From Bdellovibrionales bacterium (GTDB lineage: Bacteria; Bdellovibrionota; Bdellovibrionia; Bdellovibrionales; JAUICD01): a DNA stretch of 64,000 nucleotides. Both the position numbers and the translations under genes were made by a program. This document shows positions 1 to 64,000 of the stretch, in pieces. How positions within the stretch are numbered: the stretch's first letter is position 1; every line of letters starts with the position of its first letter. A model generated the notes under the pieces. It was not told where the DNA came from. It worked only from the letters and a program-made list of their open reading frames with translations, and searched no databases. Location: positions 1,792,001 to 1,856,000 of the forward strand of contig OZ241865.1 in assembly GCA_965203275.1 (NCBI GenBank). Reading direction: 5' to 3'.

Positions 1-896
1 TTTGTATGATTGACACAAACACCTCTTGTAGATATAGAAGCAGTTAGAACTCTAGATGTTTCTGACCAATTACTAATATTTTGAGTACGCCATGCACCTC
101 CGTTGATAAAAACCACATTATTCCAAGAAAAACTACTGGGATTAAAATGGCTGTTGGGTTGAAAATGACTATTGGGCTGAAAATGGCTACTACAAGTAGG
201 ATCACGGGTGATAGGCCCTCCGCCTGAGCCACCGCCTCCTGAACCACTGCTTCCTGAGCTACCACCTCCTGAGCTACTTCCACCAGAACCGCCCCCTGTT
301 TTTGTCGTATCATCATTTTTAGTAGAAGGAGGAGGTGGTAGAGGGGGAGGAGATGATCCATATCTATTATAAATCCAAGCCCCTTGAATATTAGATTGTA
401 GATTCCAAGTGAATTGAGGATTGCTGTCACAATTGTTAAGAATTTCATAAACATTTATGTCACTGCTTCTTTGACGTCCTACACCATTCGTCCCTTTATA
501 CCAAGCAATATGAACTGTTGAGATTTGATCTGGTTCATTAATGCAATCCTCACCTATTGGGCAGTAATATCCCCAACGCCAAGACTCATTAGGATCACCA
601 TTCTCTCTTAATCTATTTATTTTATCATCTACAAAATTATAATTATCACAAGCATTCTCACCAGGTGGTGGTGGGGGATCGTTAGGATTTTCTTCAGGAT
701 CAGGGTCAATTTCACGTGGAGTGTGATTGGGTTCTGGTGGTGTTGGATAGTAGGTATCTCCATTATTTGGAGTAGTCTTAGGTGGGGTGGTAGAAGTAAT
801 GTGAATAGGACTATCTACTGATTTACAATTGTTAAATTGTAAGCTCAATAGGGCTAAAAATGCAATAGTAGCAATAAAAGAAATTTTCTTATTCAT
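1..896 (-). CDS. Pro/Gly-Ser-rich lipoprotein, partial (runs off window start); not in the supplied ORF track
   Basis: Manual translation from ATG 896 (alt 905; AAGGA upstream) gives MNKKISFIATIAFLALLSLQFNNCKS..., a signal peptide with FNNC lipobox, then PPPP tracts, a GGGSGGSSSGG linker and SHFQPN repeats. The frame stays open to position 1. Confidence 0.8.
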   Translation of the reverse strand, partial: MNKKISFIATIAFLALLSLQFNNCKSVDSPIHITSTTPPKTTPNNGDTYYPTPPEPNHTPREIDPDPEENPNDPPPPPGENACDNYNFVDDKINRLRENGDPNESWRWGYYCPIGEDCINEPDQISTVHIAWYKGTNGVGRQRSSDINVYEILNNCDSNPQFTWNLQSNIQGAWIYNRYGSSPPPLPPPPSTKNDDTTKTGGGSGGSSSGGGSSGSSGSGGGGSGGGPITRDPTCSSHFQPNSHFQPNSHFNPSSFSWNNVVFINGGAWRTQNISNWSETSRVLTASISTRGVCVNHT

Positions 897-990
897 TATC
901 TTCATCCTTATTCGTATCTTTATTATTAATTTCTCAAATTCTCTCTAAGTGATTCATCAGTACCTTTAGAGAGTACGAAAAAATGAACCT

Positions 991-1402
991 AGTGATTTCA
1001 GCTACTTAATACTGTAACTTTTGTATAAAAGTTACAGTATTAAGTGTTTGTAATTGTTAGACTTTTTTAGGTCGACTTTAAAATTTTCTAACTTTTCGTT
1101 TCACATAATTTTTATCGGTTATTATGACATAAAACTATATATTTTTTTTAAAAAAAATCAAAAAAGTGACATTTTGTATTAAAAATAATCACTTTTTTGG
1201 ATTTTTGTATCATCTTGAAAGACTTTACTAATCTTAAAAACATAAGATCAGCAAAACAAAAAATAATTTTTAATTTGCGTTTTATAACTTTTGATTTGTT
1301 TTATTTTTCAAAACAATTTTCTCTCAAAAATTTGTCTGTTTTTTACACTTTCAAATTGTAACTTTTATACAAAAGTCACAGTACTAAATAGCTGAAATCA
1401 CT
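991..1402. repeat. 48-bp inverted repeats (991-1038 and 1355-1402), each containing an 11-6-11 palindrome
   Basis: 44/48 identity by eye in inverted orientation; cores ACTGTAACTTT-TGTATA-AAAGTTACAGT and ATTGTAACTTT-TATACA-AAAGTCACAGT. Confidence 0.85.
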
Positions 1403-1468
1403 TGATTTCTAATTTCCAAATACCTCTTTTCCATCTTTTAGAAAAAATACAGAGAAACGAACGTCTTG

Positions 1469-2267
1469 TTTCTTTAACATTTCACTCAAAATGAGCCACA
1501 CCGCTGGTGTGTTTTTGGGCATTGCTCTGACAGCTATCGCTGTCCAAAAAGAGCAATGCCTCAAAAATCCGCTCATTTTGAGTAGAGAAGGATCTTTTTA
1601 TTCCTTTACACCATGTTAAGGAAAAATTTCTTTTATTACCTCAAAAGCAAGCAGGTTGCGATAAAGGAACTTTTTCCTTAACATCGTGTTTTTCCGGGAT
1701 CTGGGATCCGGGATCAGGCAACCCGGCATCAGGTCCTAAAACTGAACTTTTTCCTTAACATGTAGTCAAAAAACGAAGAGATCCTCCTCTACTAAAAGTA
1801 AACGGACTTTTGAGGTTGCCAGCATTTAAGAAGGCGAATAGCCTTCGGCTGGCAACCCAAAAGTGACCAGAGGTCAGTTTACTTTTAGTGAAACAGTTCA
1901 GGCAATATTAGATTTGGAATTTGTTGGTTGTATGGAATTAGCAAAACAAGCTGATAAATTAGGAGCTTATTTATACAAGTTGTGTAAAAACACTTAAAGT
2001 CAAAATTGATTTTTTCCGGGATCCGGCATCCGGGATCCCGGCAGACAGGCAAGAATGAAGCGAATATCTTGTTTCCTTAACATGGTGTTAAGAAACGAAG
2101 AGATCCTCCTTACTAAAAGTGGTCAGGCTTTCTAGGTTGCCAGCATTTAAGAAGGCGAATAGCCTTCGGCTGGCAACCAGAAAGTGACCAGAGGTCAGAC
2201 CACTTTTAGTGAAACAGAGATGTGGCTCATTTTGAGTGAAACAGAGGTCAGACCACTTTTAGTGAAA
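1469..2267. repeat. Composite modular repeat locus: 3 H units, J palindromes, GGGATCC arrays, four-helix-bundle gene fragment, terminal stubs
   Basis: H ~1480-1585(+), ~1789-1893(-), ~2110-2214(-); TTTCCTTAACAT motifs at ~1673, 1750, 2072; stubs 2215-2267. Confidence 0.9.
1896..1997 (+). pseudogene. 3' fragment of four-helix-bundle protein gene
   Basis: Encodes ...QAILDLEFVGCMELAKQADKLGAYLYKLCKNT*, near-identical to the C-terminus of 46840-47145, and is followed by the same downstream sequence. Confidence 0.9.
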
Positions 2268-2283
2268 AAATTCATTTTGCCTA

Positions 2284-2313
2284 TTGACTTTTATATTTTC
2301 CTTATGTTAAAGT
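2284..2313 (+). promoter_or_regulatory. Putative sigma70 promoter
   Basis: TTGACT ... TG-T-TAAAGT upstream of a small ORF and the symporter gene. Confidence 0.4.
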
Positions 2314-2375
2314 AATTATCTTTTTAAGAAGTTCACCATTTTAGTATTTACAAATTTAGGATTAGGAGGCTAATT

Positions 2376-2492
2376 ATGAAAATTATGAAAGTATTATTTC
2401 TTAACCACTTTCTGATTTTTTCTGCAAACAGCAATCTTACGATAAAGAGGAACCTGGTGAAACTTCGTCGTCGCTCTTTATCTTGTCAATGA
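2376..2492 (+). CDS. Putative 38-aa small ORF or leader peptide
   Basis: AGGAGG RBS; MKIMKVLFLNHFLIFSANSNLTIKRNLVKLRRRSLSCQ*; GATAAAGAG/CTCTTTATC stem inside. Confidence 0.3.
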   Translation: MKIMKVLFLNHFLIFSANSNLTIKRNLVKLRRRSLSCQ

Positions 2493-2701
2493 GATATTAC
2501 CTCTCACTAAAAATTCTTATCAATACGTATTAATTTATTCTCTTAGCAAGCTAAGGGTATGTCTGTGGATTCTTGCAACCTTTGCCTTATTTTTAATGCT
2601 AAAGCACTTGTCTGTAAATGGTTTGAAGCATTCAAAGCATTTTATGTATCAATGAATAAAAAGGACAAGAATAAAAGCTTAAAAAACAAGGGAGGTATAA
2701 A

Positions 2702-4108
2702 ATGGAACAGATCATAGCAACAATAAACGAATTTTTAGGAGTAACAGTAGGTTATGTTTGGGGTTTGCCTTTAGTGATCCTTTTAGCAGGTTCAGGATTT
2801 TTATTTTCTGTTTTACTTAAGGGCATTCAGTTTAAAGGATTTTTTCATGCTATAAGAGTTGTATTTGGTCATTATGATCATAAGGAAGATCCTGGGGAGG
2901 TCATACATTTTCAAGCACTTTCAGCAGCGTTATCTGGAACAGTAGGACTTGGCAATATTGTAGGTGTAGCTATTGCTATTAAGGCAGGAGGGCCAGGGAC
3001 TGTGTTTTGGATGATGATGATTGGCTTTTTAGGAATGGCCACAAAGTATGCTGAGTGTACCTTGGGTGTTATGTATAGAAAGATTGACAAGAATGAAAAA
3101 GTTTTAGGTGGCCCTATGTACTATATTACCAGTGGTTTAGGACCATCATGGAAGTTCATGTCTATCTTTTTTGCTATAGCTTATGTGATCACTGTCTTTG
3201 GAACTGGTAATTTATTTCAAGTCCATTATATGGCCCAGTCTTTAAATGATTCTTTTTCGATACCACAAATATTAACAGGAATAGCACTATCTATAACAGT
3301 TGGAGCTATTATTCTAGGTGGTATTAAAAGAATTGCCTTGATTGCTAGCTATCTAGTCCCTTTTATGGGGATTGTTTATGTAAGTGCTTGTTTAGTGGTT
3401 ATTTTTATAAATATCTTTGAACTTCCTCAGATATTTTCACAGATTATATCAGGTGCCTTTACAGGGACAGCAGCTACAGGAGGGTTTGCAGGAGTATCGG
3501 TTGCTAAAGTGATAGAATTGGGAGCAAGACGAGCTTGTTTTTCTAACGAAGCTGGACTTGGAACAGCAGCTATAGCCCATGCAACAGCTTCCACAAAGGA
3601 GCCAGTGAGAGAAGGGTTAGTGGCTCTCTTAGAACCTTTTATCGACACGATTGTGATTTGTACAATGACAGCACTTGTGATTTTAATTTCTGGATCCTGG
3701 ACTTTGGAATCAAATGTTGGAGAAGCAGAGCTGATCTCTATTGCTTTTAACTCTAGTCTTCCTGGTTTTGGAACTTTTGCTATACCTATTATTATTACTT
3801 TGTTTGCTTACTCTACCACTTTGACTTTTGCCTATTATGGTGAGATAGCTATCAAATTTTTATTTGACAGCAAAAAGTACAAAGCACTTTATGTCACTGG
3901 TTACAAAATATTATTTTGCTTGATCATTATTTTAGGTTCTGTTTGGTCTTCAAATGCAGTTATTGACTTTTCTGATACCATGATGGGCTTAACAGTGTTT
4001 CCTAACTTAATTACTGTTTGGTTCTTGTTTCCTAAACTAAAAAAAGCTACAGATAATTATTTTAAAAAATTAAACAATAATGAATTTGATGCATATCCAA
4101 AGATATAA
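2702..4108 (+). CDS. Alanine/glycine:cation symporter (AGCS family)
   Basis: GTVGLGNI, AGGPG, GGPMYYI and FSNEAGLG motifs; multiple TM helices. Confidence 0.93.
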   Translation: MEQIIATINEFLGVTVGYVWGLPLVILLAGSGFLFSVLLKGIQFKGFFHAIRVVFGHYDHKEDPGEVIHFQALSAALSGTVGLGNIVGVAIAIKAGGPGTVFWMMMIGFLGMATKYAECTLGVMYRKIDKNEKVLGGPMYYITSGLGPSWKFMSIFFAIAYVITVFGTGNLFQVHYMAQSLNDSFSIPQILTGIALSITVGAIILGGIKRIALIASYLVPFMGIVYVSACLVVIFINIFELPQIFSQIISGAFTGTAATGGFAGVSVAKVIELGARRACFSNEAGLGTAAIAHATASTKEPVREGLVALLEPFIDTIVICTMTALVILISGSWTLESNVGEAELISIAFNSSLPGFGTFAIPIIITLFAYSTTLTFAYYGEIAIKFLFDSKKYKALYVTGYKILFCLIIILGSVWSSNAVIDFSDTMMGLTVFPNLITVWFLFPKLKKATDNYFKKLNNNEFDAYPKI

Positions 4109-4181
4109 GTAATACTTTTATGCAAGAATGATCTTTATGTTTGTTATTAAGGATTAGTTATTTGTTCTAAACACGCTAAAT

Positions 4182-4290
4182 CCTAAGTTTGATAGCCTGC
4201 AACAATAAAGTTGAGCAGTTAGTTATAAGTCGAAAGAGATTTTGTGCCACTAGGTTTTTGTCTTTGTGGCAGAATTTTAGAAAATCTATG
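4182..4290. mobile_element. Solo IS1634-like terminal remnant
   Basis: CCTAAGTTTGATAG...GTGCCACTAGGTTTTTG..TGTGGCAGAATTTT matches the IS end at 63617-63730. Confidence 0.8.
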
Positions 4291-4308
4291 TTGTTCCAAT
4301 AAAAGTAA

Positions 4309-4390
4309 AGTAGCCAGAGGCCCCTGGTTTATTTTTAGGGAAACAGAGGTGTGGCTCATTTTAAGGGAAATAGACCACCTTTATGAAACA
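4309..4390 (-). repeat. Tandem degenerate H-unit terminal stubs
   Basis: CCAGAGG...TTTTAGGGAAA-CAGAGGTGTGGCTCATTTT... Confidence 0.7.
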
Positions 4391-4490
4391 AACCGAAAAA
4401 ACTTGACCATTATTAAAACTTGTGTTATCATTCGATGAATCTAAAGTATTGTAAGGTATTTAAACAGAATAATAACATGATGGAGTAAAA

Positions 4491-5531
4491 ATGAGCCTTA
4501 GATTATATCAAACTATGATTTTATGTATGTTTTTAAGTCCTATCACATTGCAGGCTTATTGTAATTTTGAAAGATGTAAAGGATATATTCTAAGTAATTT
4601 AGATCATGTACCTATTACCATGCAAGAAGTCAGTGAACTTCATAATTTCTATACATCTGTTGAGCGTGATTTATTAGAAAACCTTGAAATTTTACCAGAT
4701 GGCACATATAAAGTCACTTTTTCAGAAAATGTAAATGTTTTATTGGGAATGGGCGTAGCTACACGAATGGCATATAATTATAGGCGTTTTACACCTCAGC
4801 CGTTAAAAAGAGAAATAATACCATCGGAATATTATAGAATGAGACAAGGAAGCAATAACTTTTTATGGGATTTTTTTCACGATAAACCTCGTACATATAT
4901 GGAAATACAGGGTTGGAGAAATTATGAAAGTCTAGACTCAACTATTTCTTGGCATAAATCTGATACATTGGGTATGAGGATTTATATGCAGAATCCAAGT
5001 GGAAAATATCAAATTCTAGTTAATCGTGTAGGTCTTTGGAATAACCTTATCCACTCTAATACTCGCCCTGATACTACTAGAGTGTATTTTGATCATAAAA
5101 TTGATGGACAGTGGATTCGATCCAATAGACATTTGTTTTTGAATTTTGATACATTTTACGATAGGAATAGAAAACAAGAAATCATAAGAACCTTGACTAC
5201 ATTGACAGACGCCTTACAGTCAGATGATCCACAAATTTTTGAAAACTACCTAAAAGCCAGAAAAATTAGCTGGACTAGTGCAATAGTCAGGAACAGATTA
5301 ATAAGAGCTGGTAAACTCTTAGGTCGTCACATAAGTCGAAGGACATTCGGGGCGATTTTAGCTGGAGCAGGGATTATTGTAGGAAGTCAAATGCTCTCTG
5401 AGGAGCGTCTACAAGAAACAAAGTTAGTTATATCTATCACAAAAAATCAATGGGAAAATTTAATTGATGATGTAAGAGGAATGACTACAGAACTTTCTGA
5501 GCATGCTACTCTTGATGAGTTGGCTCACTAA
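4491..5531 (+). CDS. Hypothetical exported protein
   Basis: 346-aa ORF, GGAG RBS, N-terminal signal-like segment; no recognised domain. Confidence 0.75.
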   Translation: MSLRLYQTMILCMFLSPITLQAYCNFERCKGYILSNLDHVPITMQEVSELHNFYTSVERDLLENLEILPDGTYKVTFSENVNVLLGMGVATRMAYNYRRFTPQPLKREIIPSEYYRMRQGSNNFLWDFFHDKPRTYMEIQGWRNYESLDSTISWHKSDTLGMRIYMQNPSGKYQILVNRVGLWNNLIHSNTRPDTTRVYFDHKIDGQWIRSNRHLFLNFDTFYDRNRKQEIIRTLTTLTDALQSDDPQIFENYLKARKISWTSAIVRNRLIRAGKLLGRHISRRTFGAILAGAGIIVGSQMLSEERLQETKLVISITKNQWENLIDDVRGMTTELSEHATLDELAH

Positions 5532-5908
5532 AATTGAACTAGTTCACTCAAAATGAGCGGATTTTTTAGATGTTGCCTATTTTGTCAAAGGCGAAAGCCA
5601 TTGCAGGCAACACTCAAGGTGTAAGAAGGAACTTTTTCCTTAACATCATGTCAATCCGGGATCTGGGATCCGGGATCTGGCAACCCGGCATCAGAAAGGA
5701 CTTTTTCCTTAACATGTAGTTAAGAGATGAGGAGATCCTTCTTACTAAAAGTAAACGGACTTTTGAGGTTGCCAGCATTTAAGAAGGCGAATAGCCTTCG
5801 GCTGGCAACCCAAAAGTGACCAGAGGTCAGTTTACTTTTAGTGCAAAAGACGGCTAGTTCAATTTTAGGGAAACAGGAAACAGAGGTCAGACCACTTTTA
5901 GTGAAACA
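5525..5908. repeat. Composite modular repeat locus (partial H, J, G array, J, full H, stubs)
   Basis: Same modules as 1469-2267; full H ~5742-5843(-). Confidence 0.9.
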
Positions 5909-6003
5909 AAGGAAACAATACTTTTTAAAATAGGTGGCTGTCTTAAAAAAGCGAAGTCTAGAAAATCTGCTCATTGTGAATTAAAAGTGAAAAAGGTTTA
6001 ATA

Positions 6004-7116
6004 ATGATAAATCCAATAAAGGAAATTCTAGAAATTAGCCCTTACAAGCCTGGCAAGCCAATTGAGGAGACTCAAAGAGAATATGGCTTACAAAAGGTTT
6101 ATAAATTAGCCAGTAATGAAAATTTACTAGGCACAAGCCAACGTGTTAAAGAAGCTATCTTAAAAGCCGTTGATCAAATACATCGCTACCCTGACGGAAG
6201 TTGTTATCTTTTAAAAAAAGCTCTCAGCAAATATTATTCTGTTGCAGAGGATAAAATAGCTTTAGGCAATGGGTCTGATGAACTCATTGTGCTTTTAATG
6301 CGTTCTTTTTGTCGACCTGGTGATAAAGTCCTTTTATCAAAAGGGTCTTTTTTACTCTATAGTATTTTTGCCCAAGGCTGTCTGTTGAAAAAGACAGAAG
6401 TTCCTTTGAAAAAAGATTATTCTATTGACTTAAAAGGCTTAATGACGGCTTGGAGGCCAGAGCATAAAATAGTTTTTTTACCTAATCCAAACAATCCTAC
6501 AGGAAGCTGTGTTTCAGATCAAGACCTGAGAGAGTTTGTTCATTTTTTTCATCAAAAACAAGATGTGTTGATTGTGGTAGATGAAGCTTATAGTGTTTTT
6601 GTCACAAGGAGTGATTATCCTCAATCAATAAAAATGCTTAAGGAGTTTCCTAGATTAGTTGTTTTAAGGACACTTTCAAAAGATCATGGACTAGCAGGCC
6701 TACGTTTAGGCTTTTTATTAGCTGATCCATGCATTGTAGATGTGATCAATAGAATACGTACGCCTTTCAATGTCAATTATTTGGCACAAGTAGCAGCTGT
6801 TGCAGCTTTAGAAGATCAGGAATATCTTGATAGGTCACGCACACTCAATGCAGAAGGATTGCAATATTTTGAAAAGTGTTTATCAAAAATGAAATTACCT
6901 TTTTGCCAAAGCCAAGGTAATTTTATTTTTTTTGATTCATTAAGAGATTCCACTGTACTCTTTCAAGAGCTTTTAAAAAAAGGCCTTATTTTAAGACCCC
7001 TAAAGCCTTATGGATTTGAAACACAGTTGAGAATGACTGTGGGATTGATGGAAGATAACAAAGTAGCTATGCATATTCTTGAGTCTGTTATTAAAGATGT
7101 TTCTTTATTGAGATAA
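6004..7116 (+). CDS. hisC: Histidinol-phosphate aminotransferase
   Basis: KLASNEN, GNGSDE, NPNNPTG, DEAY and RTLSK..GLAGLRLG motifs. Confidence 0.93.
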   Translation: MINPIKEILEISPYKPGKPIEETQREYGLQKVYKLASNENLLGTSQRVKEAILKAVDQIHRYPDGSCYLLKKALSKYYSVAEDKIALGNGSDELIVLLMRSFCRPGDKVLLSKGSFLLYSIFAQGCLLKKTEVPLKKDYSIDLKGLMTAWRPEHKIVFLPNPNNPTGSCVSDQDLREFVHFFHQKQDVLIVVDEAYSVFVTRSDYPQSIKMLKEFPRLVVLRTLSKDHGLAGLRLGFLLADPCIVDVINRIRTPFNVNYLAQVAAVAALEDQEYLDRSRTLNAEGLQYFEKCLSKMKLPFCQSQGNFIFFDSLRDSTVLFQELLKKGLILRPLKPYGFETQLRMTVGLMEDNKVAMHILESVIKDVSLLR

Positions 7117-7171
7117 AAATCCTCAAAAGCTATTTATTTTTTAAAAGTATCAATAATCCTTTTATCATACC

Positions 7172-10100
7172 TTATTTATTACCAGGAATCCATGGCTTGA
7201 TATGATCTGGAGGTTGTCCATCAACTCGAGGATCCCATCCATCATAGCCATTGGTTAAAGCTGTTTCACAGGCATCTATTACAGAATTTGTGATAGCCCC
7301 TACAAGGGGTAACCCGCCTAAACTTTCTCTCACCATATCAAAAGCTCTGACAGCCCAAACAGTTGGAGGATGCCCTCCAAATAACATCCTTGAAAATTGA
7401 CGTGAAGTATTGACCCCCATCATTTGAAAGTTTTCTATTGTAGCGTACAATATATTGCCATAAAGAAAAGTAAAGAAAAATTGAAAGACAGCTCTATATT
7501 GGCCCTTCTTTTTAAGAGCATAATCTTGAGCAAGGTAATGACCTCTTAAATGGTTTGGAAAATACTTCATCCAATAGCCTGACATGGCTGCTTCCATAGC
7601 ATGGTCTACTTTTGAATCGAATCCCTTAACAGGGAAAAGATAATACAATAAATATCCTGTAAGATAAACATCCAATGGAAATCGTCCTAATGTAAGTCCA
7701 TAAATCAAAGTAAATTTTACAAAATATGAAGGAGTATTAAACCATGCCATACGAAATATAGTTTTTGTATTTGCAAGAAATGTGTTTTTTTTATCTCTCA
7801 TTTGCCTTAAAAACCACCTTATAAAACCTAAATGAACATTTGCTCCTTCTGGAATATAATTAAAAATACCTTCTTTTTTTAATTTGTACTCTCTTTCAAG
7901 ATAAGCTCCAAAATTTCTCATCAAATCAAGAACAACTATAATAAAAAAGCCTGCTCCAAAAAGATATTGAGAATAATAAGGATATTGATCAGTTAAAGGA
8001 ACCATAATATCTGTAGAGGCAATATCTCCATGAATAGCTTGAAGCATGATACCTGATACAGCTGCCCACATAATATAAAGCTGAGGAATTTTAGCAATAA
8101 AATCATAAAAGCTTTTTCTGGTAGCTCTTGCCTTAGCCCCTGCATCTTGCATTTGTGCTTCTATCACAAGCCACCTTTTTACAAGGTTATTGCGGTGATC
8201 TAAAACTTTATAAAGAGTTTTATAGATAAGATTTTGGATGGGATTTGTGGTTCGCTGTCGATTGAGGTTGACTTCTATAGCCTGATAAAAGCCATCTGCT
8301 TCGACTTCGTTCATAGCATTTTCAATATCTGCATTAGATAAGCTTAAATTTTTAACATCCTCAAGAGTTTCTTGCTTATATTGATCAATATATTCTAAAC
8401 AATCACCAACATAACATCCTTTTTTTTCAAAAGTAGGTGAAATAAGCTTTGCAAAAACTCTTTCAAAAAGTTGCCCTTTGACAGCTTCGTAAAATTGGGT
8501 TTGCTCTTTATCAAATGCTGCAACACCCTCATGTAAGTTTGAAGATCTAAATACTCTATGGTGTAAATGTTTATCTCTAATTCTCAATAAAGTAACTCGG
8601 AAAGCTCTTTCTTGAACCTGTCTCATAATTTGCACTTCAATAGGTATAATAAGAGATTCCCATTCTTTATAAGCTTGATGAGCAGTACTTTTTGTAAAGA
8701 ATTTTGTAAGGAAAAGAGGATATTGTCTCCAAAAAGGACGAGTTCCTCCATTAGCTGTGGTCAAAGGATGTACATTATTTTTGGCATTCAGCCCACCTTG
8801 TGTGATAGTTTTAAAAGCATTGGGATAATAAGCTAACCCTATTAAAAACAATGGTTTGTCTATTCTGATTAAATAACTTGTTGTGAAGAAAACATGCTTC
8901 CACCAAACATGAGTCAATGCAATAAAAGTATTTTCTAAGGACTTCCAACTGAAAATAAAATTCATAATGGAAGCCCTTAAAGTGTTGATTTTAATGTCTG
9001 TTATTTCTTTATTTTGAAAGAATTTTAAGTGCCTTAATGGTGTTTGGACTTTTTCTAAAAATACACTAATCAAACTTTTTTCGGCCTGTTTTCTCTCTTT
9101 CAAAATATTTAAAACTGTATTGGTTTCTTCTTGAGTAAAGTCCCTTTTTTCAGAATCTAAAAGACTTTGCGTTTGATCTATAAGATAAGTGTGTCGACTA
9201 CTATCCTGTCGGTGAATGAAGTCTCCTTTTACTGCACCAGCAGTAGCAGAGATGTTGTTCTTGTTAAGACCTGTTAGAGATCTGAAGGCTGCTACAGGTG
9301 GAGCATGTTGCTGTCTCAAAGAGACATATCTATTATAAAGTGAAGTATTTTTTAAGTTTTGGCCTTTCCCTAAATCACTTAAAAGATGAAAAGCGTTGAC
9401 AGTCAAATGGCTGATGGCAAAAAAGCTGAGTATTTTAAGTATTAAAACAGTATTGGCTACGACAAAAGCATAAGTATTGCCCTCTCCAATATAAGCCTTC
9501 CAAACTTGTTTAGGATTAAAAAAGTCATTGACTTGTATAGCCGATTGAGCAAGACTGTAAAAGTTCATAAACTTTTCAAAAATAGTATCTACAACAATGC
9601 CACCAAAACTTACTACCTGATCAACAAATTGATAAGCTTCTTTGGGGTACACAGCTCCTAGTAAAAGAGCTGTGCTAGCTGTTGCTCCTAATTGTATTCG
9701 AGGATTATGGATAAGTTTTACAATACCTTCTTGGATATACCATGCCTTTTGTCCTTCAGGCCCTTTTAAAGAGCCTAAAGTAAAAGCTAAGGCTTGACGG
9801 ATTATACTTCCTCCAGTAGGCTGAGGTAGCTTTAACCTTTCAAACATTAAGGTCACTCTGCCTAGTAGCTTTCTGGCTTCTACTTGTAATTTAAGTGTGC
9901 TATTGATTCGCAATTGAGCATTGGCATTTTCAATAAAGTACTGTGTGCTGATATCTTTTGTTAATTTCCAAGTAATATCTTCTTTTTTCTTTTCACTTTT
10001 TGTTTTTTGAATAGCATTTTTAGCAGCTCCTATACTTTCAATAAGTTGTCGCTGAAAGCTACGAACTTGACCTTCTGTAGTGAATGCATGAGATAACATA

Positions 10101-11023
10101 TCTATAACAAACTCTCTGGAAGATTCAATAGAACTTAAAAACCCGTCAATCAATGGAACCATGTCTTCATAACTTTGGCTTTTTAAAAGGTTAGCTTGAA
10201 CATTCCAAGTGATGGCTTGCAAATAACCGAAATGATCTAACATTTTACTGGATATTTCATAATCATTGATCTTGAGAAGTCCATTTTGAATAGTCATAGA
10301 TGAGAAAGGCTGATCTAATGGAACAGGCATTTGGAAAATAGCAGGATAGCCGTCTGCCCGGCCCAGAGTGGATCGAAAGTAACTTAAATCAATAAAAGAA
10401 AGCTGTAAATGATCTTTATAAATATGATCTTGTGTGACAAAGACAATATATTGACCATATCTGTTAATGGTAGCAATTTCTTTATTGAATGAGAAAAAAT
10501 CTTCTCCTTGATAAAGCATTTCAAATTGAGGGATAAAATCCTCCTCTCCTGTATAGAAGGGAGATTGAGGATGAGAAGGATTCAAAGTTTTTGCAGAAAG
10601 GTTGTTCATATAGTGGACGGATTGTCTATCATCATCGTAGATATGTTTAATCCGAACTGTAATATTTTCAATTTGCATTCTGCCTGCACTGGGGTGTTTT
10701 TTGATTTCTTGTGGTAAAAGAGTCCATGTATCTATTTGACGATAGGATATAGTTGTAGGCTTTGTTTCGTCTAATAGCAGATCATCTTCACCTATTGTAG
10801 ATAAAAAGTTCCAAGTATTTGCTGTACTTTGATGAGGGAGAGAAAAAGTCATGGTTGAGTTAGAGGATGGAGACAAAGGGGTTTGTGTTTGAGCTTGCAG
10901 TGGAATAGAGGACGATATTAAGGATATGGATAGAATCAAAATAAAAACCCTATAAAATAAGGTATTAACCATATTTTTCATTTTTTCTATCTCACTGGTT
11001 GGATTTAATTTTGATATATCCAC
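7172..11023 (-). CDS. Large hypothetical membrane or exported protein (1283 aa)
   Basis: Long ORF, signal-like N-terminus (true start probably ~10970-10982), several hydrophobic segments. Confidence 0.8.
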   Translation of the reverse strand: MDISKLNPTSEIEKMKNMVNTLFYRVFILILSISLISSSIPLQAQTQTPLSPSSNSTMTFSLPHQSTANTWNFLSTIGEDDLLLDETKPTTISYRQIDTWTLLPQEIKKHPSAGRMQIENITVRIKHIYDDDRQSVHYMNNLSAKTLNPSHPQSPFYTGEEDFIPQFEMLYQGEDFFSFNKEIATINRYGQYIVFVTQDHIYKDHLQLSFIDLSYFRSTLGRADGYPAIFQMPVPLDQPFSSMTIQNGLLKINDYEISSKMLDHFGYLQAITWNVQANLLKSQSYEDMVPLIDGFLSSIESSREFVIDMLSHAFTTEGQVRSFQRQLIESIGAAKNAIQKTKSEKKKEDITWKLTKDISTQYFIENANAQLRINSTLKLQVEARKLLGRVTLMFERLKLPQPTGGSIIRQALAFTLGSLKGPEGQKAWYIQEGIVKLIHNPRIQLGATASTALLLGAVYPKEAYQFVDQVVSFGGIVVDTIFEKFMNFYSLAQSAIQVNDFFNPKQVWKAYIGEGNTYAFVVANTVLILKILSFFAISHLTVNAFHLLSDLGKGQNLKNTSLYNRYVSLRQQHAPPVAAFRSLTGLNKNNISATAGAVKGDFIHRQDSSRHTYLIDQTQSLLDSEKRDFTQEETNTVLNILKERKQAEKSLISVFLEKVQTPLRHLKFFQNKEITDIKINTLRASIMNFIFSWKSLENTFIALTHVWWKHVFFTTSYLIRIDKPLFLIGLAYYPNAFKTITQGGLNAKNNVHPLTTANGGTRPFWRQYPLFLTKFFTKSTAHQAYKEWESLIIPIEVQIMRQVQERAFRVTLLRIRDKHLHHRVFRSSNLHEGVAAFDKEQTQFYEAVKGQLFERVFAKLISPTFEKKGCYVGDCLEYIDQYKQETLEDVKNLSLSNADIENAMNEVEADGFYQAIEVNLNRQRTTNPIQNLIYKTLYKVLDHRNNLVKRWLVIEAQMQDAGAKARATRKSFYDFIAKIPQLYIMWAAVSGIMLQAIHGDIASTDIMVPLTDQYPYYSQYLFGAGFFIIVVLDLMRNFGAYLEREYKLKKEGIFNYIPEGANVHLGFIRWFLRQMRDKKNTFLANTKTIFRMAWFNTPSYFVKFTLIYGLTLGRFPLDVYLTGYLLYYLFPVKGFDSKVDHAMEAAMSGYWMKYFPNHLRGHYLAQDYALKKKGQYRAVFQFFFTFLYGNILYATIENFQMMGVNTSRQFSRMLFGGHPPTVWAVRAFDMVRESLGGLPLVGAITNSVIDACETALTNGYDGWDPRVDGQPPDHIKPWIPGNK

Positions 11024-11183
11024 ATTCTGTGGAACTATTTACTTATACGATGGGCTAATAACACCTGACAAGGTTTTTTATTGAAAAATTAATCATTTTA
11101 AGTAGAAAAGATTAAGTTGTTGTTATACAAGGGTATCTGAGTTAGAAGCTTACAAAAATGAAGTTTAAGTTATTTCAGTAAGT

Positions 11184-11260
11184 CCTGAGTTTGACAGCCT
11201 GCAAAAATAAAATTGAGCAAAATAAGTAAGTTATGAGTCAAAAGAGAGTTTGTGCCACTA
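11184..11260. mobile_element. Solo IS1634-like terminal remnant
   Basis: CCTGAGTTTGACAG...GTTATGAGTC..GTGCCACTA matches the 63617 end; a degenerate copy precedes it at ~11137. Confidence 0.8.
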
Positions 11261-11274
11261 CCATATAAGTCTTT

Positions 11275-12471
11275 CTAATGATTTTTAGAATTTTTAACTT
11301 TTAAAATATATCCTAGAAGTAAAGCTATAGGGGCTACTAGCACAGAGAGTAAGGCACCCATCTTAGCTCCATTTTGTAAAAATGGTTCATTATAAGCCTC
11401 CCCTGCAATAAATAAGGCGACAGTTAAACCCAAACCAGCTATTAATCCAGCAATCATTAAGGATATGTAATTCATACCTTGTGGTAGTTTGAATCCCATT
11501 TTATCTCCTAGTATTCCAAATAAAGTAATGCCTAAGGTCTTTCCTATCGCTAAAGAGAATAAAATAATCCAAGTAAGAGAATTAGTTTGAGAGAATAACA
11601 CACCTGCATTGCCTAATCCAAAGGCAAATAAACCTAAATCTACAAATAGTTTAAAAGTATGTTCAAAATCAATCAAAGCAGATTGTTCTTTTTTATTTTT
11701 AGAAACTTCACTATGAGATTGCTTGTGAGTTGGCATGAAAGGCACAATAAAGACTAAGGCAAGAGCAGGATGCAAATGAGCTAAAATCAATCCACACCAA
11801 GAGAGCAACCCTGCTATAGCTATGTAAGGGATAAAATTCTGAACATGGTATTTTCTTAAAAGGAAGGCTATTAACATAGCCAATAAATTCAGAATAAGAT
11901 AACCTGCCTCAACAGAATAGTTAGGAGCAGGATAAAAAATAGCAATAATGGCCAGTCCAATCGCGTCATCAGCTACAGCTAGTAATAAAAGATAACTGAC
12001 CGCAGGATGCTTGCCAAAGACAACACGGGCTACAAGCCAAGCTAAAGCAATATCAGTTGCTGCAGGGATTCCCCATCCATTCATCACTTCTGAAAAACTG
12101 GATCTTTCAAGCAGATCAGTCATTGGCCAGCTATAGCAAAGGAAGAAAAATACAGCCACAGGCCCAATGACGCCACCTGCTGTTCCGTAGAGAGGGTTGA
12201 TAGCTTTGGATATAGGATAAAGTGATCCTCCTGGGATAATAGCTCGTGTGATCTCTACAGCAGCAATACCAAAAAAGAAAACCATAAAAATATCATTGAT
12301 TAAAAAATGTAAAGTGATCTCATGGCCCAGAAGTTTAAAAGCAGTTAGCTGAGTATTAAAAAAGGCGTGATAGCTTTCTATGTTCGTGTTAGCCCAAATG
12401 AGGGCCAGGATGACGCCTACAATTAAAGGGATAGAAAACTCTTGTAGAAAATAAATACTTTTTTTAAACAT
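11275..12471 (-). CDS. nhaA: Na+/H+ antiporter NhaA
   Basis: INDIFM, GWGIPAATDIA and LAVADD motifs. Confidence 0.92.
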   Translation of the reverse strand: MFKKSIYFLQEFSIPLIVGVILALIWANTNIESYHAFFNTQLTAFKLLGHEITLHFLINDIFMVFFFGIAAVEITRAIIPGGSLYPISKAINPLYGTAGGVIGPVAVFFFLCYSWPMTDLLERSSFSEVMNGWGIPAATDIALAWLVARVVFGKHPAVSYLLLLAVADDAIGLAIIAIFYPAPNYSVEAGYLILNLLAMLIAFLLRKYHVQNFIPYIAIAGLLSWCGLILAHLHPALALVFIVPFMPTHKQSHSEVSKNKKEQSALIDFEHTFKLFVDLGLFAFGLGNAGVLFSQTNSLTWIILFSLAIGKTLGITLFGILGDKMGFKLPQGMNYISLMIAGLIAGLGLTVALFIAGEAYNEPFLQNGAKMGALLSVLVAPIALLLGYILKVKNSKNH

Positions 12472-12692
12472 TTTATAATTTTCAGTCTCCTAATGGAGGT
12501 TCATTGGATTTGAAGGTTTGAAAATTAAATATCATTATAGCACAAGTCACTATTTTAAAATATAACATTAAAGTCGAATATAATATTAAAGTCAATAAGA
12601 AAGCAAATAAAAAGATAAACTCTACCTCTGTCATTGTTTAAAATCACTGCGTCATTTTATGATCTCATATTTTAAAACATGTCTTCATGGCT

Positions 12693-15600
12693 TTAAAAAA
12701 TAAGAGAAGTAGCACAGGAATCTTTAAACCATTCTGAAATTTTGCGAGGTACGCCTATTTGTACTTTTTCTTTTAAAGACAAAGTCATTTCAGGAAGTAA
12801 CTTTTCTACTTTTAAGCTTACAGCTTCTTTTAATCTAGCTACAGGAGTTTTGGTCGGTTGTAATAAAAAAGCTTCATATTGATTTAACTGAATAATCCCT
12901 TTTACAAAATCAAAATAAACAATGTCAGGATGCATCTTAAGATCGCTTAAAGTAGCAAGAATAGAATAATAAGCTGTCACCTCTGCTATTTCTTTTGAAG
13001 GGAAGTATCTTTTCAAAGCACTTGTTAAAGATTTTACATTTACAGATAAATGCATTTCATCAATAATTTTATTTACAATCCAGTTTACTGGTCCTGTCAT
13101 TTTCATAATTTGAGCTAAGGCAAACAAGGTAAATATTTGATCTCTTTGTTGAACTGTAATGCTGACCATTTGTCCCCAATCAATAGGATGAATATAAACA
13201 TGATGATCTTCTATTCGTATTCTATAATTGCCAGGGTGCCTATCAGGGTCAAAAACAATAACAGCTTTTGGATCATTGATTTCTTGAAACAAATTATACC
13301 CTTCTACTTCTAATAACCTTTGAGCAATGAAACTTCTATGTTCTGCTTTTTCTATGTCAAAAATAGAAACTCCTTCCACAAATTCTTCGGCAATCAAACG
13401 GTCATTTAAGAAAAAGCTTTTGGGTACAGTAATTGTGGTTGAAGGATGAGAATAACCTTGATAAATATTTTGTTGTGCCATTTTAGATTTGGTAGCTTCA
13501 TTTTTTAAGCTGAGTTCTCGCTTTACAGCATGTTGAGCAGCATAAACAATGGATCGAAAGATTCCATAACGAGAACCAAATTTCTGTGTTAAATAATCTG
13601 CCATAGCATCTAATTGACGGAATTGCATAGGTGTATTGGCAATAGCCTCTAATCTTAAAACTTTTAAAACAATTTTTTTATCTACATGTTGTAAATGATT
13701 TTGCTTAGCAGAAACAGCATATTTAAGTGATGCAGCACCAAGTAAATCTTGTACTTCTACTGGTAAATTCTGGTTGTGATTAATTTGTCTTAAGTCATTA
13801 TAAATACTTTGACGTTCAGGAATAAGAGCTTTATCTTGTAAAGCTCTTAGGTGCTTTGTTTCAGATTCAGGTAGCAAATGAGCTGCCAATATAAACTGCC
13901 CTATTTTGATGCCTGTTGTTCCAAAAACCTCTAAGATATTTTTCAAAACTTGACCAGAGCTTTGTATTTCACTAGATGGCATCGCTAATAAGTAAGCTAG
14001 AACATAACTTTTAAGACCAGTGTTGCCTGTTTTTTCAAGTGAATATAAAAAGGCTTCTAATATTTGTCGAGTGACGACTTGGTTTTCAGGTGAAAGATGT
14101 TTTAATAAATAATCTACAATAATATTGGTATAACCTTTGTTTAAATGAACTGTTGGAGTTAGACCATGAGGAGCATCTAATAAAGTATCTAAAAGGCTTG
14201 TTTTAACAACCTGAGGGAATAAACTAAATATTCTTTTTATTCTTTCTGTTCCAATAGTTTTAAATAATTTTTTGATTTTAGGTCCAGCAGGAACTTCACC
14301 TCTTAAAAAAAGTATAAAATGCCATTGATGTTTTAATCTCCAAGAAGTAATCTTTGCTATTAGTTGAGAAAAGAATCGCAATCCAAAGTCTTCTTGTCTT
14401 TCTCCCCCATCTGGATACTTTGCTTTGTGGATCAAACTACTTTCTTCAGGTGTGGATCTTATTTCATTAGATAGTCTCTCTAAAAAATCAATATAAGTAG
14501 CCCCTTGTTCAGGGAAGGAATGATGTGTAGATCCCATCAGTAATTTTAAACTATTTAAACGCATGTCTTTATCGGATGTTTCTTTTAGTGTTTCATACAC
14601 AGAAGATTGTTTGATGGTGTTCTCTAGTATAAGGGCTTTAATTTTAGGCTCCCAAACTCGTCCATCTAAAGCTAATGCTTCAATATTTACTAAACCACCT
14701 AGAGATGAAAGCTCTTGCTCTGATAAAGATAAAGCTTCTGAATAAATCTCAGAAAACAATGCATCTGTAATGGAAGTCACTCCACGCAATACAAGCTTTT
14801 TCCATAGCTTAAATTTCCCTTTAAGGTCTTGTGGAAACAAATCTAAGTCTTTAAGCCTTTGTATATATATTTTATGAAGTTCTTCACTTGATCCTGGTTC
14901 ATATTTCCATATTGTAGGATATTCTTTAACCATTTTTTTGAAGGTTTCTAAGATCATCCCTTCCAAGCTTCTTGTGTTAATATGATCTTTATTACGGTAT
15001 TGAACCCAAAAATATTCGTTTTGAAGTAAAAGATCAAAATCCTGAGGCTTCGCAAGCCAATGAGGGTTATTTAAAATAGCAAGCTGAAAATAAGAGGCTA
15101 ACTGATTGAGTAATACATGACGTGGTTTGAGTTCCGAATCAACATAACTGACTAACTCTGCAAGACTGTGAAACTTTGTAGAAAAGAATTTTTGAATAGT
15201 AGCTTTGTCTTTTTTATCCCAGTACTTTCTTTCCAATGCATGGAAATTTGGATAGTACTTATCAGTAAATAAGTCATCAGATACACTTTTCCTTAGAGAG
15301 TGGATGGCTATATAAGGAGGTGTATTTTGTTGAGCTTTAGCGATTGATAAAAGTTGTTGATCTGCAATAAAAGATTGTTTAAGACTTGGTCTGTAAAATG
15401 TACCTTTCATTTTTATTTGGTTTAAAATAAAAGCAAAATCATCTACATATTGAGATGGAACCGATGGATATAAAACATAATTTACGAAAGAATTCATTGG
15501 AATATCTTTGAAAATTTCATAAGCCTCTGTAAAAAAGCCTTCATCAACAGCATATTTCATAGTTAATAATTTTTTTTCTAAAGGATCATCAGGATTTAAA

Positions 15601-17237
15601 CGTTCTAAAAAATGCAATGCGTTTAGCTTTTTTTGAAGTGGTGAAGAAATTTGCTCAGGATTGTAATGAAGTATATTTTGATGAGGGACCCCCACAAAAG
15701 ATTCAACAGTTTGTCTTAAGTTTTGATTTAAGAGAGCAAAATTAGGTAAATTGTCAAGTGATTTGTGGATATCACTTAAAAGTTGATCATCTAAATGAGA
15801 ATAATTATTTAAAATATACTTTAATAGTTGGTTTACATTTTTAAAATAAAAATCTTTTAAGCGATCTATTCCTATGCGTAATCGAGTATACGGGATTTTT
15901 ATATATGATTTGTTATAGTAAATAATAGATAACGCACTTAAAGAATAAATGCCTTTAGATAAAGCCCTTACAATATTAGGATATTCATATATTCCTCTTT
16001 GAATATTTTGATAAATTTGAGAGTATTCTAATTCAAGATTCTTTCTTTCTTTTTTAAGACCTTCTAGTTTGTTTATTACATTATATGCAGATTGATATTC
16101 TGCATTTTTTATGGCACCGTCACTAAACAAAATAAGAGAAATAATCAGTGTTGTGAACGTCAGTTTTTCTAGTAATGGTAATGGTAATGGTATACTAATG
16201 GAAGTGGTAAGCCCATCAACAGGAGAAAATAGAGTGGCAATAATAGAAGTCAGACTGGATAAATCAACGAAAGGTCGAATCAATAGATAAGCTAGAGATA
16301 ACTTTTCAACTAGTATATTGCTGAAAGGTAAACTTAGTATTTGAGATCTTCTGTGCAACAAAGACAAAGAGAGATTAGGTTTTTTATAGTCCTGTACTTG
16401 TTTTGATAGATCCTCGTTGAGGCTCCTGTGAAGAATATATGTTTTTATAGCTGAAGCACGAATTTCAAAAGAAGGATGAGTGCTATAATAATCACTATTC
16501 ATTTGAAAAAGCCGTCTAATTAATCTAATAAACTTGTTCATAATCATTTTATTATTAAATTTTCCCAGAGTTTTCATGAGATTATATGAAGCCCATGGAT
16601 TATATCCTGCTTTAATCAATCTATCAGTAGCTCCTAAATCTGCACGAATTTCTTCTCTTTGAGAAGTGTTAAGCTCCTTATAAACTCCAATGGTATTTAA
16701 AGCTTCATCCATATAAGGAGCATCTTCTTGAGCTTTAAAATGTTTTATACGGGCATGAGTGATCTCATGGGCAATGACAGCGGCTAAAAAATCTTCATTA
16801 GAAAGAATAAAGGACAATACCCCTAAATAGATCACTATATGAGATATATCTTCATCAAGATGTATATGAGCATTAGGTGTGAGTTTAGCAGAAACCTTAA
16901 ATATGTAATCAGCAGATTCATTTGGTAGAGAAAGTGCCTTAATGATTTCTTCAATTTTACGATATAAGGTTCGCTTATGTCCTAAAAGCATCAATCGTGC
17001 CAGAATGCCTGCACGGCTGTCGATATTTATATTGTGATTTCTCTGTAGGTCATCCCTGGGTGTTTGTTGTGATGATGGGTGCTTTGTGATTTGTAAGAGA
17101 GAAGATAGATCATTTGATTGTGTTTGATGATCGTTTGCTATTGCTAAGAGATATGGATTTTGTTCTACTTTTAAAAAGCATAAACATAAAAATATTAAAA
17201 TACTTAAAGGTCTCATAATGCTTTGAGGAATTAACAC
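12693..17237 (-). CDS. M48-type metallopeptidase fused to an ABC1/UbiB-like atypical kinase
   Basis: N-terminal HEITH...EIRAD...STHP; C-terminal GIKIGQ, LGAASL, KVLR, DRHPGN, IDWG. Confidence 0.8.
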   Translation of the reverse strand: MLIPQSIMRPLSILIFLCLCFLKVEQNPYLLAIANDHQTQSNDLSSLLQITKHPSSQQTPRDDLQRNHNINIDSRAGILARLMLLGHKRTLYRKIEEIIKALSLPNESADYIFKVSAKLTPNAHIHLDEDISHIVIYLGVLSFILSNEDFLAAVIAHEITHARIKHFKAQEDAPYMDEALNTIGVYKELNTSQREEIRADLGATDRLIKAGYNPWASYNLMKTLGKFNNKMIMNKFIRLIRRLFQMNSDYYSTHPSFEIRASAIKTYILHRSLNEDLSKQVQDYKKPNLSLSLLHRRSQILSLPFSNILVEKLSLAYLLIRPFVDLSSLTSIIATLFSPVDGLTTSISIPLPLPLLEKLTFTTLIISLILFSDGAIKNAEYQSAYNVINKLEGLKKERKNLELEYSQIYQNIQRGIYEYPNIVRALSKGIYSLSALSIIYYNKSYIKIPYTRLRIGIDRLKDFYFKNVNQLLKYILNNYSHLDDQLLSDIHKSLDNLPNFALLNQNLRQTVESFVGVPHQNILHYNPEQISSPLQKKLNALHFLERLNPDDPLEKKLLTMKYAVDEGFFTEAYEIFKDIPMNSFVNYVLYPSVPSQYVDDFAFILNQIKMKGTFYRPSLKQSFIADQQLLSIAKAQQNTPPYIAIHSLRKSVSDDLFTDKYYPNFHALERKYWDKKDKATIQKFFSTKFHSLAELVSYVDSELKPRHVLLNQLASYFQLAILNNPHWLAKPQDFDLLLQNEYFWVQYRNKDHINTRSLEGMILETFKKMVKEYPTIWKYEPGSSEELHKIYIQRLKDLDLFPQDLKGKFKLWKKLVLRGVTSITDALFSEIYSEALSLSEQELSSLGGLVNIEALALDGRVWEPKIKALILENTIKQSSVYETLKETSDKDMRLNSLKLLMGSTHHSFPEQGATYIDFLERLSNEIRSTPEESSLIHKAKYPDGGERQEDFGLRFFSQLIAKITSWRLKHQWHFILFLRGEVPAGPKIKKLFKTIGTERIKRIFSLFPQVVKTSLLDTLLDAPHGLTPTVHLNKGYTNIIVDYLLKHLSPENQVVTRQILEAFLYSLEKTGNTGLKSYVLAYLLAMPSSEIQSSGQVLKNILEVFGTTGIKIGQFILAAHLLPESETKHLRALQDKALIPERQSIYNDLRQINHNQNLPVEVQDLLGAASLKYAVSAKQNHLQHVDKKIVLKVLRLEAIANTPMQFRQLDAMADYLTQKFGSRYGIFRSIVYAAQHAVKRELSLKNEATKSKMAQQNIYQGYSHPSTTITVPKSFFLNDRLIAEEFVEGVSIFDIEKAEHRSFIAQRLLEVEGYNLFQEINDPKAVIVFDPDRHPGNYRIRIEDHHVYIHPIDWGQMVSITVQQRDQIFTLFALAQIMKMTGPVNWIVNKIIDEMHLSVNVKSLTSALKRYFPSKEIAEVTAYYSILATLSDLKMHPDIVYFDFVKGIIQLNQYEAFLLQPTKTPVARLKEAVSLKVEKLLPEMTLSLKEKVQIGVPRKISEWFKDSCATSLIF

Positions 17238-17448
17238 TATTCCTTTAAAATGTCAACCTGTATGTGCTGTATGTGTATGAAAAGCATGAAGAAAATAAAA
17301 GTTGAATATCAAATGCAGGATTCACTACAAAATCAGATCGCATTTTAGGATGTTTTTCTTCAAATCTGCTAATAATTATAGAGGTTTAACTGTTTTAAAA
17401 TAGCATCTATAATAAGCAAAAGACCTAAGATAAATGCCTCTTTTACAT

Positions 17449-17862
17449 TCACTTGTTTGTGATCTTAGAGGCTGTTAAAAGTTTTGAATGTTTCTTTAAT
17501 AAACTTGCAAGACTTTTTAATGTCTTATCTTTATCTTTACAACGACCTAAAGACATAAGAGTCCGATGACGGCTCACACTCTTCCCTTGATGGTCTCTTG
17601 TGCGATAGCTTTCTACAATATGATAATAAGTCTGCCCTTGGGCGTTTGTGGTTTTCTTTATAAACATAAGAGCATACTACTATAAAAATACAAAAAATCA
17701 ACAAAAAAATGACTTTTTAACGCACCACATTCGAATTTTGTTTTGCTAGGATTTTTTACAAAATCCCCAAAATTCAAGCTTACAAATCTCTCTAACACCT
17801 ATAAATAAAGCATTCTTAAAAAAGAAAATGTCTAAATTTGCAAATCAACTGTCAAACTCAGG
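17449..17862 (-). mobile_element. Truncated IS1634-family element (left end plus 72-aa transposase N-terminus)
   Basis: MFIKKT...YYHIVESYR...HRTLMSLGR is a typical IS1634 N-terminus; CAACTGTCAAACTCAGG at 17846-17862 is the exact reverse complement of 63617-63633. Confidence 0.85.
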
Positions 17863-18020
17863 ATTTATTAAAAAAATAAACCTTCAAATCAGAGCTATGA
17901 TGCAGTGTGGAGTTGTGAAACCTTGTTTTTTGCCAATATTAGCTCAAATCATAGCTTTTTTGTTCTGCTCCACTATCTTTCTTAAAATCCCTGTGATATT
18001 CTATAATATGGAGGCTACGT

Positions 18021-18554
18021 ATGAAAAAAAATAATGATATGGAAAAAAACAATGATTATGTGACTAAAACTGACTTAGATAACCTAGAGGCCAAGCTAAG
18101 CAATAAAATAGAAGGCAACAACATTACTCAAATCAAATGGACCATAGGCATACTCATAGCCTTTGCTATTTTGTTTTTCTCAGTTCAAGGTTATATGATT
18201 GATGATATAAAAGAAGATATTGCTGTTCAAAATGCTAGAATTGAGAGCATAGAAACCAGAATTGGAAGCATGGAAAACAGAATTGGAAGCATAGAAAACA
18301 GAATTGAGAATATAGACAACAAAATTGACAGCCTAAGAAATTTATTTATTATTGTTCTAACTAAGAATGGAAAAATAAACCCTGAACTTTTGAAAGATCA
18401 ATTGAAAACTCCTACTGATGCTAAAAAACAAGCTCCCCAAGATGTTGATCAGGTTGAAGGTGATTCTGGTGCTAACGGATTAGTAGTTCCACCGGACGGT
18501 GGAAGTGAAAGCCTTAAGCCAGTGAGAGTTGGACAGGGAACACAAAACCCATAG
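18021..18554 (+). CDS. Membrane-anchored coiled-coil protein with 21-bp heptad repeats
   Basis: GGAGG RBS, one TM segment, IESIETR/IGSMENR/IGSIENR/IENIDNK. Confidence 0.8.
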   Translation: MKKNNDMEKNNDYVTKTDLDNLEAKLSNKIEGNNITQIKWTIGILIAFAILFFSVQGYMIDDIKEDIAVQNARIESIETRIGSMENRIGSIENRIENIDNKIDSLRNLFIIVLTKNGKINPELLKDQLKTPTDAKKQAPQDVDQVEGDSGANGLVVPPDGGSESLKPVRVGQGTQNP

Positions 18555-18560
18555 TGTATC

Positions 18561-18735
18561 TTATTTATCTAGAGCATTAAGCCTCTCGCCGTGTTTTTCT
18601 AGCTTGTCATCGATTTTGTCAAACTTCCTGTCGTGCCTGTCTATTCTATCGTTTACCCTTTCCAATTCCTTATCTATTTTATTAAACTTGACTATAAACT
18701 CCTTTATCTTTAAAGCTATTCCTGCAATAACCCCA
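18561..18735 (-). pseudogene. Coiled-coil gene remnant
   Basis: Frame GVIAGIALKIKEF...KIDKELERVNDRIDRHDRKFDKIDDKLEKHGERLNALDK* has an in-frame stop just upstream and no convincing start. Confidence 0.4.
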
Positions 18736-18934
18736 AAAAATTTTTCATTATGCTACTTCTTTCATGTTCTCTCTTGTTTCATTCAAAATGTGTTCATTAT
18801 ATTCTACAAGAAAGTCAAGGGGGTCTATTCCATCGTCTACAAGACAAGAGATAATCCATTTAAACGTTTTCGGATGTTTGCAAAAAATCTTTAACAAAAA
18901 TAAGAAAAAATATTAAATTTTTCAGTAGGTTGCT

Positions 18935-19139
18935 CCTGAGGTTGATAGCCTGCAAAAATAAAGTTGTGAGATTTCAGTAGGTTAAAAGTTTGTCTGTTTT
19001 TTACTCTTTCGAATTGTGACTTTTATACAAAAGTCACAATATTAAGTTACTAGAATCACTGGATTTCCAATTTTTAAATACCTTTTAAATACCCTTTTCT
19101 TAACCTTTTAGAAAAAAATCTAAAAAGACGAACGTCTTC
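18935..19139. mobile_element. IS1634-like end remnant fused to a third copy of the 11-6-11 palindrome module
   Basis: CCTGAGGTTGATAGCCTGCAAAAATAAAG; ATTGTGACTTT-TATACA-AAAGTCACAAT at 19013-19040; 18988-19150 homologous to 1331-1479. Confidence 0.75.
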
Positions 19140-19755
19140 TTTCCCTAACATTTCACTCAAAATGCATCATGCCTCTGGCATGTTTTCTGGCAGTTAGCCC
19201 GACGGCTACCGCCGTCGATCAAAGGCTAACTGCCTAGAAAATCCATTTATTTTGAGTAGGGAGGATCCTTTTATTCCTTTACACCATGTTAAGGAAATTT
19301 TTCTTTTATTGTCTTAAGAGCAAACAAGTTTACAAATGAAACTCTTTTTCCCTAACATTGTCTTTATCCGGGATCTGGGATCCGGCAACCCGCCATCGGG
19401 CAGACAGCTATCAAAAAGAACTTTTTCCTTAACATGTAGTTAAGAGACGAGGAGATCCTCCCCTACTCAAAATGCATAGATTTTTGAGGCAATGACCATT
19501 TTGTCAAAGGCGAAAGCCTTTGCGGTCATTGCCCAAAAACATGCCAGAGGCATGATGCATTTTGAGTGAAAATAAAGTCATAACTTTGAACCTCCCTTTA
19601 TATCTTTAAACATAATACTTAATAATAACTTAATTTCCAATAATCTGTCCTCCAAGAAACATTATATTATAACTTAGTCAAAAAACCAACCAGAAAGTGA
19701 CCAGAGGTCAGAGCACTTTTAGTGAAACAGAGGTGTGGCTCATTTTGAGTGAAAC
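19140..19755. repeat. Composite modular repeat locus (J-H...J-G-J-H) plus stubs
   Basis: H ~19151-19259(+), ~19463-19571(-); stubs 19690-19754. Confidence 0.9.
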
Positions 19756-19809
19756 AACTCCCTAACCCCACCCCCCGCCCTCTAATTCTGCTTTTTTATC
19801 TTATTTATG

Positions 19810-20262
19810 TATGAGTGGAATGCGGGTGCAGGCTTCCGAAGTCCTCAACCTTCGCTTGCTTTTGAGGAGCAAGCGGGTCTGCGGAAGATCTCCAGCCTGC
19901 CCCCGCCTCCCACTCATAATACTCATGCTTTTTTGAAAATTACGCAGAATCTAAAAGAGAATAAAAAAAAACAAAAAAGAACTTTTTCCTTAACATTTCA
20001 CTCAAAATGAGCCACACCTCTGGTGTGTTTTTGGGCATTGCTCTGACAGCTATCGCTGTCTAAAAAGAGCAATGCCTCAAAAAACTGCTCATTTTGAGTA
20101 GGGCGAATCTCCTTTCTTCTTGACACCATGTTAAGGAAAAAGTGCTTTTATTGCCTTAAGAGCAAGCGGGTCTGCGGAAGATCTCCAGCCTGCCTCCGCC
20201 TCCCACTCATAATATTTATATTTTTTTTGAAAATTACGCAGAATCTAAAAGAGAATAAAAAA
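19810..20262. repeat. GC-rich long hairpin (19810-19917), J-H-J unit (~19985-20139) and direct repeat of the hairpin 3' half (~20160-20262)
   Basis: ATGAGTGG/CCACTCAT, GCAGGCT/AGCCTGC and CGCTTGCT/AGCAAGCG stems; GAGCAAGCGGGTCTGCGGAAGATCTCCAGCCTGC occurs twice. Confidence 0.85.
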
Positions 20263-20265
20263 CGC

Positions 20266-20296
20266 AAAAAGCCCTCGTGGTGATGAGGGCTTTTTA
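20266..20296 (-). terminator. Rho-independent terminator (bidirectional form)
   Basis: AAAAAGCCCTC-GTGGTGAT-GAGGGCTTTTT downstream of the OMP gene. Confidence 0.8.
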
Positions 20297-20354
20297 ATTT
20301 GTAAAAGAAGAAGAAAATTATGAAAATGGTTTTTTGTTTGAATGTGGTTGTTTG

Positions 20355-21125
20355 CTAGCCAAAGAACCAACCAACACCTAATGTTACATATAAACCATTG
20401 AACTTAAGCTTTTTAGTTTTAGCATCTTCACCTGTACCTTCTCTAGCTAAGGAAGTAGCACTACAATCGGCTAGAGCAACATCACCGGTGGCTGTTTGGC
20501 ATTTTAAATCACCAAATGAAAGCAGATCATAACCTGCTTCGACTTTAGCTAAAAGATTTTGATTGATCTTATAACCTAGCTCCAAGCCTGCTTGACCGCC
20601 AATAGATTGCCATAAAAATTGCCTACTCTTAATTTCGTAATTAACATTAGTAGGAGCAATACCACTATGTGAATAGACTAGAGACTTCCAAATATCTAAA
20701 CCTACAACGGCCCCTACAAAAAACTGATCCAAATGAAATCTGTAATTCAATAAGAGAGCGACACGATGATGAGTGAATTTATATTTATCATCAGCAGAAG
20801 GAGTATCATTTCCACCTGCATCTACAGGGTCTTTTTCGCCTGTAAAGGCCAAACGATAACGGACACCTAATCCTAAGCTAGCTGCATCCATCATTTGACG
20901 ATATAAAACATCTGCCCCTAAATGAAAAGGACGATTTTTCTGTTTGGCATTAGGGATGCCTGATCCTTCACCTCTTACTTCATCAAGATTCAATTCCCCA
21001 AAATTCATACCAAAATGAGCAGAAAACTCAGCATTTCCTAAAGCTGTATCAGCTAAGCTAAAACTGCCCAGAAAAACAGCTACATACATTAAACTTTTTA
21101 TTTGTTTTAAATTGAGACTTAACAT
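20355..21125 (-). CDS. Outer-membrane beta-barrel protein, paralog 1
   Basis: Signal peptide, amphipathic beta strands, C-terminal GVGWFFG; paralog of 35695-36438. Confidence 0.8.
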   Translation of the reverse strand: MLSLNLKQIKSLMYVAVFLGSFSLADTALGNAEFSAHFGMNFGELNLDEVRGEGSGIPNAKQKNRPFHLGADVLYRQMMDAASLGLGVRYRLAFTGEKDPVDAGGNDTPSADDKYKFTHHRVALLLNYRFHLDQFFVGAVVGLDIWKSLVYSHSGIAPTNVNYEIKSRQFLWQSIGGQAGLELGYKINQNLLAKVEAGYDLLSFGDLKCQTATGDVALADCSATSLAREGTGEDAKTKKLKFNGLYVTLGVGWFFG

Positions 21126-21787
21126 AATAAGTACCCCCTAATAATGTTAGTTAAATTTTTAATTTATACATAATAAACAATTACCGACCTCCATGTCAAT
21201 AATAACTGCACCTTATGTTTAATTACAAATACCTTATTACTTTATCGACATGGACCTAAATTAATTAAAATTTATTTTATGTTTTTTCACGCATATAACA
21301 CTCCTTTGCTTTGATTTTCGGTTTATTCTTTAAATCCTTAAAATTAAAGGATTATCCTTTACATTATTAATTAATTCATTTTGTATCATTTTGCAACACT
21401 TTTTTATTTATATTTTTTATTTATACAAGATAACTTCTCATTTGTTGTTATATTCTAATAAACTTGATATTTTCTCTTTAAAATCAAATAATCCACAAAC
21501 TAAACAATAAATACTCTATCCTTATTACACCTTCACAATATCTCTTTTTAGCTTAAAACCTTGCTTTTAAGCAAGGTTTTATTAAATTTGATTTATAGAT
21601 TTTATTTTAATCACTTATATATTTACTACCTTAACCTTTAAAAACTTTCAGTCATAACCTTATATAAACATATTTATATTCATTGTACAAGCAATTTTAA
21701 AATTAATTCATTTTAAAACAGCTTTTTATATCATCATATCACAAAAAATACTACATAAGTGTCTCTTTTTGATACATTTCGTTCATT

Positions 21788-22286
21788 TTTCACTAAAAGT
21801 GGTCTGACCTCTGGTCACTTTTGGGCAATGACCGCAAAGGCTTTCGCCTTTGACAAAATGGTCATCTGGTTCACTAAAAGTAAACCAGCCTCTGGCTACT
21901 TTTGGGTAGCCAGCCGAAGGCTATTCGCCTTCTTAAATGCTGGCTACCTCAAAAGTCCGTTTACTTTTAGTAGAGAGGATATCCTCATTTTTTAACACGA
22001 TGTTAAGGAAACAAGATATCCATTCCCGGGATCAGGCAATCAGGCATCCCGGGTCCCGGAATCTGATGCCAAGTCCCAGATTAACACAAAGTTCCTTTAT
22101 CGCAACTCGCATGCTCCCTAAAAACATTTTAGAAGCATATCTTGTTTCCCTAACATGGTGTCAGAAGCAAGGAGATCCGCTCTACTCAAAATGAGCAGAT
22201 TTTTGAGGTATTGCTCTTTTTAGACAGCGATAGCTGTCAGAGCAATGCCCAAAAACACACCAGAGGTGTGGCTCATTTTGAGTGAG
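21788..22286. repeat. Composite modular repeat locus (truncated H, H, J, G, J, H)
   Basis: H ~21870-21972(+), ~22182-22285(-); G array ~22025-22080. Confidence 0.9.
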
Positions 22287-22417
22287 AAAAGTTCCTTCTT
22301 TGTCAAGCTGACTTTAATTAAAAAACATGATTTTTATATAATATCAAGTGAAAAAATCATTTTTTTTATTAAAACATTAAAAATTATTGAAAATTGAAAA
22401 TAATGGCACATTTTGAA

Positions 22418-23455
22418 TTATTTTGCCTTGTTTTTTGATTGACTTTTTTCAGAAAGTAAAAGCTCTATAAACATCAACAATAAAGCTATGGCTAATAAGA
22501 TTTGAAACTGCTCTTGATAATTAACAATTTGCTCTTCTTCAAATTCTCTTTGCTCTAGTTGATTAAGAGCGTCAACCAATAACTCCACCTCATCCCCTTG
22601 AAAGCTAGCATAAGTAAAATGCCCCTGCCCTACAGAAGCTAACTGCTGTAATAACTTATCTTGCACCTGAGATAAAACAATATTTGTAGCTTTGTCTTTT
22701 TTATAACCTATAAACTGACCAAACTGATCTTTCATAGGTATAGGTACAGGTTTGTCCATCCCTACAGCTATTGTATAAATATGTAATCCCATATCTGCAA
22801 GGGTTCTGGCTGTCTCTAAAGCTCCTTCTTCATTATCCTCTCCATCGGAAATAATAATAATCACCCGACTTGTATGCTTTGTTTTAGGACCTGTATCCTC
22901 CTGCTCAAAACTGCTAGCAGCAATATTTAATGCTGGTGCAAATTGTGTCCCCTGTGTACTCATCAAAGAGGTTGAAATAGCATCAATATACATAGCCAGT
23001 GTGGAATAATCAGAAGTCAAAGGTGATATCAAAACAGCCGAACCAGCAAATGCCACAAGCCCTGCCCTATGACCTGCTAATTTATCTAAAATCCTCTTAA
23101 GAGTTTTTTGAGCTAAGTCCAATCGGTTGGGTTTAATATCCTCTGCTAACATACTCAAAGACACATCAATAGCAAAGATGATTTCAATGCCTGATCTTTG
23201 AATTTTTTCCGCAGTTCCTTCAAACTGAGGCCTTGCATAAGCCATCACCAATAAAGTAAAAACTAAACACTCTAAAATCCACTTAATGTTTTGCTTCCTC
23301 ACAGAAAGTGTCTTGATTAAAGAAGGCAAGCTCTTACCAAATAAAAGCTTTATTCTTTTTTGTTGCCTCTGACTAAAAAAAATCACAAGAGGGATAAAAG
23401 CAACAAGTAACCAAAGTAAATGCAAGGCCTGAAAAGATTCAAATCGAAAGTTCAT
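22418..23455 (-). CDS. batB: VWA domain protein, BatB-like
   Basis: ARPQ, DVSLSM MIDAS, SDGE; start MNFRF overlaps the batA stop (ATGA). Confidence 0.85.
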   Translation of the reverse strand: MNFRFESFQALHLLWLLVAFIPLVIFFSQRQQKRIKLLFGKSLPSLIKTLSVRKQNIKWILECLVFTLLVMAYARPQFEGTAEKIQRSGIEIIFAIDVSLSMLAEDIKPNRLDLAQKTLKRILDKLAGHRAGLVAFAGSAVLISPLTSDYSTLAMYIDAISTSLMSTQGTQFAPALNIAASSFEQEDTGPKTKHTSRVIIIISDGEDNEEGALETARTLADMGLHIYTIAVGMDKPVPIPMKDQFGQFIGYKKDKATNIVLSQVQDKLLQQLASVGQGHFTYASFQGDEVELLVDALNQLEQREFEEEQIVNYQEQFQILLAIALLLMFIELLLSEKSQSKNKAK

Positions 23456-24459
23456 GGTCCTATCCTCACAAAAATATGCCTTAAAAGAAGCGACAAACCT
23501 AGAAGCCATAAAGCCCAGTGCAAATAAGGTTGAAAGCTCTCTTGGTAAAACATAAAGCTTTGAGTTTCGATCTCGGATTTTTCTAATTGATCGATCGCAG
23601 AAAAAATTTCTCCAAGAGCTTGATGATTTGTTGCCCTAAAATACTTACCGCCTGTTTGAGTTGCTAACCGAGTTAAAAGCTCATCATTAACTTTACTGTG
23701 AATGCTCTGGTAAGCCTTTCGCTTATTGCCAAATATGTCTTGATAATAAACAGGGATTTTAGCCATGCCGTCCTTCCCAACACCAATCGTATAAATACGT
23801 AAACCATAACCCTTTGCCATATCCAATGCTGTTTCAGGGTCAATCGTTCCACTGTTATTCTCTCCATCAGTCAGTAAAATCACCACACGACTTTCTGCCT
23901 TTGAATCTTTTAATCGTCCTACACTGTTAGCCAAAGCTACACCAATAGCTGTCCCCATTTTAACAGATGAAATAGTTTGGACACTTTTTAGTCTTTCTAA
24001 AAGTACAACATAATCTAAGGTCAAAGGCACTTGTGTAAAAGCCTCCCCTGAAAAAAGCACTAACCCCATACGATCAGAAATTCTATTTTGAATAAATTCT
24101 TCAATGATTCTTTTAGCAGATTCTAAACGGCTATGAGGATTCATGTCTTCAATTAACATAGAATCAGAAATATCCAGAGCAATGACAATATCAATGCCTT
24201 CCACATCTTGAGAAATATGAGTTTGAGAGATGCGAGGACGAGCTAATGCTATGATGATCAAAATCATAACAAGTATTTTTAAAATTAAAGGACATTCTGA
24301 TAAATAAGAACGGAAACCCTTAGGAACATCCTTAAAAACTCTAACATAACTATATTGTAAAGTTGAAATTCTTGTGTGTCTTTTGTAAAATAAAAACAAC
24401 ACAAGCAGAGTCAAAGGAATAAAAGCTATAAACCACAAAGGGGAAAACCATTCAATCAT
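23452..24459 (-). CDS. batA: VWA domain protein, BatA-like
   Basis: LARP, DISDSM, GTAIG, LLTDGENNSG, TGGKYFRA. Confidence 0.9.
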   Translation of the reverse strand: MIEWFSPLWFIAFIPLTLLVLFLFYKRHTRISTLQYSYVRVFKDVPKGFRSYLSECPLILKILVMILIIIALARPRISQTHISQDVEGIDIVIALDISDSMLIEDMNPHSRLESAKRIIEEFIQNRISDRMGLVLFSGEAFTQVPLTLDYVVLLERLKSVQTISSVKMGTAIGVALANSVGRLKDSKAESRVVILLTDGENNSGTIDPETALDMAKGYGLRIYTIGVGKDGMAKIPVYYQDIFGNKRKAYQSIHSKVNDELLTRLATQTGGKYFRATNHQALGEIFSAIDQLEKSEIETQSFMFYQESFQPYLHWALWLLGLSLLLRHIFVRIGP

Positions 24460-25463
24460 ATATTGTCCTTTTTTTTCTGAGATGCAATTTCATTAGCAAG
24501 GCTTTTAGATAAAGATAAATTTTGATAGCATTCTTCTTGAGATGGAATGTCTTTTGTGGATTGACTGCTACGATCAAGCTCGTAAAGCATATTCTTTATA
24601 CGATTTAAAAGCTCTGAATGGAGTTTGGCCTTTTTAAGATATTTTGAAGATTTTTGCAAAGACCAAATATGTGCTGGAAAGTGCATTTCCACAGCTAAAA
24701 ACCTACGAAAAATATCATTGAGTTTTATACAAAAAGTATACCTGTTATCTTGATCTACCTGTTGGCTTTCTTGCTCTTGCTTTTGCTCTTGCTCGCTAGA
24801 AGACTGAATATCATTTAACAAAGAGTTTTTTATTCCACTGTTGAGGGTTGTGGGCATATTCAAATATTTTTTTTCTAACTGCTTTGCTTTATGATGAAAC
24901 TCATAAATAGGGCTACGCAGTGTTTTAAGATTTGCAATATCGTTAAATTCTTTTTTTCTTTTGTGCATTTTTCTGGCAATCCAAATGAAGCTACCTAAAA
25001 GCAATAACAAACTACCAATCCAAAGAGCTATTTCCCAATAAGGTAAAGGCATTTTGACAAAACCATACAAAGGATTGATTTGTATTTGAGATGTATCATG
25101 GCTTGCTTTTTGGGGTAAGGAGGATTTAACTTGCCATGAAATGCCTTTGAGTTCAATAAGAGTTTGGTCTTTTTGTAGAAACAACCCTTGATTATAATTT
25201 CCTGGAATATAAGAGGTCACTTCTATCAGAAACACTTGATCTGAATCTGAAGAAGATATAACCTTAAGAGGTTTTAAAATATACTGTGACCAAGGATGGT
25301 CTTTTAAAATAATAGATATATCTTCTATTGTTATATTATTAGAAATAATGTTTTCCATAGAGTTTTTATTAGAACATTGTAGGTAAAATTTTTCACCTAC
25401 AGTGAGACCTTCAAGGGAAGGGCCAAAAGGCCCTTGAGGTGTATGAGATACTTGGCAGTCCAT
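24456..25463 (-). CDS. Single-TM hypothetical protein of the Bat cluster
   Basis: Position between DUF58 and batA; one TM segment. Confidence 0.7.
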   Translation of the reverse strand: MDCQVSHTPQGPFGPSLEGLTVGEKFYLQCSNKNSMENIISNNITIEDISIILKDHPWSQYILKPLKVISSSDSDQVFLIEVTSYIPGNYNQGLFLQKDQTLIELKGISWQVKSSLPQKASHDTSQIQINPLYGFVKMPLPYWEIALWIGSLLLLLGSFIWIARKMHKRKKEFNDIANLKTLRSPIYEFHHKAKQLEKKYLNMPTTLNSGIKNSLLNDIQSSSEQEQKQEQESQQVDQDNRYTFCIKLNDIFRRFLAVEMHFPAHIWSLQKSSKYLKKAKLHSELLNRIKNMLYELDRSSQSTKDIPSQEECYQNLSLSKSLANEIASQKKKDNI

Positions 25464-25493
25464 AAAATCTTTTAGTCGTCATTTGAGGTTTTA

Positions 25494-26480
25494 TTATTTT
25501 CTTTTACGTCTTCTAAAATAATTCACTAGTGGAGCAACTAAGTCTTGATTTGATTTAATTTCAATAATATCAACATTAGCTTTTTTTAAATTATACAGGC
25601 ACTTTTTGTGTCTATCTATGGCTTTATTTTGGTATTGTTTTCTCACAATGGGGTCTGATGTATCTACTATCATTATTTGATTTGTTTCTGGATCTTGGAT
25701 ATGAGTTAAGCCTATTAAAGGTAGGTTTATTTCTGTAGGGTCTGTGACTTGTACAGCAACAACGTCATGCTTTTGAGCTAGTATAGATAAGCTTTTTTCA
25801 AAATTTTGATCTAAAAAATCAGAAAAAATAAATAGTGATGATCTTTTTTTAAGAACATTCATCAGGTATTCAAAAACTTCACTTAAATGAGTGCCTTTTT
25901 GTTGAGGGATAAAGTATAAAATATCATGCAAAATTTGATATATATGTTGTCGGCTTTTTTTAGGAGGTAAAAAATGCTCTACTTGATTTGAAAATAAAAG
26001 CAACCCTACGCAATCTTTGTTTTTAATAGCGGTCAAAGCAAGCATTGCAGATAGCTGAGTCATAATGTCTTTTTTTAAGTGGGGGCCAGCTCCATAATCA
26101 GATGAACCACTTACATCTACGACAAGTATCATAGTGAGTTCTCTCTCTTCGTCATATTTTTTTATATAAGGTTTACCTGCTTTAGCTGTGAGGTTCCAGC
26201 TAATATGGCGAATATCATCGCCAGGGATATATTGTCTGAAATCAGCAAAAGTCATCCCCTGCCCTTTAAAGCTTGTTTTGTACTCTCCTGCAAATAGAGA
26301 ACTCACTAGCTTTTTGACATTGATCTCTAATAATTTAACTTGTTTTAAAAACTCATTGGAAAAGGCTGGTCTCTTAGAGCTGGACATCTTTGATGTAAGT
26401 GTTTCTGATAATTGTTGGGTTGTTTTGTTTTTTTTAAAAAACATATTCATTTTGTTTATTCCCTTAAAAGTAAAAAGCAT
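25494..26480 (-). CDS. DUF58 / VWA-like protein
   Basis: GEYKTSFKGQGMTFADFRQYIPGDDIRHISWN, DVSGS, SDF; true start may be downstream. Confidence 0.9.
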   Translation of the reverse strand: MLFTFKGINKMNMFFKKNKTTQQLSETLTSKMSSSKRPAFSNEFLKQVKLLEINVKKLVSSLFAGEYKTSFKGQGMTFADFRQYIPGDDIRHISWNLTAKAGKPYIKKYDEERELTMILVVDVSGSSDYGAGPHLKKDIMTQLSAMLALTAIKNKDCVGLLLFSNQVEHFLPPKKSRQHIYQILHDILYFIPQQKGTHLSEVFEYLMNVLKKRSSLFIFSDFLDQNFEKSLSILAQKHDVVAVQVTDPTEINLPLIGLTHIQDPETNQIMIVDTSDPIVRKQYQNKAIDRHKKCLYNLKKANVDIIEIKSNQDLVAPLVNYFRRRKRK

Positions 26481-26483
26481 TTT

Positions 26484-27902
26484 TTAATTTCTTAAGTTTT
26501 GTAGACGCATATTTCTATAATCTAAAAGTCTTTTTTGTAGCTCATAACACTGAGAACATACTTCAAAGTCGTTGATAGTTTTTCTTATCTCTATAAGTTC
26601 AAATAATACGTTTAAAAACTCATAACGATCATAATCTTCTACAAAGGCTCTGGCATGTTTTTTTGCTATTTCTGCTTCTAGTTCATTTTTTTTCATTGTA
26701 AAATGTTCAAGAACTTCATTTAAAATATGATATTGATTTCTTAAATTTTTATCCTCTATGCCTGTAGAAAATACCTCTCGTATTTCGTCAACTCTTTGTT
26801 TGACGCTCCAATACTCATTGAGATGATGTTCTAAATAAATATTAAATTCCTGTTCTAATAAATTATGCTCAATACTTCCAGGAGTCAAACGAGATATTGC
26901 ATCTAATTTATTAATGATTCTTGAGCGATAATTGTGTAAGCGAGTAGGCCAAAAGCTTTGCTGTATATTATTAAACATTGTTCCTGTTAAGTCAACTAAA
27001 GTAGAGTTATTAGCAGCCTGAATTGTAGCTTGTTGGGTTTTATGTTCTTCTCGAATACGACTGTAGAAATAAAGCCCTGTAGGGAGAGCTATTCCAGCTG
27101 TGCCACCTGCCCATATCCACTTGTGTCTTTTAACGTTGTCAGCTAAGAAGTCATAACGGCTTTTTAAAATTTTAGATACTCTTGTGTTAGATAAAACTTG
27201 ATAAAATGACCTTCGAGAAAGTGCATTTAAAGCAAGCCTTAAAGATTTGAATAACATCCCTCCTGTCAAGAATGATATACTGATCCCTGTAAAAGCTCCT
27301 GCTTGAGTTATATTTCTGTCTAAATCTAAAATAATATCTTTCATGGTATGAGCAAATTGCTCTGTGTCATTGTATTGATAGTACTTAGCACAATCTATAA
27401 GCCCTTCCTTAAATGTAGGTCTATTGACTAAATAAATGAGATATTGTGTCAAGCGGGGCCAAAATGTATCACCATGATAGAGAGGTCCTATGTTTAAAAG
27501 TGGCGGGAAAAAAAGTAAATGGTTACCTGCACTGAAAAAAGCACGAGCTTGAATCAAAGCCCATTCTTGGCTACCTTCTGTGATCAATTTTGCTTTATGG
27601 CTATTTGTCATTTCTGGATGAACAGGTGTATCATTGAGTATAGCTTTGACCCATCCATCGATAGACATAAAGTTTTTAGTATTGGTCATCAAGGAGTGAC
27701 AAAGAGCCTGAGCCTTTCTATAGGCGACGGCTTCTAAATAGACAGCAAACTCAGGAGTAATGTTGGATTGACAGTAGAGTTGATCTCCTGGGCATTGAGC
27801 TTCTGCTATTTGGTAAAGCTCTACACTATTGAGTTCTTGACTGAAGCTCTGTGTGGATATTATTAAACTTAAGGTTAAAATAAATAATTTTTTCTGTTTC
27901 AT
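26484..27902 (-). CDS. Hypothetical exported protein
   Basis: ATG 27902 (MKQKKLFILTLSLIISTQSFSQ) gives a signal peptide; no recognised domain. Confidence 0.75.
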   Translation of the reverse strand: MKQKKLFILTLSLIISTQSFSQELNSVELYQIAEAQCPGDQLYCQSNITPEFAVYLEAVAYRKAQALCHSLMTNTKNFMSIDGWVKAILNDTPVHPEMTNSHKAKLITEGSQEWALIQARAFFSAGNHLLFFPPLLNIGPLYHGDTFWPRLTQYLIYLVNRPTFKEGLIDCAKYYQYNDTEQFAHTMKDIILDLDRNITQAGAFTGISISFLTGGMLFKSLRLALNALSRRSFYQVLSNTRVSKILKSRYDFLADNVKRHKWIWAGGTAGIALPTGLYFYSRIREEHKTQQATIQAANNSTLVDLTGTMFNNIQQSFWPTRLHNYRSRIINKLDAISRLTPGSIEHNLLEQEFNIYLEHHLNEYWSVKQRVDEIREVFSTGIEDKNLRNQYHILNEVLEHFTMKKNELEAEIAKKHARAFVEDYDRYEFLNVLFELIEIRKTINDFEVCSQCYELQKRLLDYRNMRLQNLRN

Positions 27903-27932
27903 TTTTTTACTCAAAATACATTATGCCATCTT

Positions 27933-28137
27933 TTTCACTAAAAGTAAACTGACTTCTGGCCACTTTCTGGCGATGACCACTTTTAGTAGGGAGGATATCT
28001 TCGTTTCTTAACCACATGTTAAGGAAACAAGATGTTCACTCCCGGGATCTGGGATCCGGCAATCAGGCATCCCGGATTCCGGAATCTGATGCCGGGTCCC
28101 AGATCCCAGATCCCGGATTTACACCATGTTAAGGAAA
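27933..28137 (+). repeat. Composite repeat: internally deleted H, J, gene-less inverted GGGATC array, J
   Basis: H deletion joins two GACC microhomologies; GGAAACAAGATGTTCACTCCCGGG is the near reverse complement of the downstream boundary of the four-helix-bundle cassette (~47220-47243). Confidence 0.88.
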
Positions 28138-28285
28138 AAAGGGCTTGATAGAAATAGTAAATTTTACCTTCTAACCCTGTAAATTCTGCTTGCTTTTAAA
28201 AAGCTTGACATGGTAATCAATCGATTATAAAATAATAAAAACACTTGTGGATTATTATAATAGAATAGATTGAGGGCAAGAGGCT

Positions 28286-28996
28286 ATGGGGGCAGATATG
28301 GCTAATCAAAACAACAAAAAGAAAAAAGAATCTGATCATACACCTGAAGCAGTGTGGAAGGCACTGAAAGAAGTTATTGCTGTGCAGAAAAATCTAGCTC
28401 AAAAAATAGACGAGACACGTCAAAATATAGACAAGGTGAGTAAAGAGACACGGCAAAGTATAGACAAAGTAAGTAAACAGACACAGCAAAATATAGACAA
28501 AGTGACAAGACAGACAGCAAATAATATTAATAAATTAAGAGGTGATTGGGATCATAGATGGGGTGATTTTGTAGAGATTCTTATTTCTGACAATGTAGAA
28601 AGGCTATTTGAAGATTATGGGATCATCAAAGGCAAGGTAGAAACTGTCAATAAAAGAGTTTATCGCTCTGCGAATGGTATCACTCTGTTTGAGTTTGATT
28701 CTATCACCATCAATGGTGACAAAGTCATTATAACAGAAGCTAAAAGGACAATGACAAAAACAAAAGTAAAAAAATTTATTAAAAAAGTACAAAGTTTTCT
28801 GGCTATCAAAGACAATGAATTTTCCAATAAAAAAGTTTACATTGCTATAGGTTATTTAAAAGCAGACAATGAGAAGCTCCTTATCAAATATGCAGAGAGA
28901 CAGGGATTATTTGTGATTAAGGCAGTTGGTGACAGTGCTAAACTTGTGAATTCACCTCAAACTTTCAAACCCAAGCAAGTGAACTTAAATTTGTAA
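28286..28996 (+). CDS. Coiled-coil protein with C-terminal PD-(D/E)XK nuclease-like domain
   Basis: 11-aa repeats ETRQNIDKVSK; WGDFVE...EFDSITINGDKVIITEAK. Confidence 0.7.
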   Translation: MGADMANQNNKKKKESDHTPEAVWKALKEVIAVQKNLAQKIDETRQNIDKVSKETRQSIDKVSKQTQQNIDKVTRQTANNINKLRGDWDHRWGDFVEILISDNVERLFEDYGIIKGKVETVNKRVYRSANGITLFEFDSITINGDKVIITEAKRTMTKTKVKKFIKKVQSFLAIKDNEFSNKKVYIAIGYLKADNEKLLIKYAERQGLFVIKAVGDSAKLVNSPQTFKPKQVNLNL

Positions 28997-29111
28997 TTCT
29001 TTGAATTTGTAATTTCCTGCTCCATCACATCAAACTCGCCTACCTTTAAACTTGAGTTTGATAGATGATTTCATTGAGTTGATTTATGTAGTTTCTATTG
29101 AACTATAATTT

Positions 29112-29546
29112 TTATACGTTGAGTCCAACTAAAACAAGTTTTACCCAAAAAGTCAATGCAGTCACAGCAAGTGTACTTAAAGCAAATAAGATGATGGTTA
29201 TTCTAATGATCAAAGAATATTTGAGAAGTTCTATTTCTTTCTTTGTATCAGCTTTTAGTTGTTCTATATCTTTCTTTGTATCGGCTCTTAGTTGTTCTAT
29301 ATCTTTCTTTGTATCTCTCCTTAGTTGTTCTATATCTTTCTTTGTATCTCTCCTTAGTTGTTCTATGCTTAAATGCACTTGCTCTATATCTTTCTGAATA
29401 AGCAAGATGTCTTTTTTATCAGCTAGATGTTGAAATCTATTATCTTTTTCTTTGTGTAGGTCAATTAAAACAGTAGCTTGTTGCTCTGTAAAGCCGTTAT
29501 CTTGCAGATGTTGGATTAAGTTAAAATCTATTGTTGGTTGTCTCAT
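29112..29546 (-). CDS. DUF1640/CCDC90-like coiled-coil membrane protein with 33-bp tandem repeats
   Basis: LQDNGFTEQQA head, KKDIEQLRRDT-type repeats x4, C-terminal TM. Confidence 0.75.
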   Translation of the reverse strand: MRQPTIDFNLIQHLQDNGFTEQQATVLIDLHKEKDNRFQHLADKKDILLIQKDIEQVHLSIEQLRRDTKKDIEQLRRDTKKDIEQLRADTKKDIEQLKADTKKEIELLKYSLIIRITIILFALSTLAVTALTFWVKLVLVGLNV

Positions 29547-29712
29547 ATTTTTTTACTCCATATATGCCATACATGCCTAAACAAAAAATCTTGTATTAAC
29601 AAACCTTTGATTATATATATTAATATACACAATTTTGATATTTTTGTCAATAATATTTATAAAACATAAAAAATGGACACTTGATATTAAAATTCACATA
29701 TAAAGTAAAGGG

Positions 29713-30456
29713 GTGTTCAGTATGAAATCTTTGGCATTAAAAAATGGTAATTGTTATAAGTTACTAGCAGAAATACCAAATCAGTCAGTGGACCTTATCT
29801 TAACAGACCCTCCTTATAATTTAAACCCTTATTCTACAGGCAATATTAAGTGCAAATGGCGATCGGATTTTAATAATGATATTGCTTCATGGGATGCAGA
29901 TCAGCTTAAAATTCATCTACTTCAAAAGGAGTTTAAAAGGATTCTTAAGCCTACAGGTAATATTTTTATTTTCACAACTTATAATTTACTAGGTGACTTT
30001 CATAAAACATTTGATCCAGTATTTGATGTATTTCAAATCATGGTGTGGCACAAAACCAATCCTCCACCTAAACTTAGGAAAACAAGCTTCCTTAATTCTT
30101 GTGAGTTAATATGTTGTATATGGAACAAAGGGCATACTTGGAACTTCTTATCACAAAAACAAATGCATAATTTTTTTGAAAGCCCTATTTGTATGGGGAA
30201 AGAAAGACTCAATCATCCCACTCAAAAACCAGTCAAATTATTAAAGCATATTATTGACATAGCTTCTCGTGAAAAAGACATCGTGTTGGATCCCTTTATG
30301 GGTGTGGGGAGTACAGGGGAAGCTAGTCTTGGAATGGAGAGAAGTTTTATAGGATTTGAAATTGACTCTAATTATTTTCAAAAAGCAAAACAAAGATTAA
30401 CTCTTTATCATTGCCAATATCAGCCTTTTACAAAGGAGGCTTTAAAGCCTCTTTAA
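29713..30456 (+). CDS. DNA N6-adenine/N4-cytosine methyltransferase (beta class)
   Basis: TDPPY, HPTQKP and VLDPFMGVGST motif order. Confidence 0.92.
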   Translation: MFSMKSLALKNGNCYKLLAEIPNQSVDLILTDPPYNLNPYSTGNIKCKWRSDFNNDIASWDADQLKIHLLQKEFKRILKPTGNIFIFTTYNLLGDFHKTFDPVFDVFQIMVWHKTNPPPKLRKTSFLNSCELICCIWNKGHTWNFLSQKQMHNFFESPICMGKERLNHPTQKPVKLLKHIIDIASREKDIVLDPFMGVGSTGEASLGMERSFIGFEIDSNYFQKAKQRLTLYHCQYQPFTKEALKPL

Positions 30457-31588
30457 GATCAGTAATTAAGTCTTCTGCACTTTCAATACCTACACTCAAA
30501 CGCAAAAGATTATCAGAGATCCCCATATTTAAACGCTCTTTTTTTGATAAATAAGCATGTGTCATAATAGCAGGATGATCTATAAGTGACTCAACTCCTC
30601 CTAAACTCTCTGCTAAAGTAATAATTTTCAAGCGTTTTAAGAAAGTTTGAGTTTCTGATAATCCTCCTTTGATATAAAAGCTTATCATCCCACCAAAGCC
30701 ATCCATTTGTTGTTTAGCTAAAGTATGTTGTGGATGGTTTTTCAACCCTGGATAAAGCACTTGCTCTACTTGAGGATGACTTTCTAAAAATGTAGCAACT
30801 TGCGTTGCATTGACATCGTGAGCTTTCATTCGCACAGCTAATGTTTTAAGACTTCTCAAACATAAAAAACTATCAAAAGGTGAAGCAACAGCTCCTAAGG
30901 CATTTTGTAAAAAGTATAAACGATCCGCAAGCTCTTTGTTATTTACTACTAAAGCACCTCCAAGTAGATCACTATGTCCACCAATGTATTTTGAAGTAGA
31001 ATGGCAAATAATATCAGCACCTTGCAATAGTGGTTTTTGAAAAAATGGTGTCATAAAAGTATTATCCACAGCAACTAAAATATTCTGCTCCTGAGCTATT
31101 TTTGAAACCAAAACTACATCTACAATTTTTAAGAGTGGATTTGTAGGAGTTTCTATCCAGATAAGTTTTGTGTTTTTACGTAAAGCTTTTTCAAGTTGTT
31201 CTCTATGAGTCATATCAATAAGGGTGAGTTGAAGACCTTGATTTTGGAAATCTCGCATCACACGAATAGAACCACCATAAATGCCATCCATAGAAATAAT
31301 ATGATCACCTTGTTTAAATAAGTGTAGCAGTGTGGTTAAAGCAGCACATCCTGAAGCAAAAGCCATGCCGTAAGCACCTGACTCTAAAGAAGCTAAACAA
31401 TCCTCATAAGCTTTGCGTGTAGGGTTACTGGTACGTATGTACTCATAGCCCTTATGATGGCCAGGAGATTCTTGCACAAAAGTTGTAGATAGAGTGATAG
31501 GAGTCATCACAGCTCCTGTGGATGGGTCTGGTGCTTGACCTGCATGAATAGCTTTTGTTTCAAATCCAAGTGTTCTGTCTAAACTCAT
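30428..31588 (-). CDS. Cystathionine gamma-lyase/synthase (Cys/Met PLP enzyme)
   Basis: ETPTNP, VDNTF, HSTSKYIGGHSD, AESLGGVESL. Confidence 0.92.
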   Translation of the reverse strand: MSLDRTLGFETKAIHAGQAPDPSTGAVMTPITLSTTFVQESPGHHKGYEYIRTSNPTRKAYEDCLASLESGAYGMAFASGCAALTTLLHLFKQGDHIISMDGIYGGSIRVMRDFQNQGLQLTLIDMTHREQLEKALRKNTKLIWIETPTNPLLKIVDVVLVSKIAQEQNILVAVDNTFMTPFFQKPLLQGADIICHSTSKYIGGHSDLLGGALVVNNKELADRLYFLQNALGAVASPFDSFLCLRSLKTLAVRMKAHDVNATQVATFLESHPQVEQVLYPGLKNHPQHTLAKQQMDGFGGMISFYIKGGLSETQTFLKRLKIITLAESLGGVESLIDHPAIMTHAYLSKKERLNMGISDNLLRLSVGIESAEDLITDLKEALKPPL

Positions 31589-32538
31589 TTGATATATCCT
31601 TGTTTTTTAAGCCATTGAGAATCTAAAAACTTAGTTAAATAGTTACAAACGCCATCAGGGAGAACACAAACACAATTTTGATTTTTGCTTAACTTTGTAG
31701 CCTCTTGTAGGACAGCAAAAATGGCAGCACCTGAAGATCCTCCACAAAGCAATCCCTCCTCCTTAATGAGTCGTCTTGCTAAAAGAAAAGACTGTGAGTC
31801 TGTTGTTTTCACCCATTGATCGACAACACTGCGGTCGAGGACTGAAGGGATAAAGTCATATCCAATGCCTTCTACTTGATAAGAAGCTACATTTTTACGG
31901 CTTCCACCTGCAAGAATAGACCCCACAGGATCAGCTGCTATGACCTGACATTGAGGATTAATTTTTTTAAATTTACGTCCTAATCCTGTAATCGTCCCTC
32001 CTGTCCCTGCACCTGCTACAATCATATCTACTGAATGTAATTCTTGTAAAATTTCTATGGCTGTGCCTTCATAATGGGCTTTGGGATTTTCTGGATTAGA
32101 GTATTGATCTAAGATAAAAGCATTTGGAATTTCTTTTTCAAGCTTTTTAGCTACAGAAATATGACTTTCAGGATCATCAAAAGCAGCTTCTGTAGGTGTA
32201 AGAATGATCTCTGCCCCTAGGGCTTCTAAAATGACTTGCTTTTCATGGCTCATTTTTTGAGGCATAGTGACAATGACATGATAGCCCTTGAGAATGCCTA
32301 CAAGGGCTAAACCTAAACCAGTATTACCACTAGTAGGCTCTATAAGAGTCGTTTTACCTGGGGTAATTTTGCATTCTTTTTCAGCTTGTTGGATCATAGA
32401 AAGAGCAATACGATCTTTAATAGAACCACCTGGATTCATAAACTCACATTTAGCATATACATTGCACTCAAGATGAGCTGTGATTTTATGTAACTTCACA
32501 AGTGGTGTACAACCTATAGCATCTAAGATAGTTTTCAT
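31585..32538 (-). CDS. Cystathionine beta-synthase / PLP cysteine synthase family
   Basis: KCEFMNPGGSIKDR, EPTSGNTG, GAGTGGT, VEGIGYDF. Confidence 0.92.
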   Translation of the reverse strand: MKTILDAIGCTPLVKLHKITAHLECNVYAKCEFMNPGGSIKDRIALSMIQQAEKECKITPGKTTLIEPTSGNTGLGLALVGILKGYHVIVTMPQKMSHEKQVILEALGAEIILTPTEAAFDDPESHISVAKKLEKEIPNAFILDQYSNPENPKAHYEGTAIEILQELHSVDMIVAGAGTGGTITGLGRKFKKINPQCQVIAADPVGSILAGGSRKNVASYQVEGIGYDFIPSVLDRSVVDQWVKTTDSQSFLLARRLIKEEGLLCGGSSGAAIFAVLQEATKLSKNQNCVCVLPDGVCNYLTKFLDSQWLKKQGYIK

Positions 32539-32732
32539 CTCTTTTCCCTTTTTTATTGTTTTTTAAAAACTCAAGTTATATTGATTATAAAAAAGCTGTC
32601 AATATATTTTTTAAAAGAAGATTTATTTTAGGTGAAATAAATGGTTAAATATGGACTTGAATAAGTGGCCCCATAAAACCCATAAAAGTCTAAATACACA
32701 GCAATCACTTAAAAATAAAGTAAATATGTACT

Positions 32733-34148
32733 ATGGAACTAGCTAGCTTTACTGTTTTTTTCTTAATAATGATAAGCCTCATAGGCTTTTTAGCTATACG
32801 TAAATCCCAAAAAACCAAAACAGATTATTTTTTAGCAAATCAAAATATATCTCCTCTCATGTTAGCTTTATCTAGCAATGCTTCTAAATTTAGTGGTTTT
32901 ATGTTTGCTGGCTTTATGGGAATGGCTTATTTGCATGGGACAAAAGCTCTTTGGTTTAGTTTAGGACTTTTTGTAGGTTCTCTCCTCTCAATGGCTTATA
33001 TTCTTTGGCACTTAGGACGTATGAATTCTAATGGGCAGGCTTTAAGCTTAGGGGAACTTATTGCAACTTCTTGGCATGGTAAAGATTATATTTTTTTAAA
33101 AAAAATGATTGGTTTATTGATCATTGTTTTTTTAAGTATTTATGGAGCTGCTCAGCTGAGAGCTGGTGGAAAAGTCCTAGAAGTAGCACTTCAACAGCCT
33201 ACTTATGTAGGTATTTTATTAAGTACACTTGTTATTTTATTTTATTGTTGGACAGGCGGTATACGAGCCTCTATTTGGACAGATGTTATTCAATTTATTG
33301 TAATGACTTTAAGTCTTCTGTTAATTTTAATCTTTGCTGTTATAAAAGCAGGTGGCTTTGAAAGGCTTTTTAATAGCTTTTTAGCTACAGGTACAGATGA
33401 GGTTATGTGGATCCCACAGACGCTTTCTGTAGGTGGCTATGAAGGTTGGTTATTGTTCTGTGTGGGTTCTATTGGCTTTGGCCTGTCTGCTATAGGTCAA
33501 CCTCATGTTTTAGTAAGAGGTATGATTTGTAAATATCATCACTTGAAAGCATTTATTATTTTAAACTATTTATTTGAAGGGTTGTTTTTACTGCTTTGTC
33601 TTTGTGTGGGATTAAGTACTAGAGTGATCTTAAAAAATATGGATATACCTGATCAAGAATTAGCCCTCTTTTTATCTGCTCAAGAACTATTACCTCCAAT
33701 AGCTGTAGGTGTTATTTTAGCTGGCATTTTGTCTGCTACTTTATCCACAGCAGACTCTCAAATTTTATGTTGCTCAGCAGCCTTGATGCGTGATCTATCT
33801 CAGAAGCCTTACCATTCTCTTAGGTATGCTAAGATGGGAACCATAAGTTTTGCCTTATTAGCTACTTTGATTGCACTCTTTGCTCCAGGCAATGTATTTT
33901 CTCTAGTCACTTTTGCTTATGCTGGACTAGGGGCTTCTATTGGTAGCATTTTAGTTTTACGCTTTTTAAATGCAAATATTTCTCAACAGGGTGTTATTCT
34001 TGTAGCTTTCGTGGGTGGTATGACAACAGTTTTATGGTCTTATTTAGGATTTGATCAGTATCTTTATGCAGGTATCCCTGGTTTTATTGTGGCTTTTTTA
34101 ACCTACCGTGTTTTGATGTCTTTTTTTCACCGTCAATTTTTTTCTTGA
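32733..34148 (+). CDS. Sodium:solute (proline-type) symporter
   Basis: DYFLA, SGFMF.G..G, GG..ASIWTD, GQPH, STADSQ. Confidence 0.88.
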   Translation: MELASFTVFFLIMISLIGFLAIRKSQKTKTDYFLANQNISPLMLALSSNASKFSGFMFAGFMGMAYLHGTKALWFSLGLFVGSLLSMAYILWHLGRMNSNGQALSLGELIATSWHGKDYIFLKKMIGLLIIVFLSIYGAAQLRAGGKVLEVALQQPTYVGILLSTLVILFYCWTGGIRASIWTDVIQFIVMTLSLLLILIFAVIKAGGFERLFNSFLATGTDEVMWIPQTLSVGGYEGWLLFCVGSIGFGLSAIGQPHVLVRGMICKYHHLKAFIILNYLFEGLFLLLCLCVGLSTRVILKNMDIPDQELALFLSAQELLPPIAVGVILAGILSATLSTADSQILCCSAALMRDLSQKPYHSLRYAKMGTISFALLATLIALFAPGNVFSLVTFAYAGLGASIGSILVLRFLNANISQQGVILVAFVGGMTTVLWSYLGFDQYLYAGIPGFIVAFLTYRVLMSFFHRQFFS

Positions 34149-34219
34149 TATAAGTTATTTTCTTTTGTAGTATTTTGTAGCATGAGTTTTTAATCTTCGT
34201 AAAAATAAAAGAGGTCAAA

Positions 34220-35365
34220 ATGAATATACACGAATACCAAGCCAAGCAACTTTTAAAAAAATTTAACATCCCTTTACTTCAAGGAGGAGTTGCTCATAAC
34301 CCTTATGAGGCTCGTCAAGCAGCCCAAATAATTGGTGGAAAACATTGGATCGTTAAGGCTCAAATCCACGCAGGGGGGAGAGGCAAAGGAGGCGGTGTCA
34401 AAGTAGCTCATAGTTTAGATGAGGTAGAAAATCTCTCAAAGCAAATAATAGGTATGAACCTCGTCACACCTCAAACTGGCCCACAAGGTAAAATTGTCCA
34501 AAAAGTCTACATAGAAGCTAGTTGTCAAATTCAAAAAGAATACTACTTAAGTATGGTGATCAACCATAGCAAAAATAAAATTAATGTAATAGCTAGCCGT
34601 CATGGGGGTGTAGATATTGAACAAGTGGCTGCTCAAATGCCCGATCAAATATACAATGTTTACATAAATAAATGTTTTGGTTTAATGCCTTTTCAAGCAA
34701 GACAACTCGCTTTTAAATTGGGCCTGCCTACTCAACAGTTTACAAAATTACTACTGAATCTTTATGATGCCTTTATTCGTCTTGATACTTCACTTTTAGA
34801 ACTCAACCCTTTTGTGACCACTGCTGACCAGCAGATCATTGCTTTAGATGCTAAAATGAGCTTTGATGACAATGCCCTACATCCTGATATTGTCCAGCTA
34901 AGAGATATCACTGAAGAAGACCCTGCTGAGCTAGAAGCTAGTAAATACAATTTAGCTTTTATAAAATTAGATGGTCAAATTGGTTGCCTTGTCAATGGAG
35001 CAGGTTTAGCTATGGCCACTATGGATATTATTAAACTGCATGGTGGAGAGCCTGCTAACTTTTTAGATGTAGGAGGGACAGCCAGTAAGGAAAATGTCAC
35101 TCAAGCTTTTAAAATTATTTTAAAAGACAAACGGGTTAAAGGTATTTTGGTAAATATTTTTGGTGGAATTATGAAATGCAATATTATTGCAGAAGGTATT
35201 ATTGCAGCTACTGAGGAGTTAAAGCTTCATGTACCACTCGTGGTCAGGTTAGAAGGCACAAATGTAGAACAAGGTAAAAAGTTACTTGAGTCAAGTAGCC
35301 TTAATATTATTGCAGCCGATGATCTTGCTGATGCTGCAAATAAAATCACCACTGCTGTCGCATAG
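34220..35365 (+). CDS. sucC: Succinyl-CoA synthetase beta subunit
   Basis: MNIHEYQAK, KAQIHAGGRGKGGGV, NGAGLAMATMD, NIFGGI. Confidence 0.97.
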   Translation: MNIHEYQAKQLLKKFNIPLLQGGVAHNPYEARQAAQIIGGKHWIVKAQIHAGGRGKGGGVKVAHSLDEVENLSKQIIGMNLVTPQTGPQGKIVQKVYIEASCQIQKEYYLSMVINHSKNKINVIASRHGGVDIEQVAAQMPDQIYNVYINKCFGLMPFQARQLAFKLGLPTQQFTKLLLNLYDAFIRLDTSLLELNPFVTTADQQIIALDAKMSFDDNALHPDIVQLRDITEEDPAELEASKYNLAFIKLDGQIGCLVNGAGLAMATMDIIKLHGGEPANFLDVGGTASKENVTQAFKIILKDKRVKGILVNIFGGIMKCNIIAEGIIAATEELKLHVPLVVRLEGTNVEQGKKLLESSSLNIIAADDLADAANKITTAVA

Positions 35366-35449
35366 TCATTTTACTTGCTGTTGTTTTCCTTTGTTTTCCT
35401 CAAAGTGAACAGACCTTGGTCACTTTTAGTGAAACAAATCAAATGAAAG

Positions 35450-35478
35450 AAAAGCCCTCGTGGTGATGAGGGCTTTTT
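35450..35478. terminator. Bidirectional terminator between sucC and OMP paralog 2
   Basis: Same hairpin as 20266-20296. Confidence 0.8.
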
Positions 35479-35535
35479 AATTTATAAAAGAAGAAGAAAA
35501 TTATGAAAATGGTTTTTTGTTTGAGTGTGGTTGTT

Positions 35536-35692
35536 GATAGAAGAACTTTTTCCTTAACATCGTGTTAAAAAACAAGGAGATCCTTCCTACTAAAAGTAAA
35601 CGGACTTTTGAGGCATTGCTCTTTTTAGACAGCGATAGCTGTCAGAGCAATGCCCAAAAGCAACCAGAGGTTGGTTTACTTTTAGTGAAACA
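35536..35692 (-). mobile_element. 157-bp J-H repeat unit inserted behind the OMP stop codon
   Basis: Absent from the homologous site after paralog 1 (GGTTGTT|TGCTAG at 20346-20358). Confidence 0.85.
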
Positions 35693-35694
35693 TG

Positions 35695-36438
35695 CTAGCC
35701 AAAGAACCAACCAACACCTAATGTTACATATAAACCATTGAACTTAAGCTTTTTAGTTTTGAAATCTTCACCTTCACCTGAATCTTCGGCAGGTACAAAC
35801 ACTTCTTCTGCACATTGGGTTTCCTCTGTCCAATTAGAGGTAGTACATTTTAAATCACCAAATGAAAGTAGATCATAACCTGCTTCGACTTTAGCTAAAA
35901 GATTTTGATTGATCTTATAACCTAGCTCTAAACCTGCCTGACCGCCAATGGACTGCCATAAAAATTGACTGCTTTTTAATTTAGTAGTATTATTATCCTG
36001 AGAAAAATTCAAAGACTTCCAAATATCCAAACCTAAGGCAACCCCTACAAAAAACTGATCCAAATGAAATCTATAATTAAGTAAAAGGGCCACCCGATGA
36101 TGAGTGAATTTATATTTATCCGTAACAGTTTCGATTTCAGTTACATAGTCTTTTTCACCTGTAAAGGCCAAACGATAGCGAACACCTAAACCTAAACTAG
36201 CTGCATCCATCATTTGACGATACAGAACATCTGCCCCTAAATGAAAAGGACGATTTTTTTGGTCGCGCCAAGTAGTAGGTTGAGTGACATCTTGAAGGTT
36301 CAATTCCTGCCCAAAATTCATACCAAAATGAGCAGAAATCTCAGCATTCCCTAAAGCCGTATCAGCTAAGCTAAAACTGCCCAGAAAAACAGCTACGTAC
36401 ATTAAACTTTTTATTTGTTTTAAATTGAGACTTAACAT
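35695..36438 (-). CDS. Outer-membrane beta-barrel protein, paralog 2
   Basis: Identical signal peptide and conserved strands versus 20355-21125; divergent loop segments. Confidence 0.8.
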   Translation of the reverse strand: MLSLNLKQIKSLMYVAVFLGSFSLADTALGNAEISAHFGMNFGQELNLQDVTQPTTWRDQKNRPFHLGADVLYRQMMDAASLGLGVRYRLAFTGEKDYVTEIETVTDKYKFTHHRVALLLNYRFHLDQFFVGVALGLDIWKSLNFSQDNNTTKLKSSQFLWQSIGGQAGLELGYKINQNLLAKVEAGYDLLSFGDLKCTTSNWTEETQCAEEVFVPAEDSGEGEDFKTKKLKFNGLYVTLGVGWFFG

Positions 36439-37053
36439 AATAAGTACCCCCTTATTTGTTGATAGTGTTAAAACTTTGTCTTTAATCCAAAGTCAAAAAA
36501 GTCAAAATATCAAAATATAATAATGAATAATGTTTAAATAAATAAGTAAGTTTTTACCTCAAGTAAACACTTAAAATAAATTCTAACGCAAAAAAATTAA
36601 AAAAACAGTCTTAAAATAAAAAACATGCAAATAATTGTCAATAAAATTTATATTTTTGTTTGTTTTGCCTATTTTTTTCTCAAATTTTCTCAATTTCCTC
36701 AAAAATTCCCAAAATTTATGAAAAATCATTCCATTTTGAGACAATAAACTCAACCTTCGTTTACCCCGAATAAACAAATAATTCAAACCTTAAAAACAAA
36801 GGGTTAAAATACTGGACTACAGGCTATATTTGACATGGTGCATTATAAAATAACAAAAAGGCTTGCCTTTTTGTTATTTTTTTAGCTTTTAATGGTAAAT
36901 ATTTGTAAAATAAGGTTTATTTCTATAACTAACTAGTTTAGTATAAACAAAATAATAAAACATGCATGAATAAATAAAATTTAACTTTAGTCATTAATAA
37001 TAATTAAATAAAATTAAACCCAATTAAAACCCAATTCCTAAACGGAGGGAAAC

Positions 37054-37581
37054 TTGAACAGATCCCAAAAAGATCAAGAGATAGCTTTTTTATCTGATCA
37101 ACTTTCTCTTGCTAAAGCTGTATTTGTCATTTGTTTTAAAGGGATGAACGTAGCACAGGTGACCTCTCTTAGAAAGAAATTACATCCTCTCAATGCTAAA
37201 ATGAAAGTTGTAAGAAACACCTTAGCTCGCCTGGCATCTGAAAAGCTCCCTGAAAAAATATCACAGGATTTCAAACAGCAGTTTAAAAATGATAATGCTT
37301 TGGTCTTTGCTCATGGTGAGGTAGGACCTCTTGCAAAACTTTTAAAAAACTTAAGCGAAGATATTCAGTTTTTAGAATTTAAAGCAGGAGTGCTAGAAAA
37401 CAAATTACTAGATCACTCTAAAATACTTTATTTAGCTAATTTGCCTAACAAGCCAGAGCTTCAAGCAAAATTGTTAGGGGTTTTACAAGCTCCTGCCAGT
37501 AAGTTTGTCAGGCAATTGGTATCGCCTATGTCTCAAATATTGCAAGTGATGACAGAATATAATAAAAAAGCTAAAAATTAA
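37054..37581 (+). CDS. rplJ: 50S ribosomal protein L10
   Basis: KVVRNTLA motif, TTG start with GGAGG RBS, upstream of rplL. Confidence 0.95.
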   Translation: MNRSQKDQEIAFLSDQLSLAKAVFVICFKGMNVAQVTSLRKKLHPLNAKMKVVRNTLARLASEKLPEKISQDFKQQFKNDNALVFAHGEVGPLAKLLKNLSEDIQFLEFKAGVLENKLLDHSKILYLANLPNKPELQAKLLGVLQAPASKFVRQLVSPMSQILQVMTEYNKKAKN

Positions 37582-37617
37582 AATAAGTAATTTCTAACCC
37601 TTAAGGAGGATTAATCC

Positions 37618-37995
37618 ATGTCTTTAGATAGAGAACAAGTGGTTGAATATTTATCTCAGCTTCCTGTTATTGAGTTAGCTGAGCTGGTTAAAACCTTAGA
37701 AGATAAATGGGGAGTTAGTGCTGCTACTGTTGCTGCTCCTGCTCCTGTAGCGGATGGCAAAGCATCTGCAAAAGAGGAAGAAAAAACAGAATTTGATGTG
37801 GTTTTAACATCGGCTGGTAATACAAAAATTGCAGTGATCAAAGAGGTCAGAACGCTCACAGGGTTGGGTTTGAAAGAAGCCAAAACTCTTGTAGAATCTG
37901 CTCCTAAGCCGGTGAAGCAAGGTGTTAATAAAGAAGAAGCAAATAAAATAAAAGAAGCTTTAGAAAAAGCCGGAGCATCTGTTGAGCTAAAGTAG
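37618..37995 (+). CDS. rplL: 50S ribosomal protein L7/L12
   Basis: [18 protein letters not shown]. Confidence 0.98.
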
Positions 37996-38108
37996 CCTCT
38001 GGTACTATTTGATATTTTTAATCGAATATTAACTTTTTGAACTTTTAAAAGGTTCTAGGTTAAATTTTTTGTAAATTTAAAAAAAACACTCTAAAAGAGG
38101 TATCAAAG

Positions 38109-41100
38109 ATGGCTACACAGATCACAGCATCTCATTTACGTTTAAGACGATCGTATGGAAAAGCTAAAAAGTCTATTGAAACTCCTAATCTCATTGAGCT
38201 TCAAAGAAGTTCTTATGAGGAGTTTCTTCAAAAAGATGTAGATAGCGATAGAAGAACAGACTTAGGACTCAATGGTGTATTTAAGTCTGTCTTCCCTATA
38301 ACAAATTTCAACCAAACATGCAGTCTTGAATTTGTCAGTTATACTCTTGAACCTTCAAAGTATGACGTAGATGAATGCCGTCAAAGAGGTATGACTTATG
38401 CTGCTCCTATCAAAGTGACTTTGAGGTTGGTTGTCTTTGAAACCGACGCTCAATCAGAAATTAAATCCATTCGTGATGTCAAAGAGCAAGAGATCTACTT
38501 AGGTGAAATTCCTTTAATGACTGTGGATGGTTCTTTTGTCATTAATGGTACAGAGCGGGTGGTGGTATCCCAGTTGCATCGGTCTCCTGGTGTCTTTTTT
38601 GATCATGATCAAGGCAAAAATGCATCAAGTGGTAAGTTACTTTATAATGCAAGGGTTATCCCTTACAGAGGTTCTTGGTTAGATGTAGATTTTGATCAAA
38701 AAGATTTATTGTATGTACGTATTGATAGAGGTCGAAAGTTTCCTGCTACTATTTTTCTTAAAGCATTAGGTTACAGTACAGAAGAACTTTTAGAAGAGTT
38801 TTATCATTTAGATACTGTCACGTTAGAAAAATCAGGCAAAATGACGCGTACATTAGAGATTGAAAGAATGATCGGCCAGAGATCTATCACTGACATTACA
38901 GATCCTAAAACAGGCCGGACTTTAGTGAAACAAGGGCGTAGAATCTCTAAGGCTATTGCAAAAAATATCCAAAAGTTAAAACTCAAAGCTTGTGTTATTC
39001 ATCCAGAAGATCTTGTGGGTAAAATTATTGCCAAACCAGTGGTCAACAAGACAACCGGTGAGGTTTTAGCAGAAGCTAACTTAGAAATCACAAATAATAT
39101 GATCAGTCAGTTTCAGAAAGCTAAAATCAAAGATTTTCAAGTGATATTTTTTGATGGTTTAGCTGTTGGGCCTTACTTAAGAAATACTCTTTTGATTGAT
39201 AAGGTATCTACAAGAGAAGAAGCCTTACTTGATATTTACAAAAGGATGAGACCAAGTGAGCCTCCTATTTTAGAAGCTGCTGAAGCTTATTTAAATAAGC
39301 TATTTTTTGAATCAGAAACTTATGATTTATCTGAAGTAGGTCGTTTGAAAATCAATTATAAATTTGGTTTTAGTTTTGATGATGTGCCTTTAGACCATAA
39401 AACTTTAAATAAACAAGATGTGATCCATATTATAAAGACTCTCATTGATCTTAAAAATGGACGTGGTCATATTGATGATATTGATCATTTAGGCAATCGA
39501 AGGATTCGCTCTGTAGGTGAACTGTTGGAAAATCAATACCGGATTGGCTTAGTACGTATGGAGAGGGCCATCAAAGAGCGTATGAGTATCCAAGATATTG
39601 AAACCATGATGCCACATGATCTCATTAATGCTAAACCTGTCAATGCTATGGTCAAAGAGTTTTTTGGTTCTTCACAGCTTTCACAGTTTATGGATCAAAC
39701 AAATCCTCTTTCTGAAATTACGCATAAACGTAGACTTTCAGCTTTAGGTCCAGGTGGTTTGACCAGAGACCGTGCTGGATTTGAGGTTCGTGATGTACAT
39801 CCTACACACTACGGACGCATTTGTCCTATTGAAACACCAGAAGGTCCTAATATTGGCTTGATTGCTTCGCTTGCAAGTTTTGCCCGCATTAACAAGTATG
39901 GCTTTATTGAAACACCTTATCACACAGTTCAAAATGGGAAGATTAACTCTGATGTGAACTACCTTTCAGCCTTAGAAGAAAAAGGACACTGTATTGCCCA
40001 AGCTCAACCTCAAGCTCAGTTAGAGCCAGATAAACAAGGTCATGTCAATGTTCGTTATAATGGTGAATATAAAACTGTAGAGAAAGACAAAGTTTCATTA
40101 GTAGATGTCTCTTCTAATCAGTTGGTTTCTATTGCTGCCTCTTTGATTCCATTTTTAGAGCATGATGATGCCAATAGAGCCTTGATGGGTTCAAATATGC
40201 AACGTCAAGCAGTACCACTCCTCCGTACAGAAGCACCCTTAGTGGGTACAGGGATGGAAAGTGTTGTAGCCAAAGACTCAGGAACATCTGTGAGTTGCAA
40301 AAATGATGGTATTGTGGAAGAAGTGGATGCTGCACGTATCGTGGTCAGAAAACTAGCTAAAACAGGTAGTTTAGGGGCTAATGTAGATATCTATAACTTA
40401 ATGAAATATCAACGTACAAATCAAAACACTTGTTTTAATCAAAGGCCTATTGTGAAGCATGGTGATAAAGTTAAGAGAGGAGACGTGATTGCAGATGGTC
40501 CTTCCACAGAACTAGGGGAATTAGCTTTGGGCCGTAATATCTTTATTGCATTTGCACCTTGGCAAGGTTTTAATTTTGAAGATTCTATTTTGATTTCTGA
40601 ACATCTTGTCAAAGAGGATACTTTTACTTCTATTCATATAGAAGAGTTTGAGTGTATTGCTAGGGATACCAAACTAGGGAAAGAAGAGATTACCCGTGAT
40701 ATTGCCAATGTGGGCGAGGAGGCTATGAAAGACCTCGACATGAGTGGCATTATCCGTATCGGTGCAGAAGTTAGACCAGGGGATATTCTTGTAGGTAAAG
40801 TGACTCCTAAAGGGGAAACCCAATTATCACCAGAGGAAAAGCTTTTAAGAGCTATCTTTGGTGAAAAAGCAGGAGATGTAAAAGATACATCATTGCGAGT
40901 GCCTTCAGGGGTGGTTGGTACAATCATTGATGCACAAGTTTATAGCCGTGAATTTAATGATAAAGACACTAGATTGCAATATATCATTGAAGGGAAAACA
41001 GCTAAACTACAAAAAGATTTAGAAATTGAACAAAATGTGATTAAAAATAATACCATTGATCAACTTAAGAAAATTCTTGTCGGGAAAAAAACAACTGATA

Positions 41101-42275
41101 TTTTGTTAAATGAAGATGGTTCTCAAGAGCTTTTATCACGTGGTCAAGTGATTAAAGAAAAAGACCTTGAAACAATACCTTTCAAACTACTTAGTTATAT
41201 TCCTTTAGCACCTGAATTAGAAGAGCCAGTATTTCGAGTGACAGATAGAGGACGTCGGCAATTAGAAGCTATTAAGATGGTTTTTGACGAAAAAATTGAT
41301 CGCTTGCACAAGGGAGATGAATTGCCTCCTGGCATTATCAAGACTGTGAAAGTTTATGTAGCCATTAAAAGAAAGCTTCAGGTAGGGGATAAATTTGCAG
41401 GCCGGCATGGAAATAAGGGAGTGATCTCTCGTATTTTACCAGAAGAAGATATGCCCTATATGGCAGATGGAACACCTGTAGATATGGTATTGAATCCTTT
41501 AGGTGTACCTTCTCGTATGAATATTGGTCAAATTTTAGAAACACACCTAGGGTGGGCAGCCAAGGACTTAGGTCATAAATTAGAAAAAGTTGTGCAAGAT
41601 TATCAAGAAAGTATCGCTCGATCTACCTTGCTAGAAATATTTAAAGGGCAGAAAGATTTAGAGAAAAAAATTAAAAACGCAGATAGTGAATCTTTAAAAA
41701 ATATATTAAGTTACATGAAAAAAGGTATTCATGTTGCAACCCCTGTATTTGATGGAGCAGAAGAAAAAGAAATCAAACAATTACTTAAACAAGCTATGCT
41801 ACCTACAAGGGGTCAGACTGTATTATTTGATGGACGGACAGGTGAACCTTTTGAAAATCCAGTCACAGTGGGAGTGATGTATATGTTAAAACTGCACCAC
41901 TTAGCAGATGAAAAAATCCATGCTCGCTCTATAGGTCCTTATTCTTTAGTCAGTCAGCAACCCTTAGGAGGGAAGGCTCAGTTTGGAGGTCAAAGATTAG
42001 GTGAAATGGAAGTTTGGGCTATAGAAGCTTATGGTGCAGCTTACTTATTGCAAGAATTTTTAACTGTTAAATCAGACGACGTAGCTGGACGAACTAGAAT
42101 GTATGAAAGTTTAGTAAAGGGGGATAATGTGTTGGAGCCAGGACTTCCTGAATCTTTCAACGTTCTTGTTAAAGAACTTCAAAGCTTAGCATTAAACGTA
42201 GAACTCATGGAATCTGACTATTTAACAGATAAGCCCAAGTCAAATGTCAATAAAAATAAAAAGATGTTGCAATAG
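38109..42275 (+). CDS. rpoB: RNA polymerase beta subunit
   Basis: [36 protein letters not shown]. Confidence 0.99.
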
Positions 42276-42287
42276 AAAGGAGAAAGC

Positions 42288-45200
42288 GTGAGAGATTTAT
42301 TGAACTTTTTTGATAAACCAAAAGATCCTTTAGCATTTAATGCGGTGAAGATTTCCATTGCATCTTCAGAAATGATTCGCAATTGGTCTTATGGAGAGGT
42401 TAAAAAACCTGAAACCATTAATTACAGAACCTTTAAGCCAGAAAGAGATGGGCTTTTTTGTGCTAAAATCTTTGGGCCAATTAAAGACTATGAATGTCTT
42501 TGTGGAAAATACAAAAGAATGAAATATAGAGGTGTGATCTGCGAAAAGTGTGGTGTGGAAGTTTCACAGAGTAAAGTGCGTCGAGAGCGTATGGGACATA
42601 TTGAATTGGCAACTCCTGTAGCTCATATTTGGTTTTTAAGATCTCTACCGAGTCGTATTGGCAATCTTTTAGATATGACCTTAAAAGATGTAGAGAGAGT
42701 ACTTTATTGTGAGGCTCATGTTGTTATAGATCCTTTAGAAACCTCTCTACAAGCTGGAGAAATTTTATCAGAAGAGCAGTATAAAAAGGCAATAGAAAAA
42801 TATGGTGGTGCTTTTAAAACATCAATGGGTGGTGCTGCTGTTCGAGAGCTTTTAAGGAGAATAGACATTAAAACCCTTTCACATCAACTAAGAGAAGAAA
42901 TCAAAAAAAGCAAATCAGAAGCCAATATTAAAAAATTAGTTAAAAGACTTAAGGTTGTGGATGCTTTTAAAGGTTCATCTAACAAGCCTGAGTGGATGAT
43001 GATGGATGTCGTTCCTGTTATCCCACCTGACTTGCGGCCATTGGTTCCTTTAGATGGAGGAAGATTTGCTACATCTGACTTAAATGATCTTTATCGTCGA
43101 GTCATTAATAGAAACAATCGGCTGCGAAGATTGCAAGAGTTATCTGCACCTGAGATTATTATCCGCAACGAAAAGAGAATGCTCCAAGAGGCTGTGGATG
43201 CTTTGTTTGATAATGGTCGTCGAGGCAAGGTCTTTACAGGGCAGAACAAACGTCCTTTGCGATCTTTAAGTGATATGCTCAAAGGGAAGCAAGGCCGTTT
43301 CCGTCAGAATCTTTTAGGTAAAAGGGTTGATTATTCTGGGCGATCTGTGATTGTGGTAGGTTCTCACCTCAAACTTCATCAATGCGGGCTACCTAAAAAA
43401 ATGGCATTGGAATTATTTAAGCCTTTCATTTACAACCGGTTAGAGGAAAAAGGCATTACTTCTACAATTAAACAGGCAAAAAAAATGGTGGAACAAGAGA
43501 AAAAACAAGTCTGGGATGTGTTAGCAGAAGTGGTGAAAGAACACCCTGTCTTACTTAATAGAGCCCCTACTTTACACAGGCTTGGTATTCAGGCTTTTGA
43601 ACCTGTCTTAAATGATACAAAAGCTATTCAATTGCATCCTTTAGTTTGTACTGCTTTCAATGCAGACTTTGATGGTGATCAAATGGCCGTCCATGTACCT
43701 TTATCTATTGAAGCTCAAGTAGAAGCCAGAGTGTTAATGATGTCTACAAACAATATTTTATCACCTGCAAATGGCCGTCCTATTATCAACCCTTCTCAAG
43801 ATGTGGTGTTGGGTTTGTATTGGATGACAAGGGAAAAGGTAGGAGCGAAAGGTTCAGGTCGTCTTTTTGGCAATAGAGAAGAGGTCATGTACGCTTACAC
43901 AGACAAACAGCTTGAGTTACAATCTGGAGTTAAAATTCGAATTGATGGGAAAATGTATAATACGACAGTTGGTCGGGTTATTTTATCAGATATTGTACCA
44001 AGAGAGATTCCTTTTGAGCTTGTTAATCAAGTGATGACCAAAAAACAAATTGCTAATCTTGTAGATGCTTGTTTTAGAGCCAATGGAGGTAAAGCCACTG
44101 TTCTGCTTGCAGACCGCTTAATGCAAACAGGATTTAAGTATTCAACCACCGCAGGAATTTCTATATGTTTAGATGATATGATCATACCAGGTGCAAAGTC
44201 TAAACTCATTGAAGATGCTAATGTTCAGATTCAAGAGATCCAAATGCAATATGATGAGGGGTTGATCACAGAAGGGGAACGTTATAACAAAGTGGTTGAC
44301 CTTTGGGCCCAAACTTCGGACATGGTCGCTAAAAAATTAATGCAAGAGATAGAAACAGAAGAATTTATTGTAGATGGTAAAAATGTCAGAAGTCCTAGTT
44401 TCAATAGTATATTTGTTATGGCAGATTCTGGTGCAAGAGGTTCTGCTGCACAGATTCGCCAGCTAGCAGGTATGAGAGGCTTGATGGCCAAACCTTCTGG
44501 TGAGATCATTGAATCTCCTATTACTGCTAACTTTAGAGAAGGGCTTTCTGTCTTGCAATATTTTATTTCCACACATGGTGCGAGAAAAGGTTTAGCTGAT
44601 ACAGCCTTGAAAACAGCTAACTCAGGATATTTGACTAGAAGACTTGTGGATGCAGCACAAGATTGTACTGTTTTAGAATGGGATTGCCAAACAAAAGATG
44701 GGATCACAGTGCGAGCTTTAACAGATGGAGGTGAAGTCATTGAGTCACTGGGTGAAAGGGTTTTAGGGCGTGTGGCTTTTGAAGACATTGTGGACCTCTA
44801 CTCTAATGAAGTCTTACTTCCTAAGAACCAAGAGATCACAGAAGACGTCGTAGCTAAAATGGATGAAAGAGGTATTGAGTCTGTTCAAATTCGCTCTGTA
44901 TTGACCTGTAGAACCAAGCGAGGTGTTTGTGTGATGTGTTATGGTAGAGATTTAGCACGTGGAAACTTAGTCAACTTAGGAGAAGCTGTAGGAATCATCT
45001 CTGCTCAATCTATTGGTGAGCCTGGCACACAGCTGACAATGCGGACATTCCATTTAGGGGGAACAGCTACTAGAACAGTCGAACAGTCTGTTTGTGAATC
45101 ACGTTATGATGGGAAGGCTCAATTTGAAGATGTCATTTATGTGGAAAATAGAGATAAAAAATTAACTGTAATGAATCGAAATGGTTATTTGATTGTCATA

Positions 45201-46436
45201 GATAAAACAGGTCGAGAGAGAGAGAGATTTTCTTTAAATTATGGATCTGTTTTGAATGTGAAGGATGGGGATAAACTTAAAAAAGGTCAATTATTAGTAG
45301 AATGGGATCCTTACATCACACCTATTGTAACAGAAGTAGCAGGTCGAGTTAAATATATGGATATTGAGGAAGGTGTTACAATGTCAGATCAGGTGGATCC
45401 TGTGACAGGTTTTTCTACAAAGATGATTATTGGAGGTAAGGAAGCTAAATTAAAACCTACTATTATGATTGTGGATAAAAATGGCAAACAAATTAAGTTA
45501 CCCAATAGAGCTTTAGGAGTTCAATATCGCTTACCTATAGGAGCTCAGCTTTTAGTGACAGATGATGCAGAGGTAATAGCAGGAGATGTGATCGCAAAGA
45601 TTCATAGAGAAACCACAAAAACAAAAGATATTACAGGTGGTTTGCCACGTGTGGCAGAGTTATTTGAAGCCAGAAAGCCTAAGGAAGCAGCTATTGTGGC
45701 AGAAATTGATGGTTATGTGAGTTTTGGTAAAGATTTGAAAGGAAAGCAGAGAGTTGTTATTACACCACATGAAGGAGAAGAGAAAGAATATTTAATTCCT
45801 AAAGGTAAGCATATTGCTGTGCATGAAGGTGAGTTTGTGAAAGCAGGAGAGCCATTGATGGATGGTTCTACAAATCCCCATGATATTTTGGCAGTATTAG
45901 GTAGTAAGCAATTATCTTCTTATATGGTCAATGAGATTCAAGAAGTATATAGATTGCAAGGTGTACCTATTAATGATAAGCATATTGAAGTCATTGTCAG
46001 GCAGATGCTCAAAAAGGTGAGGATTATAGATCCTGGTAGTACTTTGTTCTTAGCAGGGGAGCAAGTAGAAAAAATAGATTTTGATAAAGCTAATGAGAAG
46101 GCTGTAAAAGAGGGTACTCAGGTAGCTACTTGTGAGCCTTTATTATTAGGCATCACAAAGGCAAGTTTAAGTACGGACAGTTGGATTTCAGCAGCTTCTT
46201 TCCAAGAGACAACTAAGATTCTGACAGAGGCAGTGATTTCTGGCTCTAAGGATATATTGAGAGGATTAAAAGAAAATATTATTATGGGCCGGTTGATTCC
46301 AGCTGGGACAGGGCTACCTTGTTATAAGAATTGGAAAATTCAAGTGCGTCGTAGAGTAGAAGAAGAATCTCCTCCAGATACTTTATCTTTTGGTCGTGAA
46401 GGAGGTATAGGAGAATCTATGGGTGCGATGTATTAG
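42288..46436 (+). CDS. rpoC: RNA polymerase beta' subunit
   Basis: [12 protein letters not shown] catalytic motif, zinc-binding cysteines. Confidence 0.99.
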
Positions 46437-46789
46437 ACTTTGTTTCACTCAAAATGAGCCACACCTCTGGTGTGTTTTTGGGCATTGCTCTGACAGCTAT
46501 CGCTGTCCAAAAAGAGCAATGCCTCAAAAATCCGCTCATTTTGAGTAGGGCGGATCTTCTTGCTTCTGACACCATGTTAGGGAAACAAGATATGCATTTA
46601 TTTCACTCAAAATGCATCATGCCTCTGGCATGTTTAGAGTTTGCTTTACAGGTAATATGGTAGCTATAAAAACTATTTGTAAAGAAAGATTGTTGGGTGT
46701 TCTTCTCTGGGATCCGGGATCCGGGATCCGGGATCCGGCAAGCTGGCATCAGGCACTAAAGTATTGGTCGTAATGAATTTTTTCATCTA

Positions 46790-46839
46790 AAAAATTTCCT
46801 CCCAAGCCCTGGCGGGTTTTTAGAAAGGAGGAAATTTTT
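46790..46839 (+). promoter_or_regulatory. RBS-sequestering hairpin
   Basis: AAAAATTTCCTCC pairs with GGAGGAAATTTTT, which contains the Shine-Dalgarno just before ATG 46840. Confidence 0.7.
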
Positions 46840-47145
46840 ATGACGATGAAAAAATTCAAAACTTATCAATTGGCTACTGAGTTTTATCGTAATTCTAAAA
46901 AATTATATCTGAAAGAGCCTCATAGAAGTCAATTTCGAAGGGCTGTTTCAAGTATTGTACTTAACTTAGCTGAAGGATCTGCTAAACCTACAGCGAAAGA
47001 TCGTAGGAAATTTTATTATATTAGCCTTGGCTCTCTAAGAGAGGTTCAAGCAATATTGGATCTAGAAATTATTGGTTGTATGGAATTAGCAAAACAAGCT
47101 GATAAACTAGGTGCTTTTTTATACAAACTATGTAAGAATACTTAA
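46840..47145 (+). CDS. Four-helix-bundle protein (23S rRNA IVP / Avd-like fold family)
   Basis: QFRRAVSSIVLNLAEGS...F..ISLGSLREV signature. Confidence 0.9.
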   Translation: MTMKKFKTYQLATEFYRNSKKLYLKEPHRSQFRRAVSSIVLNLAEGSAKPTAKDRRKFYYISLGSLREVQAILDLEIIGCMELAKQADKLGAFLYKLCKNT

Positions 47146-47693
47146 AGTCAAATTTGACTTTTTCTGGGATCCGGCAACAGGTCCTGGAACCCGGGATGCC
47201 AGATCCCCAGGTCCCGGATCCCGGGAGTGAATATCTTGTTTCCTTAACATGGAGTTAAGGGACGAGAGGATCCTCTTTACTCAAAGTGAACAGGCTTTTG
47301 AGGCAATGACCATTTTGCCAATGGCGAAAGCCATTGCGGTCATTGTCCAAAAGTGACCAGAGGTCAGTTCACTTTGAGTGAAACAACTCCTTAACATGGT
47401 GTTTATCCGGGATCCGGCATCAGAAAGAACTCTTTTTCCTTAACATGGAGTTAAGGGACGAAGGGATCCTCCCTACTAAAAGTGGTCAAGCTTTCTAGGC
47501 AATGACCATTTTGCCAATGGCGAAAGCCATTGCGGTCATTGCCAGAAAGTAGCCAGAGGCTAGACCACTTTTAGTGAAACAGAGGCTGGTTTATTTTTAG
47601 TGAAACAAACGCTAGACCACTTTTAGTGAAACAGAGGTCAGTTCACTTTGAGTGAAACAAACAAACTTAGATAATGAAAGGACCAAACGAAGG

Positions 47694-48071
47694 ATGCCAA
47701 CAGTTAATCAATTAATTAGAAAGCCTAGAGTTATGCCTAAGGCAAGGACAAAGTCACCTGCGTTAGCTAGATGTCCTCAAAAGAGAGGTGTATGTACTCG
47801 TGTTTATACACAAACACCTAAAAAGCCTAATTCTGCTTTGAGAAAAGTGGCCAGAGTGAGGCTTTCAAATGGCCATGAGGTGACAGCCTATATCCCTGGA
47901 ATAGGTCATAATTTACAAGAGCATAGTGTGGTCTTGATTCGAGGTGGTCGTGTTAAAGATATTCCAGGTGTTAGATATCATATTGTGCGTGGAATTTTAG
48001 ATACACAGGGTGTACAAAATCGACACCATGCTCGGTCTAAGTATGGTAGCAAAAAACCCAAAAAATCCTAA
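47694..48071 (+). CDS. rpsL: 30S ribosomal protein S12
   Basis: MPTVNQL...[11 protein letters not shown]...GGRVKD; true start 47694. Confidence 0.98.
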
Positions 48072-48189
48072 GGGTGCTATCTTGAAAATGTTTGCTTGTT
48101 TATGTGAAATAGTTATATAACTTAATAAAACTTAAGCATGCTCTAGTCATTAAAAAGTAAATTTGTGAATATAAATATGGATAAAAATT

Positions 48190-48660
48190 ATGTCTCGTAG
48201 AAAAGGTAATTATAAAAGAGAGATCACACCTGATCCTATTCATAACGATGAAGTTGTAGCTAGGTTTGTGAATCAAATTATGAGGAATGGGAAAAAGTCC
48301 ATTGCACAGAGGATTTTTTATAATGCTCTTATTGAACTTAAGCAATCTTTTAAAGAAGACCCTATGCCTGTTTTTAAAAAAGCAGTTGAAAATATCAAAC
48401 CTGCATTTGAAGTACGATCTAGACGAATAGGCGGTGCTACTTATCAAGTTCCTGTAGATATCCGTCCTCGCAGACAGCTGACATTAGCAATGAGATGGTT
48501 GGTTGCATTTGCTAGAAAACGTAATGAGAAAACCATGTCTAAAAGACTTGCAGCAGAATTAGCGGATGCTTATAACAATCGTGGCAATGCTTTCAAAAAG
48601 AGAGATGATGTCCATAAAATGGCAGAAGCTAACAAAGTTTTTGCCCATTACAAATGGTAA
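48190..48660 (+). CDS. rpsG: 30S ribosomal protein S7
   Basis: GKKSIA, SRRIGGATYQVP, HKMAEAN. Confidence 0.98.
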   Translation: MSRRKGNYKREITPDPIHNDEVVARFVNQIMRNGKKSIAQRIFYNALIELKQSFKEDPMPVFKKAVENIKPAFEVRSRRIGGATYQVPVDIRPRRQLTLAMRWLVAFARKRNEKTMSKRLAAELADAYNNRGNAFKKRDDVHKMAEANKVFAHYKW

Positions 48661-48814
48661 TACAAATAAAACAACTTAAATTCACTTTTTCCCTTATCAT
48701 GTAATTAAGAAAAAGACATTCTTCCAATGAACGGATTTGTGTTTTACTCAAAAAGAAGTTTATTGCTTTTACATCTATCATCAAAGCCCAAAATAAATAT
48801 TAAACCCAAAAAAA

Positions 48815-50452
48815 TTATTTGAGCATGGCTGGGTTTCGAGTAATTTTATAACGTTTTTTTAGGTTATCAAAATAAACATCAAAGATAGCTTTTCTTTTTC
48901 TCTCAAAGATAGCCAATCGAATAGAAGATTTACTTGCATCTTTATAATTGTGCCTGTCAATAAGTTTCACAATATGAAACCCAAATTTTGTTTCAACTAA
49001 GCGGGCTACTTGACCTACACGTAATCTAACCACACTACTGTAATAAGAAGGAAGCATTGTTTTGCGTGTTTGCCATCCTAAATCACCGCCTGTTTCTCTG
49101 GTCATAGTATCGTCTGTATAGAGCTTGACAAGTTCTGCAAAAGGACGTTTTGATTTTCTCACTTCTGCATGGATCTGCATTGCTCTTTGCCGTGCTGCTA
49201 CTTTCTGTTGTTGTGTAGCATTAGGTCCTAACTCAATAAGTATATGAGAAGTTTTCATTTCAGGGTTATTTCTATAATAGTTTCTCATTTCATTTTCTGA
49301 TATTTTAATGTTTTGAACTTTTTGACCTAAGTCTTTTTCTACCAACCACCTATAAATTAACTTACGTAGTTCCCTTTGTACTTGAGAACCCATCACAATA
49401 CGTTGTTTTTCAGCTTCTTGCACACCCATTTCAAATTGAATAAGATCTTCTAAAAATTTATTTTGATTAGGAGGATTAATTGTTTCACTGAGAACCTGCT
49501 TGTACCTTTGTTGAAAATCACCAAAAGTAATATTTTGTCCATTCACTGATGCAATGGATCTGTTTTTATTTGCAGCACTTTGACGGCTTTTTAAAAGATT
49601 TCTCATAAGTGTTGGATTTTTTCTAATTTTATAATTTCTTTTCAACTTTGCAAAATAAGTTGTAAATAATCTTTGTTTTTTATATTCAAAAACAGCATTT
49701 TGTAGGGTTTCTTTATTTGCCTTAGCGTAAGTATTTTTACCAGTTAATTTTACAATGTGAAACCCATAAGGAGTTTCAATTAAAGGGGCTATTTGACCTA
49801 CACGTAGTTTAACAGCACTATTATAATAATTAGGAATCATAGTATTGCTAGCTTGCCATCCTAAATTGCCACCTGTATTTTTAGTAGAGATATCATCAGT
49901 ATAAAGCCTGACTAATTGATCAAAAGGACGTTTAGAATTCTTAACTCTTGCATAGATTTGTCTTGCTCTTTTGCGGTAAGCTACTTTTTGCTTAGTTGTT
50001 ATGTTGCGACGTGTTTCAAGAAAGATGTGAGAGACTTTAATCTCTGGACGGGTTCTATAATATGCTCGCATATCTCTTTCTGAAACAGTAATACTTTGGA
50101 CTTGAGTGCCAATTTTATTTTCTAGTAGCCATCTATAAAGTAATTTATCAGTTTCAAGTTTTACCTCTGGTCGATGAACAGCCTTTTGTCTTTGAGCTTC
50201 TTGTACACCCACTTCGAAACGTATGAGGTCCTCTAAAAATTGTCTTTTAGTCGGAGGATTGATAGCTTCCTCGACAATTTCATTATATCTTCGTTGAAAT
50301 TTTTTTAAGGTAATTTTTTTATCATTGATTTTTGCAACGACCGGGGATCTTGCTGCATTGGCAGTCCACCCAGTAAAGCTCATAGCCAAATAAATAAATA
50401 AAGATAAAAAAGAAGTAAATGAAAATACAATCAAAAATTTCAAAACATTCAC
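48815..50452 (-). CDS. Exported PpiC/parvulin peptidyl-prolyl isomerase with tandem internal duplication
   Basis: Two homologous modules, each with SHI, GG.LGW and ET.(Y/F)GFHIVKL. Confidence 0.88.
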   Translation of the reverse strand: MNVLKFLIVFSFTSFLSLFIYLAMSFTGWTANAARSPVVAKINDKKITLKKFQRRYNEIVEEAINPPTKRQFLEDLIRFEVGVQEAQRQKAVHRPEVKLETDKLLYRWLLENKIGTQVQSITVSERDMRAYYRTRPEIKVSHIFLETRRNITTKQKVAYRKRARQIYARVKNSKRPFDQLVRLYTDDISTKNTGGNLGWQASNTMIPNYYNSAVKLRVGQIAPLIETPYGFHIVKLTGKNTYAKANKETLQNAVFEYKKQRLFTTYFAKLKRNYKIRKNPTLMRNLLKSRQSAANKNRSIASVNGQNITFGDFQQRYKQVLSETINPPNQNKFLEDLIQFEMGVQEAEKQRIVMGSQVQRELRKLIYRWLVEKDLGQKVQNIKISENEMRNYYRNNPEMKTSHILIELGPNATQQQKVAARQRAMQIHAEVRKSKRPFAELVKLYTDDTMTRETGGDLGWQTRKTMLPSYYSSVVRLRVGQVARLVETKFGFHIVKLIDRHNYKDASKSSIRLAIFERKRKAIFDVYFDNLKKRYKITRNPAMLK

Positions 50453-50624
50453 CCATCCATCTATTTTATTTTAAAAATTATTACTTATTGAAAGAAGAGT
50501 TTATAGTCTTCTTATTTTGTTTTCGGCAAAATAGTTGTAATGCTTAAAAAATCTTCTTTTAAGTTCAAAATCCTAGACTGTGGTCTATAGGATACACTTT
50601 TAAGGGAAAAGAAGTTTGTTATTT

Positions 50625-50891
50625 TTAAGGAGAACAATTTAAAAAGACGACTAAAACACCGGGATTACTTTGACCATGGAAAGATTTTTCATATTCCCAA
50701 GGATAGGAACCTAGCTTTAAATATTGCTTTGTTTTATTAAGTAAACGACCTGACCCCTTACCTGTCATTATTTTGATTTTTTGTTTGTGGCCATGTTTTC
50801 TCAAAAAGTCCTCTATGAGATCAAAAACCTGATCTGTGGTTTTGCCATGCAGGTCAAGTGTAGGTAGATGTTGTTTTTTCTGTCGTCTCAT
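50625..50891 (-). CDS. Smr/MutS2 C-terminal domain protein
   Basis: LDLHG, IMTGKGSG, NPG. Confidence 0.88.
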   Translation of the reverse strand: MRRQKKQHLPTLDLHGKTTDQVFDLIEDFLRKHGHKQKIKIMTGKGSGRLLNKTKQYLKLGSYPWEYEKSFHGQSNPGVLVVFLNCSP

Positions 50892-50909
50892 TATGATACA
50901 CTATTATGT

Positions 50910-51434
50910 TTAATGAAATTCAATAGGGTAGAAAACCTGAGTAGGAGGTCCTGAGAAATGACGAAAAGCTACTCTTTCCACTACAGCTTTCATACATTTA
51001 TGAAGAGTGGTATTTTGTGAAGACCCTCCTAGTACAGATACATCAGAAACTTTTCCAGGTGGTTTAATGTTAAAAGAAAGGGTAATAGAAGCTACATTTG
51101 TTTCTGCTTTTAAATGATTTTTGAGATAACGCACATAACAATTTTTAAATAGTCTTTTTTGCCTGCTTAAAACTCTTTCTACATAATCAGCAGAAGATTG
51201 CTTTGAGGGGTTCTTTTGAGATAAATTACTTTTTCTACTCCGACCTTGTTGTATGATCTCTGAGGCTTGGCTCACATTAGAAAGAGTCTTTTGTTGAATT
51301 TCTTGTGGGTTTTGAGTAACTATATGAGTGGCTTGTGGAATAGACCTTGGATTGATCTGATCCAAAATCAGAGAATGGAACAAAATCAATAGCAATCCTA
51401 TAATAAAAGTACATTTTAAAAAAAGATCACTCAT
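50910..51434 (-). CDS. Membrane protein with TonB-C-like (AgmX/PglI-type) C-terminal domain
   Basis: N-terminal TM; CY...F.I...G.V...C...YPIEF pattern. Confidence 0.65.
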   Translation of the reverse strand: MSDLFLKCTFIIGLLLILFHSLILDQINPRSIPQATHIVTQNPQEIQQKTLSNVSQASEIIQQGRSRKSNLSQKNPSKQSSADYVERVLSRQKRLFKNCYVRYLKNHLKAETNVASITLSFNIKPPGKVSDVSVLGGSSQNTTLHKCMKAVVERVAFRHFSGPPTQVFYPIEFH

Positions 51435-51540
51435 ATTGTTTACAGTATAAACACTTTTCTTCCATCCTGAAACAAAAAAATAAGGGTTTCTTGATTTTTT
51501 AAGTTTCTCATTTTATAACCCGATATATTTCTAGGGGTTT

Positions 51541-52083
51541 ATGGGATATATTTTTAAGGTTTTTCTTTTTTTAATTATTCTTCTTACCTTTGCTCAAGAA
51601 AATATCTTAGCAGATACATACACTTATGATGGTTATCAATATACTGATAATGATCTTGTAGTCTATACATACGATATAGATGAACAAATCCGTATTTTAG
51701 AAGATAGAGATTATGCACAGTATCTTAAACAACAGCAAAAGAAGAAAGCTGTTAGAGATAAGGCTCGTAGAGAACAAGCTCGTATAAGACAACAACAGCA
51801 AAAGGCCCAGGAAAAAGCAAGAAAAGAACAAAGGAGGCTTAGGCGTGCAGAACAAAAACGCTTCTTAGATCAGCTCAAACAAGAGGATGCTTATCAAAAA
51901 GAGGTTCTTCAAAGAGAGAAGCAACAGGAAAGAGATTACAAGCAATATATGGAACAAAAGCGTAAAGAAAGACAGAAAGTCCTAAGAAGGCAAGCTGCTA
52001 ATAAAGCTCAGGTTTACAAATTGCCGTCTTTTTTAAGGAAGGTCGCCTCACAAAAACAAGTCCAACCCCCTTCACATCAATAA
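51541..52083 (+). CDS. Exported charged coiled-coil hypothetical protein
   Basis: Signal peptide; Q/R/K/E-rich helix. Confidence 0.7.
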   Translation: MGYIFKVFLFLIILLTFAQENILADTYTYDGYQYTDNDLVVYTYDIDEQIRILEDRDYAQYLKQQQKKKAVRDKARREQARIRQQQQKAQEKARKEQRRLRRAEQKRFLDQLKQEDAYQKEVLQREKQQERDYKQYMEQKRKERQKVLRRQAANKAQVYKLPSFLRKVASQKQVQPPSHQ

Positions 52084-52787
52084 GTGATATCCTTTAAAAT
52101 TTGTTCAAGAATATCTCGAGGATTTTTAGCCATAATAATAGGACGGCCAATCACTAAAGCTGATGCACCGTATCCCATTGCTTTTTGAGGTGTTGTAATT
52201 CTTATTTGATCTTCTTTTTGTTGAAGGGAATCTTGTAATCTTACTCCGGGCGTAACAATATTGATATTCTTATAAGTTTTTCTAATAAGGGCCACTTCAT
52301 TTGGAGAACAAACAATACTGTCAAGTCCAGCTTGGACACTTAAATCAACAAGTATCCCGACATGATCTAGGATAGGTAGATCTTTCATAGTGCCAGGTAA
52401 GCTTTCAGAAGAAAAACTTGTGAGAATAGTGACACTTAAAATATGGAAACGACGTTTTTGTTGTAGCTTTTTCTCTAATAAAGCTAGCTGCGTGAGAGCA
52501 GGCAATCCACTAGATGCATGCACAGTTACAAAAGTTGCTTTTTGATCAAAGCAGGCTTGTACAGCAGAGATCATTGTAGAAGGTATGTCGTAAAATTTTT
52601 GATCTACAAAAACAGGTGCTACCTGAGCTATCTTTTGAATGAGTGAGCCTCCTGTTTTGAGTAATAACCTAGGTCCTAATTTGTAAGCTCCCACAGAATC
52701 TTTTAAAAGATGAACAATATCCATGGCTTTTTGAGGATCATCAACATCCAGCGCTACAATAATGGGATTTTTTAAATGTAATTTCAC
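52077..52787 (-). CDS. pyrF: Orotidine-5'-phosphate decarboxylase
   Basis: IVALD, DQKFYDIPST, VTPGVR, VIGRPI. Confidence 0.95.
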   Translation of the reverse strand: MKLHLKNPIIVALDVDDPQKAMDIVHLLKDSVGAYKLGPRLLLKTGGSLIQKIAQVAPVFVDQKFYDIPSTMISAVQACFDQKATFVTVHASSGLPALTQLALLEKKLQQKRRFHILSVTILTSFSSESLPGTMKDLPILDHVGILVDLSVQAGLDSIVCSPNEVALIRKTYKNINIVTPGVRLQDSLQQKEDQIRITTPQKAMGYGASALVIGRPIIMAKNPRDILEQILKDITY

Positions 52788-53285
52788 AATGAAATACCTT
52801 CATAGAAGACTGTCAAAAATAAATTGTTTATTTTGTTTACAGTGAAACAGCGTTTATTTTCACTTGAGGGTTTTATGTAAAAATAACATACATAAAAAAA
52901 TACAAAAAATATTATTTTTTACTTGCATAATTTATTTATATGGTGTATTATCCATTATATCAACATAACTGATAACTTAAGTTGAAGTCATTTTGAAGTT
53001 TTAAAGATTTTATAAAAGTACAACATAGGTTAATACAAAATGGCACTTTTTGAAAGGTTTCTATAGCCTGCTGCTTCCAAGTAGCCCTCAATTATAAAGT
53101 CGCTGATTTTGTCAATAAACTATCATTAGAATTGTTTTTTATACTTTCTAAAGAAAATAAATTAGAAAGCTTAACCTTGAATTGTCTTTTGTTTTAAGAA
53201 AAAGTTTTAAAGTAAAGTGTATTTATAATTTAATTTATAAAATTAAGAATCACAAGGAATAATGAACAAACAAAGGAGGTAAATT

Positions 53286-54338
53286 ATGTCAAATGTTAAT
53301 CATTTTATTTCACCAAATGTTGCCCTTACTGCTTTAGGAATGAGAAAGATCCCATCACCAAAGATTTTGTATAAATCCAATATAATGAAATCTTTATTAA
53401 AAATGACTCGGAGAATAGCTTCTTCTAATGCTAGTATTTTAGTTTTAGGAGAAAGTGGAACAGGTAAGGAGCTTATTGCAAAGCACATACATGAAACATC
53501 TCCAAGAGCAAATAAACCTTTTGTGGCTATTAACTGTAGTGCTTTAAGAGAGTCACTTTTAGAAAGTGAACTTTTTGGCCATGAAAAAGGTGCTTTTACA
53601 GGTGCTTATTTTCAAAAGATTGGTTTGGCAGAAGTTGCTAATGGTGGAACTTTGTTTCTAGATGAAATTGGTGAGCTGTCTTTAAATATTCAAGCTAAAC
53701 TTTTAAGATTTATTCAAGAAGGCGAAATTTACAGAGTAGGCGGTAAAAAACCCATTAAAGTTAATATTAGGTTAGTAAGTGCTACCAATAAAGATTTAGA
53801 AAAAGAAGTTCTTAAAGGTCATTTTAGAGAAGACCTTTTTTATCGGATCAATACTATTATGATGGATGTTCCGCCTCTTAGAAGACGACGAGAAGATATT
53901 CCTCTTTTAGTTAATCACTTTTTATCTCAAGAGAATACTCCTACAAATAGAGATCAAGAGAGAAGTACCCCAACACTGAGAAGAAATATGAGTAAGGAAG
54001 GTATGGATATTTTGGTAAAGTATGATTGGCCAGGTAATGTAAGAGAGCTACAAAATATTTGTAAGAGATTACAAATTTTATCGGAGTCTCATATAATTAA
54101 ACCCAAAGACTTACCAGATTATATTTTAAACCCTGATAGACAGATGATTGTGAAGGACTATGACCCTACTGTGACAATCCATGAGCTTGAAAAGCGATAC
54201 ACTTTAAAGGCTCTTGAATATTTTGAAGGTAATAAAACTAAAACAGCCACTGCCTTAGGTATTACCATCAAAACTCTCTACAACAGATTGTATGTGTATA
54301 ATGAATCAAAGAGAACTAAAGAAACCTCTACTGTTTAG
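53286..54338 (+). CDS. Sigma54-dependent activator (AAA+ and HTH) lacking a receiver domain
   Basis: GESGTGKE, GAFTGA, WPGNVREL, Fis-type HTH. Confidence 0.93.
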   Translation: MSNVNHFISPNVALTALGMRKIPSPKILYKSNIMKSLLKMTRRIASSNASILVLGESGTGKELIAKHIHETSPRANKPFVAINCSALRESLLESELFGHEKGAFTGAYFQKIGLAEVANGGTLFLDEIGELSLNIQAKLLRFIQEGEIYRVGGKKPIKVNIRLVSATNKDLEKEVLKGHFREDLFYRINTIMMDVPPLRRRREDIPLLVNHFLSQENTPTNRDQERSTPTLRRNMSKEGMDILVKYDWPGNVRELQNICKRLQILSESHIIKPKDLPDYILNPDRQMIVKDYDPTVTIHELEKRYTLKALEYFEGNKTKTATALGITIKTLYNRLYVYNESKRTKETSTV

Positions 54339-54481
54339 AAGGATACACATATTTGAGTGAAAACAGAAGGTGGAAAAGCCAATCTAGGTTAGGACAATTT
54401 TGGGGGAGACCAGCTTTTCCACCTCATTTAATTTTTATATTTTCAAAGTCATTCTTTGATGATTTCTTGTTTTATCTTAAA

Positions 54482-55078
54482 TTAATTATAAGAAAACCCT
54501 TTAAAATCCAAAGAAACTATACCATCATCTTCACTTAAAAGCATAATAGCCTTACCAACAGATTGCTTTTGAGCGTTTTTTAAAACAAAAATTTCAGAGT
54601 TTCTATCGCCTATTTTCACTTCTACGCTTTTTTCTGCATGTTGAAAAGGAATAGACCAAAGAGACCGATGTTCTTTTAAAAACTCCACTTTATTTTTAAC
54701 TTTCTTTAATTGTGTTGGATAATCACCAGATTGTACTTTTAACTGGTAAATACCATTTTTATTATGAGTGATTTTGTATTGTCCATTGAGGACTCCAAAT
54801 TGGAACTGTTCTATCTGTGAAGGCTTTCTTCCAATTTGAGATAAACGCTCATGACTTGCTAATCTTTTCAAAAGCATATAATCATTCTTCTGAGATTTCT
54901 TTGCAGATATTTCTAAGGGTTGAATAGAAGCAATAAAACGATCATCTACCTGCTTTGTAGAAATCAAAGGTTGAAGGATTGAATTAATCAATGGCACTGC
55001 TAATAAGATAAGAACCAAGCTACTTAGTATTAAAATATCTTTCTTTTTATATTGTCTTTGCACAGAAAACCTCCTCAA
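54482..55078 (-). CDS. Hypothetical membrane-anchored protein
   Basis: N-terminal TM; upstream sigma54-like site. Confidence 0.7.
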   Translation of the reverse strand: MRRFSVQRQYKKKDILILSSLVLILLAVPLINSILQPLISTKQVDDRFIASIQPLEISAKKSQKNDYMLLKRLASHERLSQIGRKPSQIEQFQFGVLNGQYKITHNKNGIYQLKVQSGDYPTQLKKVKNKVEFLKEHRSLWSIPFQHAEKSVEVKIGDRNSEIFVLKNAQKQSVGKAIMLLSEDDGIVSLDFKGFSYN

Positions 55079-55110
55079 TGTTATTTTTTTACCCTTATAT
55101 TTATTCTTCT

Positions 55111-55126
55111 TGCTAATATCATGCCA
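55111..55126 (-). promoter_or_regulatory. Sigma54 -24/-12 promoter
   Basis: TGGCATGATATTAGCA on the minus strand. Confidence 0.55.
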
Positions 55127-55169
55127 AGTGAAATGCTGTTTTTATCCCATTTCAGTGTCTATAAATTAT

Positions 55170-56081
55170 TCACTTGTTAAAAGTTTTGCTTTTTAAGGAT
55201 GGTATAGTCCAATAAATTAAAAGAGTCCAAAGAGTATGAGTCCATGTCAGATGGATTAATTTCATAAAAGGAGGGGAAAGCATTAACAGATTGACCCATC
55301 CTATGACAAAGCCCAAAACATAAAATAACATTAAGTAATGAATTTTTGTTTCACTTTTAAATAAAGCAAGTAGAAATAAACTTGTACTTACATAGATTAT
55401 TGCAAAAATAGGATGGATTATTCGCAATTGCAATAGCCAGTGAGTTCCTTTTTGAAAATCCAATGCAAGGCCTTCTATTAATGAGGTAGAGGGGAAAAGC
55501 GTTGAAGAAAGTGCTGCTATTGCACCTGTGATAGCTAATACTAAGAAACCTATTTGTAAAATCAGAATTTTAATATTTGTATATGCTGTTTTGTTTATAA
55601 AAGGTTGAGATGATTTGAAAGATAAAGCTAAACTTCCTGTTAAAAGCAGACTATTGATTTGATGAATAGACATCACAGTTAATCTTTGGAAGCTTGTGAC
55701 TTCACCCACCAATCCTGAGAGAACTAATTTTGCACCAATGAGAGCTTCTGTAAAGGTAAAGAAAAGAGTCCACAGGCTGGCTTTTCTTATTTTGTGACCG
55801 GGAGGGAAAATCCGAAAGGCCATGATGACTAACAATAGCACAGCTAAGCTAAAAATGCCTGTTGAGGTACGATGAGCAAGCTCTATCCAGGTGGCTATAT
55901 CTGCTTGCTGTGGTAAAATTGTCCCTTGACATAGTGGCCAGCTTTGACCACATCCATCGCCTGACTTTGAGATGCGGACCCAAGCTCCCCACAAGATAAC
56001 AACAAGGGTATAAACCCAAAGTCCTTGAGCATAACGAAAATATGTGTTTTGAGATAAATTTGACTTTGATATTTTAAACAT
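55170..56081 (-). CDS. ctaA: Heme A synthase COX15/CtaA family
   Basis: GAWVR..SGDGC..WPLC, IELAHR, conserved His residues. Confidence 0.85.
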   Translation of the reverse strand: MFKISKSNLSQNTYFRYAQGLWVYTLVVILWGAWVRISKSGDGCGQSWPLCQGTILPQQADIATWIELAHRTSTGIFSLAVLLLVIMAFRIFPPGHKIRKASLWTLFFTFTEALIGAKLVLSGLVGEVTSFQRLTVMSIHQINSLLLTGSLALSFKSSQPFINKTAYTNIKILILQIGFLVLAITGAIAALSSTLFPSTSLIEGLALDFQKGTHWLLQLRIIHPIFAIIYVSTSLFLLALFKSETKIHYLMLFYVLGFVIGWVNLLMLSPPFMKLIHLTWTHTLWTLLIYWTIPSLKSKTFNK

Positions 56082-56172
56082 GAGATTTCTTTTTCATTTG
56101 TCGCAAGATCATAAAGTTATAATACTAATGGCACGATACTAATGGCACGATAAAATAAAATGGTCAATGTAT

Positions 56173-57009
56173 TTAGATAGGATATCTATTAATTAATCGA
56201 CGTATGCGGTTTTCTACACTGGGCAAGTAATGAAAATAACGTTGAACTGTATCTTGATCTAAAGGATTGACGATAAAAAGATGTGCTGTAGAAGGAGGAA
56301 CTACGATAGGTTTTGTTTGAGCATAAGAATGCAATTTCCAAAGAGCTTGTGCTAAATGCTGAGGATCTCCACAAACTTGCTGAGCAAATTGATCTGCTTC
56401 ATAGTCACTTTGTATATTGATCATCTTCTTTAAACACATTGTAGCTAAAGGCATCAAAAGATAAGTACACATTCCTTGCTGAAAGGGTTGTTTTTTCCTT
56501 AAAATAAAGGCTATGCACTGATCTAAATAATGTCCTAAAAAAAGAAAAGCATTCATTATAACACTGCCAACTCCAAAAGCCAGAGTGTCTAGCTTTTTAA
56601 TATGAAATATTTCATGGGCTAGCACAGCTTTGAGTTGATGGGGCGTTAGAATTTGAGCCAGACTTTTAGAGATCACAATATAACTCTTAAATTGACCAAC
56701 AGAAAAGGCCGTAGGGGTAGATAAAGAAGTAATAAGTATATCTGGTGAGGGAATAGATGCTTGATCAGCAAGCTCTCTGACTGTTTGATGGATCTTCCAA
56801 GGGTCGAACCCTTCCATCTTTTGAGTTGAGAATAAATGCCGTAATTTTTGATCGCTATATAAATATATGTACACATTCCATGTCACAACCACAGCAAAGG
56901 CAACAAGTAATCCTTGGCGATCATAGATGATATAGCCAAGCAACAAGATGACAGCAGAAACACACAATAAAAACAAAAATATCTTTACTATATTATAAGT
57001 CATATTCAA
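56173..57009 (-). CDS. htpX: HtpX-like M48 zinc metalloprotease
   Basis: AVLAHEIFH, EAD, LAQALWKL, AHLFIVNP. Confidence 0.8.
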   Translation of the reverse strand: MNMTYNIVKIFLFLLCVSAVILLLGYIIYDRQGLLVAFAVVVTWNVYIYLYSDQKLRHLFSTQKMEGFDPWKIHQTVRELADQASIPSPDILITSLSTPTAFSVGQFKSYIVISKSLAQILTPHQLKAVLAHEIFHIKKLDTLAFGVGSVIMNAFLFLGHYLDQCIAFILRKKQPFQQGMCTYLLMPLATMCLKKMINIQSDYEADQFAQQVCGDPQHLAQALWKLHSYAQTKPIVVPPSTAHLFIVNPLDQDTVQRYFHYLPSVENRIRRLINRYPI

Positions 57010-57011
57010 GA

Positions 57012-58754
57012 TTACCGATCTAGCTCTCCTGCAATGACATTCATGCTTCCGAGAATAGCAACCACATCAGATAAAAGCCGATTTTCAATAGCTTTAGCAA
57101 AAGACTGATAAATAGCAAAGCAGGGAGGGCGAACCTTTAACCGATAAGGTTTTGGCTCTCCGTTACTTATAAGATAAAAACCTAACTCTCCATTGGCAGC
57201 TTCTGTTGCATCATAAATTTCTCCTTGAGGAGGCTTTAAGCCTTTGATCACTAGCATAAAATGATTCATTAAACCTTCAATATTACCATATACATCTTTT
57301 TTATCAGGTAAAACAATTTGTTTATCACGAATGGTAAAATCACCTTCAGGGATATTTTCGACGACTTGTCTGATGATCTTCATAGATTGTCTCATTTCTT
57401 CTAATCTTACTAAATAGCGATCATACACATCGCCCGAAGTTCCTACTGGTACATCAAAGTTTAGTTGGTCATAACCATAATAACTAGTAGCTTTTCTAAG
57501 GTCTAAACCCACACCTGTTGCACGCAAGCAAGGTCCTGTGTATCCATAAGCAATGGCTTCTTCTGCGGAGATACAGCCTACATTTTTGGTTCTTTCAACC
57601 CAGATTTTGTTATGAGTTAAAAGCTTGTCGATCTCATTAACTCCCTTTTCAATTTTATTAAGAGTTTCTAACACATCGTCGAACCATCCTGGAGGAGGGT
57701 CATTGGCCATGCCACCCACACGAGTCATAGAAACAGTCAATCTTGCACCGCAGAGCTTTTCAAAAAGGCTATACACCATCTCTCTCATATTAAATAAGTA
57801 AAAGAAGCTTGTCATAGCTCCTAAGTCCACAGCATTTGCACCAATGCAGACACAATGATCAATAATACGACTTAACTCACATAAAACAATACGAATAGCT
57901 TGAGCTTTTGGAGGAATTTCTATGTCCAGTAATCGTTCTACAGTTTTACAATAACCTACATTGTTCATAGGAGCAGAGCAGTAATTTAATCTATCTGTAT
58001 AAGGAATGACTTGATTGTAATGATGTGTTTCTGCCATTTTTTCAAAGCAACGATGCAGAAAGCCAATCTCTACATTAGCTCGATGAATGGTTTCACCATC
58101 TAACTCAGCCATAATTCTGAGTGTTCCATGAGTGGCAGGATGAGAAGGTCCAATATTTAAAGATACAAGATTTTTATTAGGATCCTTCTCATAAGTCATG
58201 TCGTTTTCAAAATGCAAATCTTTAACAGAATAACAATGTTGTTGCTGATCTGATCTATAATCCTTACGTAAAGGATGCCCTTGGAATTCATGGTGTGTCA
58301 GTAATCTTTGCAAGTAAGGATGCCCTTCAAATATGATGCCAAACATATCATAAGCTTCTCTCTCGAACCAATTAGCTCCTTTCCATAAAGGAGTGATAGA
58401 TTTAATCTTTAAAGAAGGTGGTAATTTTGTTTTAAGCCTTAAGCGTTGGAAGGTTTTAGATGAGAAAAAATGATAGGCTACCCATAAACGATTTTCTTTA
58501 GTAAAGTCTTTAGCATTTGTATCAACAAGTTTATTTTGAGGAGATAGATCTTTTAAAGGGTAGGTTAAATAATCTATTCCACAGACATCCATTAAAAAGT
58601 CATATATTTGTGTTTGCTTTAAATATTTGACGAAGTTATAGACTTGATCTGATGGGATATTTATAACATCATCGCCATATTCTGTGTAAAATTGAAATAG
58701 AGAAACATCAAATGAAGTGGCTAACTTTTGTTTTATTTGCTCTAAGTGCTTCAT
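57012..58754 (-). CDS. nuoCD: NADH-quinone oxidoreductase fused subunit C/D
   Basis: ERE.YDMFG, GHPLRKDY, NIGPSHPATHG, GELDR. Confidence 0.95.
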   Translation of the reverse strand: MKHLEQIKQKLATSFDVSLFQFYTEYGDDVINIPSDQVYNFVKYLKQTQIYDFLMDVCGIDYLTYPLKDLSPQNKLVDTNAKDFTKENRLWVAYHFFSSKTFQRLRLKTKLPPSLKIKSITPLWKGANWFEREAYDMFGIIFEGHPYLQRLLTHHEFQGHPLRKDYRSDQQQHCYSVKDLHFENDMTYEKDPNKNLVSLNIGPSHPATHGTLRIMAELDGETIHRANVEIGFLHRCFEKMAETHHYNQVIPYTDRLNYCSAPMNNVGYCKTVERLLDIEIPPKAQAIRIVLCELSRIIDHCVCIGANAVDLGAMTSFFYLFNMREMVYSLFEKLCGARLTVSMTRVGGMANDPPPGWFDDVLETLNKIEKGVNEIDKLLTHNKIWVERTKNVGCISAEEAIAYGYTGPCLRATGVGLDLRKATSYYGYDQLNFDVPVGTSGDVYDRYLVRLEEMRQSMKIIRQVVENIPEGDFTIRDKQIVLPDKKDVYGNIEGLMNHFMLVIKGLKPPQGEIYDATEAANGELGFYLISNGEPKPYRLKVRPPCFAIYQSFAKAIENRLLSDVVAILGSMNVIAGELDR

Positions 58755-58767
58755 TTAATATTCCTAT

Positions 58768-59337
58768 CTAAGCTGCTGGAGGTGACTTTGTAGATGGAGA
58801 TTTGTTCCAGTTGTTTTTCCAGTGATCCTTCCATGGACGAGGCTGGCCTGAGGCAATCATTTTTTGCAAAACCATTAAGCCATCTAGTACAGCTTCAGGT
58901 GTTGGTGGACAACCAGGAACATACACATCAACAGGGATGACTTTGTCTATTCCTTGGAGAACATGGTAAGCTCTGTAAAAACCGCCAGAACTAGCACAAG
59001 CACCCATAGAGAGAACGTATTTAGGTTCTAACATTTGTTGATAGATATGGATGAGTACGGGAGCCATTTTCTCTGTGATGGTACCTGCTACTAAGAGTAA
59101 ATCTGATTGTCGAGGAGAAAACCGCACCACCTCTGCACCAAAACGGGCCATGTCATATTTAGGGCCTAGAACAGACATGAGTTCAATTCCACAGCAGGCT
59201 GTACCATAAGGTAGGGGCCATAGAGAGTTCTTACGTCCCCAAGCCATTAATTTATCAAAACGGGTTGTAAAAGCTGCTGTCTCTAAAAGACCTTGTGTCT
59301 TCACGGAGCCAATTTTAACTTGAGGTTTATTATTCAT
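58768..59337 (-). CDS. nuoB: NADH-quinone oxidoreductase subunit B
   Basis: [24 protein letters not shown]. Confidence 0.96.
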
Positions 59338-59517
59338 TATGACCTCTCACTTATTGTTCTTGCTTATGTGCTTGTTTTGCTTGCTTTGTATGTAATTTGT
59401 TTACAATTTGTTTGTCAGGGATGACTCTTACTTTTCTTATTATTTATTAGTTTATATAAATCACTGTGCATTTGTCAAGGTGTTATTTGCTATTTTCAAT
59501 ATTGGCAATATGGGCTT

Positions 59518-60792
59518 TTATGAAGGTTTAGACCTCAAGGCTTGAGATGGTGTTTTTTCCACAGTGAGGAAGGCAGGTAGCCAAGCTGACAGCAAAGAGA
59601 TCACAACAGACAATATCATAATCAAAGTAATCCCGATAAAGTCTAGCTTAACAGGAAGGCTTGTATCATAATAAATATCAGGCAACCGCAAGAGTGTAAA
59701 ATGATCTAAAAGAAGGCTTAAACCAATACCAATACTTAAACCACTACAAATCCCTAATCCTGCTAATCCACAACTGATACTCATCATTAAACGATGTGTT
59801 TTTTGAGGGGATAATCCTAAAGCCATTAACAAGCCCATATCTTGTCTTTTTTGTGTACCAAGTAAGATCAAAACAGTGATAATAGCAAAGTTACTAATTA
59901 AAAGACTTAAGCTTAAAAATATTACAATTAAGAACTTCTCCATCTTTAAAGAATAAAAAAGATGAGAGTTACGGCTAGCCCAGCTTTCTACAACAAAGTT
60001 TGAATCTGTTATGTCTAAATACTTTTTATAGTCATCTGGATCGTCTAGCCAAACTTCTATTCCTTTTTGCAAAGAAGCTGTTTGACCTAGAGCTGCCAAT
60101 GTCTTGCCTTTTTTGTAAAAGATACTTTGAGAGATAGTTTTTGAGTCTGTCATAGGAGTGTTGATTATGCCAATCACCTTGACTTGATCAAAAGGGGGTA
60201 TTTCTCCAGGTGGCAACAATAAAGACTCTGGAGCGATCACCACCACTTGATCTTCTTGAAAAATACCTAGACTTCTAGCTAAATCCATTCCCATAAAAAC
60301 TTCATCATCACGAATTTCAATATCTTCTTCTTGTGGTTCTTGTAGCTCTTGTGGTTCTTGTGAAGTCATACCTTGGTTTTCAATTCTCTGTAGTAGCTTC
60401 TTTAGAGGGGCTGAGTCCATGCCCTTAGCTATTGCTCCTTCATAGAATCCATCAGCTGTTCTGATTAAGACATCTTGTTGTTCAAAAATGTAGCCTTCTG
60501 CATCAGGTGGCAGAGCTTTTAATAGCTTTTCTTGTTGGGTTTGTGTGTTGTTTTGTGTGGGGTTTCGAGTGTGGTTTTGTTTAGGGCTTTGGAAGATTAA
60601 ATGAGGTTCTACGGCAAGTAATCTTTGCTTGGTATTCTCGCCTAAGCCGTTCATTATACTTAAAACGACTACCATGGATGTAATGCCTAATGTGACACCT
60701 AGGAATCCAATCCAAGAAATAGTTCGAATAAGAGAACCAGCAGCTTTAGAGAATAAATATCGAAAGAAAAATGTTTTTATCATAAATGCCAT
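59518..60792 (-). CDS. Lipoprotein-releasing ABC permease, LolC/E family
   Basis: VLSIMNG, large periplasmic loop, LKMEK, IYY..SLP. Confidence 0.85.
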   Translation of the reverse strand: MAFMIKTFFFRYLFSKAAGSLIRTISWIGFLGVTLGITSMVVVLSIMNGLGENTKQRLLAVEPHLIFQSPKQNHTRNPTQNNTQTQQEKLLKALPPDAEGYIFEQQDVLIRTADGFYEGAIAKGMDSAPLKKLLQRIENQGMTSQEPQELQEPQEEDIEIRDDEVFMGMDLARSLGIFQEDQVVVIAPESLLLPPGEIPPFDQVKVIGIINTPMTDSKTISQSIFYKKGKTLAALGQTASLQKGIEVWLDDPDDYKKYLDITDSNFVVESWASRNSHLFYSLKMEKFLIVIFLSLSLLISNFAIITVLILLGTQKRQDMGLLMALGLSPQKTHRLMMSISCGLAGLGICSGLSIGIGLSLLLDHFTLLRLPDIYYDTSLPVKLDFIGITLIMILSVVISLLSAWLPAFLTVEKTPSQALRSKPS

Positions 60793-60931
60793 CTTATATT
60801 TTTTATAAGATTTTAAGTAAAAAGTAAAAATAAATAAGCAGAAGATATTTGCTTTCTTGACGTTGTTTTGGTTTTAGTGGGAGAGAGAAGATGTTCCTCA
60901 TCCCAAACCCCACCCGCCACCCTTCGATTGT

Positions 60932-61363
60932 TGTTTCACTCAAAATGAACTGGCCTCTGGCCACTTTTGGGTAGCCAGCCCGACGACTTTCGTCGTCGAT
61001 CAAAGGCTGGCTACCTCAAAAGCTTGTTCATTTTGAGTAGAGGAGGATCCTTTTATTCCTCTACACCATGTTAGGGAAACAAGATATACCTCTAAAATGT
61101 TTTTGGAAAGCAAGCTCAATGCAATAAAGGAACTTTTTCCTTAACATGGTGTTAAAAAGCAAGGAGATCCTTCCTACTAAAAGTGGTCAGGCTTTCTAGG
61201 CGATGACCATTTTGCCAATGGCGAAAGCCATTGCGGTCATTGCCAGAAAGTAGCCAGAGGCTAGACCACTTTTAGTGAAACAGCTTAGCCTTTGATCGAC
61301 GGCGGTAGCCGTCGGGCTGGCTATCCAAAAGTGACCAGAGGTCAGTTCACTTTGAGTGAAACA
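60932..61363. repeat. Composite modular repeat locus (H, J, spacer, J, H, truncated H)
   Basis: H ~60934-61040(+), ~61174-61280(-); partial H 61283-61361. Confidence 0.9.
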
Positions 61364-61512
61364 AACTATGTAAAGTTTACAAAACACTATATAACCTTTA
61401 CAACATGGATTGTTTTCGTTTGCAATCGTTTGTAATCTGTGCATAATAAGGCAAAAGGTATTACATTGAAGATTTTTTAATGATTAAAAGACTTAAAGAA
61501 AGGAGAAAAATT

Positions 61513-62430
61513 ATGAAACCATTAAGCATTATAATAATAACTATAACAACTTTATTTTTCAGTTCAACGGCTGTTTTAGCTCAAACAACTAACCTTTGTA
61601 ATATTGATTGGTATAGTTCTGCCAGTAGTAACGATATATCAAATGCTATTAGAAATGGTGCTAATGTTAATCAATCTTGCTCAAGTAGCTCATCGCCATT
61701 GTTGCTTGCCTTAGAATATGGCAGAGCTGATGTGGTCCTTGCATTGATACGGGCAGGTGCTAATTTGGATTATCAAGACCCTTACACTCGTCAAACACCC
61801 AATCAAGTGATCACTGACCAATGTGATAGGGGCCGGATCGATCGCAGTGTGTGCAATGAAGTCAGACGTGGATTTGAGGCAAGAGCCGAAGCTCAAAATA
61901 ACCTGTGTGACCCGCGTTGGTGGCAGTCATTCTATCGACAGAGTGACTCTCAAGCTAAAAGCCGTATGCAGGCTGTGATGCGTACGCCAGGCTTGGATGT
62001 TAATTATGATTGTGGTAGAGGTGATCGCCCTTTACATATTGCCTTACAGGATTCCTTAACTCCACTAACAATCGGAGTTGCTCGGGCTATAGTGATCTTT
62101 ATGCAGGAAGCTAAAAATTTAGATCGTTTTGTAAAGAATAGATCTGGCAGATCCATTATGGACCTGGCAGAAGTGAGATATGACCATCAAATAAGAGGTA
62201 ATTATCGTCGTCTTTTATCAAGACATTGCAGTAATCAGATAACAGTACAAGAATATAATCGACAATACAATCAAATTTATAGAAATGAAGCAGGCATATA
62301 TATATACATAAAAGGATATGGAAGTGATCAAGCGTATCAAGAAGCTAGAGCCAATTTTAATCAAGAACTTTTTGGTACCACTCAAACTGGTCCAAAAACT
62401 GATGAGCAACTTTGTTTAAAATATAGGTAA
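61513..62430 (+). CDS. Secreted ankyrin-repeat protein
   Basis: AGGAG RBS, signal peptide, GANVN..SPLLLAL..G...LIRAGANLD, GDRPLHIAL. Confidence 0.8.
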   Translation: MKPLSIIIITITTLFFSSTAVLAQTTNLCNIDWYSSASSNDISNAIRNGANVNQSCSSSSSPLLLALEYGRADVVLALIRAGANLDYQDPYTRQTPNQVITDQCDRGRIDRSVCNEVRRGFEARAEAQNNLCDPRWWQSFYRQSDSQAKSRMQAVMRTPGLDVNYDCGRGDRPLHIALQDSLTPLTIGVARAIVIFMQEAKNLDRFVKNRSGRSIMDLAEVRYDHQIRGNYRRLLSRHCSNQITVQEYNRQYNQIYRNEAGIYIYIKGYGSDQAYQEARANFNQELFGTTQTGPKTDEQLCLKYR

Positions 62431-62522
62431 AATGATTTTATATTTGAGCATATTAATTATCTAAAATATTGACAGTTTGATAAAAAGTAGACACTAAGAA
62501 GCAAATAAATGCCATTTAAACT

Positions 62523-62538
62523 TGGCATCCCCCTTGCA
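62523..62538 (+). promoter_or_regulatory. Sigma54 -24/-12 promoter
   Basis: TGGCATCCCCCTTGCA consensus match upstream of 62598. Confidence 0.7.
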
Positions 62539-62597
62539 GGTTTAAAAATAGGTGAGGTTTTATTTTATGTACTTTCAAATCAAAGGGGGATTGATTT

Positions 62598-63616
62598 GTG
62601 ATCAACAAAAGCTGTTTTTTAAGATATTCATTTTGTTATTCTAGTTTAATTATTTATATCGGCCTTATATTTGTCTTTATTCCTATACCAAGCTTAGCTG
62701 CTTGTGATGATGATCCTCTTTGTCTCCCTGATGGTTTAAAACCTCAGGGTGCAGGAGCGAGTGCCACAAATGCAACGCCAGAGACTGGTGCAGAACCTGC
62801 AACAAAAAAGGGCAGTAGATTTGGTATATATTCAATGGCTTGCACCACTATTCAAAGCACAGTCCTGAATTTAGCCTGCAATCAGAAGGCTTATGCATCG
62901 GCGACCAAACCCGTCACAGATCGCTTCGAACAGATGATGGCCAATAATAGCAATGGCAGTCAGAAGGACCAATGTCAATTGACGCAACAGATGAATGAAG
63001 TAACTAAAAAAATCAATCAATCCATCACAGGCAAATGCCATACGGCCATTCTCTCATGTAAAACCACTTGTGGTCTGGCCCTTAAAAATGCAAAAGTAGC
63101 CCACGCTGCTGCTATTGAACCTACGGCCAAAGCTATGTTCTGGGCAGAGATGACCGCTATTAGCAAGAGTATGACAAGCTGTGCTAGCAAATGGGCCAGC
63201 GTAAAGAAAACCAGCGATCTTCAGGTAGCTCGTAATACAGATGCCATTAAGCAAGCTAAAGACTGCGTAGATGGTTTGGGTGGATCCGGTGAGTTGAGCG
63301 ATTCTTCTAATTGCAATCAACTTCCACTAGCTCAAAAAAACCTCTGTCAAGAACTAGGTGAGGTGGCCTTCTGCAAACAACATCCAAAGATAGATTTTTG
63401 CCGTAGTTTGTCAGATAGCCTCTTTGCCGGCAAAACAGATACCCCCGGCCCTGGTCACACGAATGCCAATGCCATCGCCTCAAATCCCCTAAAACAAACC
63501 CTAACAGGGGGGGGGGGACGAAGGTCTAGGCAATTCATCGCAACAAGACTTAGCCACATCTGAAATATGTCAACAACATCCAGATAGCCCGCAGTGTAAG
63601 AGAGATGAGTGTAATT
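62598..63616 (+). pseudogene. Cys-rich exported protein, frameshifted at a G11 tract and interrupted by an IS
   Basis: ORF to 63563; the frame obtained with G10 continues DEGLGNSSQQDLATSEICQQHPDSPQC... up to the IS end. Confidence 0.65.
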
Positions 63617-64000
63617 CCTGAGTTTGACAGTTGGAAAAATAAAGTTGAGTAAAATCAGTAGGTTATGAGTCGAAAGGGATTTTGTGCCACTAGGTTTTTG
63701 TTTTTGTGGCAGAATTTTGAACAATCTATTAAGATTGTGATTGTGATGATTCTACTTTTAATTGTTTTGCTGGTATTTTGACTCCTATTGCTTTAAATAC
63801 ATCTGTTGCATGACCTGTGATATCTGTTCTCATCCACAGGGTCTTATCTTTTAATGTGACAGGCACTGCTCTGACTTCTTTTAACTTTAACATTGCTTCT
63901 GAAACACTCAGTTGCCTTGCTTGTTTATTCTGACCTGTCATTAATTCTTCTCTACATTTAATACCTTTTTCATAAAGCTTCTTGCTTAAATAAGCTTCAC
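63617..64000 (-). mobile_element. IS1634-family element, right end plus transposase C-terminus (partial)
   Basis: IR CCTGAGTTTGACAGTTG; ...AMLKLKEVRAV..LWMRTD....VFKAIGVKIP* ending at 63729. Confidence 0.85.

Follow-up and report, generated by a model that had tools for sequence, protein, structure and literature searches.

A high-copy intergenic repeat with a covarying three-way junction is likely a one-ended single-stranded DNA element in a Bdellovibrionales genome

The window analysed here, a 64-kb stretch (64,000 nucleotides) of a Bdellovibrionales contig, carries 15 full copies, spanning 1482 to 61278, and 18 partial pieces of a repeat that is likely a selfish, one-ended single-stranded DNA (ssDNA) element of the REPIN/bcr1 kind and not an RNA gene. 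On balance, the sequence comparisons point to a non-autonomous mobile element that is probably copied as folded ssDNA by a putative enzyme. The genome carrying the window (G000; one contig, rated 90% complete) holds about 640 full copies, which are intergenic and make up 5.9% of the genome, as well as more than 1,000 fragments; the copies are nested and face either way with respect to genes. Ten of the 640 full copies lie mostly within ORFs of at least 150 aa, in a genome with an ORF cover of 72%. In being clustered (399 clusters), high-copy and intergenic, the repeat resembles REP/REPIN families.

The preliminary description gave the unit as about 105 bp with shared TTTCACT and AGTAG ends. 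Its estimate of about 15 near-complete copies agrees with our count, and the unit itself proves to be ~145 bp long, running from TCACT to GTTAAGGAAA and folding into a three-way junction (Y) plus two small hairpins. Specifically, it continues for ~40 bp past AGTAG, where a RRRGGATCYYYY hairpin and then a YYTTRAC-NNN-AT-GTTAAGG hairpin lead to GGAAA. The ends vary more than had been described: in the window, TTTCACT opens 12 of the 15 full copies (the others read TTGCACT, GTTCACT and TCTCACT), AGTAG is present in 12 and AGTAA in 3, and both ends are as described in 10. In 34 pairs of identical TCACT..GTTAAGG units, the flanks differ on both sides, and identity drops close to background 5' of TCACT and 3-6 nt past GTTAAGG. 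Because identical units occur in different flanks, we place the boundaries at TCACT and GTTAAGGAAA; the TCACT boundary is sharp at 155 unique-flank sites. An ORF encoded by concatemers of the unit (Neo-like) was ruled out, as segment lengths have no mod-3 bias (233/207/263). The copies of the window are listed in Table 1.

Table 1. Full and partial copies of the repeat in the window, with the parts of a reference unit
Feature	Position	Strand	Remark
Reference full unit	1482..1621	+	sequence; fold; consensus pairs
Reference unit: TCACT	1482-86	+	
Reference unit: outer arm, 5'	1487-96	+	
Reference unit: side hairpin	1497-1511	+	loop site CC-GCT-GG
Reference unit: hexamer + inner arm	1512-28	+	
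Reference unit: apical hairpin	1529-44	+	minus strand GCGATAGC
Reference unit: A-rich bulge	1545-49	+	
Reference unit: inner arm, second	1550-60	+	
Reference unit: bulged T	1561	+	
Reference unit: hexamer, second	1562-67	+	
Reference unit: junction bulge	1568-70	+	3 nt
Reference unit: outer arm + AGTAG	1571-85	+	
Reference unit: GGATC hairpin	1586-1600	+	
Reference unit: terminal hairpin	1601-21	+	
Full unit	1753..1891	-	
Full unit (2075-2212) with two stacked heads before it	2075..2265	-	
The two stacked heads	2221-2239, 2242-2265	-	end at side-hairpin loop
Two decayed heads	4307..4362	-	
Internal remainder of interrupted older copy	5546..5613	-	consensus positions 36-103
Full unit (5707-5844) with heads before it	5707..5904	-	GCACT start
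Full unit	19153..19294	+	TCACT end joined into opposite terminal-hairpin loop (CCCTAACAT|T)
Full unit	19427..19569	-	
Two heads	19687..19752	-	
Full unit	19998..20136	+	
77-nt head joined to full unit (21871-22008)	21790..22008	+	
Full unit	22148..22285	-	
Internally deleted unit	27935..28024	+	positions 0-45 joined to 89-140
Full mosaic unit	35552..35688	-	AAAAGTAAAC outer stem, GGCATTGCTCT inner stem
Full unit (46445-46582), then 32-nt head	46445..46635	+	
Two full units (47242-47381, 47438-47577)	47242..47655	-	in front of rpsL
Three stacked heads	47580-47655	-	in front of rpsL
Full unit	60936..61076	+	
Full unit (61139-61278) with 75-nt head (61285-61359) before it	61139..61359	-	

The fold is supported by coordinated change in its stems. 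In an alignment of 40 copies from G000 and relatives, 94.8% of cells pair, compared with 33-48% in slid control alignments. Furthermore, 30 of the 41 pairs change on both sides, a figure reached by none of 500 shuffles; the structure was derived from this same alignment of related sequences, so the shuffle figures are not p-values. The covariation that had been proposed is far above chance, and it is strong in two species. As single-stranded DNA, two copies tested on both strands fold with z of -10.6 to -11.4, and 0 of 200 shuffles were as stable. Every outer, side, inner and apical allele named in the preliminary description was found in the window, as were the opposite-strand loops GAAA, GATA and GGTA (together with GAATA), and the copy at 35587-35690 indeed joins the outer and inner stems said to mark it as a mosaic. 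Contrary to the preliminary description, the stem versions do not combine independently: among 452 distinct units they are linked, and Cramér's V is 0.75 between outer and side alleles, 0.71 between inner and apical alleles, 0.52 between outer and inner alleles and 0.35 between outer stem and loop.

The pattern of retained variants argues for selection on the fold. The two outer arms are separated by 90 nt, and of 537 parsed units 459 have matching arms, compared with 92 expected under independence. Cores with matched outer arms are multi-copy in 75 of 280 cases and those with mismatched arms in 5 of 70 (p=2e-4), and hybrids with at least two mismatches are never multi-copy (0/36). The stems are 97-99% Watson-Crick, with G-T pairs rare, while a single bulged T is kept in 336 of 350 units and the junction bulge is also retained. 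The earlier claim that structure rather than sequence is selected therefore holds for structure, as outer-arm matching and the multi-copy bias indicate, but only in part for sequence: the junction, bulge and terminal bases are conserved in sequence too, so the constraint combines structure with a small number of fixed bases. What is selected appears to be the copying of the element and not a host RNA function. Template-switch correction, which can yield multi-base compensatory changes according to the available part of one report, could give part of the compensation without selection (10.1101/2021.04.15.439925).

The copies behave as insertions with a preferred target. Landing sites lie preferentially after (C/T)TG, and the motif sits 5' of the plus-strand end of the unit. 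In a second genome, G001, CTG occupies positions -5 to -3 in 93/97/90% of 30 strictly parsed units (31 of 51 by a looser pattern); in G000, where the motif is YTG, 62% of 623 carry G at -3. Frequent targets are the loops and bulges of the element's own fold and of other hairpin repeats. Nesting is extensive: the alleles of head and remainder are complementary in 64 of 132 bracket-matched pairs (shuffle mean 19.8, maximum 35 in 2000 shuffles), and in a three-level nest at G000 2,079,694 the alleles match at each level. Head ends peak near positions 18, 24-26, 33, 45, 63 and 81, and remainder starts lie slightly beyond these peaks. Numerous nested joints recur letter for letter, so that they have partly been copied as composites and do not give a count of independent insertions.

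No general target duplication was found among flank repeats of 10 bp or more or in filled/empty comparisons by eye; repeats of at least 20 bp occur in 11 of 343 flanks, compared with 4-5 in controls. In the filled/empty junctions, read by eye for part of 151 cases, ~5-16 target bases are lost and a short pyrimidine-rich filler is gained. Logan contigs over G000 455-475 kb were broken at repeats and gave no interpretable empty site. The unit is polar: 196 of 399 arrays are one-directional, arrays start at a TCACT end in 231 of 399 and finish at one in 230 of 399, and a single polar unit is found in differing flanks. TCACT ends lie at most 25 nt from the stop codon at 17 of 49 genes, and the other end at 1 of 19 (p=0.014), when the figure is restricted to conserved genes; the all-gene version (85/183 versus 9/68) is too high, because some ORFs have their own ends within the element. 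In the window, the unit at 46445-46582 begins 8 nt past the rpoC stop codon. The replichores show no bias (307 of 640 copies), a figure that carries no information in a genome whose GC skew is scrambled. A snap-back origin of the tails is only weakly supported (29% versus 10% at 6 nt or more). The tails are similar to older GGATC modules as well, and the ends of leader and tail show no covariation in their pairing. In the sister species, even 12-14-nt hairpins are seen inserted into the same loops.

Among the genomes searched, the family was found in one genus only. A pattern search across the order was positive in 3 of 384 genomes, with 569, 182 and 5 matches. A covariance model was positive in 3 of 5 family genomes and in 0 of 150 other genomes of the class, with 21 candidates scored per genome. 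The element is also present in G001. A third genome, G004, has 13 profile hits, which fall on C1, C4 and C11; these contigs repeat single-copy genes found on its large contigs and resemble G000 more closely, and we therefore treat the copies as apparently lying on contaminant contigs. Three patterns searched in viral contigs matched 1, 1 and 0 loci, and the two hits were chance matches inside genes. With a loose pattern, 0 of 115 metagenome loci among the matches listed fit the profile (best E 0.31), and a genome-contig scan returned at least one locus, from a Bdellovibrionales MAG. A second covarying hairpin family has the same two-genome distribution and may use the same machinery. We found no description of the element family in a literature search with thin coverage of subscription papers.

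None of the enzyme families that we searched is tied to the repeat. G000 has no match to Y1_Tnp (PF01797, 0 matches), and hence no RAYT, no RVT_1 reverse transcriptase, no IS110 and no AEP primase, and an SbcD C-terminal domain was not found in it (a weak test). The sole Y1 gene of G001 is of IS200 type, with no element match at its locus, and G001 has three reverse transcriptase matches, including a group II intron RT and a retron-like RT. Y2_Tnp (PF04986), the profile for IS91-type transposases, gave nothing above cut-off in five genomes, a weak test with controls also silent above cut-off, and the Rep_1 controls gave no signal. GIY-YIG searches of G000 and G001 returned a UvrC-sized ORF and no small stand-alone Ssn-type gene. 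Several candidates were rejected: TnpB (profile hits only to 1,343- and 1,365-aa frames, with no small TnpB in G000), Rpn/Transposase_31 (16 matches in G003, a genome without the element), an order-wide 187-aa tyrosine recombinase (shared by 19 of 21 relatives, almost none of which carries the element), four-helix-bundle genes (also on the main contigs of G004) and PolyA_pol (in all five genomes). Subtracting G003/G004 from G000∩G001, over 380 kb (13%) of G001 and 400 kb (25%) of G003, gave no new candidate. A genus-specific, uncharacterised protein might be the mobiliser. That none of the searched mobiliser families was found in a genome with 5.9% repeat counts against the enzyme-driven reading.

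In the mechanism that we propose, a structure-reading nuclease or ligase, by analogy most plausibly of HUH type, would join the TCACT end to target DNA cleaved 3' of YTG. The other end would be finished loosely by host repair, through microhomology or homology to an older copy, which would also carry flanking modules along. Deletion and gene conversion between nested copies may then swap inner modules while the outer arms stay paired, which would account for the mix-and-match alleles, and if only intact-stem copies were copied again, compensatory alleles would persist. A clean HUH strand transfer should leave neither filler nor deletions, contrary to the joints seen here. We tentatively consider a bolder version, an orphan ssDNA transposon of a new class, whose movement would depend on a structure-reading enzyme of an undescribed kind or on nothing beyond the core replication and repair proteins; the Y fold would be both mobilisation signal and preferred target, and growth would be fractal, hairpin into hairpin loop.

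A more doubtful reading dispenses with any dedicated enzyme: breaks at hairpins or stalled forks would be repaired from another locus through strand invasion and microhomology, and template switching between arms would keep the stems perfect without selection. It accords with the failure to find a mobiliser among the searched families, with the deletions, filler and recurrent composite joints, with hairpin loops and bulges as targets, with the near-perfect Watson-Crick stems and with the multi-base compensatory changes that template switching is able to make, as set out in the accessible portion of 10.1101/2021.04.15.439925. It does not account for the sharp TCACT boundary at the unique-flank sites, the strong CTG motif in G001, the retention of the bulged T and junction bulge, which have not been corrected, or the stem-broken hybrids, which occur but never become multi-copy; the SbcD result also stands against it, weakly.

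The evidence favours DNA over RNA as the folded form. Of 467 distinct units, 394 carry the GCGNNAGC motif, a DNA mini-hairpin of extraordinary stability (PMC13037366), on the minus strand and none carries it on the plus strand; 858 of the 984 motifs of this type in G000 fall inside the element. Counting against this, only 10 of the 59 distinct hits in G001 have the exact mini-hairpin, and 30 of 50 show G..A loops. Mismatches in the inner, hexamer and apical helices are more often G-T wobbles on the minus strand than the reverse (69 versus 18; 14 versus 0 in multi-copy cores); the bias is weak or absent in the outer stem (56:36) and side stem (12:16). The terminal hairpin favours the plus strand (G-T 786 versus A-C 26), so the strand signals conflict: the big Y favours the minus strand, whereas the terminal hairpin favours the plus strand and the target motif sits 5' of the plus-strand end.

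Some of these signs would also suit a SINE-like retro-element, in which a minus-strand RNA with a 3' end of …AGUGA and an A-rich tail is reverse-transcribed from a target 3'-OH, so that one end is precise, with T-rich filler, and the other is ragged. We regard it as unlikely. It predicts the same polarity, the filler is T-rich (A-rich on the minus strand), G-T pairs are tolerated on the minus strand, which folds slightly better as RNA (142/150), and G001 has the RT genes named above. Against it, no RT was found in G000, the genome with most copies, 118 of the 394 mini-hairpin loops are non-GNRA, G-U-type pairs are few, target duplication is absent, and no promoter or terminator delimits the unit in the one region examined.

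A host-functional structured ncRNA or ribozyme family, one of the two possibilities raised in the preliminary description, is very improbable, even though covariation is strong in two species and many copies lie directly past stop codons. Rfam gave 0 matches above gathering score in the whole window (for 47100-47700, only E of at least 1.1, on heptamer repeats). Because there is no Rfam match, the loops fit GCGNNAGC and not GNRA, G-T pairs are few and the copies are insertion-like, this branch is disfavoured; the nested copies and fragments in both gene orientations and the finding of the family in one genus only also stand against it. The other possibility, an ssDNA recognition site, fits best.

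A MITE whose terminal inverted repeats have degenerated and which a DDE transposase mobilises, for example one of the co-occurring IS1634 type, is largely excluded already and scarcely credible: the ends do form an imperfect inverted repeat (TTTCACTAAAA versus TTTCCTTAACA, 8/11), and IS1634-type genes occur in G000, G001 and G004 contig C11 (none in G002 and G003), but IS1634 ends read CCTGAGTTTGACAG, unlike those of the element, which eliminates this transposase as a candidate, the two element ends do not covary, the target loses bases without a fixed-length duplication, and a MITE has no need of an internal three-way fold. Least credible, and likewise largely excluded, are attC-like or dif-like sites for a tyrosine recombinase building cassette arrays: the terminal hairpin YYTTAAC-N5-GTTAAGG resembles the integron core site, GTTRRRY, and many 5' joints read G^TT, but the two tyrosine recombinases of G000 are a 307-aa XerC/D-like protein and the widespread 187-aa protein, nested-joint targets do not run on with TT, the geometry is unlike dif, the gene-then-site orientation is absent, and an IntI integrase with one-orientation sites 3' of genes, as in an integron or CALIN, was not found.

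The preferred reading, a one-ended ssDNA element, has partial counterparts among known systems. As far as the available text of the reports goes, REP/BIME/REPIN families (PMC3116915, PMC3333891, PMC8266576, PMC3733652) share hundreds of intergenic palindromic copies in clusters and tandem arrays, insertion into or beside existing copies, a bulged ssDNA structure that matters, CT near the junction and a GTAG-like tetramer preceding a small hairpin. Their unit, in the same partial sources, is a 20-40-nt hairpin or inverted doublet, whereas ours is a 145-bp three-way junction occurring as a single polar unit, with one end sharp, the other loose and a target deletion, and no RAYT was found in G000 or G001. 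The tetramer here is variable and partly inside the outer stem, not an unpaired tag: G000 units read GTAG in 434 of 537 and GTAA in 103 of 537, G001 units read GTAA, GGAG, GTAG, GGAA or CTAG, and the outer stem takes in its first bases, where columns 4/112 show A-T/C-G covariation.

The bcr1 repeat of the Bacillus cereus group, likened here by description and not by sequence, is ~155 bp, dispersed, mobile and confined to one lineage, with a branched cruciform-like fold and compensatory changes; in the part of the account available it has 5-bp direct repeats and is transcribed, whereas our repeat has no target duplication, nests in itself, carries discrete mosaic alleles and fills 5.9% of its genome (PMC3184786). 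IS91/IS801 and Helitrons, in the excerpts available (PMC3189936, PMC4778049), have one precise essential end and a loose one with a hairpin nearby, leave no target duplication, have a short target motif and can take flanking DNA along; the IS801 motif is GAAC/CAAG, with the complement CTTG resembling YTG, and our unit begins TC, like Helitrons. In those excerpts they insert without deleting target bases, and no internal covarying three-way junction is described, unlike the repeat here with its ~5-16 nt lost and filler; the Y2_Tnp profile, its controls silent, found no Y2 gene here. Ssn with NTS/SRM repeats shares strand-specific ssDNA hairpin repeats, hundreds of copies clustered around genes, but an SRM spans ~30 bp and goes with a GIY-YIG gene of ~94 aa in the available portion of PMC11893778, whereas G000 and G001 have only the UvrC-sized ORF.

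The repeat bears on how REP-like repeats spread and whether a dedicated transposase is needed, and it illustrates that near-perfect covariation of an intergenic repeat need not imply a functional RNA. If its spread is plain repair and gene conversion, it would be a dense but ordinary selfish repeat. Its boundaries, its target motif, the order of nesting and the structural variants that are copied can all be read from the ~640 full copies, and the YTG^TTTCACT joint may serve as both substrate and readout in seeking a new ssDNA cutting-and-joining activity.

The repeat is a real, well-defined family of the genome under study, which is one contig of 2.57 Mb (35% GC, completeness rating 90%). The window spans positions 1,792,001-1,856,000 of contig C1 of this genome (G000). 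It contains 15 full copies, in agreement with the count of about 15 near-complete copies in the preliminary description, and 18 fragments. The TTTCACT and AGTAG ends described as common to the copies occur together in 10 of the 15. Across the genome, 1,290 matches (798 near full length) are found with a profile of the 105-nt core. A k-mer parse resolves 1,884 pieces that make up 5.9% of the genome; among them are 637 full units, 496 5′ pieces (heads) and 530 3′ pieces of interrupted older copies (remainders). A strict parse yields 537 units with 467 distinct sequences. Copies in the window are intergenic, among housekeeping genes that include rplJ-rplL-rpoB-rpoC and rpsL-rpsG, and only 10 of 640 full units genome-wide lie mostly within ORFs. 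A strain in a sponge-metagenome run differs by ~1.5–4% in the pieces compared, and a contig scan places the element at at least one related locus in a Bdellovibrionales MAG record.

The element consists, in order, of TCACT, an outer arm, a side hairpin, a hexamer with an inner arm, an apical hairpin, an A-rich bulge, the second inner arm, a bulged T, a hexamer, a 3-nt junction bulge, the second outer arm, AGTAR, a GGATC hairpin, a YYTTRAC-NNN-AT-GTTARGG hairpin and AAA. The element is longer than the proposed unit of ~105 bp, continuing past AGTAR through the last two hairpins. Its boundaries are plain from 34 pairs of identical units with different flanks, in which common identity is near background upstream of TCACT and 3–6 nt past GTTAAGG. 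In the strict parse, the side-hairpin CC-TCT-GG is present in 524 of 537 units, and the single bulged T is kept in 336 of 350. A weak inverted repeat (8/11) relates the two ends, and an end-pair test found no covariation between them. Among 40 sequences, of which the window supplied 11, the congener G001 27 and G004 contigs two, both sides have changed in 30 of the 41 pairs of the consensus fold, with 94.8% of cells paired, versus 77.6% in shuffles and 33–48% in slid controls, bearing out the compensatory stem changes first noticed. Stem versions (alleles) are mosaic, as had been claimed, but are linked (V 0.35–0.75) rather than independently combined.

The element occurs in the genome under study, in the congener and in three contigs (C1, C4 and C11) of the relative G004. 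These three contigs repeat single-copy genes of the large G004 contigs (recG-like, ribosomal proteins, transketolase) and are closer to the genome under study; their probable source is a third, contaminating member of the genus. A pattern search of 381 other genomes of the order and a covariance-model search of 150 genomes of the class did not find the element. In the congener the fold is conserved and the alleles differ, and small hairpins are inserted in the side loop (24 matches in 380 kb) and the apical loop (2 matches in 380 kb).

Within arrays the units run head-to-tail and point their TCACT ends outward. Heads and remainders bracket full units, and their outer alleles are complementary in 64 of 132 pairs versus 19.8 by chance (143 pairs, 11 dropped without an allele call). 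Breakpoints concentrate at the side-hairpin loop, apical loop, bulges and terminal-hairpin loop. By eye, among the filled and empty sites listed, a few to ~16 target bases are lost, filler at the TCACT end is short and T/G-rich, and tails are pyrimidine-rich; flank repeats showed no general target duplication. The target motif is CTG before 90–97% of 30 congener units and the less strict YTG in the genome under study. Beside conserved genes, TCACT ends abut stop codons in 17 of 49 cases and the other end in 1 of 19, a bias that would fit deletions from the TCACT end running until coding DNA halts them. Many nested joints recur letter for letter with differing heads, and composites are therefore also copied or converted. 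Multi-copy cores account for 75 of 280 stem-matched cases, 5 of 70 mismatched cases and 0 of 36 true hybrids, indicating that intact pairing accompanies being copied, with the caveat that young recombinants would be singletons too.

Family searches of the genome under study did not find Y1/RAYT, RT, Y2, IS110, small TnpB, Ssn-type GIY-YIG, AEP primase or integron integrase. Rpn nucleases, a short tyrosine recombinase, four-helix-bundle genes and IS1634 were rejected as mobilisers by distribution or end sequence. Gene-content subtraction covered 13% of the congener, and a genus-specific mobilising protein beyond the searched families is possible. Host repair acting alone with template switching, a process for which we draw on 10.1101/2021.04.15.439925, is an unlikely source of the copies, and retroposition is less likely still.

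Rpn/YhgA-like nuclease genes often adjoin the element, upstream in 15 and downstream in 12 of 22, compared with 196 and 181 of 1,266 other genes, although G003 is a relative with 16 Rpn matches and no element. Other repeats and genes are collected in the table.

Other repeats, inserts and genes
Feature	Location	Observation
Second covarying nested-hairpin family	window 19811-19917, 20159-20210; loci L148-L166	internal loop CGAAGTCCTC … TGCGGAAGATCT; 59 copies in G000, 15 in 380 kb of G001, 0 in G004 main contigs and the G003 part searched; often target of the element
~415-485-bp non-coding repeat	window 987-1471	~45-bp internal inverted repeats (CTAGTGATTTCA…); 21 copies >400 bp, 87-92% identity, usually joined to an element end; not found in G001 part searched
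101-aa four-helix-bundle gene (PF05635)	window 46708-47225	12 near-identical copies; between rpoC and rpsL alongside repeats; flanked by GGGATCC-type heptamer runs
Two small coiled-coil genes	window 28286-29546	33-bp (11-aa) tandem repeats; large multi-copy families
IS1634-type ends CCTGAGTTTGACAG	window 4181-4236, 11183-11238, 18934-18989, 63615-63670	84 matches in G000
Intact 552-aa transposase	end at window 63729	
187-aa tyrosine recombinase	locus L002:1417-1980	catalytic domain only; 52-72% identity in 15/20 relatives of the order; not found in two reduced g3 genomes
Cas12a-sized frames (1,365 and 1,343 aa)	G000 238,802-242,779; G001 ~2,592,500	in both element-bearing genomes, none in G002-G004
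Row of heads	locus L164 (G001 ~2,908,400)	~13 identical 25-nt heads preceding one unit
Side-loop inserts	loci L164, L154, L158, L162 (G001)	repeated 14-nt hairpin CGAGGCGAGCCTCT
Variant 3′-bulge insert	G004 loci L045:8250-8350, L042:4690-4730	carries TTATCCACA, the DnaA-box consensus; one such 13-mer in G000

The preliminary description left a choice between a structured ncRNA and an ssDNA site. Stems are 97–99% Watson-Crick; RNA helices usually contain many G-U pairs. All 453 distinct units with a parsed loop have an apical G...A loop on the minus strand, a count partly by construction, as the regex demanded T...C on the plus strand. Counted independently, the exact octamer GCGNNAGC is on the minus strand in 394 of 467 distinct units and on the plus strand in none, and 118 of the 394 have non-GNRA loops. 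According to PMC13037366, GCGNNAGC forms a DNA mini-hairpin of extraordinary stability and is found at ssDNA origins and promoters. Leftover stem mismatches favour minus-strand folding (69 vs 18; 14 vs 0 in multi-copy cores). The terminal hairpin instead favours the plus strand (786 vs 26), and the exact octamer occurs in only 10 of 59 congener matches, both of which speak against a simple picture. The ssDNA half of the proposal is favoured, and a host ncRNA is very improbable.

REPINs/BIMEs (PMC8266576, PMC3333891, PMC3116915, PMC3733652) and bcr1 (PMC3184786) are likewise structured, intergenic, lineage-confined repeats, and IS91/Helitron elements are likewise polar (PMC3189936, PMC4778049). 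Unlike REPINs/BIMEs, the element has no free GTAG tag, and no RAYT was found; unlike bcr1, it has no TSD; unlike IS91/Helitron, it does not leave its target intact, and no Y2 enzyme was found. Ssn systems (PMC11893778) differ in that no Ssn-type GIY-YIG was found in the genome under study. A MITE is scarcely credible, and recombinase sites are the least credible of all.

We lean, with little more than even confidence, towards a non-autonomous element mobilised as folded ssDNA. Direct evidence covers the unit boundaries, the nesting, the target motif and the stem filter, and from there we infer an enzyme, an intermediate and which strand is active. The TCACT end would be joined precisely to its target after YTG, with repair completing the opposite end. 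Nesting followed by deletion or conversion would give rise to mosaics, and the copying step would select units with intact stems.

Follow-up and report, generated by a model that had tools for sequence, protein, structure and literature searches.

Two paralogous outer-membrane-protein (OMP) genes lie within the window, by which is meant the whole 64-kb stretch of DNA that was analysed, and one of them carries behind its stop codon a 157-bp block that is absent from the corresponding position of the other. The question raised by this locus is whether the block was gained as a discrete unit and, if so, by what kind of reaction. The genome concerned (G000) is a single closed contig of 2.57 Mb with 35% G+C, and the block is one complete unit of an abundant, structured repeat, the J-H family. 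The proteins encoded by the two genes are 79% identical, and the Pfam OMP_b-brl match of paralog 2 has an E value of 7.6e-6, under the curated cut-off. Coordinates of the relevant features are collected in Table 1.

Table 1. Features of the filled and empty sites, of the inserted J-H unit and of the internal control (window positions, except where prefixed with C1).
Feature	Position	Strand	Remarks
OMP paralog 1 (256 aa, empty state)	20355..21125	-	ORF; stop codon 20355-20357
OMP paralog 2 (247 aa, beta-barrel, filled state)	35695..36438	-	ORF; stop codon 35695-35697
Empty site GGTTGTT/TGCTAG	20346..20358	.	Joint between 20352 and 20353
Inserted block, 157 bp, one complete J-H unit	35536..35692	+	GATAGAAGAAC...AGTGAAACA; exact indel against the joint at 20352/20353
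Terminator-like hairpin, paralog 1	20265..20296	-	Shared 3' flank
Terminator-like hairpin, paralog 2	35450..35477	-	Downstream of the inserted unit
Purine-rich leader, variable left end, GATAGAAGAACTT	35536..35548	+	Low information content; near-identical pairs diverge here
J arm, two small predicted hairpins (35548-35572, 35575-35588)	35548..35588	+	Minimum-energy fold
H module, three-armed: P1 35589-35601 with 35674-35686; P3 35605-35660; P2 35661-35673	35589..35686	+	Fold
Right tail GAAACA and right terminus	35687..35692	+	Family similarity ends here
Separate J-H unit past the terminator of paralog 1, opposite orientation	19996..20148	-	nhmmer 154.3 bits
IS256-type copies	C1:1919472-1920872; C1:214258-215663; 7 more		

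The original prediction held that the two genes have their 3' UTR and terminator in common and that paralog 2 has exactly 157 extra base pairs, with no base duplicated or lost. The former was borne out by alignment of the flanks and by the hairpins found behind both genes. The left flank is 97.7% identical over 86 nt, with two mismatches (35450-35535 versus 20267-20352), while for the right flank identity is 100% over 68 nt and 94% over 87 nt. Refined pairwise alignment upheld the latter, there being no microhomology at either end of the 157-nt insert (0/0), the placement of which is therefore unambiguous. The block starts 2 nt past the stop codon of paralog 2 and, since it lies between stop codon and terminator, would be transcribed in the 3' UTR as the antisense strand; paralogs with and without a unit in a transcribed 3' UTR would provide a natural test of any effect on mRNA stability. 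Contigs of 78 nt spanning the filled left junction (35495-35572) at 100% identity were recovered from runs X1 and X2, which belong to two studies, indicating that the filled junction did not arise during assembly. Nor is coincidence a concern, because both ends of the indel fall within ∼2 nt of the ends of a family of several hundred copies. The empty site itself has a weak fold (-7.7 kcal/mol, z -2.0, 9 of 200 shuffles as good), in which the joint lies within a weak 4-bp stem. The separate unit past the terminator of paralog 1 shares its P3 hairpin sequence with the inserted unit but has other P1 alleles; it forms an inverted repeat with that unit, being 86% complementary to 35537-35662.

Copies of the unit were enumerated in G000 by blastn, which returned 678 non-overlapping copies of at least 130 nt (350 plus, 328 minus) that are 65-94% identical to the inserted unit, and by an nhmmer profile, which returned 1311 family matches, 767 of them near-complete. 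The inserted block is the best nhmmer match in the window (model positions 5-156, 169.8 bits), and the family as a whole fills several percent of this small genome. Rfam 15 gave no match at gathering score in the whole 64-kb window, and a literature search found no paper on this repeat family or on the repeats of this genome. Folded as single-stranded DNA, the inserted unit has a predicted energy of -40.9 kcal/mol (z -10.6, 0 of 200 shuffles as good), the predicted layout comprising a J arm of 52 nt, which contains small hairpins, and after it the three-armed H hairpin of 105 nt. The J arm core CCTTAACAT is invariant in 99 copies, and all 35 consensus pairs show 90-100% standard pairing in 80 sampled distinct copies, most of them by way of two or three alternative pair types, with covariation in all three arms. 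Among five related genomes, units are present in G000, G001 and G004 and absent from G002 and G003.

Several further properties of the units concern their relation to neighbouring genes. The P2 hairpin and the T-run that follows it (35661-35683, with the same position in other units) score as terminator-like on the unit's own strand, and J-H units might accordingly stop transcription in one orientation. Repeat clusters are polar, with unique DNA to the right of 138 of the 767 near-complete units and to the left of 32, and the unit points towards the gene in 168 of the 237 crude genes that have one within 300 nt upstream. One solitary unit (C1:342358-342515) ends 2-3 nt before the apparent start of a tRNA gene (GGGACATAGCTCAGTTGGTAGAGC).

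The extent of the unit was examined with a conservation profile from 99 non-redundant close copies and with an end test on 627 pairs of units, at least 96% identical and situated at different loci. Information content amounts to 0.02-0.19 bits in the left flank, 0.12-0.96 bits at positions 1-11 and 1.4-2.0 bits at most positions from 12 onwards, and is at background again past about position 159. Similarity between paired units stops within -4 to +4 of the model end on the right in 383 of 483 informative pairs, which indicates a sharp right terminus that agrees with the OMP joint. On the left, similarity stops at unit positions 10-17 in 302 of 467 informative pairs and reaches -4 to +5 of position 1 in just 78. 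As judged from these sequence comparisons, the part conserved from copy to copy is a core of ∼144 nt, to which a variable purine-rich leader is added. The closest J elsewhere in the genome is 98% identical over positions 8-58, with one of 51 positions differing outside the leader and, by eye, 4 of 11 leader bases differing, and it carries another H; the closest H is 99% identical (one mismatch in 103) at two loci, both of which have other J arms. J and H therefore reassort between copies. No copy in the genome has both the J and the H of the inserted unit, and hence no donor can be named. The proposal that the block defines a minimal mobile unit thus stands for the OMP event, in which a whole J-H block is concerned, but is too simple in general, given that similarity mostly starts at position 10-17 and that the two modules reassort.

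An internal control for the absence of a target duplication was provided by a Mutator/IS256-type insertion sequence of 1406 bp (Pfam E 2.5e-33), of which the genome has nine copies. Comparison of one copy with a paralogous empty site (C1:1916866-1916873) revealed a duplicated GCGTAG(+), 6-8 bp in length. Since a DDE element in the same genome leaves a duplication of this size, the same method would have seen one at the J-H unit. The ends of the IS256-type element (CGAGC...GCTCG) are unrelated to those of the J-H unit. The non-DDE mechanism put forward in the original prediction is plausible rather than proven, the argument for it being the missing duplication. Eukaryotic DDE transposons that insert without target duplication exist, at least in so far as the available descriptions of the Spy elements extend (PMC4122938, PMC4482050), and the lack of a duplication does not, for this reason, decide by itself against DDE chemistry.

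It seems probable, on the evidence of the pair, that a cut-and-join reaction without a staggered cut placed the 157-bp block, as a discrete unit, in the 3' UTR of paralog 2. One complete J-H unit would have entered the 3' UTR as a block and would have been joined with no base gained or lost. The substrate may have been folded single-stranded DNA, with the variable purine-rich leader of 10-13 nt presumably made or altered at each insertion and the ∼144-nt core and sharp right end presumably copied faithfully; the direction of the event would be gain and not loss. Both staggered-cut (DDE) insertion and recombination across a shared core appear, from the bases at the joint, to be ruled out for the OMP event.

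Loss in place of gain would require that the unit once stood behind both paralogs, by duplication or gene conversion, and was then precisely excised from paralog 1, so that the pair would record a footprint-free mobile-element reaction in reverse. Flanks that are nearly identical up to the indel, as if conversion had once spanned the whole tract, are consistent with such a history, as is the lack of a donor copy with both this J and this H, and REPINs have been caught excising in population reads, according to the part of the published account available (PMC3116915). The sister species G001 speaks against it. This genome has four tandem OMP paralogs, 53-60% identical in protein, and in none of the four does a unit adjoin the stop codon; the stop codon is followed by ∼45 nt and then a terminator in two of the four, and one paralog has an H-like element ∼125 nt downstream. 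A filled state that is ancestral in outgroup paralogs, which the original prediction named as the observation that would turn the polarity round, was accordingly not seen in these genes, whose UTRs are not alignable base by base with those of G000. Similarly, H and J diverge from their closest copies (98-99% identity) to an extent similar to the 1.3% divergence of the flanks, and, as both are near-identical to copies elsewhere, the inserted unit fits a young copy.

Junctions were also sought in Logan contigs of runs X1, X2 and X3. A joint that skips the 157 bp was present in one contig from each run at 90% likeness and in none at 99%, and is best explained as paralog 1, which has a single mismatch situated 10 nt from the joint and would be expected to drop out at 99% likeness. 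Neither an excised form of paralog 2 nor a circle junction of the inserted unit was found in the Logan contigs. In metagenome contigs, an exact 26-nt pattern from the shared right flank matched no stretch, and a search for relatives of the OMP protein gave 142 pattern matches, none of which was confirmed. Overall, gain is clearly favoured over precise excision from paralog 1, which is unlikely.

The original prediction also called for further empty and filled pairs, and these were sought genome-wide by three routes, namely flank-pair BLAST of the 678 copies, self-comparison of the genome, and examination of the low-copy flanks of 820 repeat blocks. After refinement, flank-pair BLAST left 173 pairs; the flank filter retained 32, and apart from the OMP pair these proved to be comparisons of non-orthologous repeat copies. 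The OMP pair itself escaped megablast self-comparison at 88% identity, because its right-hand match was filtered out. By the block-flank method, a single one of the 820 blocks, that of the OMP pair, gave a clean filled/empty pair in low-copy DNA, and no second one like it was returned; many unit-sized differences within clusters are most readily explained by recombination between adjacent or overlapping units. The OMP pair is therefore the one place at which a whole unit is seen against ordinary low-copy DNA. It fixes the ends of the unit to the base, shows that no duplication was made and that the variable leader moves together with the rest, and is the best-defined junction of the J-H family so far.

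A second low-copy pair (G000 949xxx versus 2037xxx) is not a clean insertion, a unit of 145 nt having replaced ∼20 nt. The replacement lies in the promoter region of coiled-coil genes, a family to which window gene 28298 belongs, and three paralogs keep the ∼20 nt with a ribosome-binding site. Loci of this family are at window 28068-28297 and at C1:2037767, 2038860, 949592, 2039967, 2031769 and 948155; in three paralogs the 5' leader is plain and contains a ribosome-binding site, and in four there are units ending ...AGTGAAGGAAGAAT right before the ATG. As the unit abuts the ATG in these four, its tail replaces the native ribosome-binding site.

Other insertion sites were informative with respect to target preference. 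J-H units of 159-162 nt are situated in the P3 loop of other H units, at the sites GCCAGC-CTT/ATT and TAAGAAGG, with microhomology of 0 on either side; empty P3 loops read ATT in 80 of 96 cases and filled loops mostly CTT, GGT or AGT, and these copies may descend from a few events. Units with leaders of the GAT(A/G) type sit in unrelated contexts, including P3 loops, positions behind H tails and another repeated gene context. Low-copy DNA flanks 13 units on both sides, and the ∼5 clear solitary units among them have the same extent as the OMP unit; by eye, with ends placed to ± ∼2 nt, direct repeats of at least 3 nt are lacking at the ends of all of these. The base preceding the unit is T in 41, C in 20 and A in 2 of 63 sites, many of which are not independent, and no fixed target of 4-5 nt was found to the left of the unit, where TGTT, CCTT, CATT, AAGT, CGGT, TGGT and others occur. 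Counts of unit orientation by presumed replichore were 258/262 and 92/66, the cumulative GC skew being weak and asymmetric and the positions of origin and terminus consequently uncertain. A different element of 152-153 nt (TGAGCTGGATCTTCAATTT...GCGAATGGTAA) occupies several sites within H units, flanked by ..ACTTT and TGGGCA and with 2 nt (TG) ambiguous, for example at C1:230971-231122, 103878-104029, 2552170-2552921 and others, and makes up a second family of small inserts, the target of which is the repeat itself.

The enzyme responsible was approached by a census of candidate genes in G000. Matches to Y1_Tnp (Y1 HUH) numbered 0 among six candidates scored, in a search whose control was positive in 6 of 14 known genomes. 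IS110 likewise gave 0 matches and RVT_1 (reverse transcriptase) 0 matches and 0 candidates, G001 having three of the latter; Y2_Tnp also gave 0 matches, in a search whose control was silent. A zinc ribbon of the Cas12f/TnpB type was found only in one frame of 1365 aa, which from its size we take to be Cas12a, and GIY-YIG only in one frame of 653 aa, presumably UvrC given its size. With none of the enzyme classes known for duplication-free insertion found in G000, the J-H family could be inactive now. The OMP pair, together with the missing HUH, IS110 and reverse transcriptase genes, sharpens the question of which enzyme moves structured repeats.

One answer, which is speculative and must be rated as rather improbable, is that the enzyme moving J-H units belongs to none of the known duplication-free transposase classes. 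It would paste a core of ∼144 nt, folded and single-stranded, into accessible T-rich positions, hairpin loops among them; the 3' end would be sharp, and the purine-rich leader on the 5' side would be newly made. Within G000, the expanded Rpn-like PD-(D/E)XK family (PDDEXK_2, Transposase_31) would be the most tangible candidate. It is represented at 55 loci, fragments counted, for example at C1:105340-106398, 945999-947093, 1135808-1137037 and 888861-889379. A unit lies within 300 nt upstream of 37 of these loci and is co-oriented with 32 of the 37, to be set against a background in which 237 of 1693 crude genes have an upstream unit, 168 of them co-oriented; many of the 55, moreover, are fragments situated in DNA rich in repeats. 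Matches to PDDEXK_2 (14 in G000, 5 in G001, 1 in G004 and none in G002 or G003) have the same distribution as the units. Transposase_31 is abundant in G003, a genome without units, and no unit was found within 1.5 kb of eight Rpn-like loci from G001, G003 and G004. The family is a lead only, the upstream enrichment being partly background. The Rpn proteins of E. coli are described, in the portions of the literature available, as recombination-promoting nucleases and as toxic antiphage nucleases (PMC5350276, PMC10400941).

It is somewhat more doubtful still that the unit is a non-autonomous, PATE- or REPIN-like element of the IS200/IS605 type that a Y1 HUH transposase mobilises in trans, as single-stranded DNA. 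The missing target duplication, the sharp right end and a hairpin near each end of the unit (on the left the J hairpin, at 12 nt, and on the right the foot of P1 in H, at 6 nt) would all suit such an element, and one Y1_Tnp gene (E 8e-40, 164 aa, G001:C1:1839420-1839914), which is intact and lies next to a serine recombinase gene, is present in the sister species G001. However, that gene is a lone copy of ordinary IS200-like type; its hairpins are unrelated, no J-H unit adjoins it, and none of the six candidates in the closed genome of G000 matches Y1_Tnp. Moreover, the four nucleotides to the left of the unit vary (TGTT, CCTT, CATT, AAGT, CGGT) and the counts by presumed replichore, the limits of which are uncertain, gave no sign of a strand bias.

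That no dedicated enzyme was involved, the indel having arisen by replication slippage, hairpin-stimulated deletion, ectopic gene conversion or unequal recombination between repeats, is very unlikely for the OMP site, even though many length differences in clusters look like recombination between neighbouring or overlapping units and modules reassort freely. Slippage and recombination need homology at the joint, whereas the OMP joint has none (0/0) and the empty site contains neither short direct repeats nor a remnant of a repeat; furthermore, its flanks are low-copy DNA without a repeat module, and the indel matches the unit ends to the base.

Site-specific recombinases exchange strands across a shared core, of 2 bp for the serine and 6-8 bp for the tyrosine enzymes. 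Integration of a circular or folded intermediate by such a recombinase can be set aside as the least credible reading: these enzymes leave no duplication, and G000 has two tyrosine recombinases (307 and 187 aa) and five small serine recombinase paralogs (C1:2152835, 1902272, 1034807, 1747885 and 1170348), but a core would show as ambiguous overlap at the joint, where the overlap is 0, the serine genes are found behind ankyrin-repeat genes and are not flanked by J-H units, and the 187-aa tyrosine recombinase (present in G001 and G002, absent from G004) does not follow the units among relatives (present in G001 and G004, absent from G002). The serine recombinase paralogs are of ∼240 aa, three intact and two broken, with three of the five right behind ankyrin-repeat genes and four of the five sharing an upstream inverted repeat, AAGCTGTGT...ACACAGCTT; the set may constitute an inversion or shuffling system for effector genes. 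The two enzyme classes named in the original prediction, HUH and tyrosine recombinase, thus find little support, no Y1 HUH gene having been found in G000 and no base at the joint being ambiguous.

Insertion of a discrete J-H unit by cut-and-join may be compared with the known systems of small, structured repeats. The closest likeness is perhaps to be seen in REPIN/REP-BIME elements with RAYT (Y1 HUH), which, so far as the available descriptions go, are also non-coding, intergenic and hairpin-forming and occur in hundreds of copies and in mosaic clusters (PMC3116915, PMC2817692, PMC3337134). As with REPINs in the same partial account, units are gained or lost as discrete blocks (PMC3116915), and persistence in relatives, in this case J-H units in G001 and G004, suggests vertical inheritance. 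Unlike REPINs, which are described there as a palindrome pair of 20-40 nt, the J-H unit is 157 nt in length and has a three-way junction and a directional J arm; its stems are interchangeable, covarying alleles, its left leader is variable, and no RAYT/Y1 gene was found in G000. PATEs, the gene-less IS200/IS605 derivatives of Haloquadratum walsbyi, resemble J-H units, to the extent of the published description available, in having no transposase gene, no duplication and a hairpin near each end (PMC3119063). They differ, on the same description, in that J-H units have no fixed target tetranucleotide, no autonomous IS200/IS605 partner in G000, a far more elaborate fold and no strand bias detected, the replichores being uncertain. 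Membership of the J-H family in the PATE or REPIN-RAYT groups consequently fails on two counts: no Y1 enzyme was found in G000, and the target tetranucleotide is not fixed.

Classical bacterial MITEs, of which Correia elements are an example, provide a further comparison. In common with DDE-derived MITEs, as presented in the part of a review available (PMC3184786), J-H units are 100-200 bp in length, abundant, and situated near gene ends and in transcribed UTRs. Unlike these, they have no terminal inverted repeats, the left end GATAGAAG... not being the complement of the right end ...GTGAAACA, and, with neither terminal inverted repeats nor a duplication, the J-H unit is not a DDE-type MITE. 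In contrast with cassettes of site-specific recombinases (integron attC, IMEX, IS607-like), there is no crossover core common to the ends of the insert and the flanks, and, as opposed to retro-elements such as group II introns and retrons, no reverse transcriptase was found in G000. While REP-, REPIN- and PATE-like repeats were already known, what is new here is the clean low-copy pair, the duplication control provided by the IS256-type element and the variability of the first 10-13 bases of the unit.

Follow-up and report, generated by a model that had tools for sequence, protein, structure and literature searches.

Between rpoC and rpsL, the genome analysed here carries a gene for a small four-helix-bundle protein set among several kinds of repeat, which raises the question of whether gene and repeats move together and how they would be copied. 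The locus lies in the window (the whole 64-kb stretch of DNA that was analysed), within a genome, G000, that consists of one 2.57-Mb contig and is 90% complete by markers. The initial annotation took gene and repeats for one propagating unit with gene-less derivatives. The arrangement is confirmed, as is the mobility of the cassette, but that proposal merges two elements, and the cassette is a variant of the IVS type. The locus very probably combines two stacked elements, one a gene cassette with heptamer arms and the other a separate, more abundant H/J/D repeat that has invaded it at hot spots. This anatomy and the copying route set out below together form an explanation that is held, as a whole, with moderate confidence.

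Layout and origin of the rpoC–rpsL insertion

rpoC ends at 46436 and the ATG of rpsL lies at 47697. The upstream part of the locus holds an inverted H unit (46442..46584, minus strand), detected by nhmmer with the H model and made up of a D dyad, a three-armed hairpin and a J end, the last 5 nt past the rpoC stop. A truncated J head from a second inverted H follows (46601..46637, minus strand; recognized by sequence), and then unique sequence (46638..46704) that by blastn matches only itself in the genome and is possibly a remnant of the native rpoC–rpsL spacer. The cassette begins with a left arm of GGGATCC-type heptamer words ending in GGCATCAG (46705..46752, plus strand, as are all further parts; TRF period 7, 4.3 copies), and continues with a pre-leader octamer and palindromic 'mirror' leader, delimited by fold z and covariation (46753..46839). 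Next come the four-helix-bundle gene (46840..47145; 101 aa, pI 9.9), assigned to TIGR02436/PF05635 by profile scores and predicted fold, and a short palindromic tail evident from sequence, which overlaps the stop codon (47143..47161) and is kept in 9/9 intact copies. In the right arm (47164..47227), forward heptamers are followed by inverted ones able to pair with the left arm, enclosing the gene (fold of 46700-47235, z -6.3). Downstream lie H unit 1 (47240..47384; H profile, fold z -9.3), a gene-less G-D module recognized by sequence and composed of a D half-site, a mini heptamer array and a linker (47386..47435), H unit 2 (47436..47580; H profile, fold z -9.8), and three stacked 26-nt J heads, which are H 3' ends (47581..47658; TRF period 26). 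The gene, heptamer arrays, H units and J heads of the initial annotation were all recovered, and nothing like a transposase, RT or recombinase lies inside the cassette, as it had also held; the 88-nt palindromic leader between left array and ATG was absent from that description. Rfam searches over 46300-47800 returned sub-threshold matches only. The segment containing the rpsL ribosome-binding site (47660-47696) has 83-88% matches at other repeat-derived loci; a repeat may therefore now supply the rpsL leader.

Fourteen relatives were examined, four of them without rpoC–rpsL adjacency; in the remaining 10/10 the spacer is empty, measuring 2-163 nt (lengths that count the ATG of rpsL) and holding neither the gene nor H. 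In the congener G001 it measures 35 nt, against 1,260 in G000. Since the site is empty in these relatives, the cassette, consisting of left arm, palindromic leader, gene, tail and right arm, is shown by genome comparison to be an insertion into the rpoC–rpsL spacer. Among contigs compared from sequencing runs, none spans this spacer.

Related structures recur in the window. A second cassette (1696..2047, plus strand) comprises a left arm, pre-leader octamer, H unit, 3' gene fragment, tail and right array; its H unit (1751-1894) replaces the leader and codons 1-68, and the reported 3' gene fragment with its downstream flank is indeed present, spanning 1896-2016 from codon 69 onwards with tail and array kept. 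The two arrays reported as gene-less (28023-28137 and 22007-22080) likewise proved to be forward plus inverted heptamer pairs on the minus strand with the same boundary into D; one is flanked by D sites (28027..28114) and the other is partly decayed and joined to D-H (22011..22080). Recurrence at about nine loci had been claimed: this is correct for the window, with about nine clusters, but falls short of the genome-wide scale, which is 421 clusters. A further structured repeat with a G-rich block (K-type) is nested among H units at 19780-19900 and 20160-20215, with related copies in G001 and G004. Repeat family D19 (4181, 11183, 18934 and 63615) corresponds to the ends of a resident IS1634-like element, and its copies are probably MITEs or remnant ends.

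Gene copies, heptamer arms and the mirror leader

The window gene scores 58.4 bits against TIGR02436 (cut-off 24) and 54.8 against PF05635 (cut-off 33.8), and its second Met codon (46846) is the start position common to its relatives. The predicted structure has four helices (pLDDT 91), with Xcc0516 (2GSC) and BT0352 (2RLD) as best Foldseek matches (TM up to 0.83); Avd was not among the fold-search matches listed. Judged from its homologues, the protein would form an Avd/Xcc0516-like pentamer. To our knowledge, PF05635 is a large family with no function known outside DGRs.

Searches with tblastn and blastn found nine intact gene copies and 37 pieces in G000, three short matches among the 49 blastn pieces being treated as spurious, and the gene cassette occupies about 40 places in this genome. 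The intact copies are 91-98% identical at the nucleotide level, with a pS of 0.25 and a dN/dS of 0.06, and changes private to single intact copies comprise 19 synonymous vs 8 non-synonymous. Fragments have acquired 3 synonymous vs 10 non-synonymous new changes, a near-neutral count that excludes alleles already present in intact copies. Purifying selection on the intact copies is thereby shown. Mosaicism among copies was considered and rejected, and gene conversion is not shown: the four-gamete test fails for 235 of 325 site pairs, matching the 234 +/- 8 given by a null of independent columns, so recurrent transitions along a star-like tree are enough. Nor do the failures clearly fall off with distance (adjacent-site p 0.2). 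A/G and C/T account for 12 and 11, respectively, of the 26 differences among gene copies. Excess depth speaks against an assembly artefact as the source of the copies. In contigs of runs X1, X3 and X7, which come from three studies (one maybe the source sample) and in which depth is a rough measure, the gene lies well above single-copy flanks and H hundreds of times above them.

The gene subfamily is patchy, occurring in 57/201 genomes of the order, with relatives' gene loci located by a single-protein scan. There are 35 gene matches in G001 and 24 in G004, but none in G002 or in G003, a congener of G004. The G004 genome is 1.6 Mb in size and rated 99% complete. Five G004 loci (L030:1040-1100, L032, L033, L098 and L099) carry an in-frame insert of ~60 nt following the AEGSAK motif of the gene, with identical sequence at different loci, which is possibly another small element targeting the four-helix gene. 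Cassettes lie next to tRNA genes at 11 of 22 loci (L014, L023, L096, L148, L149, L155, L157, L159, L162, L163 and L165), a rate biased by a sample chosen partly on suspicion.

Heptamer arrays of at least three words number 375 in G000, against 0 in a shuffle; we know of no explanation for bacterial heptamer repeats. Paralogs of the window gene are associated with such arrays elsewhere in the genome: a heptamer word stands immediately before 22/22 leaders, and an array lies behind 28/31 gene pieces with a 3' end by a strict pattern and behind the remaining three by eye. The 421 clusters comprise 211 with H only, 155 with array and H, 38 with gene, array and H, 13 with array only, three with gene and H, and one with the gene alone. 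Their orientation relative to flanking genes is unbiased (59/52/50/49 of 210), and a transcription-linked orientation was accordingly rejected. A pre-leader octamer joined to D terminates 38 gene-less arrays, and gene-less arrays are shown often to keep the left boundary of the cassette. Arms in G000 are mostly direct repeats; an inverted arm occurs in 3/9 intact copies, including that of the window, and could close a long stem around the gene in all three. A canonical form occurs at L011:1110-1900 (G016), where the heptamer arms enclosing a four-helix gene are long and perfect inverted partners of each other; an HNH-like gene lies upstream of this cassette.

The leader mirrors the start of its own gene. 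Positions 46774-46786 are the reverse complement of nt 7-19 of the ORF, and 46790-46802 pair with the RBS arm (46827-46839), so that the 88-nt hairpin covers the RBS and pairs with the start region (fold z -6.5 on the plus and -7.0 on the minus strand). The hairpin would thus hide RBS and start codon, keeping translation low. The leader arm matches an A/C variant at codon 4 in 9/9 intact and 2/3 truncated copies. Across 31 leaders from G000, G001 and G004, it tracks the ORF in 31/35 deviations, a figure obtained after 5/36 leaders matching at fewer than 11 of 15 positions had been removed and reflecting few independent events that are common to kin. In nine genomes (G021, G025, G026, G031, G035, G095, G113, G159 and G186), a palindrome of this kind lies between two different four-helix genes arranged head to head, with arms of 29-69 nt in 7/8 loci measured; at one locus (L006) the arms span the first 36 coding bases of both genes, which are otherwise unlike. 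In the single-gene form, the leader appears to be what is left of such a head-to-head pair.

The H repeat and its relationship to the cassette

A model built from 358 copies in G000 and searched with nhmmer gives 1,369 H matches there (776 near full length), amounting to 6.2% of the genome. The unit is a 146-nt three-armed fold (fold z about -9), found in 3/41 genomes (G000, G001 and G004), all of family f1. A fixed-end/ragged-end pattern, of the retro or rolling-circle kind, was not supported, D and J ends being about equally common. GC skew in G000 stays close to zero and flips sign from one 100-kb block to the next, a pattern to be expected of a genome scrambled by recombination among repeats.

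H is found at 15/15 left and 23/24 right gene breaks in G000. D follows 15/15 left pieces, and right pieces are preceded by a J end in 21/24 cases and by other H sequence in two more. The breaks cluster at core positions 69/70 (9), 289/291 (5), 101 (2), 295/297 (12) and 341 (7). Where both flanks of an H insertion are left, 5, 30 or 49 nt are missing and there is no target duplication. With H at nearly all gene breaks, the repeat behaves as an invader of the cassette: it is very probably a separate repeat that entered the cassette at fixed hot spots, and this invasion would account for the fragments and for many gene-less arrays. In G001, H occurs at the same codon 63-67 break at three loci, which may stem from an old chimera common to them or from targeting of this site more than once.

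The principal alternative is that gene, heptamers and H/J/D spread together as one unit, or that H machinery carries the upstream array and gene. A co-oriented D lies 52-106 nt past the last codon in 9/9 intact copies, D is directly downstream of 203/302 merged arrays, H downstream of arrays is co-oriented in 206 cases vs 39 opposed, and array–D junction types recur. This association and its strong polarity suggest that H could be the carrier in G000 and may now carry arrays and genes there. Tandem H copies in G004 also fit: at L100 (G004:C11) three copies lie just 5' of the start of an rplN-like gene within an operon for ribosomal proteins, and the second repeats about 45 nt of the upstream flank. 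Yet H stands without arrays or gene in 211/421 clusters, its insertion destroys the gene, and in G001 its copies next to the gene point in mixed directions. H is present within 300 nt of 6/11 near-full cassettes in G001, but of 0/17 in G004, where the cassette has nevertheless multiplied, and a broader survey covering relatives of the gene found it at 0/61 loci, some of them counted twice. A single unit is therefore an unlikely reading. The part of the initial proposal that stands is the gene with its heptamer arms as a propagating cassette with gene-less derivatives; an obligatory H/J component is not supported.

Slightly less likely still, the four-helix protein could be a trans-acting helper of both elements that licenses H copying too, which would explain why H stays near the cassette and targets it. 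The three f1 genomes with H are those with 24-35 gene matches, G002 and G003 having neither, and G000 and G004 have neither RT nor RAYT. These three genomes are related rather than independent, however, many gene copies occur with no H match in G021, G025 and others, H has no heptamers, and G001 has RT and Y1 transposase genes of its own (one Y1 match being strong).

Possible copying routes and related systems

Profile searches with RVT_1, Y1_Tnp, IS110 and Y2_Tnp (the last run without a positive control) gave no match in G000 or G004. An HUH/YxDD motif scan of G000 ORFs found nothing relevant. PF00589 had no match in G004 or G003, so that no XerC/D-type recombinase was found in G004, at 99% completeness, and likewise in G003. 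G000 carries IS256, IS1634 and serine-resolvase genes, and these elements were rejected as H mobilizers, their ends being unlike D/J; its two PF00589 tyrosine recombinases (307 and 187 aa) were set aside solely for unlike ends. One IS256 is inserted within an H copy. The serine-resolvase element is itself multicopy in G000 (~16 tblastn pieces; G000:C1:1034771, 1901966, 2152817 and others), with a dyad upstream, and often follows ankyrin-repeat genes.

The cassette multiplied in G004 with no match to five searched enzyme families, so its own protein likely helps copying, and the cassette is likely a selfish element aided in this way. The enzyme families not found, the unrelated IS ends and the unbiased orientation, together with a leader that folds equally on both strands, favour a DNA route involving the protein and host enzymes. 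In this route, which is proposed tentatively and at somewhat below even confidence, folded single-stranded DNA would be the form in which the cassette is copied. Its basic protein (pI 9.9) would assemble into an Avd/Xcc0516-like pentamer gripping the heptamer arms, with strand transfer left to repair or recombination enzymes of the host; every step of this route, arm binding and a role in movement included, is a prediction. Fragments and empty arms would arise by recombination between H copies or direct heptamer arrays. A broader version is speculative and improbable as it stands: PF05635 proteins would be self-encoded mobility factors of transposase-free selfish DNA, their pentamers recognizing their own arms and recruiting host repair, with the palindromic two-gene unit ancestral in the order and H parasitizing the same machinery.

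Selection on copies as old as these (pS 0.25) also fits a benefit to the host. The genes might be domesticated nucleic-acid-binding host regulators, scattered passively by rearrangement among 1,300 repeats, and selection even on private changes agrees with this, as does the flat GC skew, as in a rearranged genome. Such a role is improbable given the patchy distribution (57/201 genomes; none in G003, 24 in its congener), the empty orthologous site, the many neutral fragments and a leader predicted to shut translation. Least probable is a retroelement, a DGR- or IVS-like RNA that RNase III would excise and an RT acting in trans would reverse-transcribe, which would suit the kinship to Avd, the long stem enclosing the window gene and the RNase III gene present in 5/5 f1 genomes (making RNA-level cassette processing possible), but is opposed by the lack of an RVT_1 match in G000, G004 and G021, all with many gene copies, by the unbiased orientation to flanking genes and by the absence of copies from the 23S gene.

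Several known systems share parts of this architecture. One is the S23p IVS of Coxiella, described in the accessible part of its account as a selfish element with heptamers upstream of the ORF, a stem enclosing it and apparently suppressed translation (PMC4990558). As far as that account extends, the G000 cassettes share with it the protein family and upstream heptamers (22/22); a long ORF-enclosing stem is predicted for the window copy, and an inverted arm is present in 3/9 intact copies. They differ in being intergenic and numerous (9 intact plus 37 pieces) with none in the 23S gene, a search of the 23S region (23S motifs near 973-976 kb of G000) having returned no gene matches. Again within the portion of the Coxiella account available, the IVS decays whereas the G000 copies are under purifying selection, and the G000 arrays are mostly direct, carry a mirror leader and are invaded by H. 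Avd is pentameric and binds an RNA stem-loop through its five protomers (10.1101/2023.10.23.563531), and PF05635 proteins are treated as its homologues (PMC10053308), in the passages of both sources that were accessible. The G000 protein resembles Avd, to the extent these passages describe it, in its homologous fold family and basic character; unlike in DGRs, there is no RVT_1 match in G000 and no DGR context was seen. PF05635 genes are also present in cas loci (PMC3936711) and spread over CPR rRNA insertion sites (10.1101/2024.02.27.582315), according to the available sections of these reports.

GGGNATC heptamer repeats of Xanthomonas and Nostoc are intergenic and often form convergent inverted pairs, and the accessible portion of the report gives no link to mobile elements and no mention of a four-helix gene (PMC4692102). 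Their word type, as given there, is near-identical to that of the G000 arrays, which are likewise intergenic but trace to a gene cassette. H recalls REP/REPIN and RAYT systems, which the available text presents as non-coding, high-copy, extragenic hairpin repeats (PMC3337134), and MITEs, in sharing these features, as far as that text describes them, and in forming nested composites. It departs from REPINs in its 146-nt three-armed fold and the lack of a Y1 transposase match in G000 or G004, and from MITEs in the lack of target duplication in gene insertions and in ends that differ from those of resident IS256 and IS1634. Integron cassettes provide a further parallel, D being a dyad with a 5-nt centre and modules being stacked between D half-sites; no protein was identified as an integron integrase, G000 has two PF00589 proteins, and G004 has H with no PF00589 match.

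In the main texts of the openly accessible literature, no paper was found that describes multicopy four-helix cassettes lying between genes, leaders of the mirror type or divergent gene pairs. What this case adds is a cassette multiplied within one genome under selection, a mirror leader together with head-to-head pairs, invasion of hot spots by H, and G004 as a small relative without matches to the searched enzyme families. There are thus direct signs in this lineage that a gene-plus-heptamer cassette spreads within a genome with its protein under selection. G004 holds some two dozen copies and gave no match to the five enzyme families searched, which limits where to look for the mechanism that moves IVS-type elements, and the mirror leader and head-to-head pairs offer a concrete regulatory and structural test.

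Small coiled-coil repeat proteins are encoded in the window at 18021-18554, 28286-28996 and 29112-29546. In G000, expanded families include coiled-coil repeat proteins (67 in the largest) and ankyrin proteins (73); such expansions are typical of host-associated bacteria. A strain near G000 is present in a run labelled sponge metagenome.
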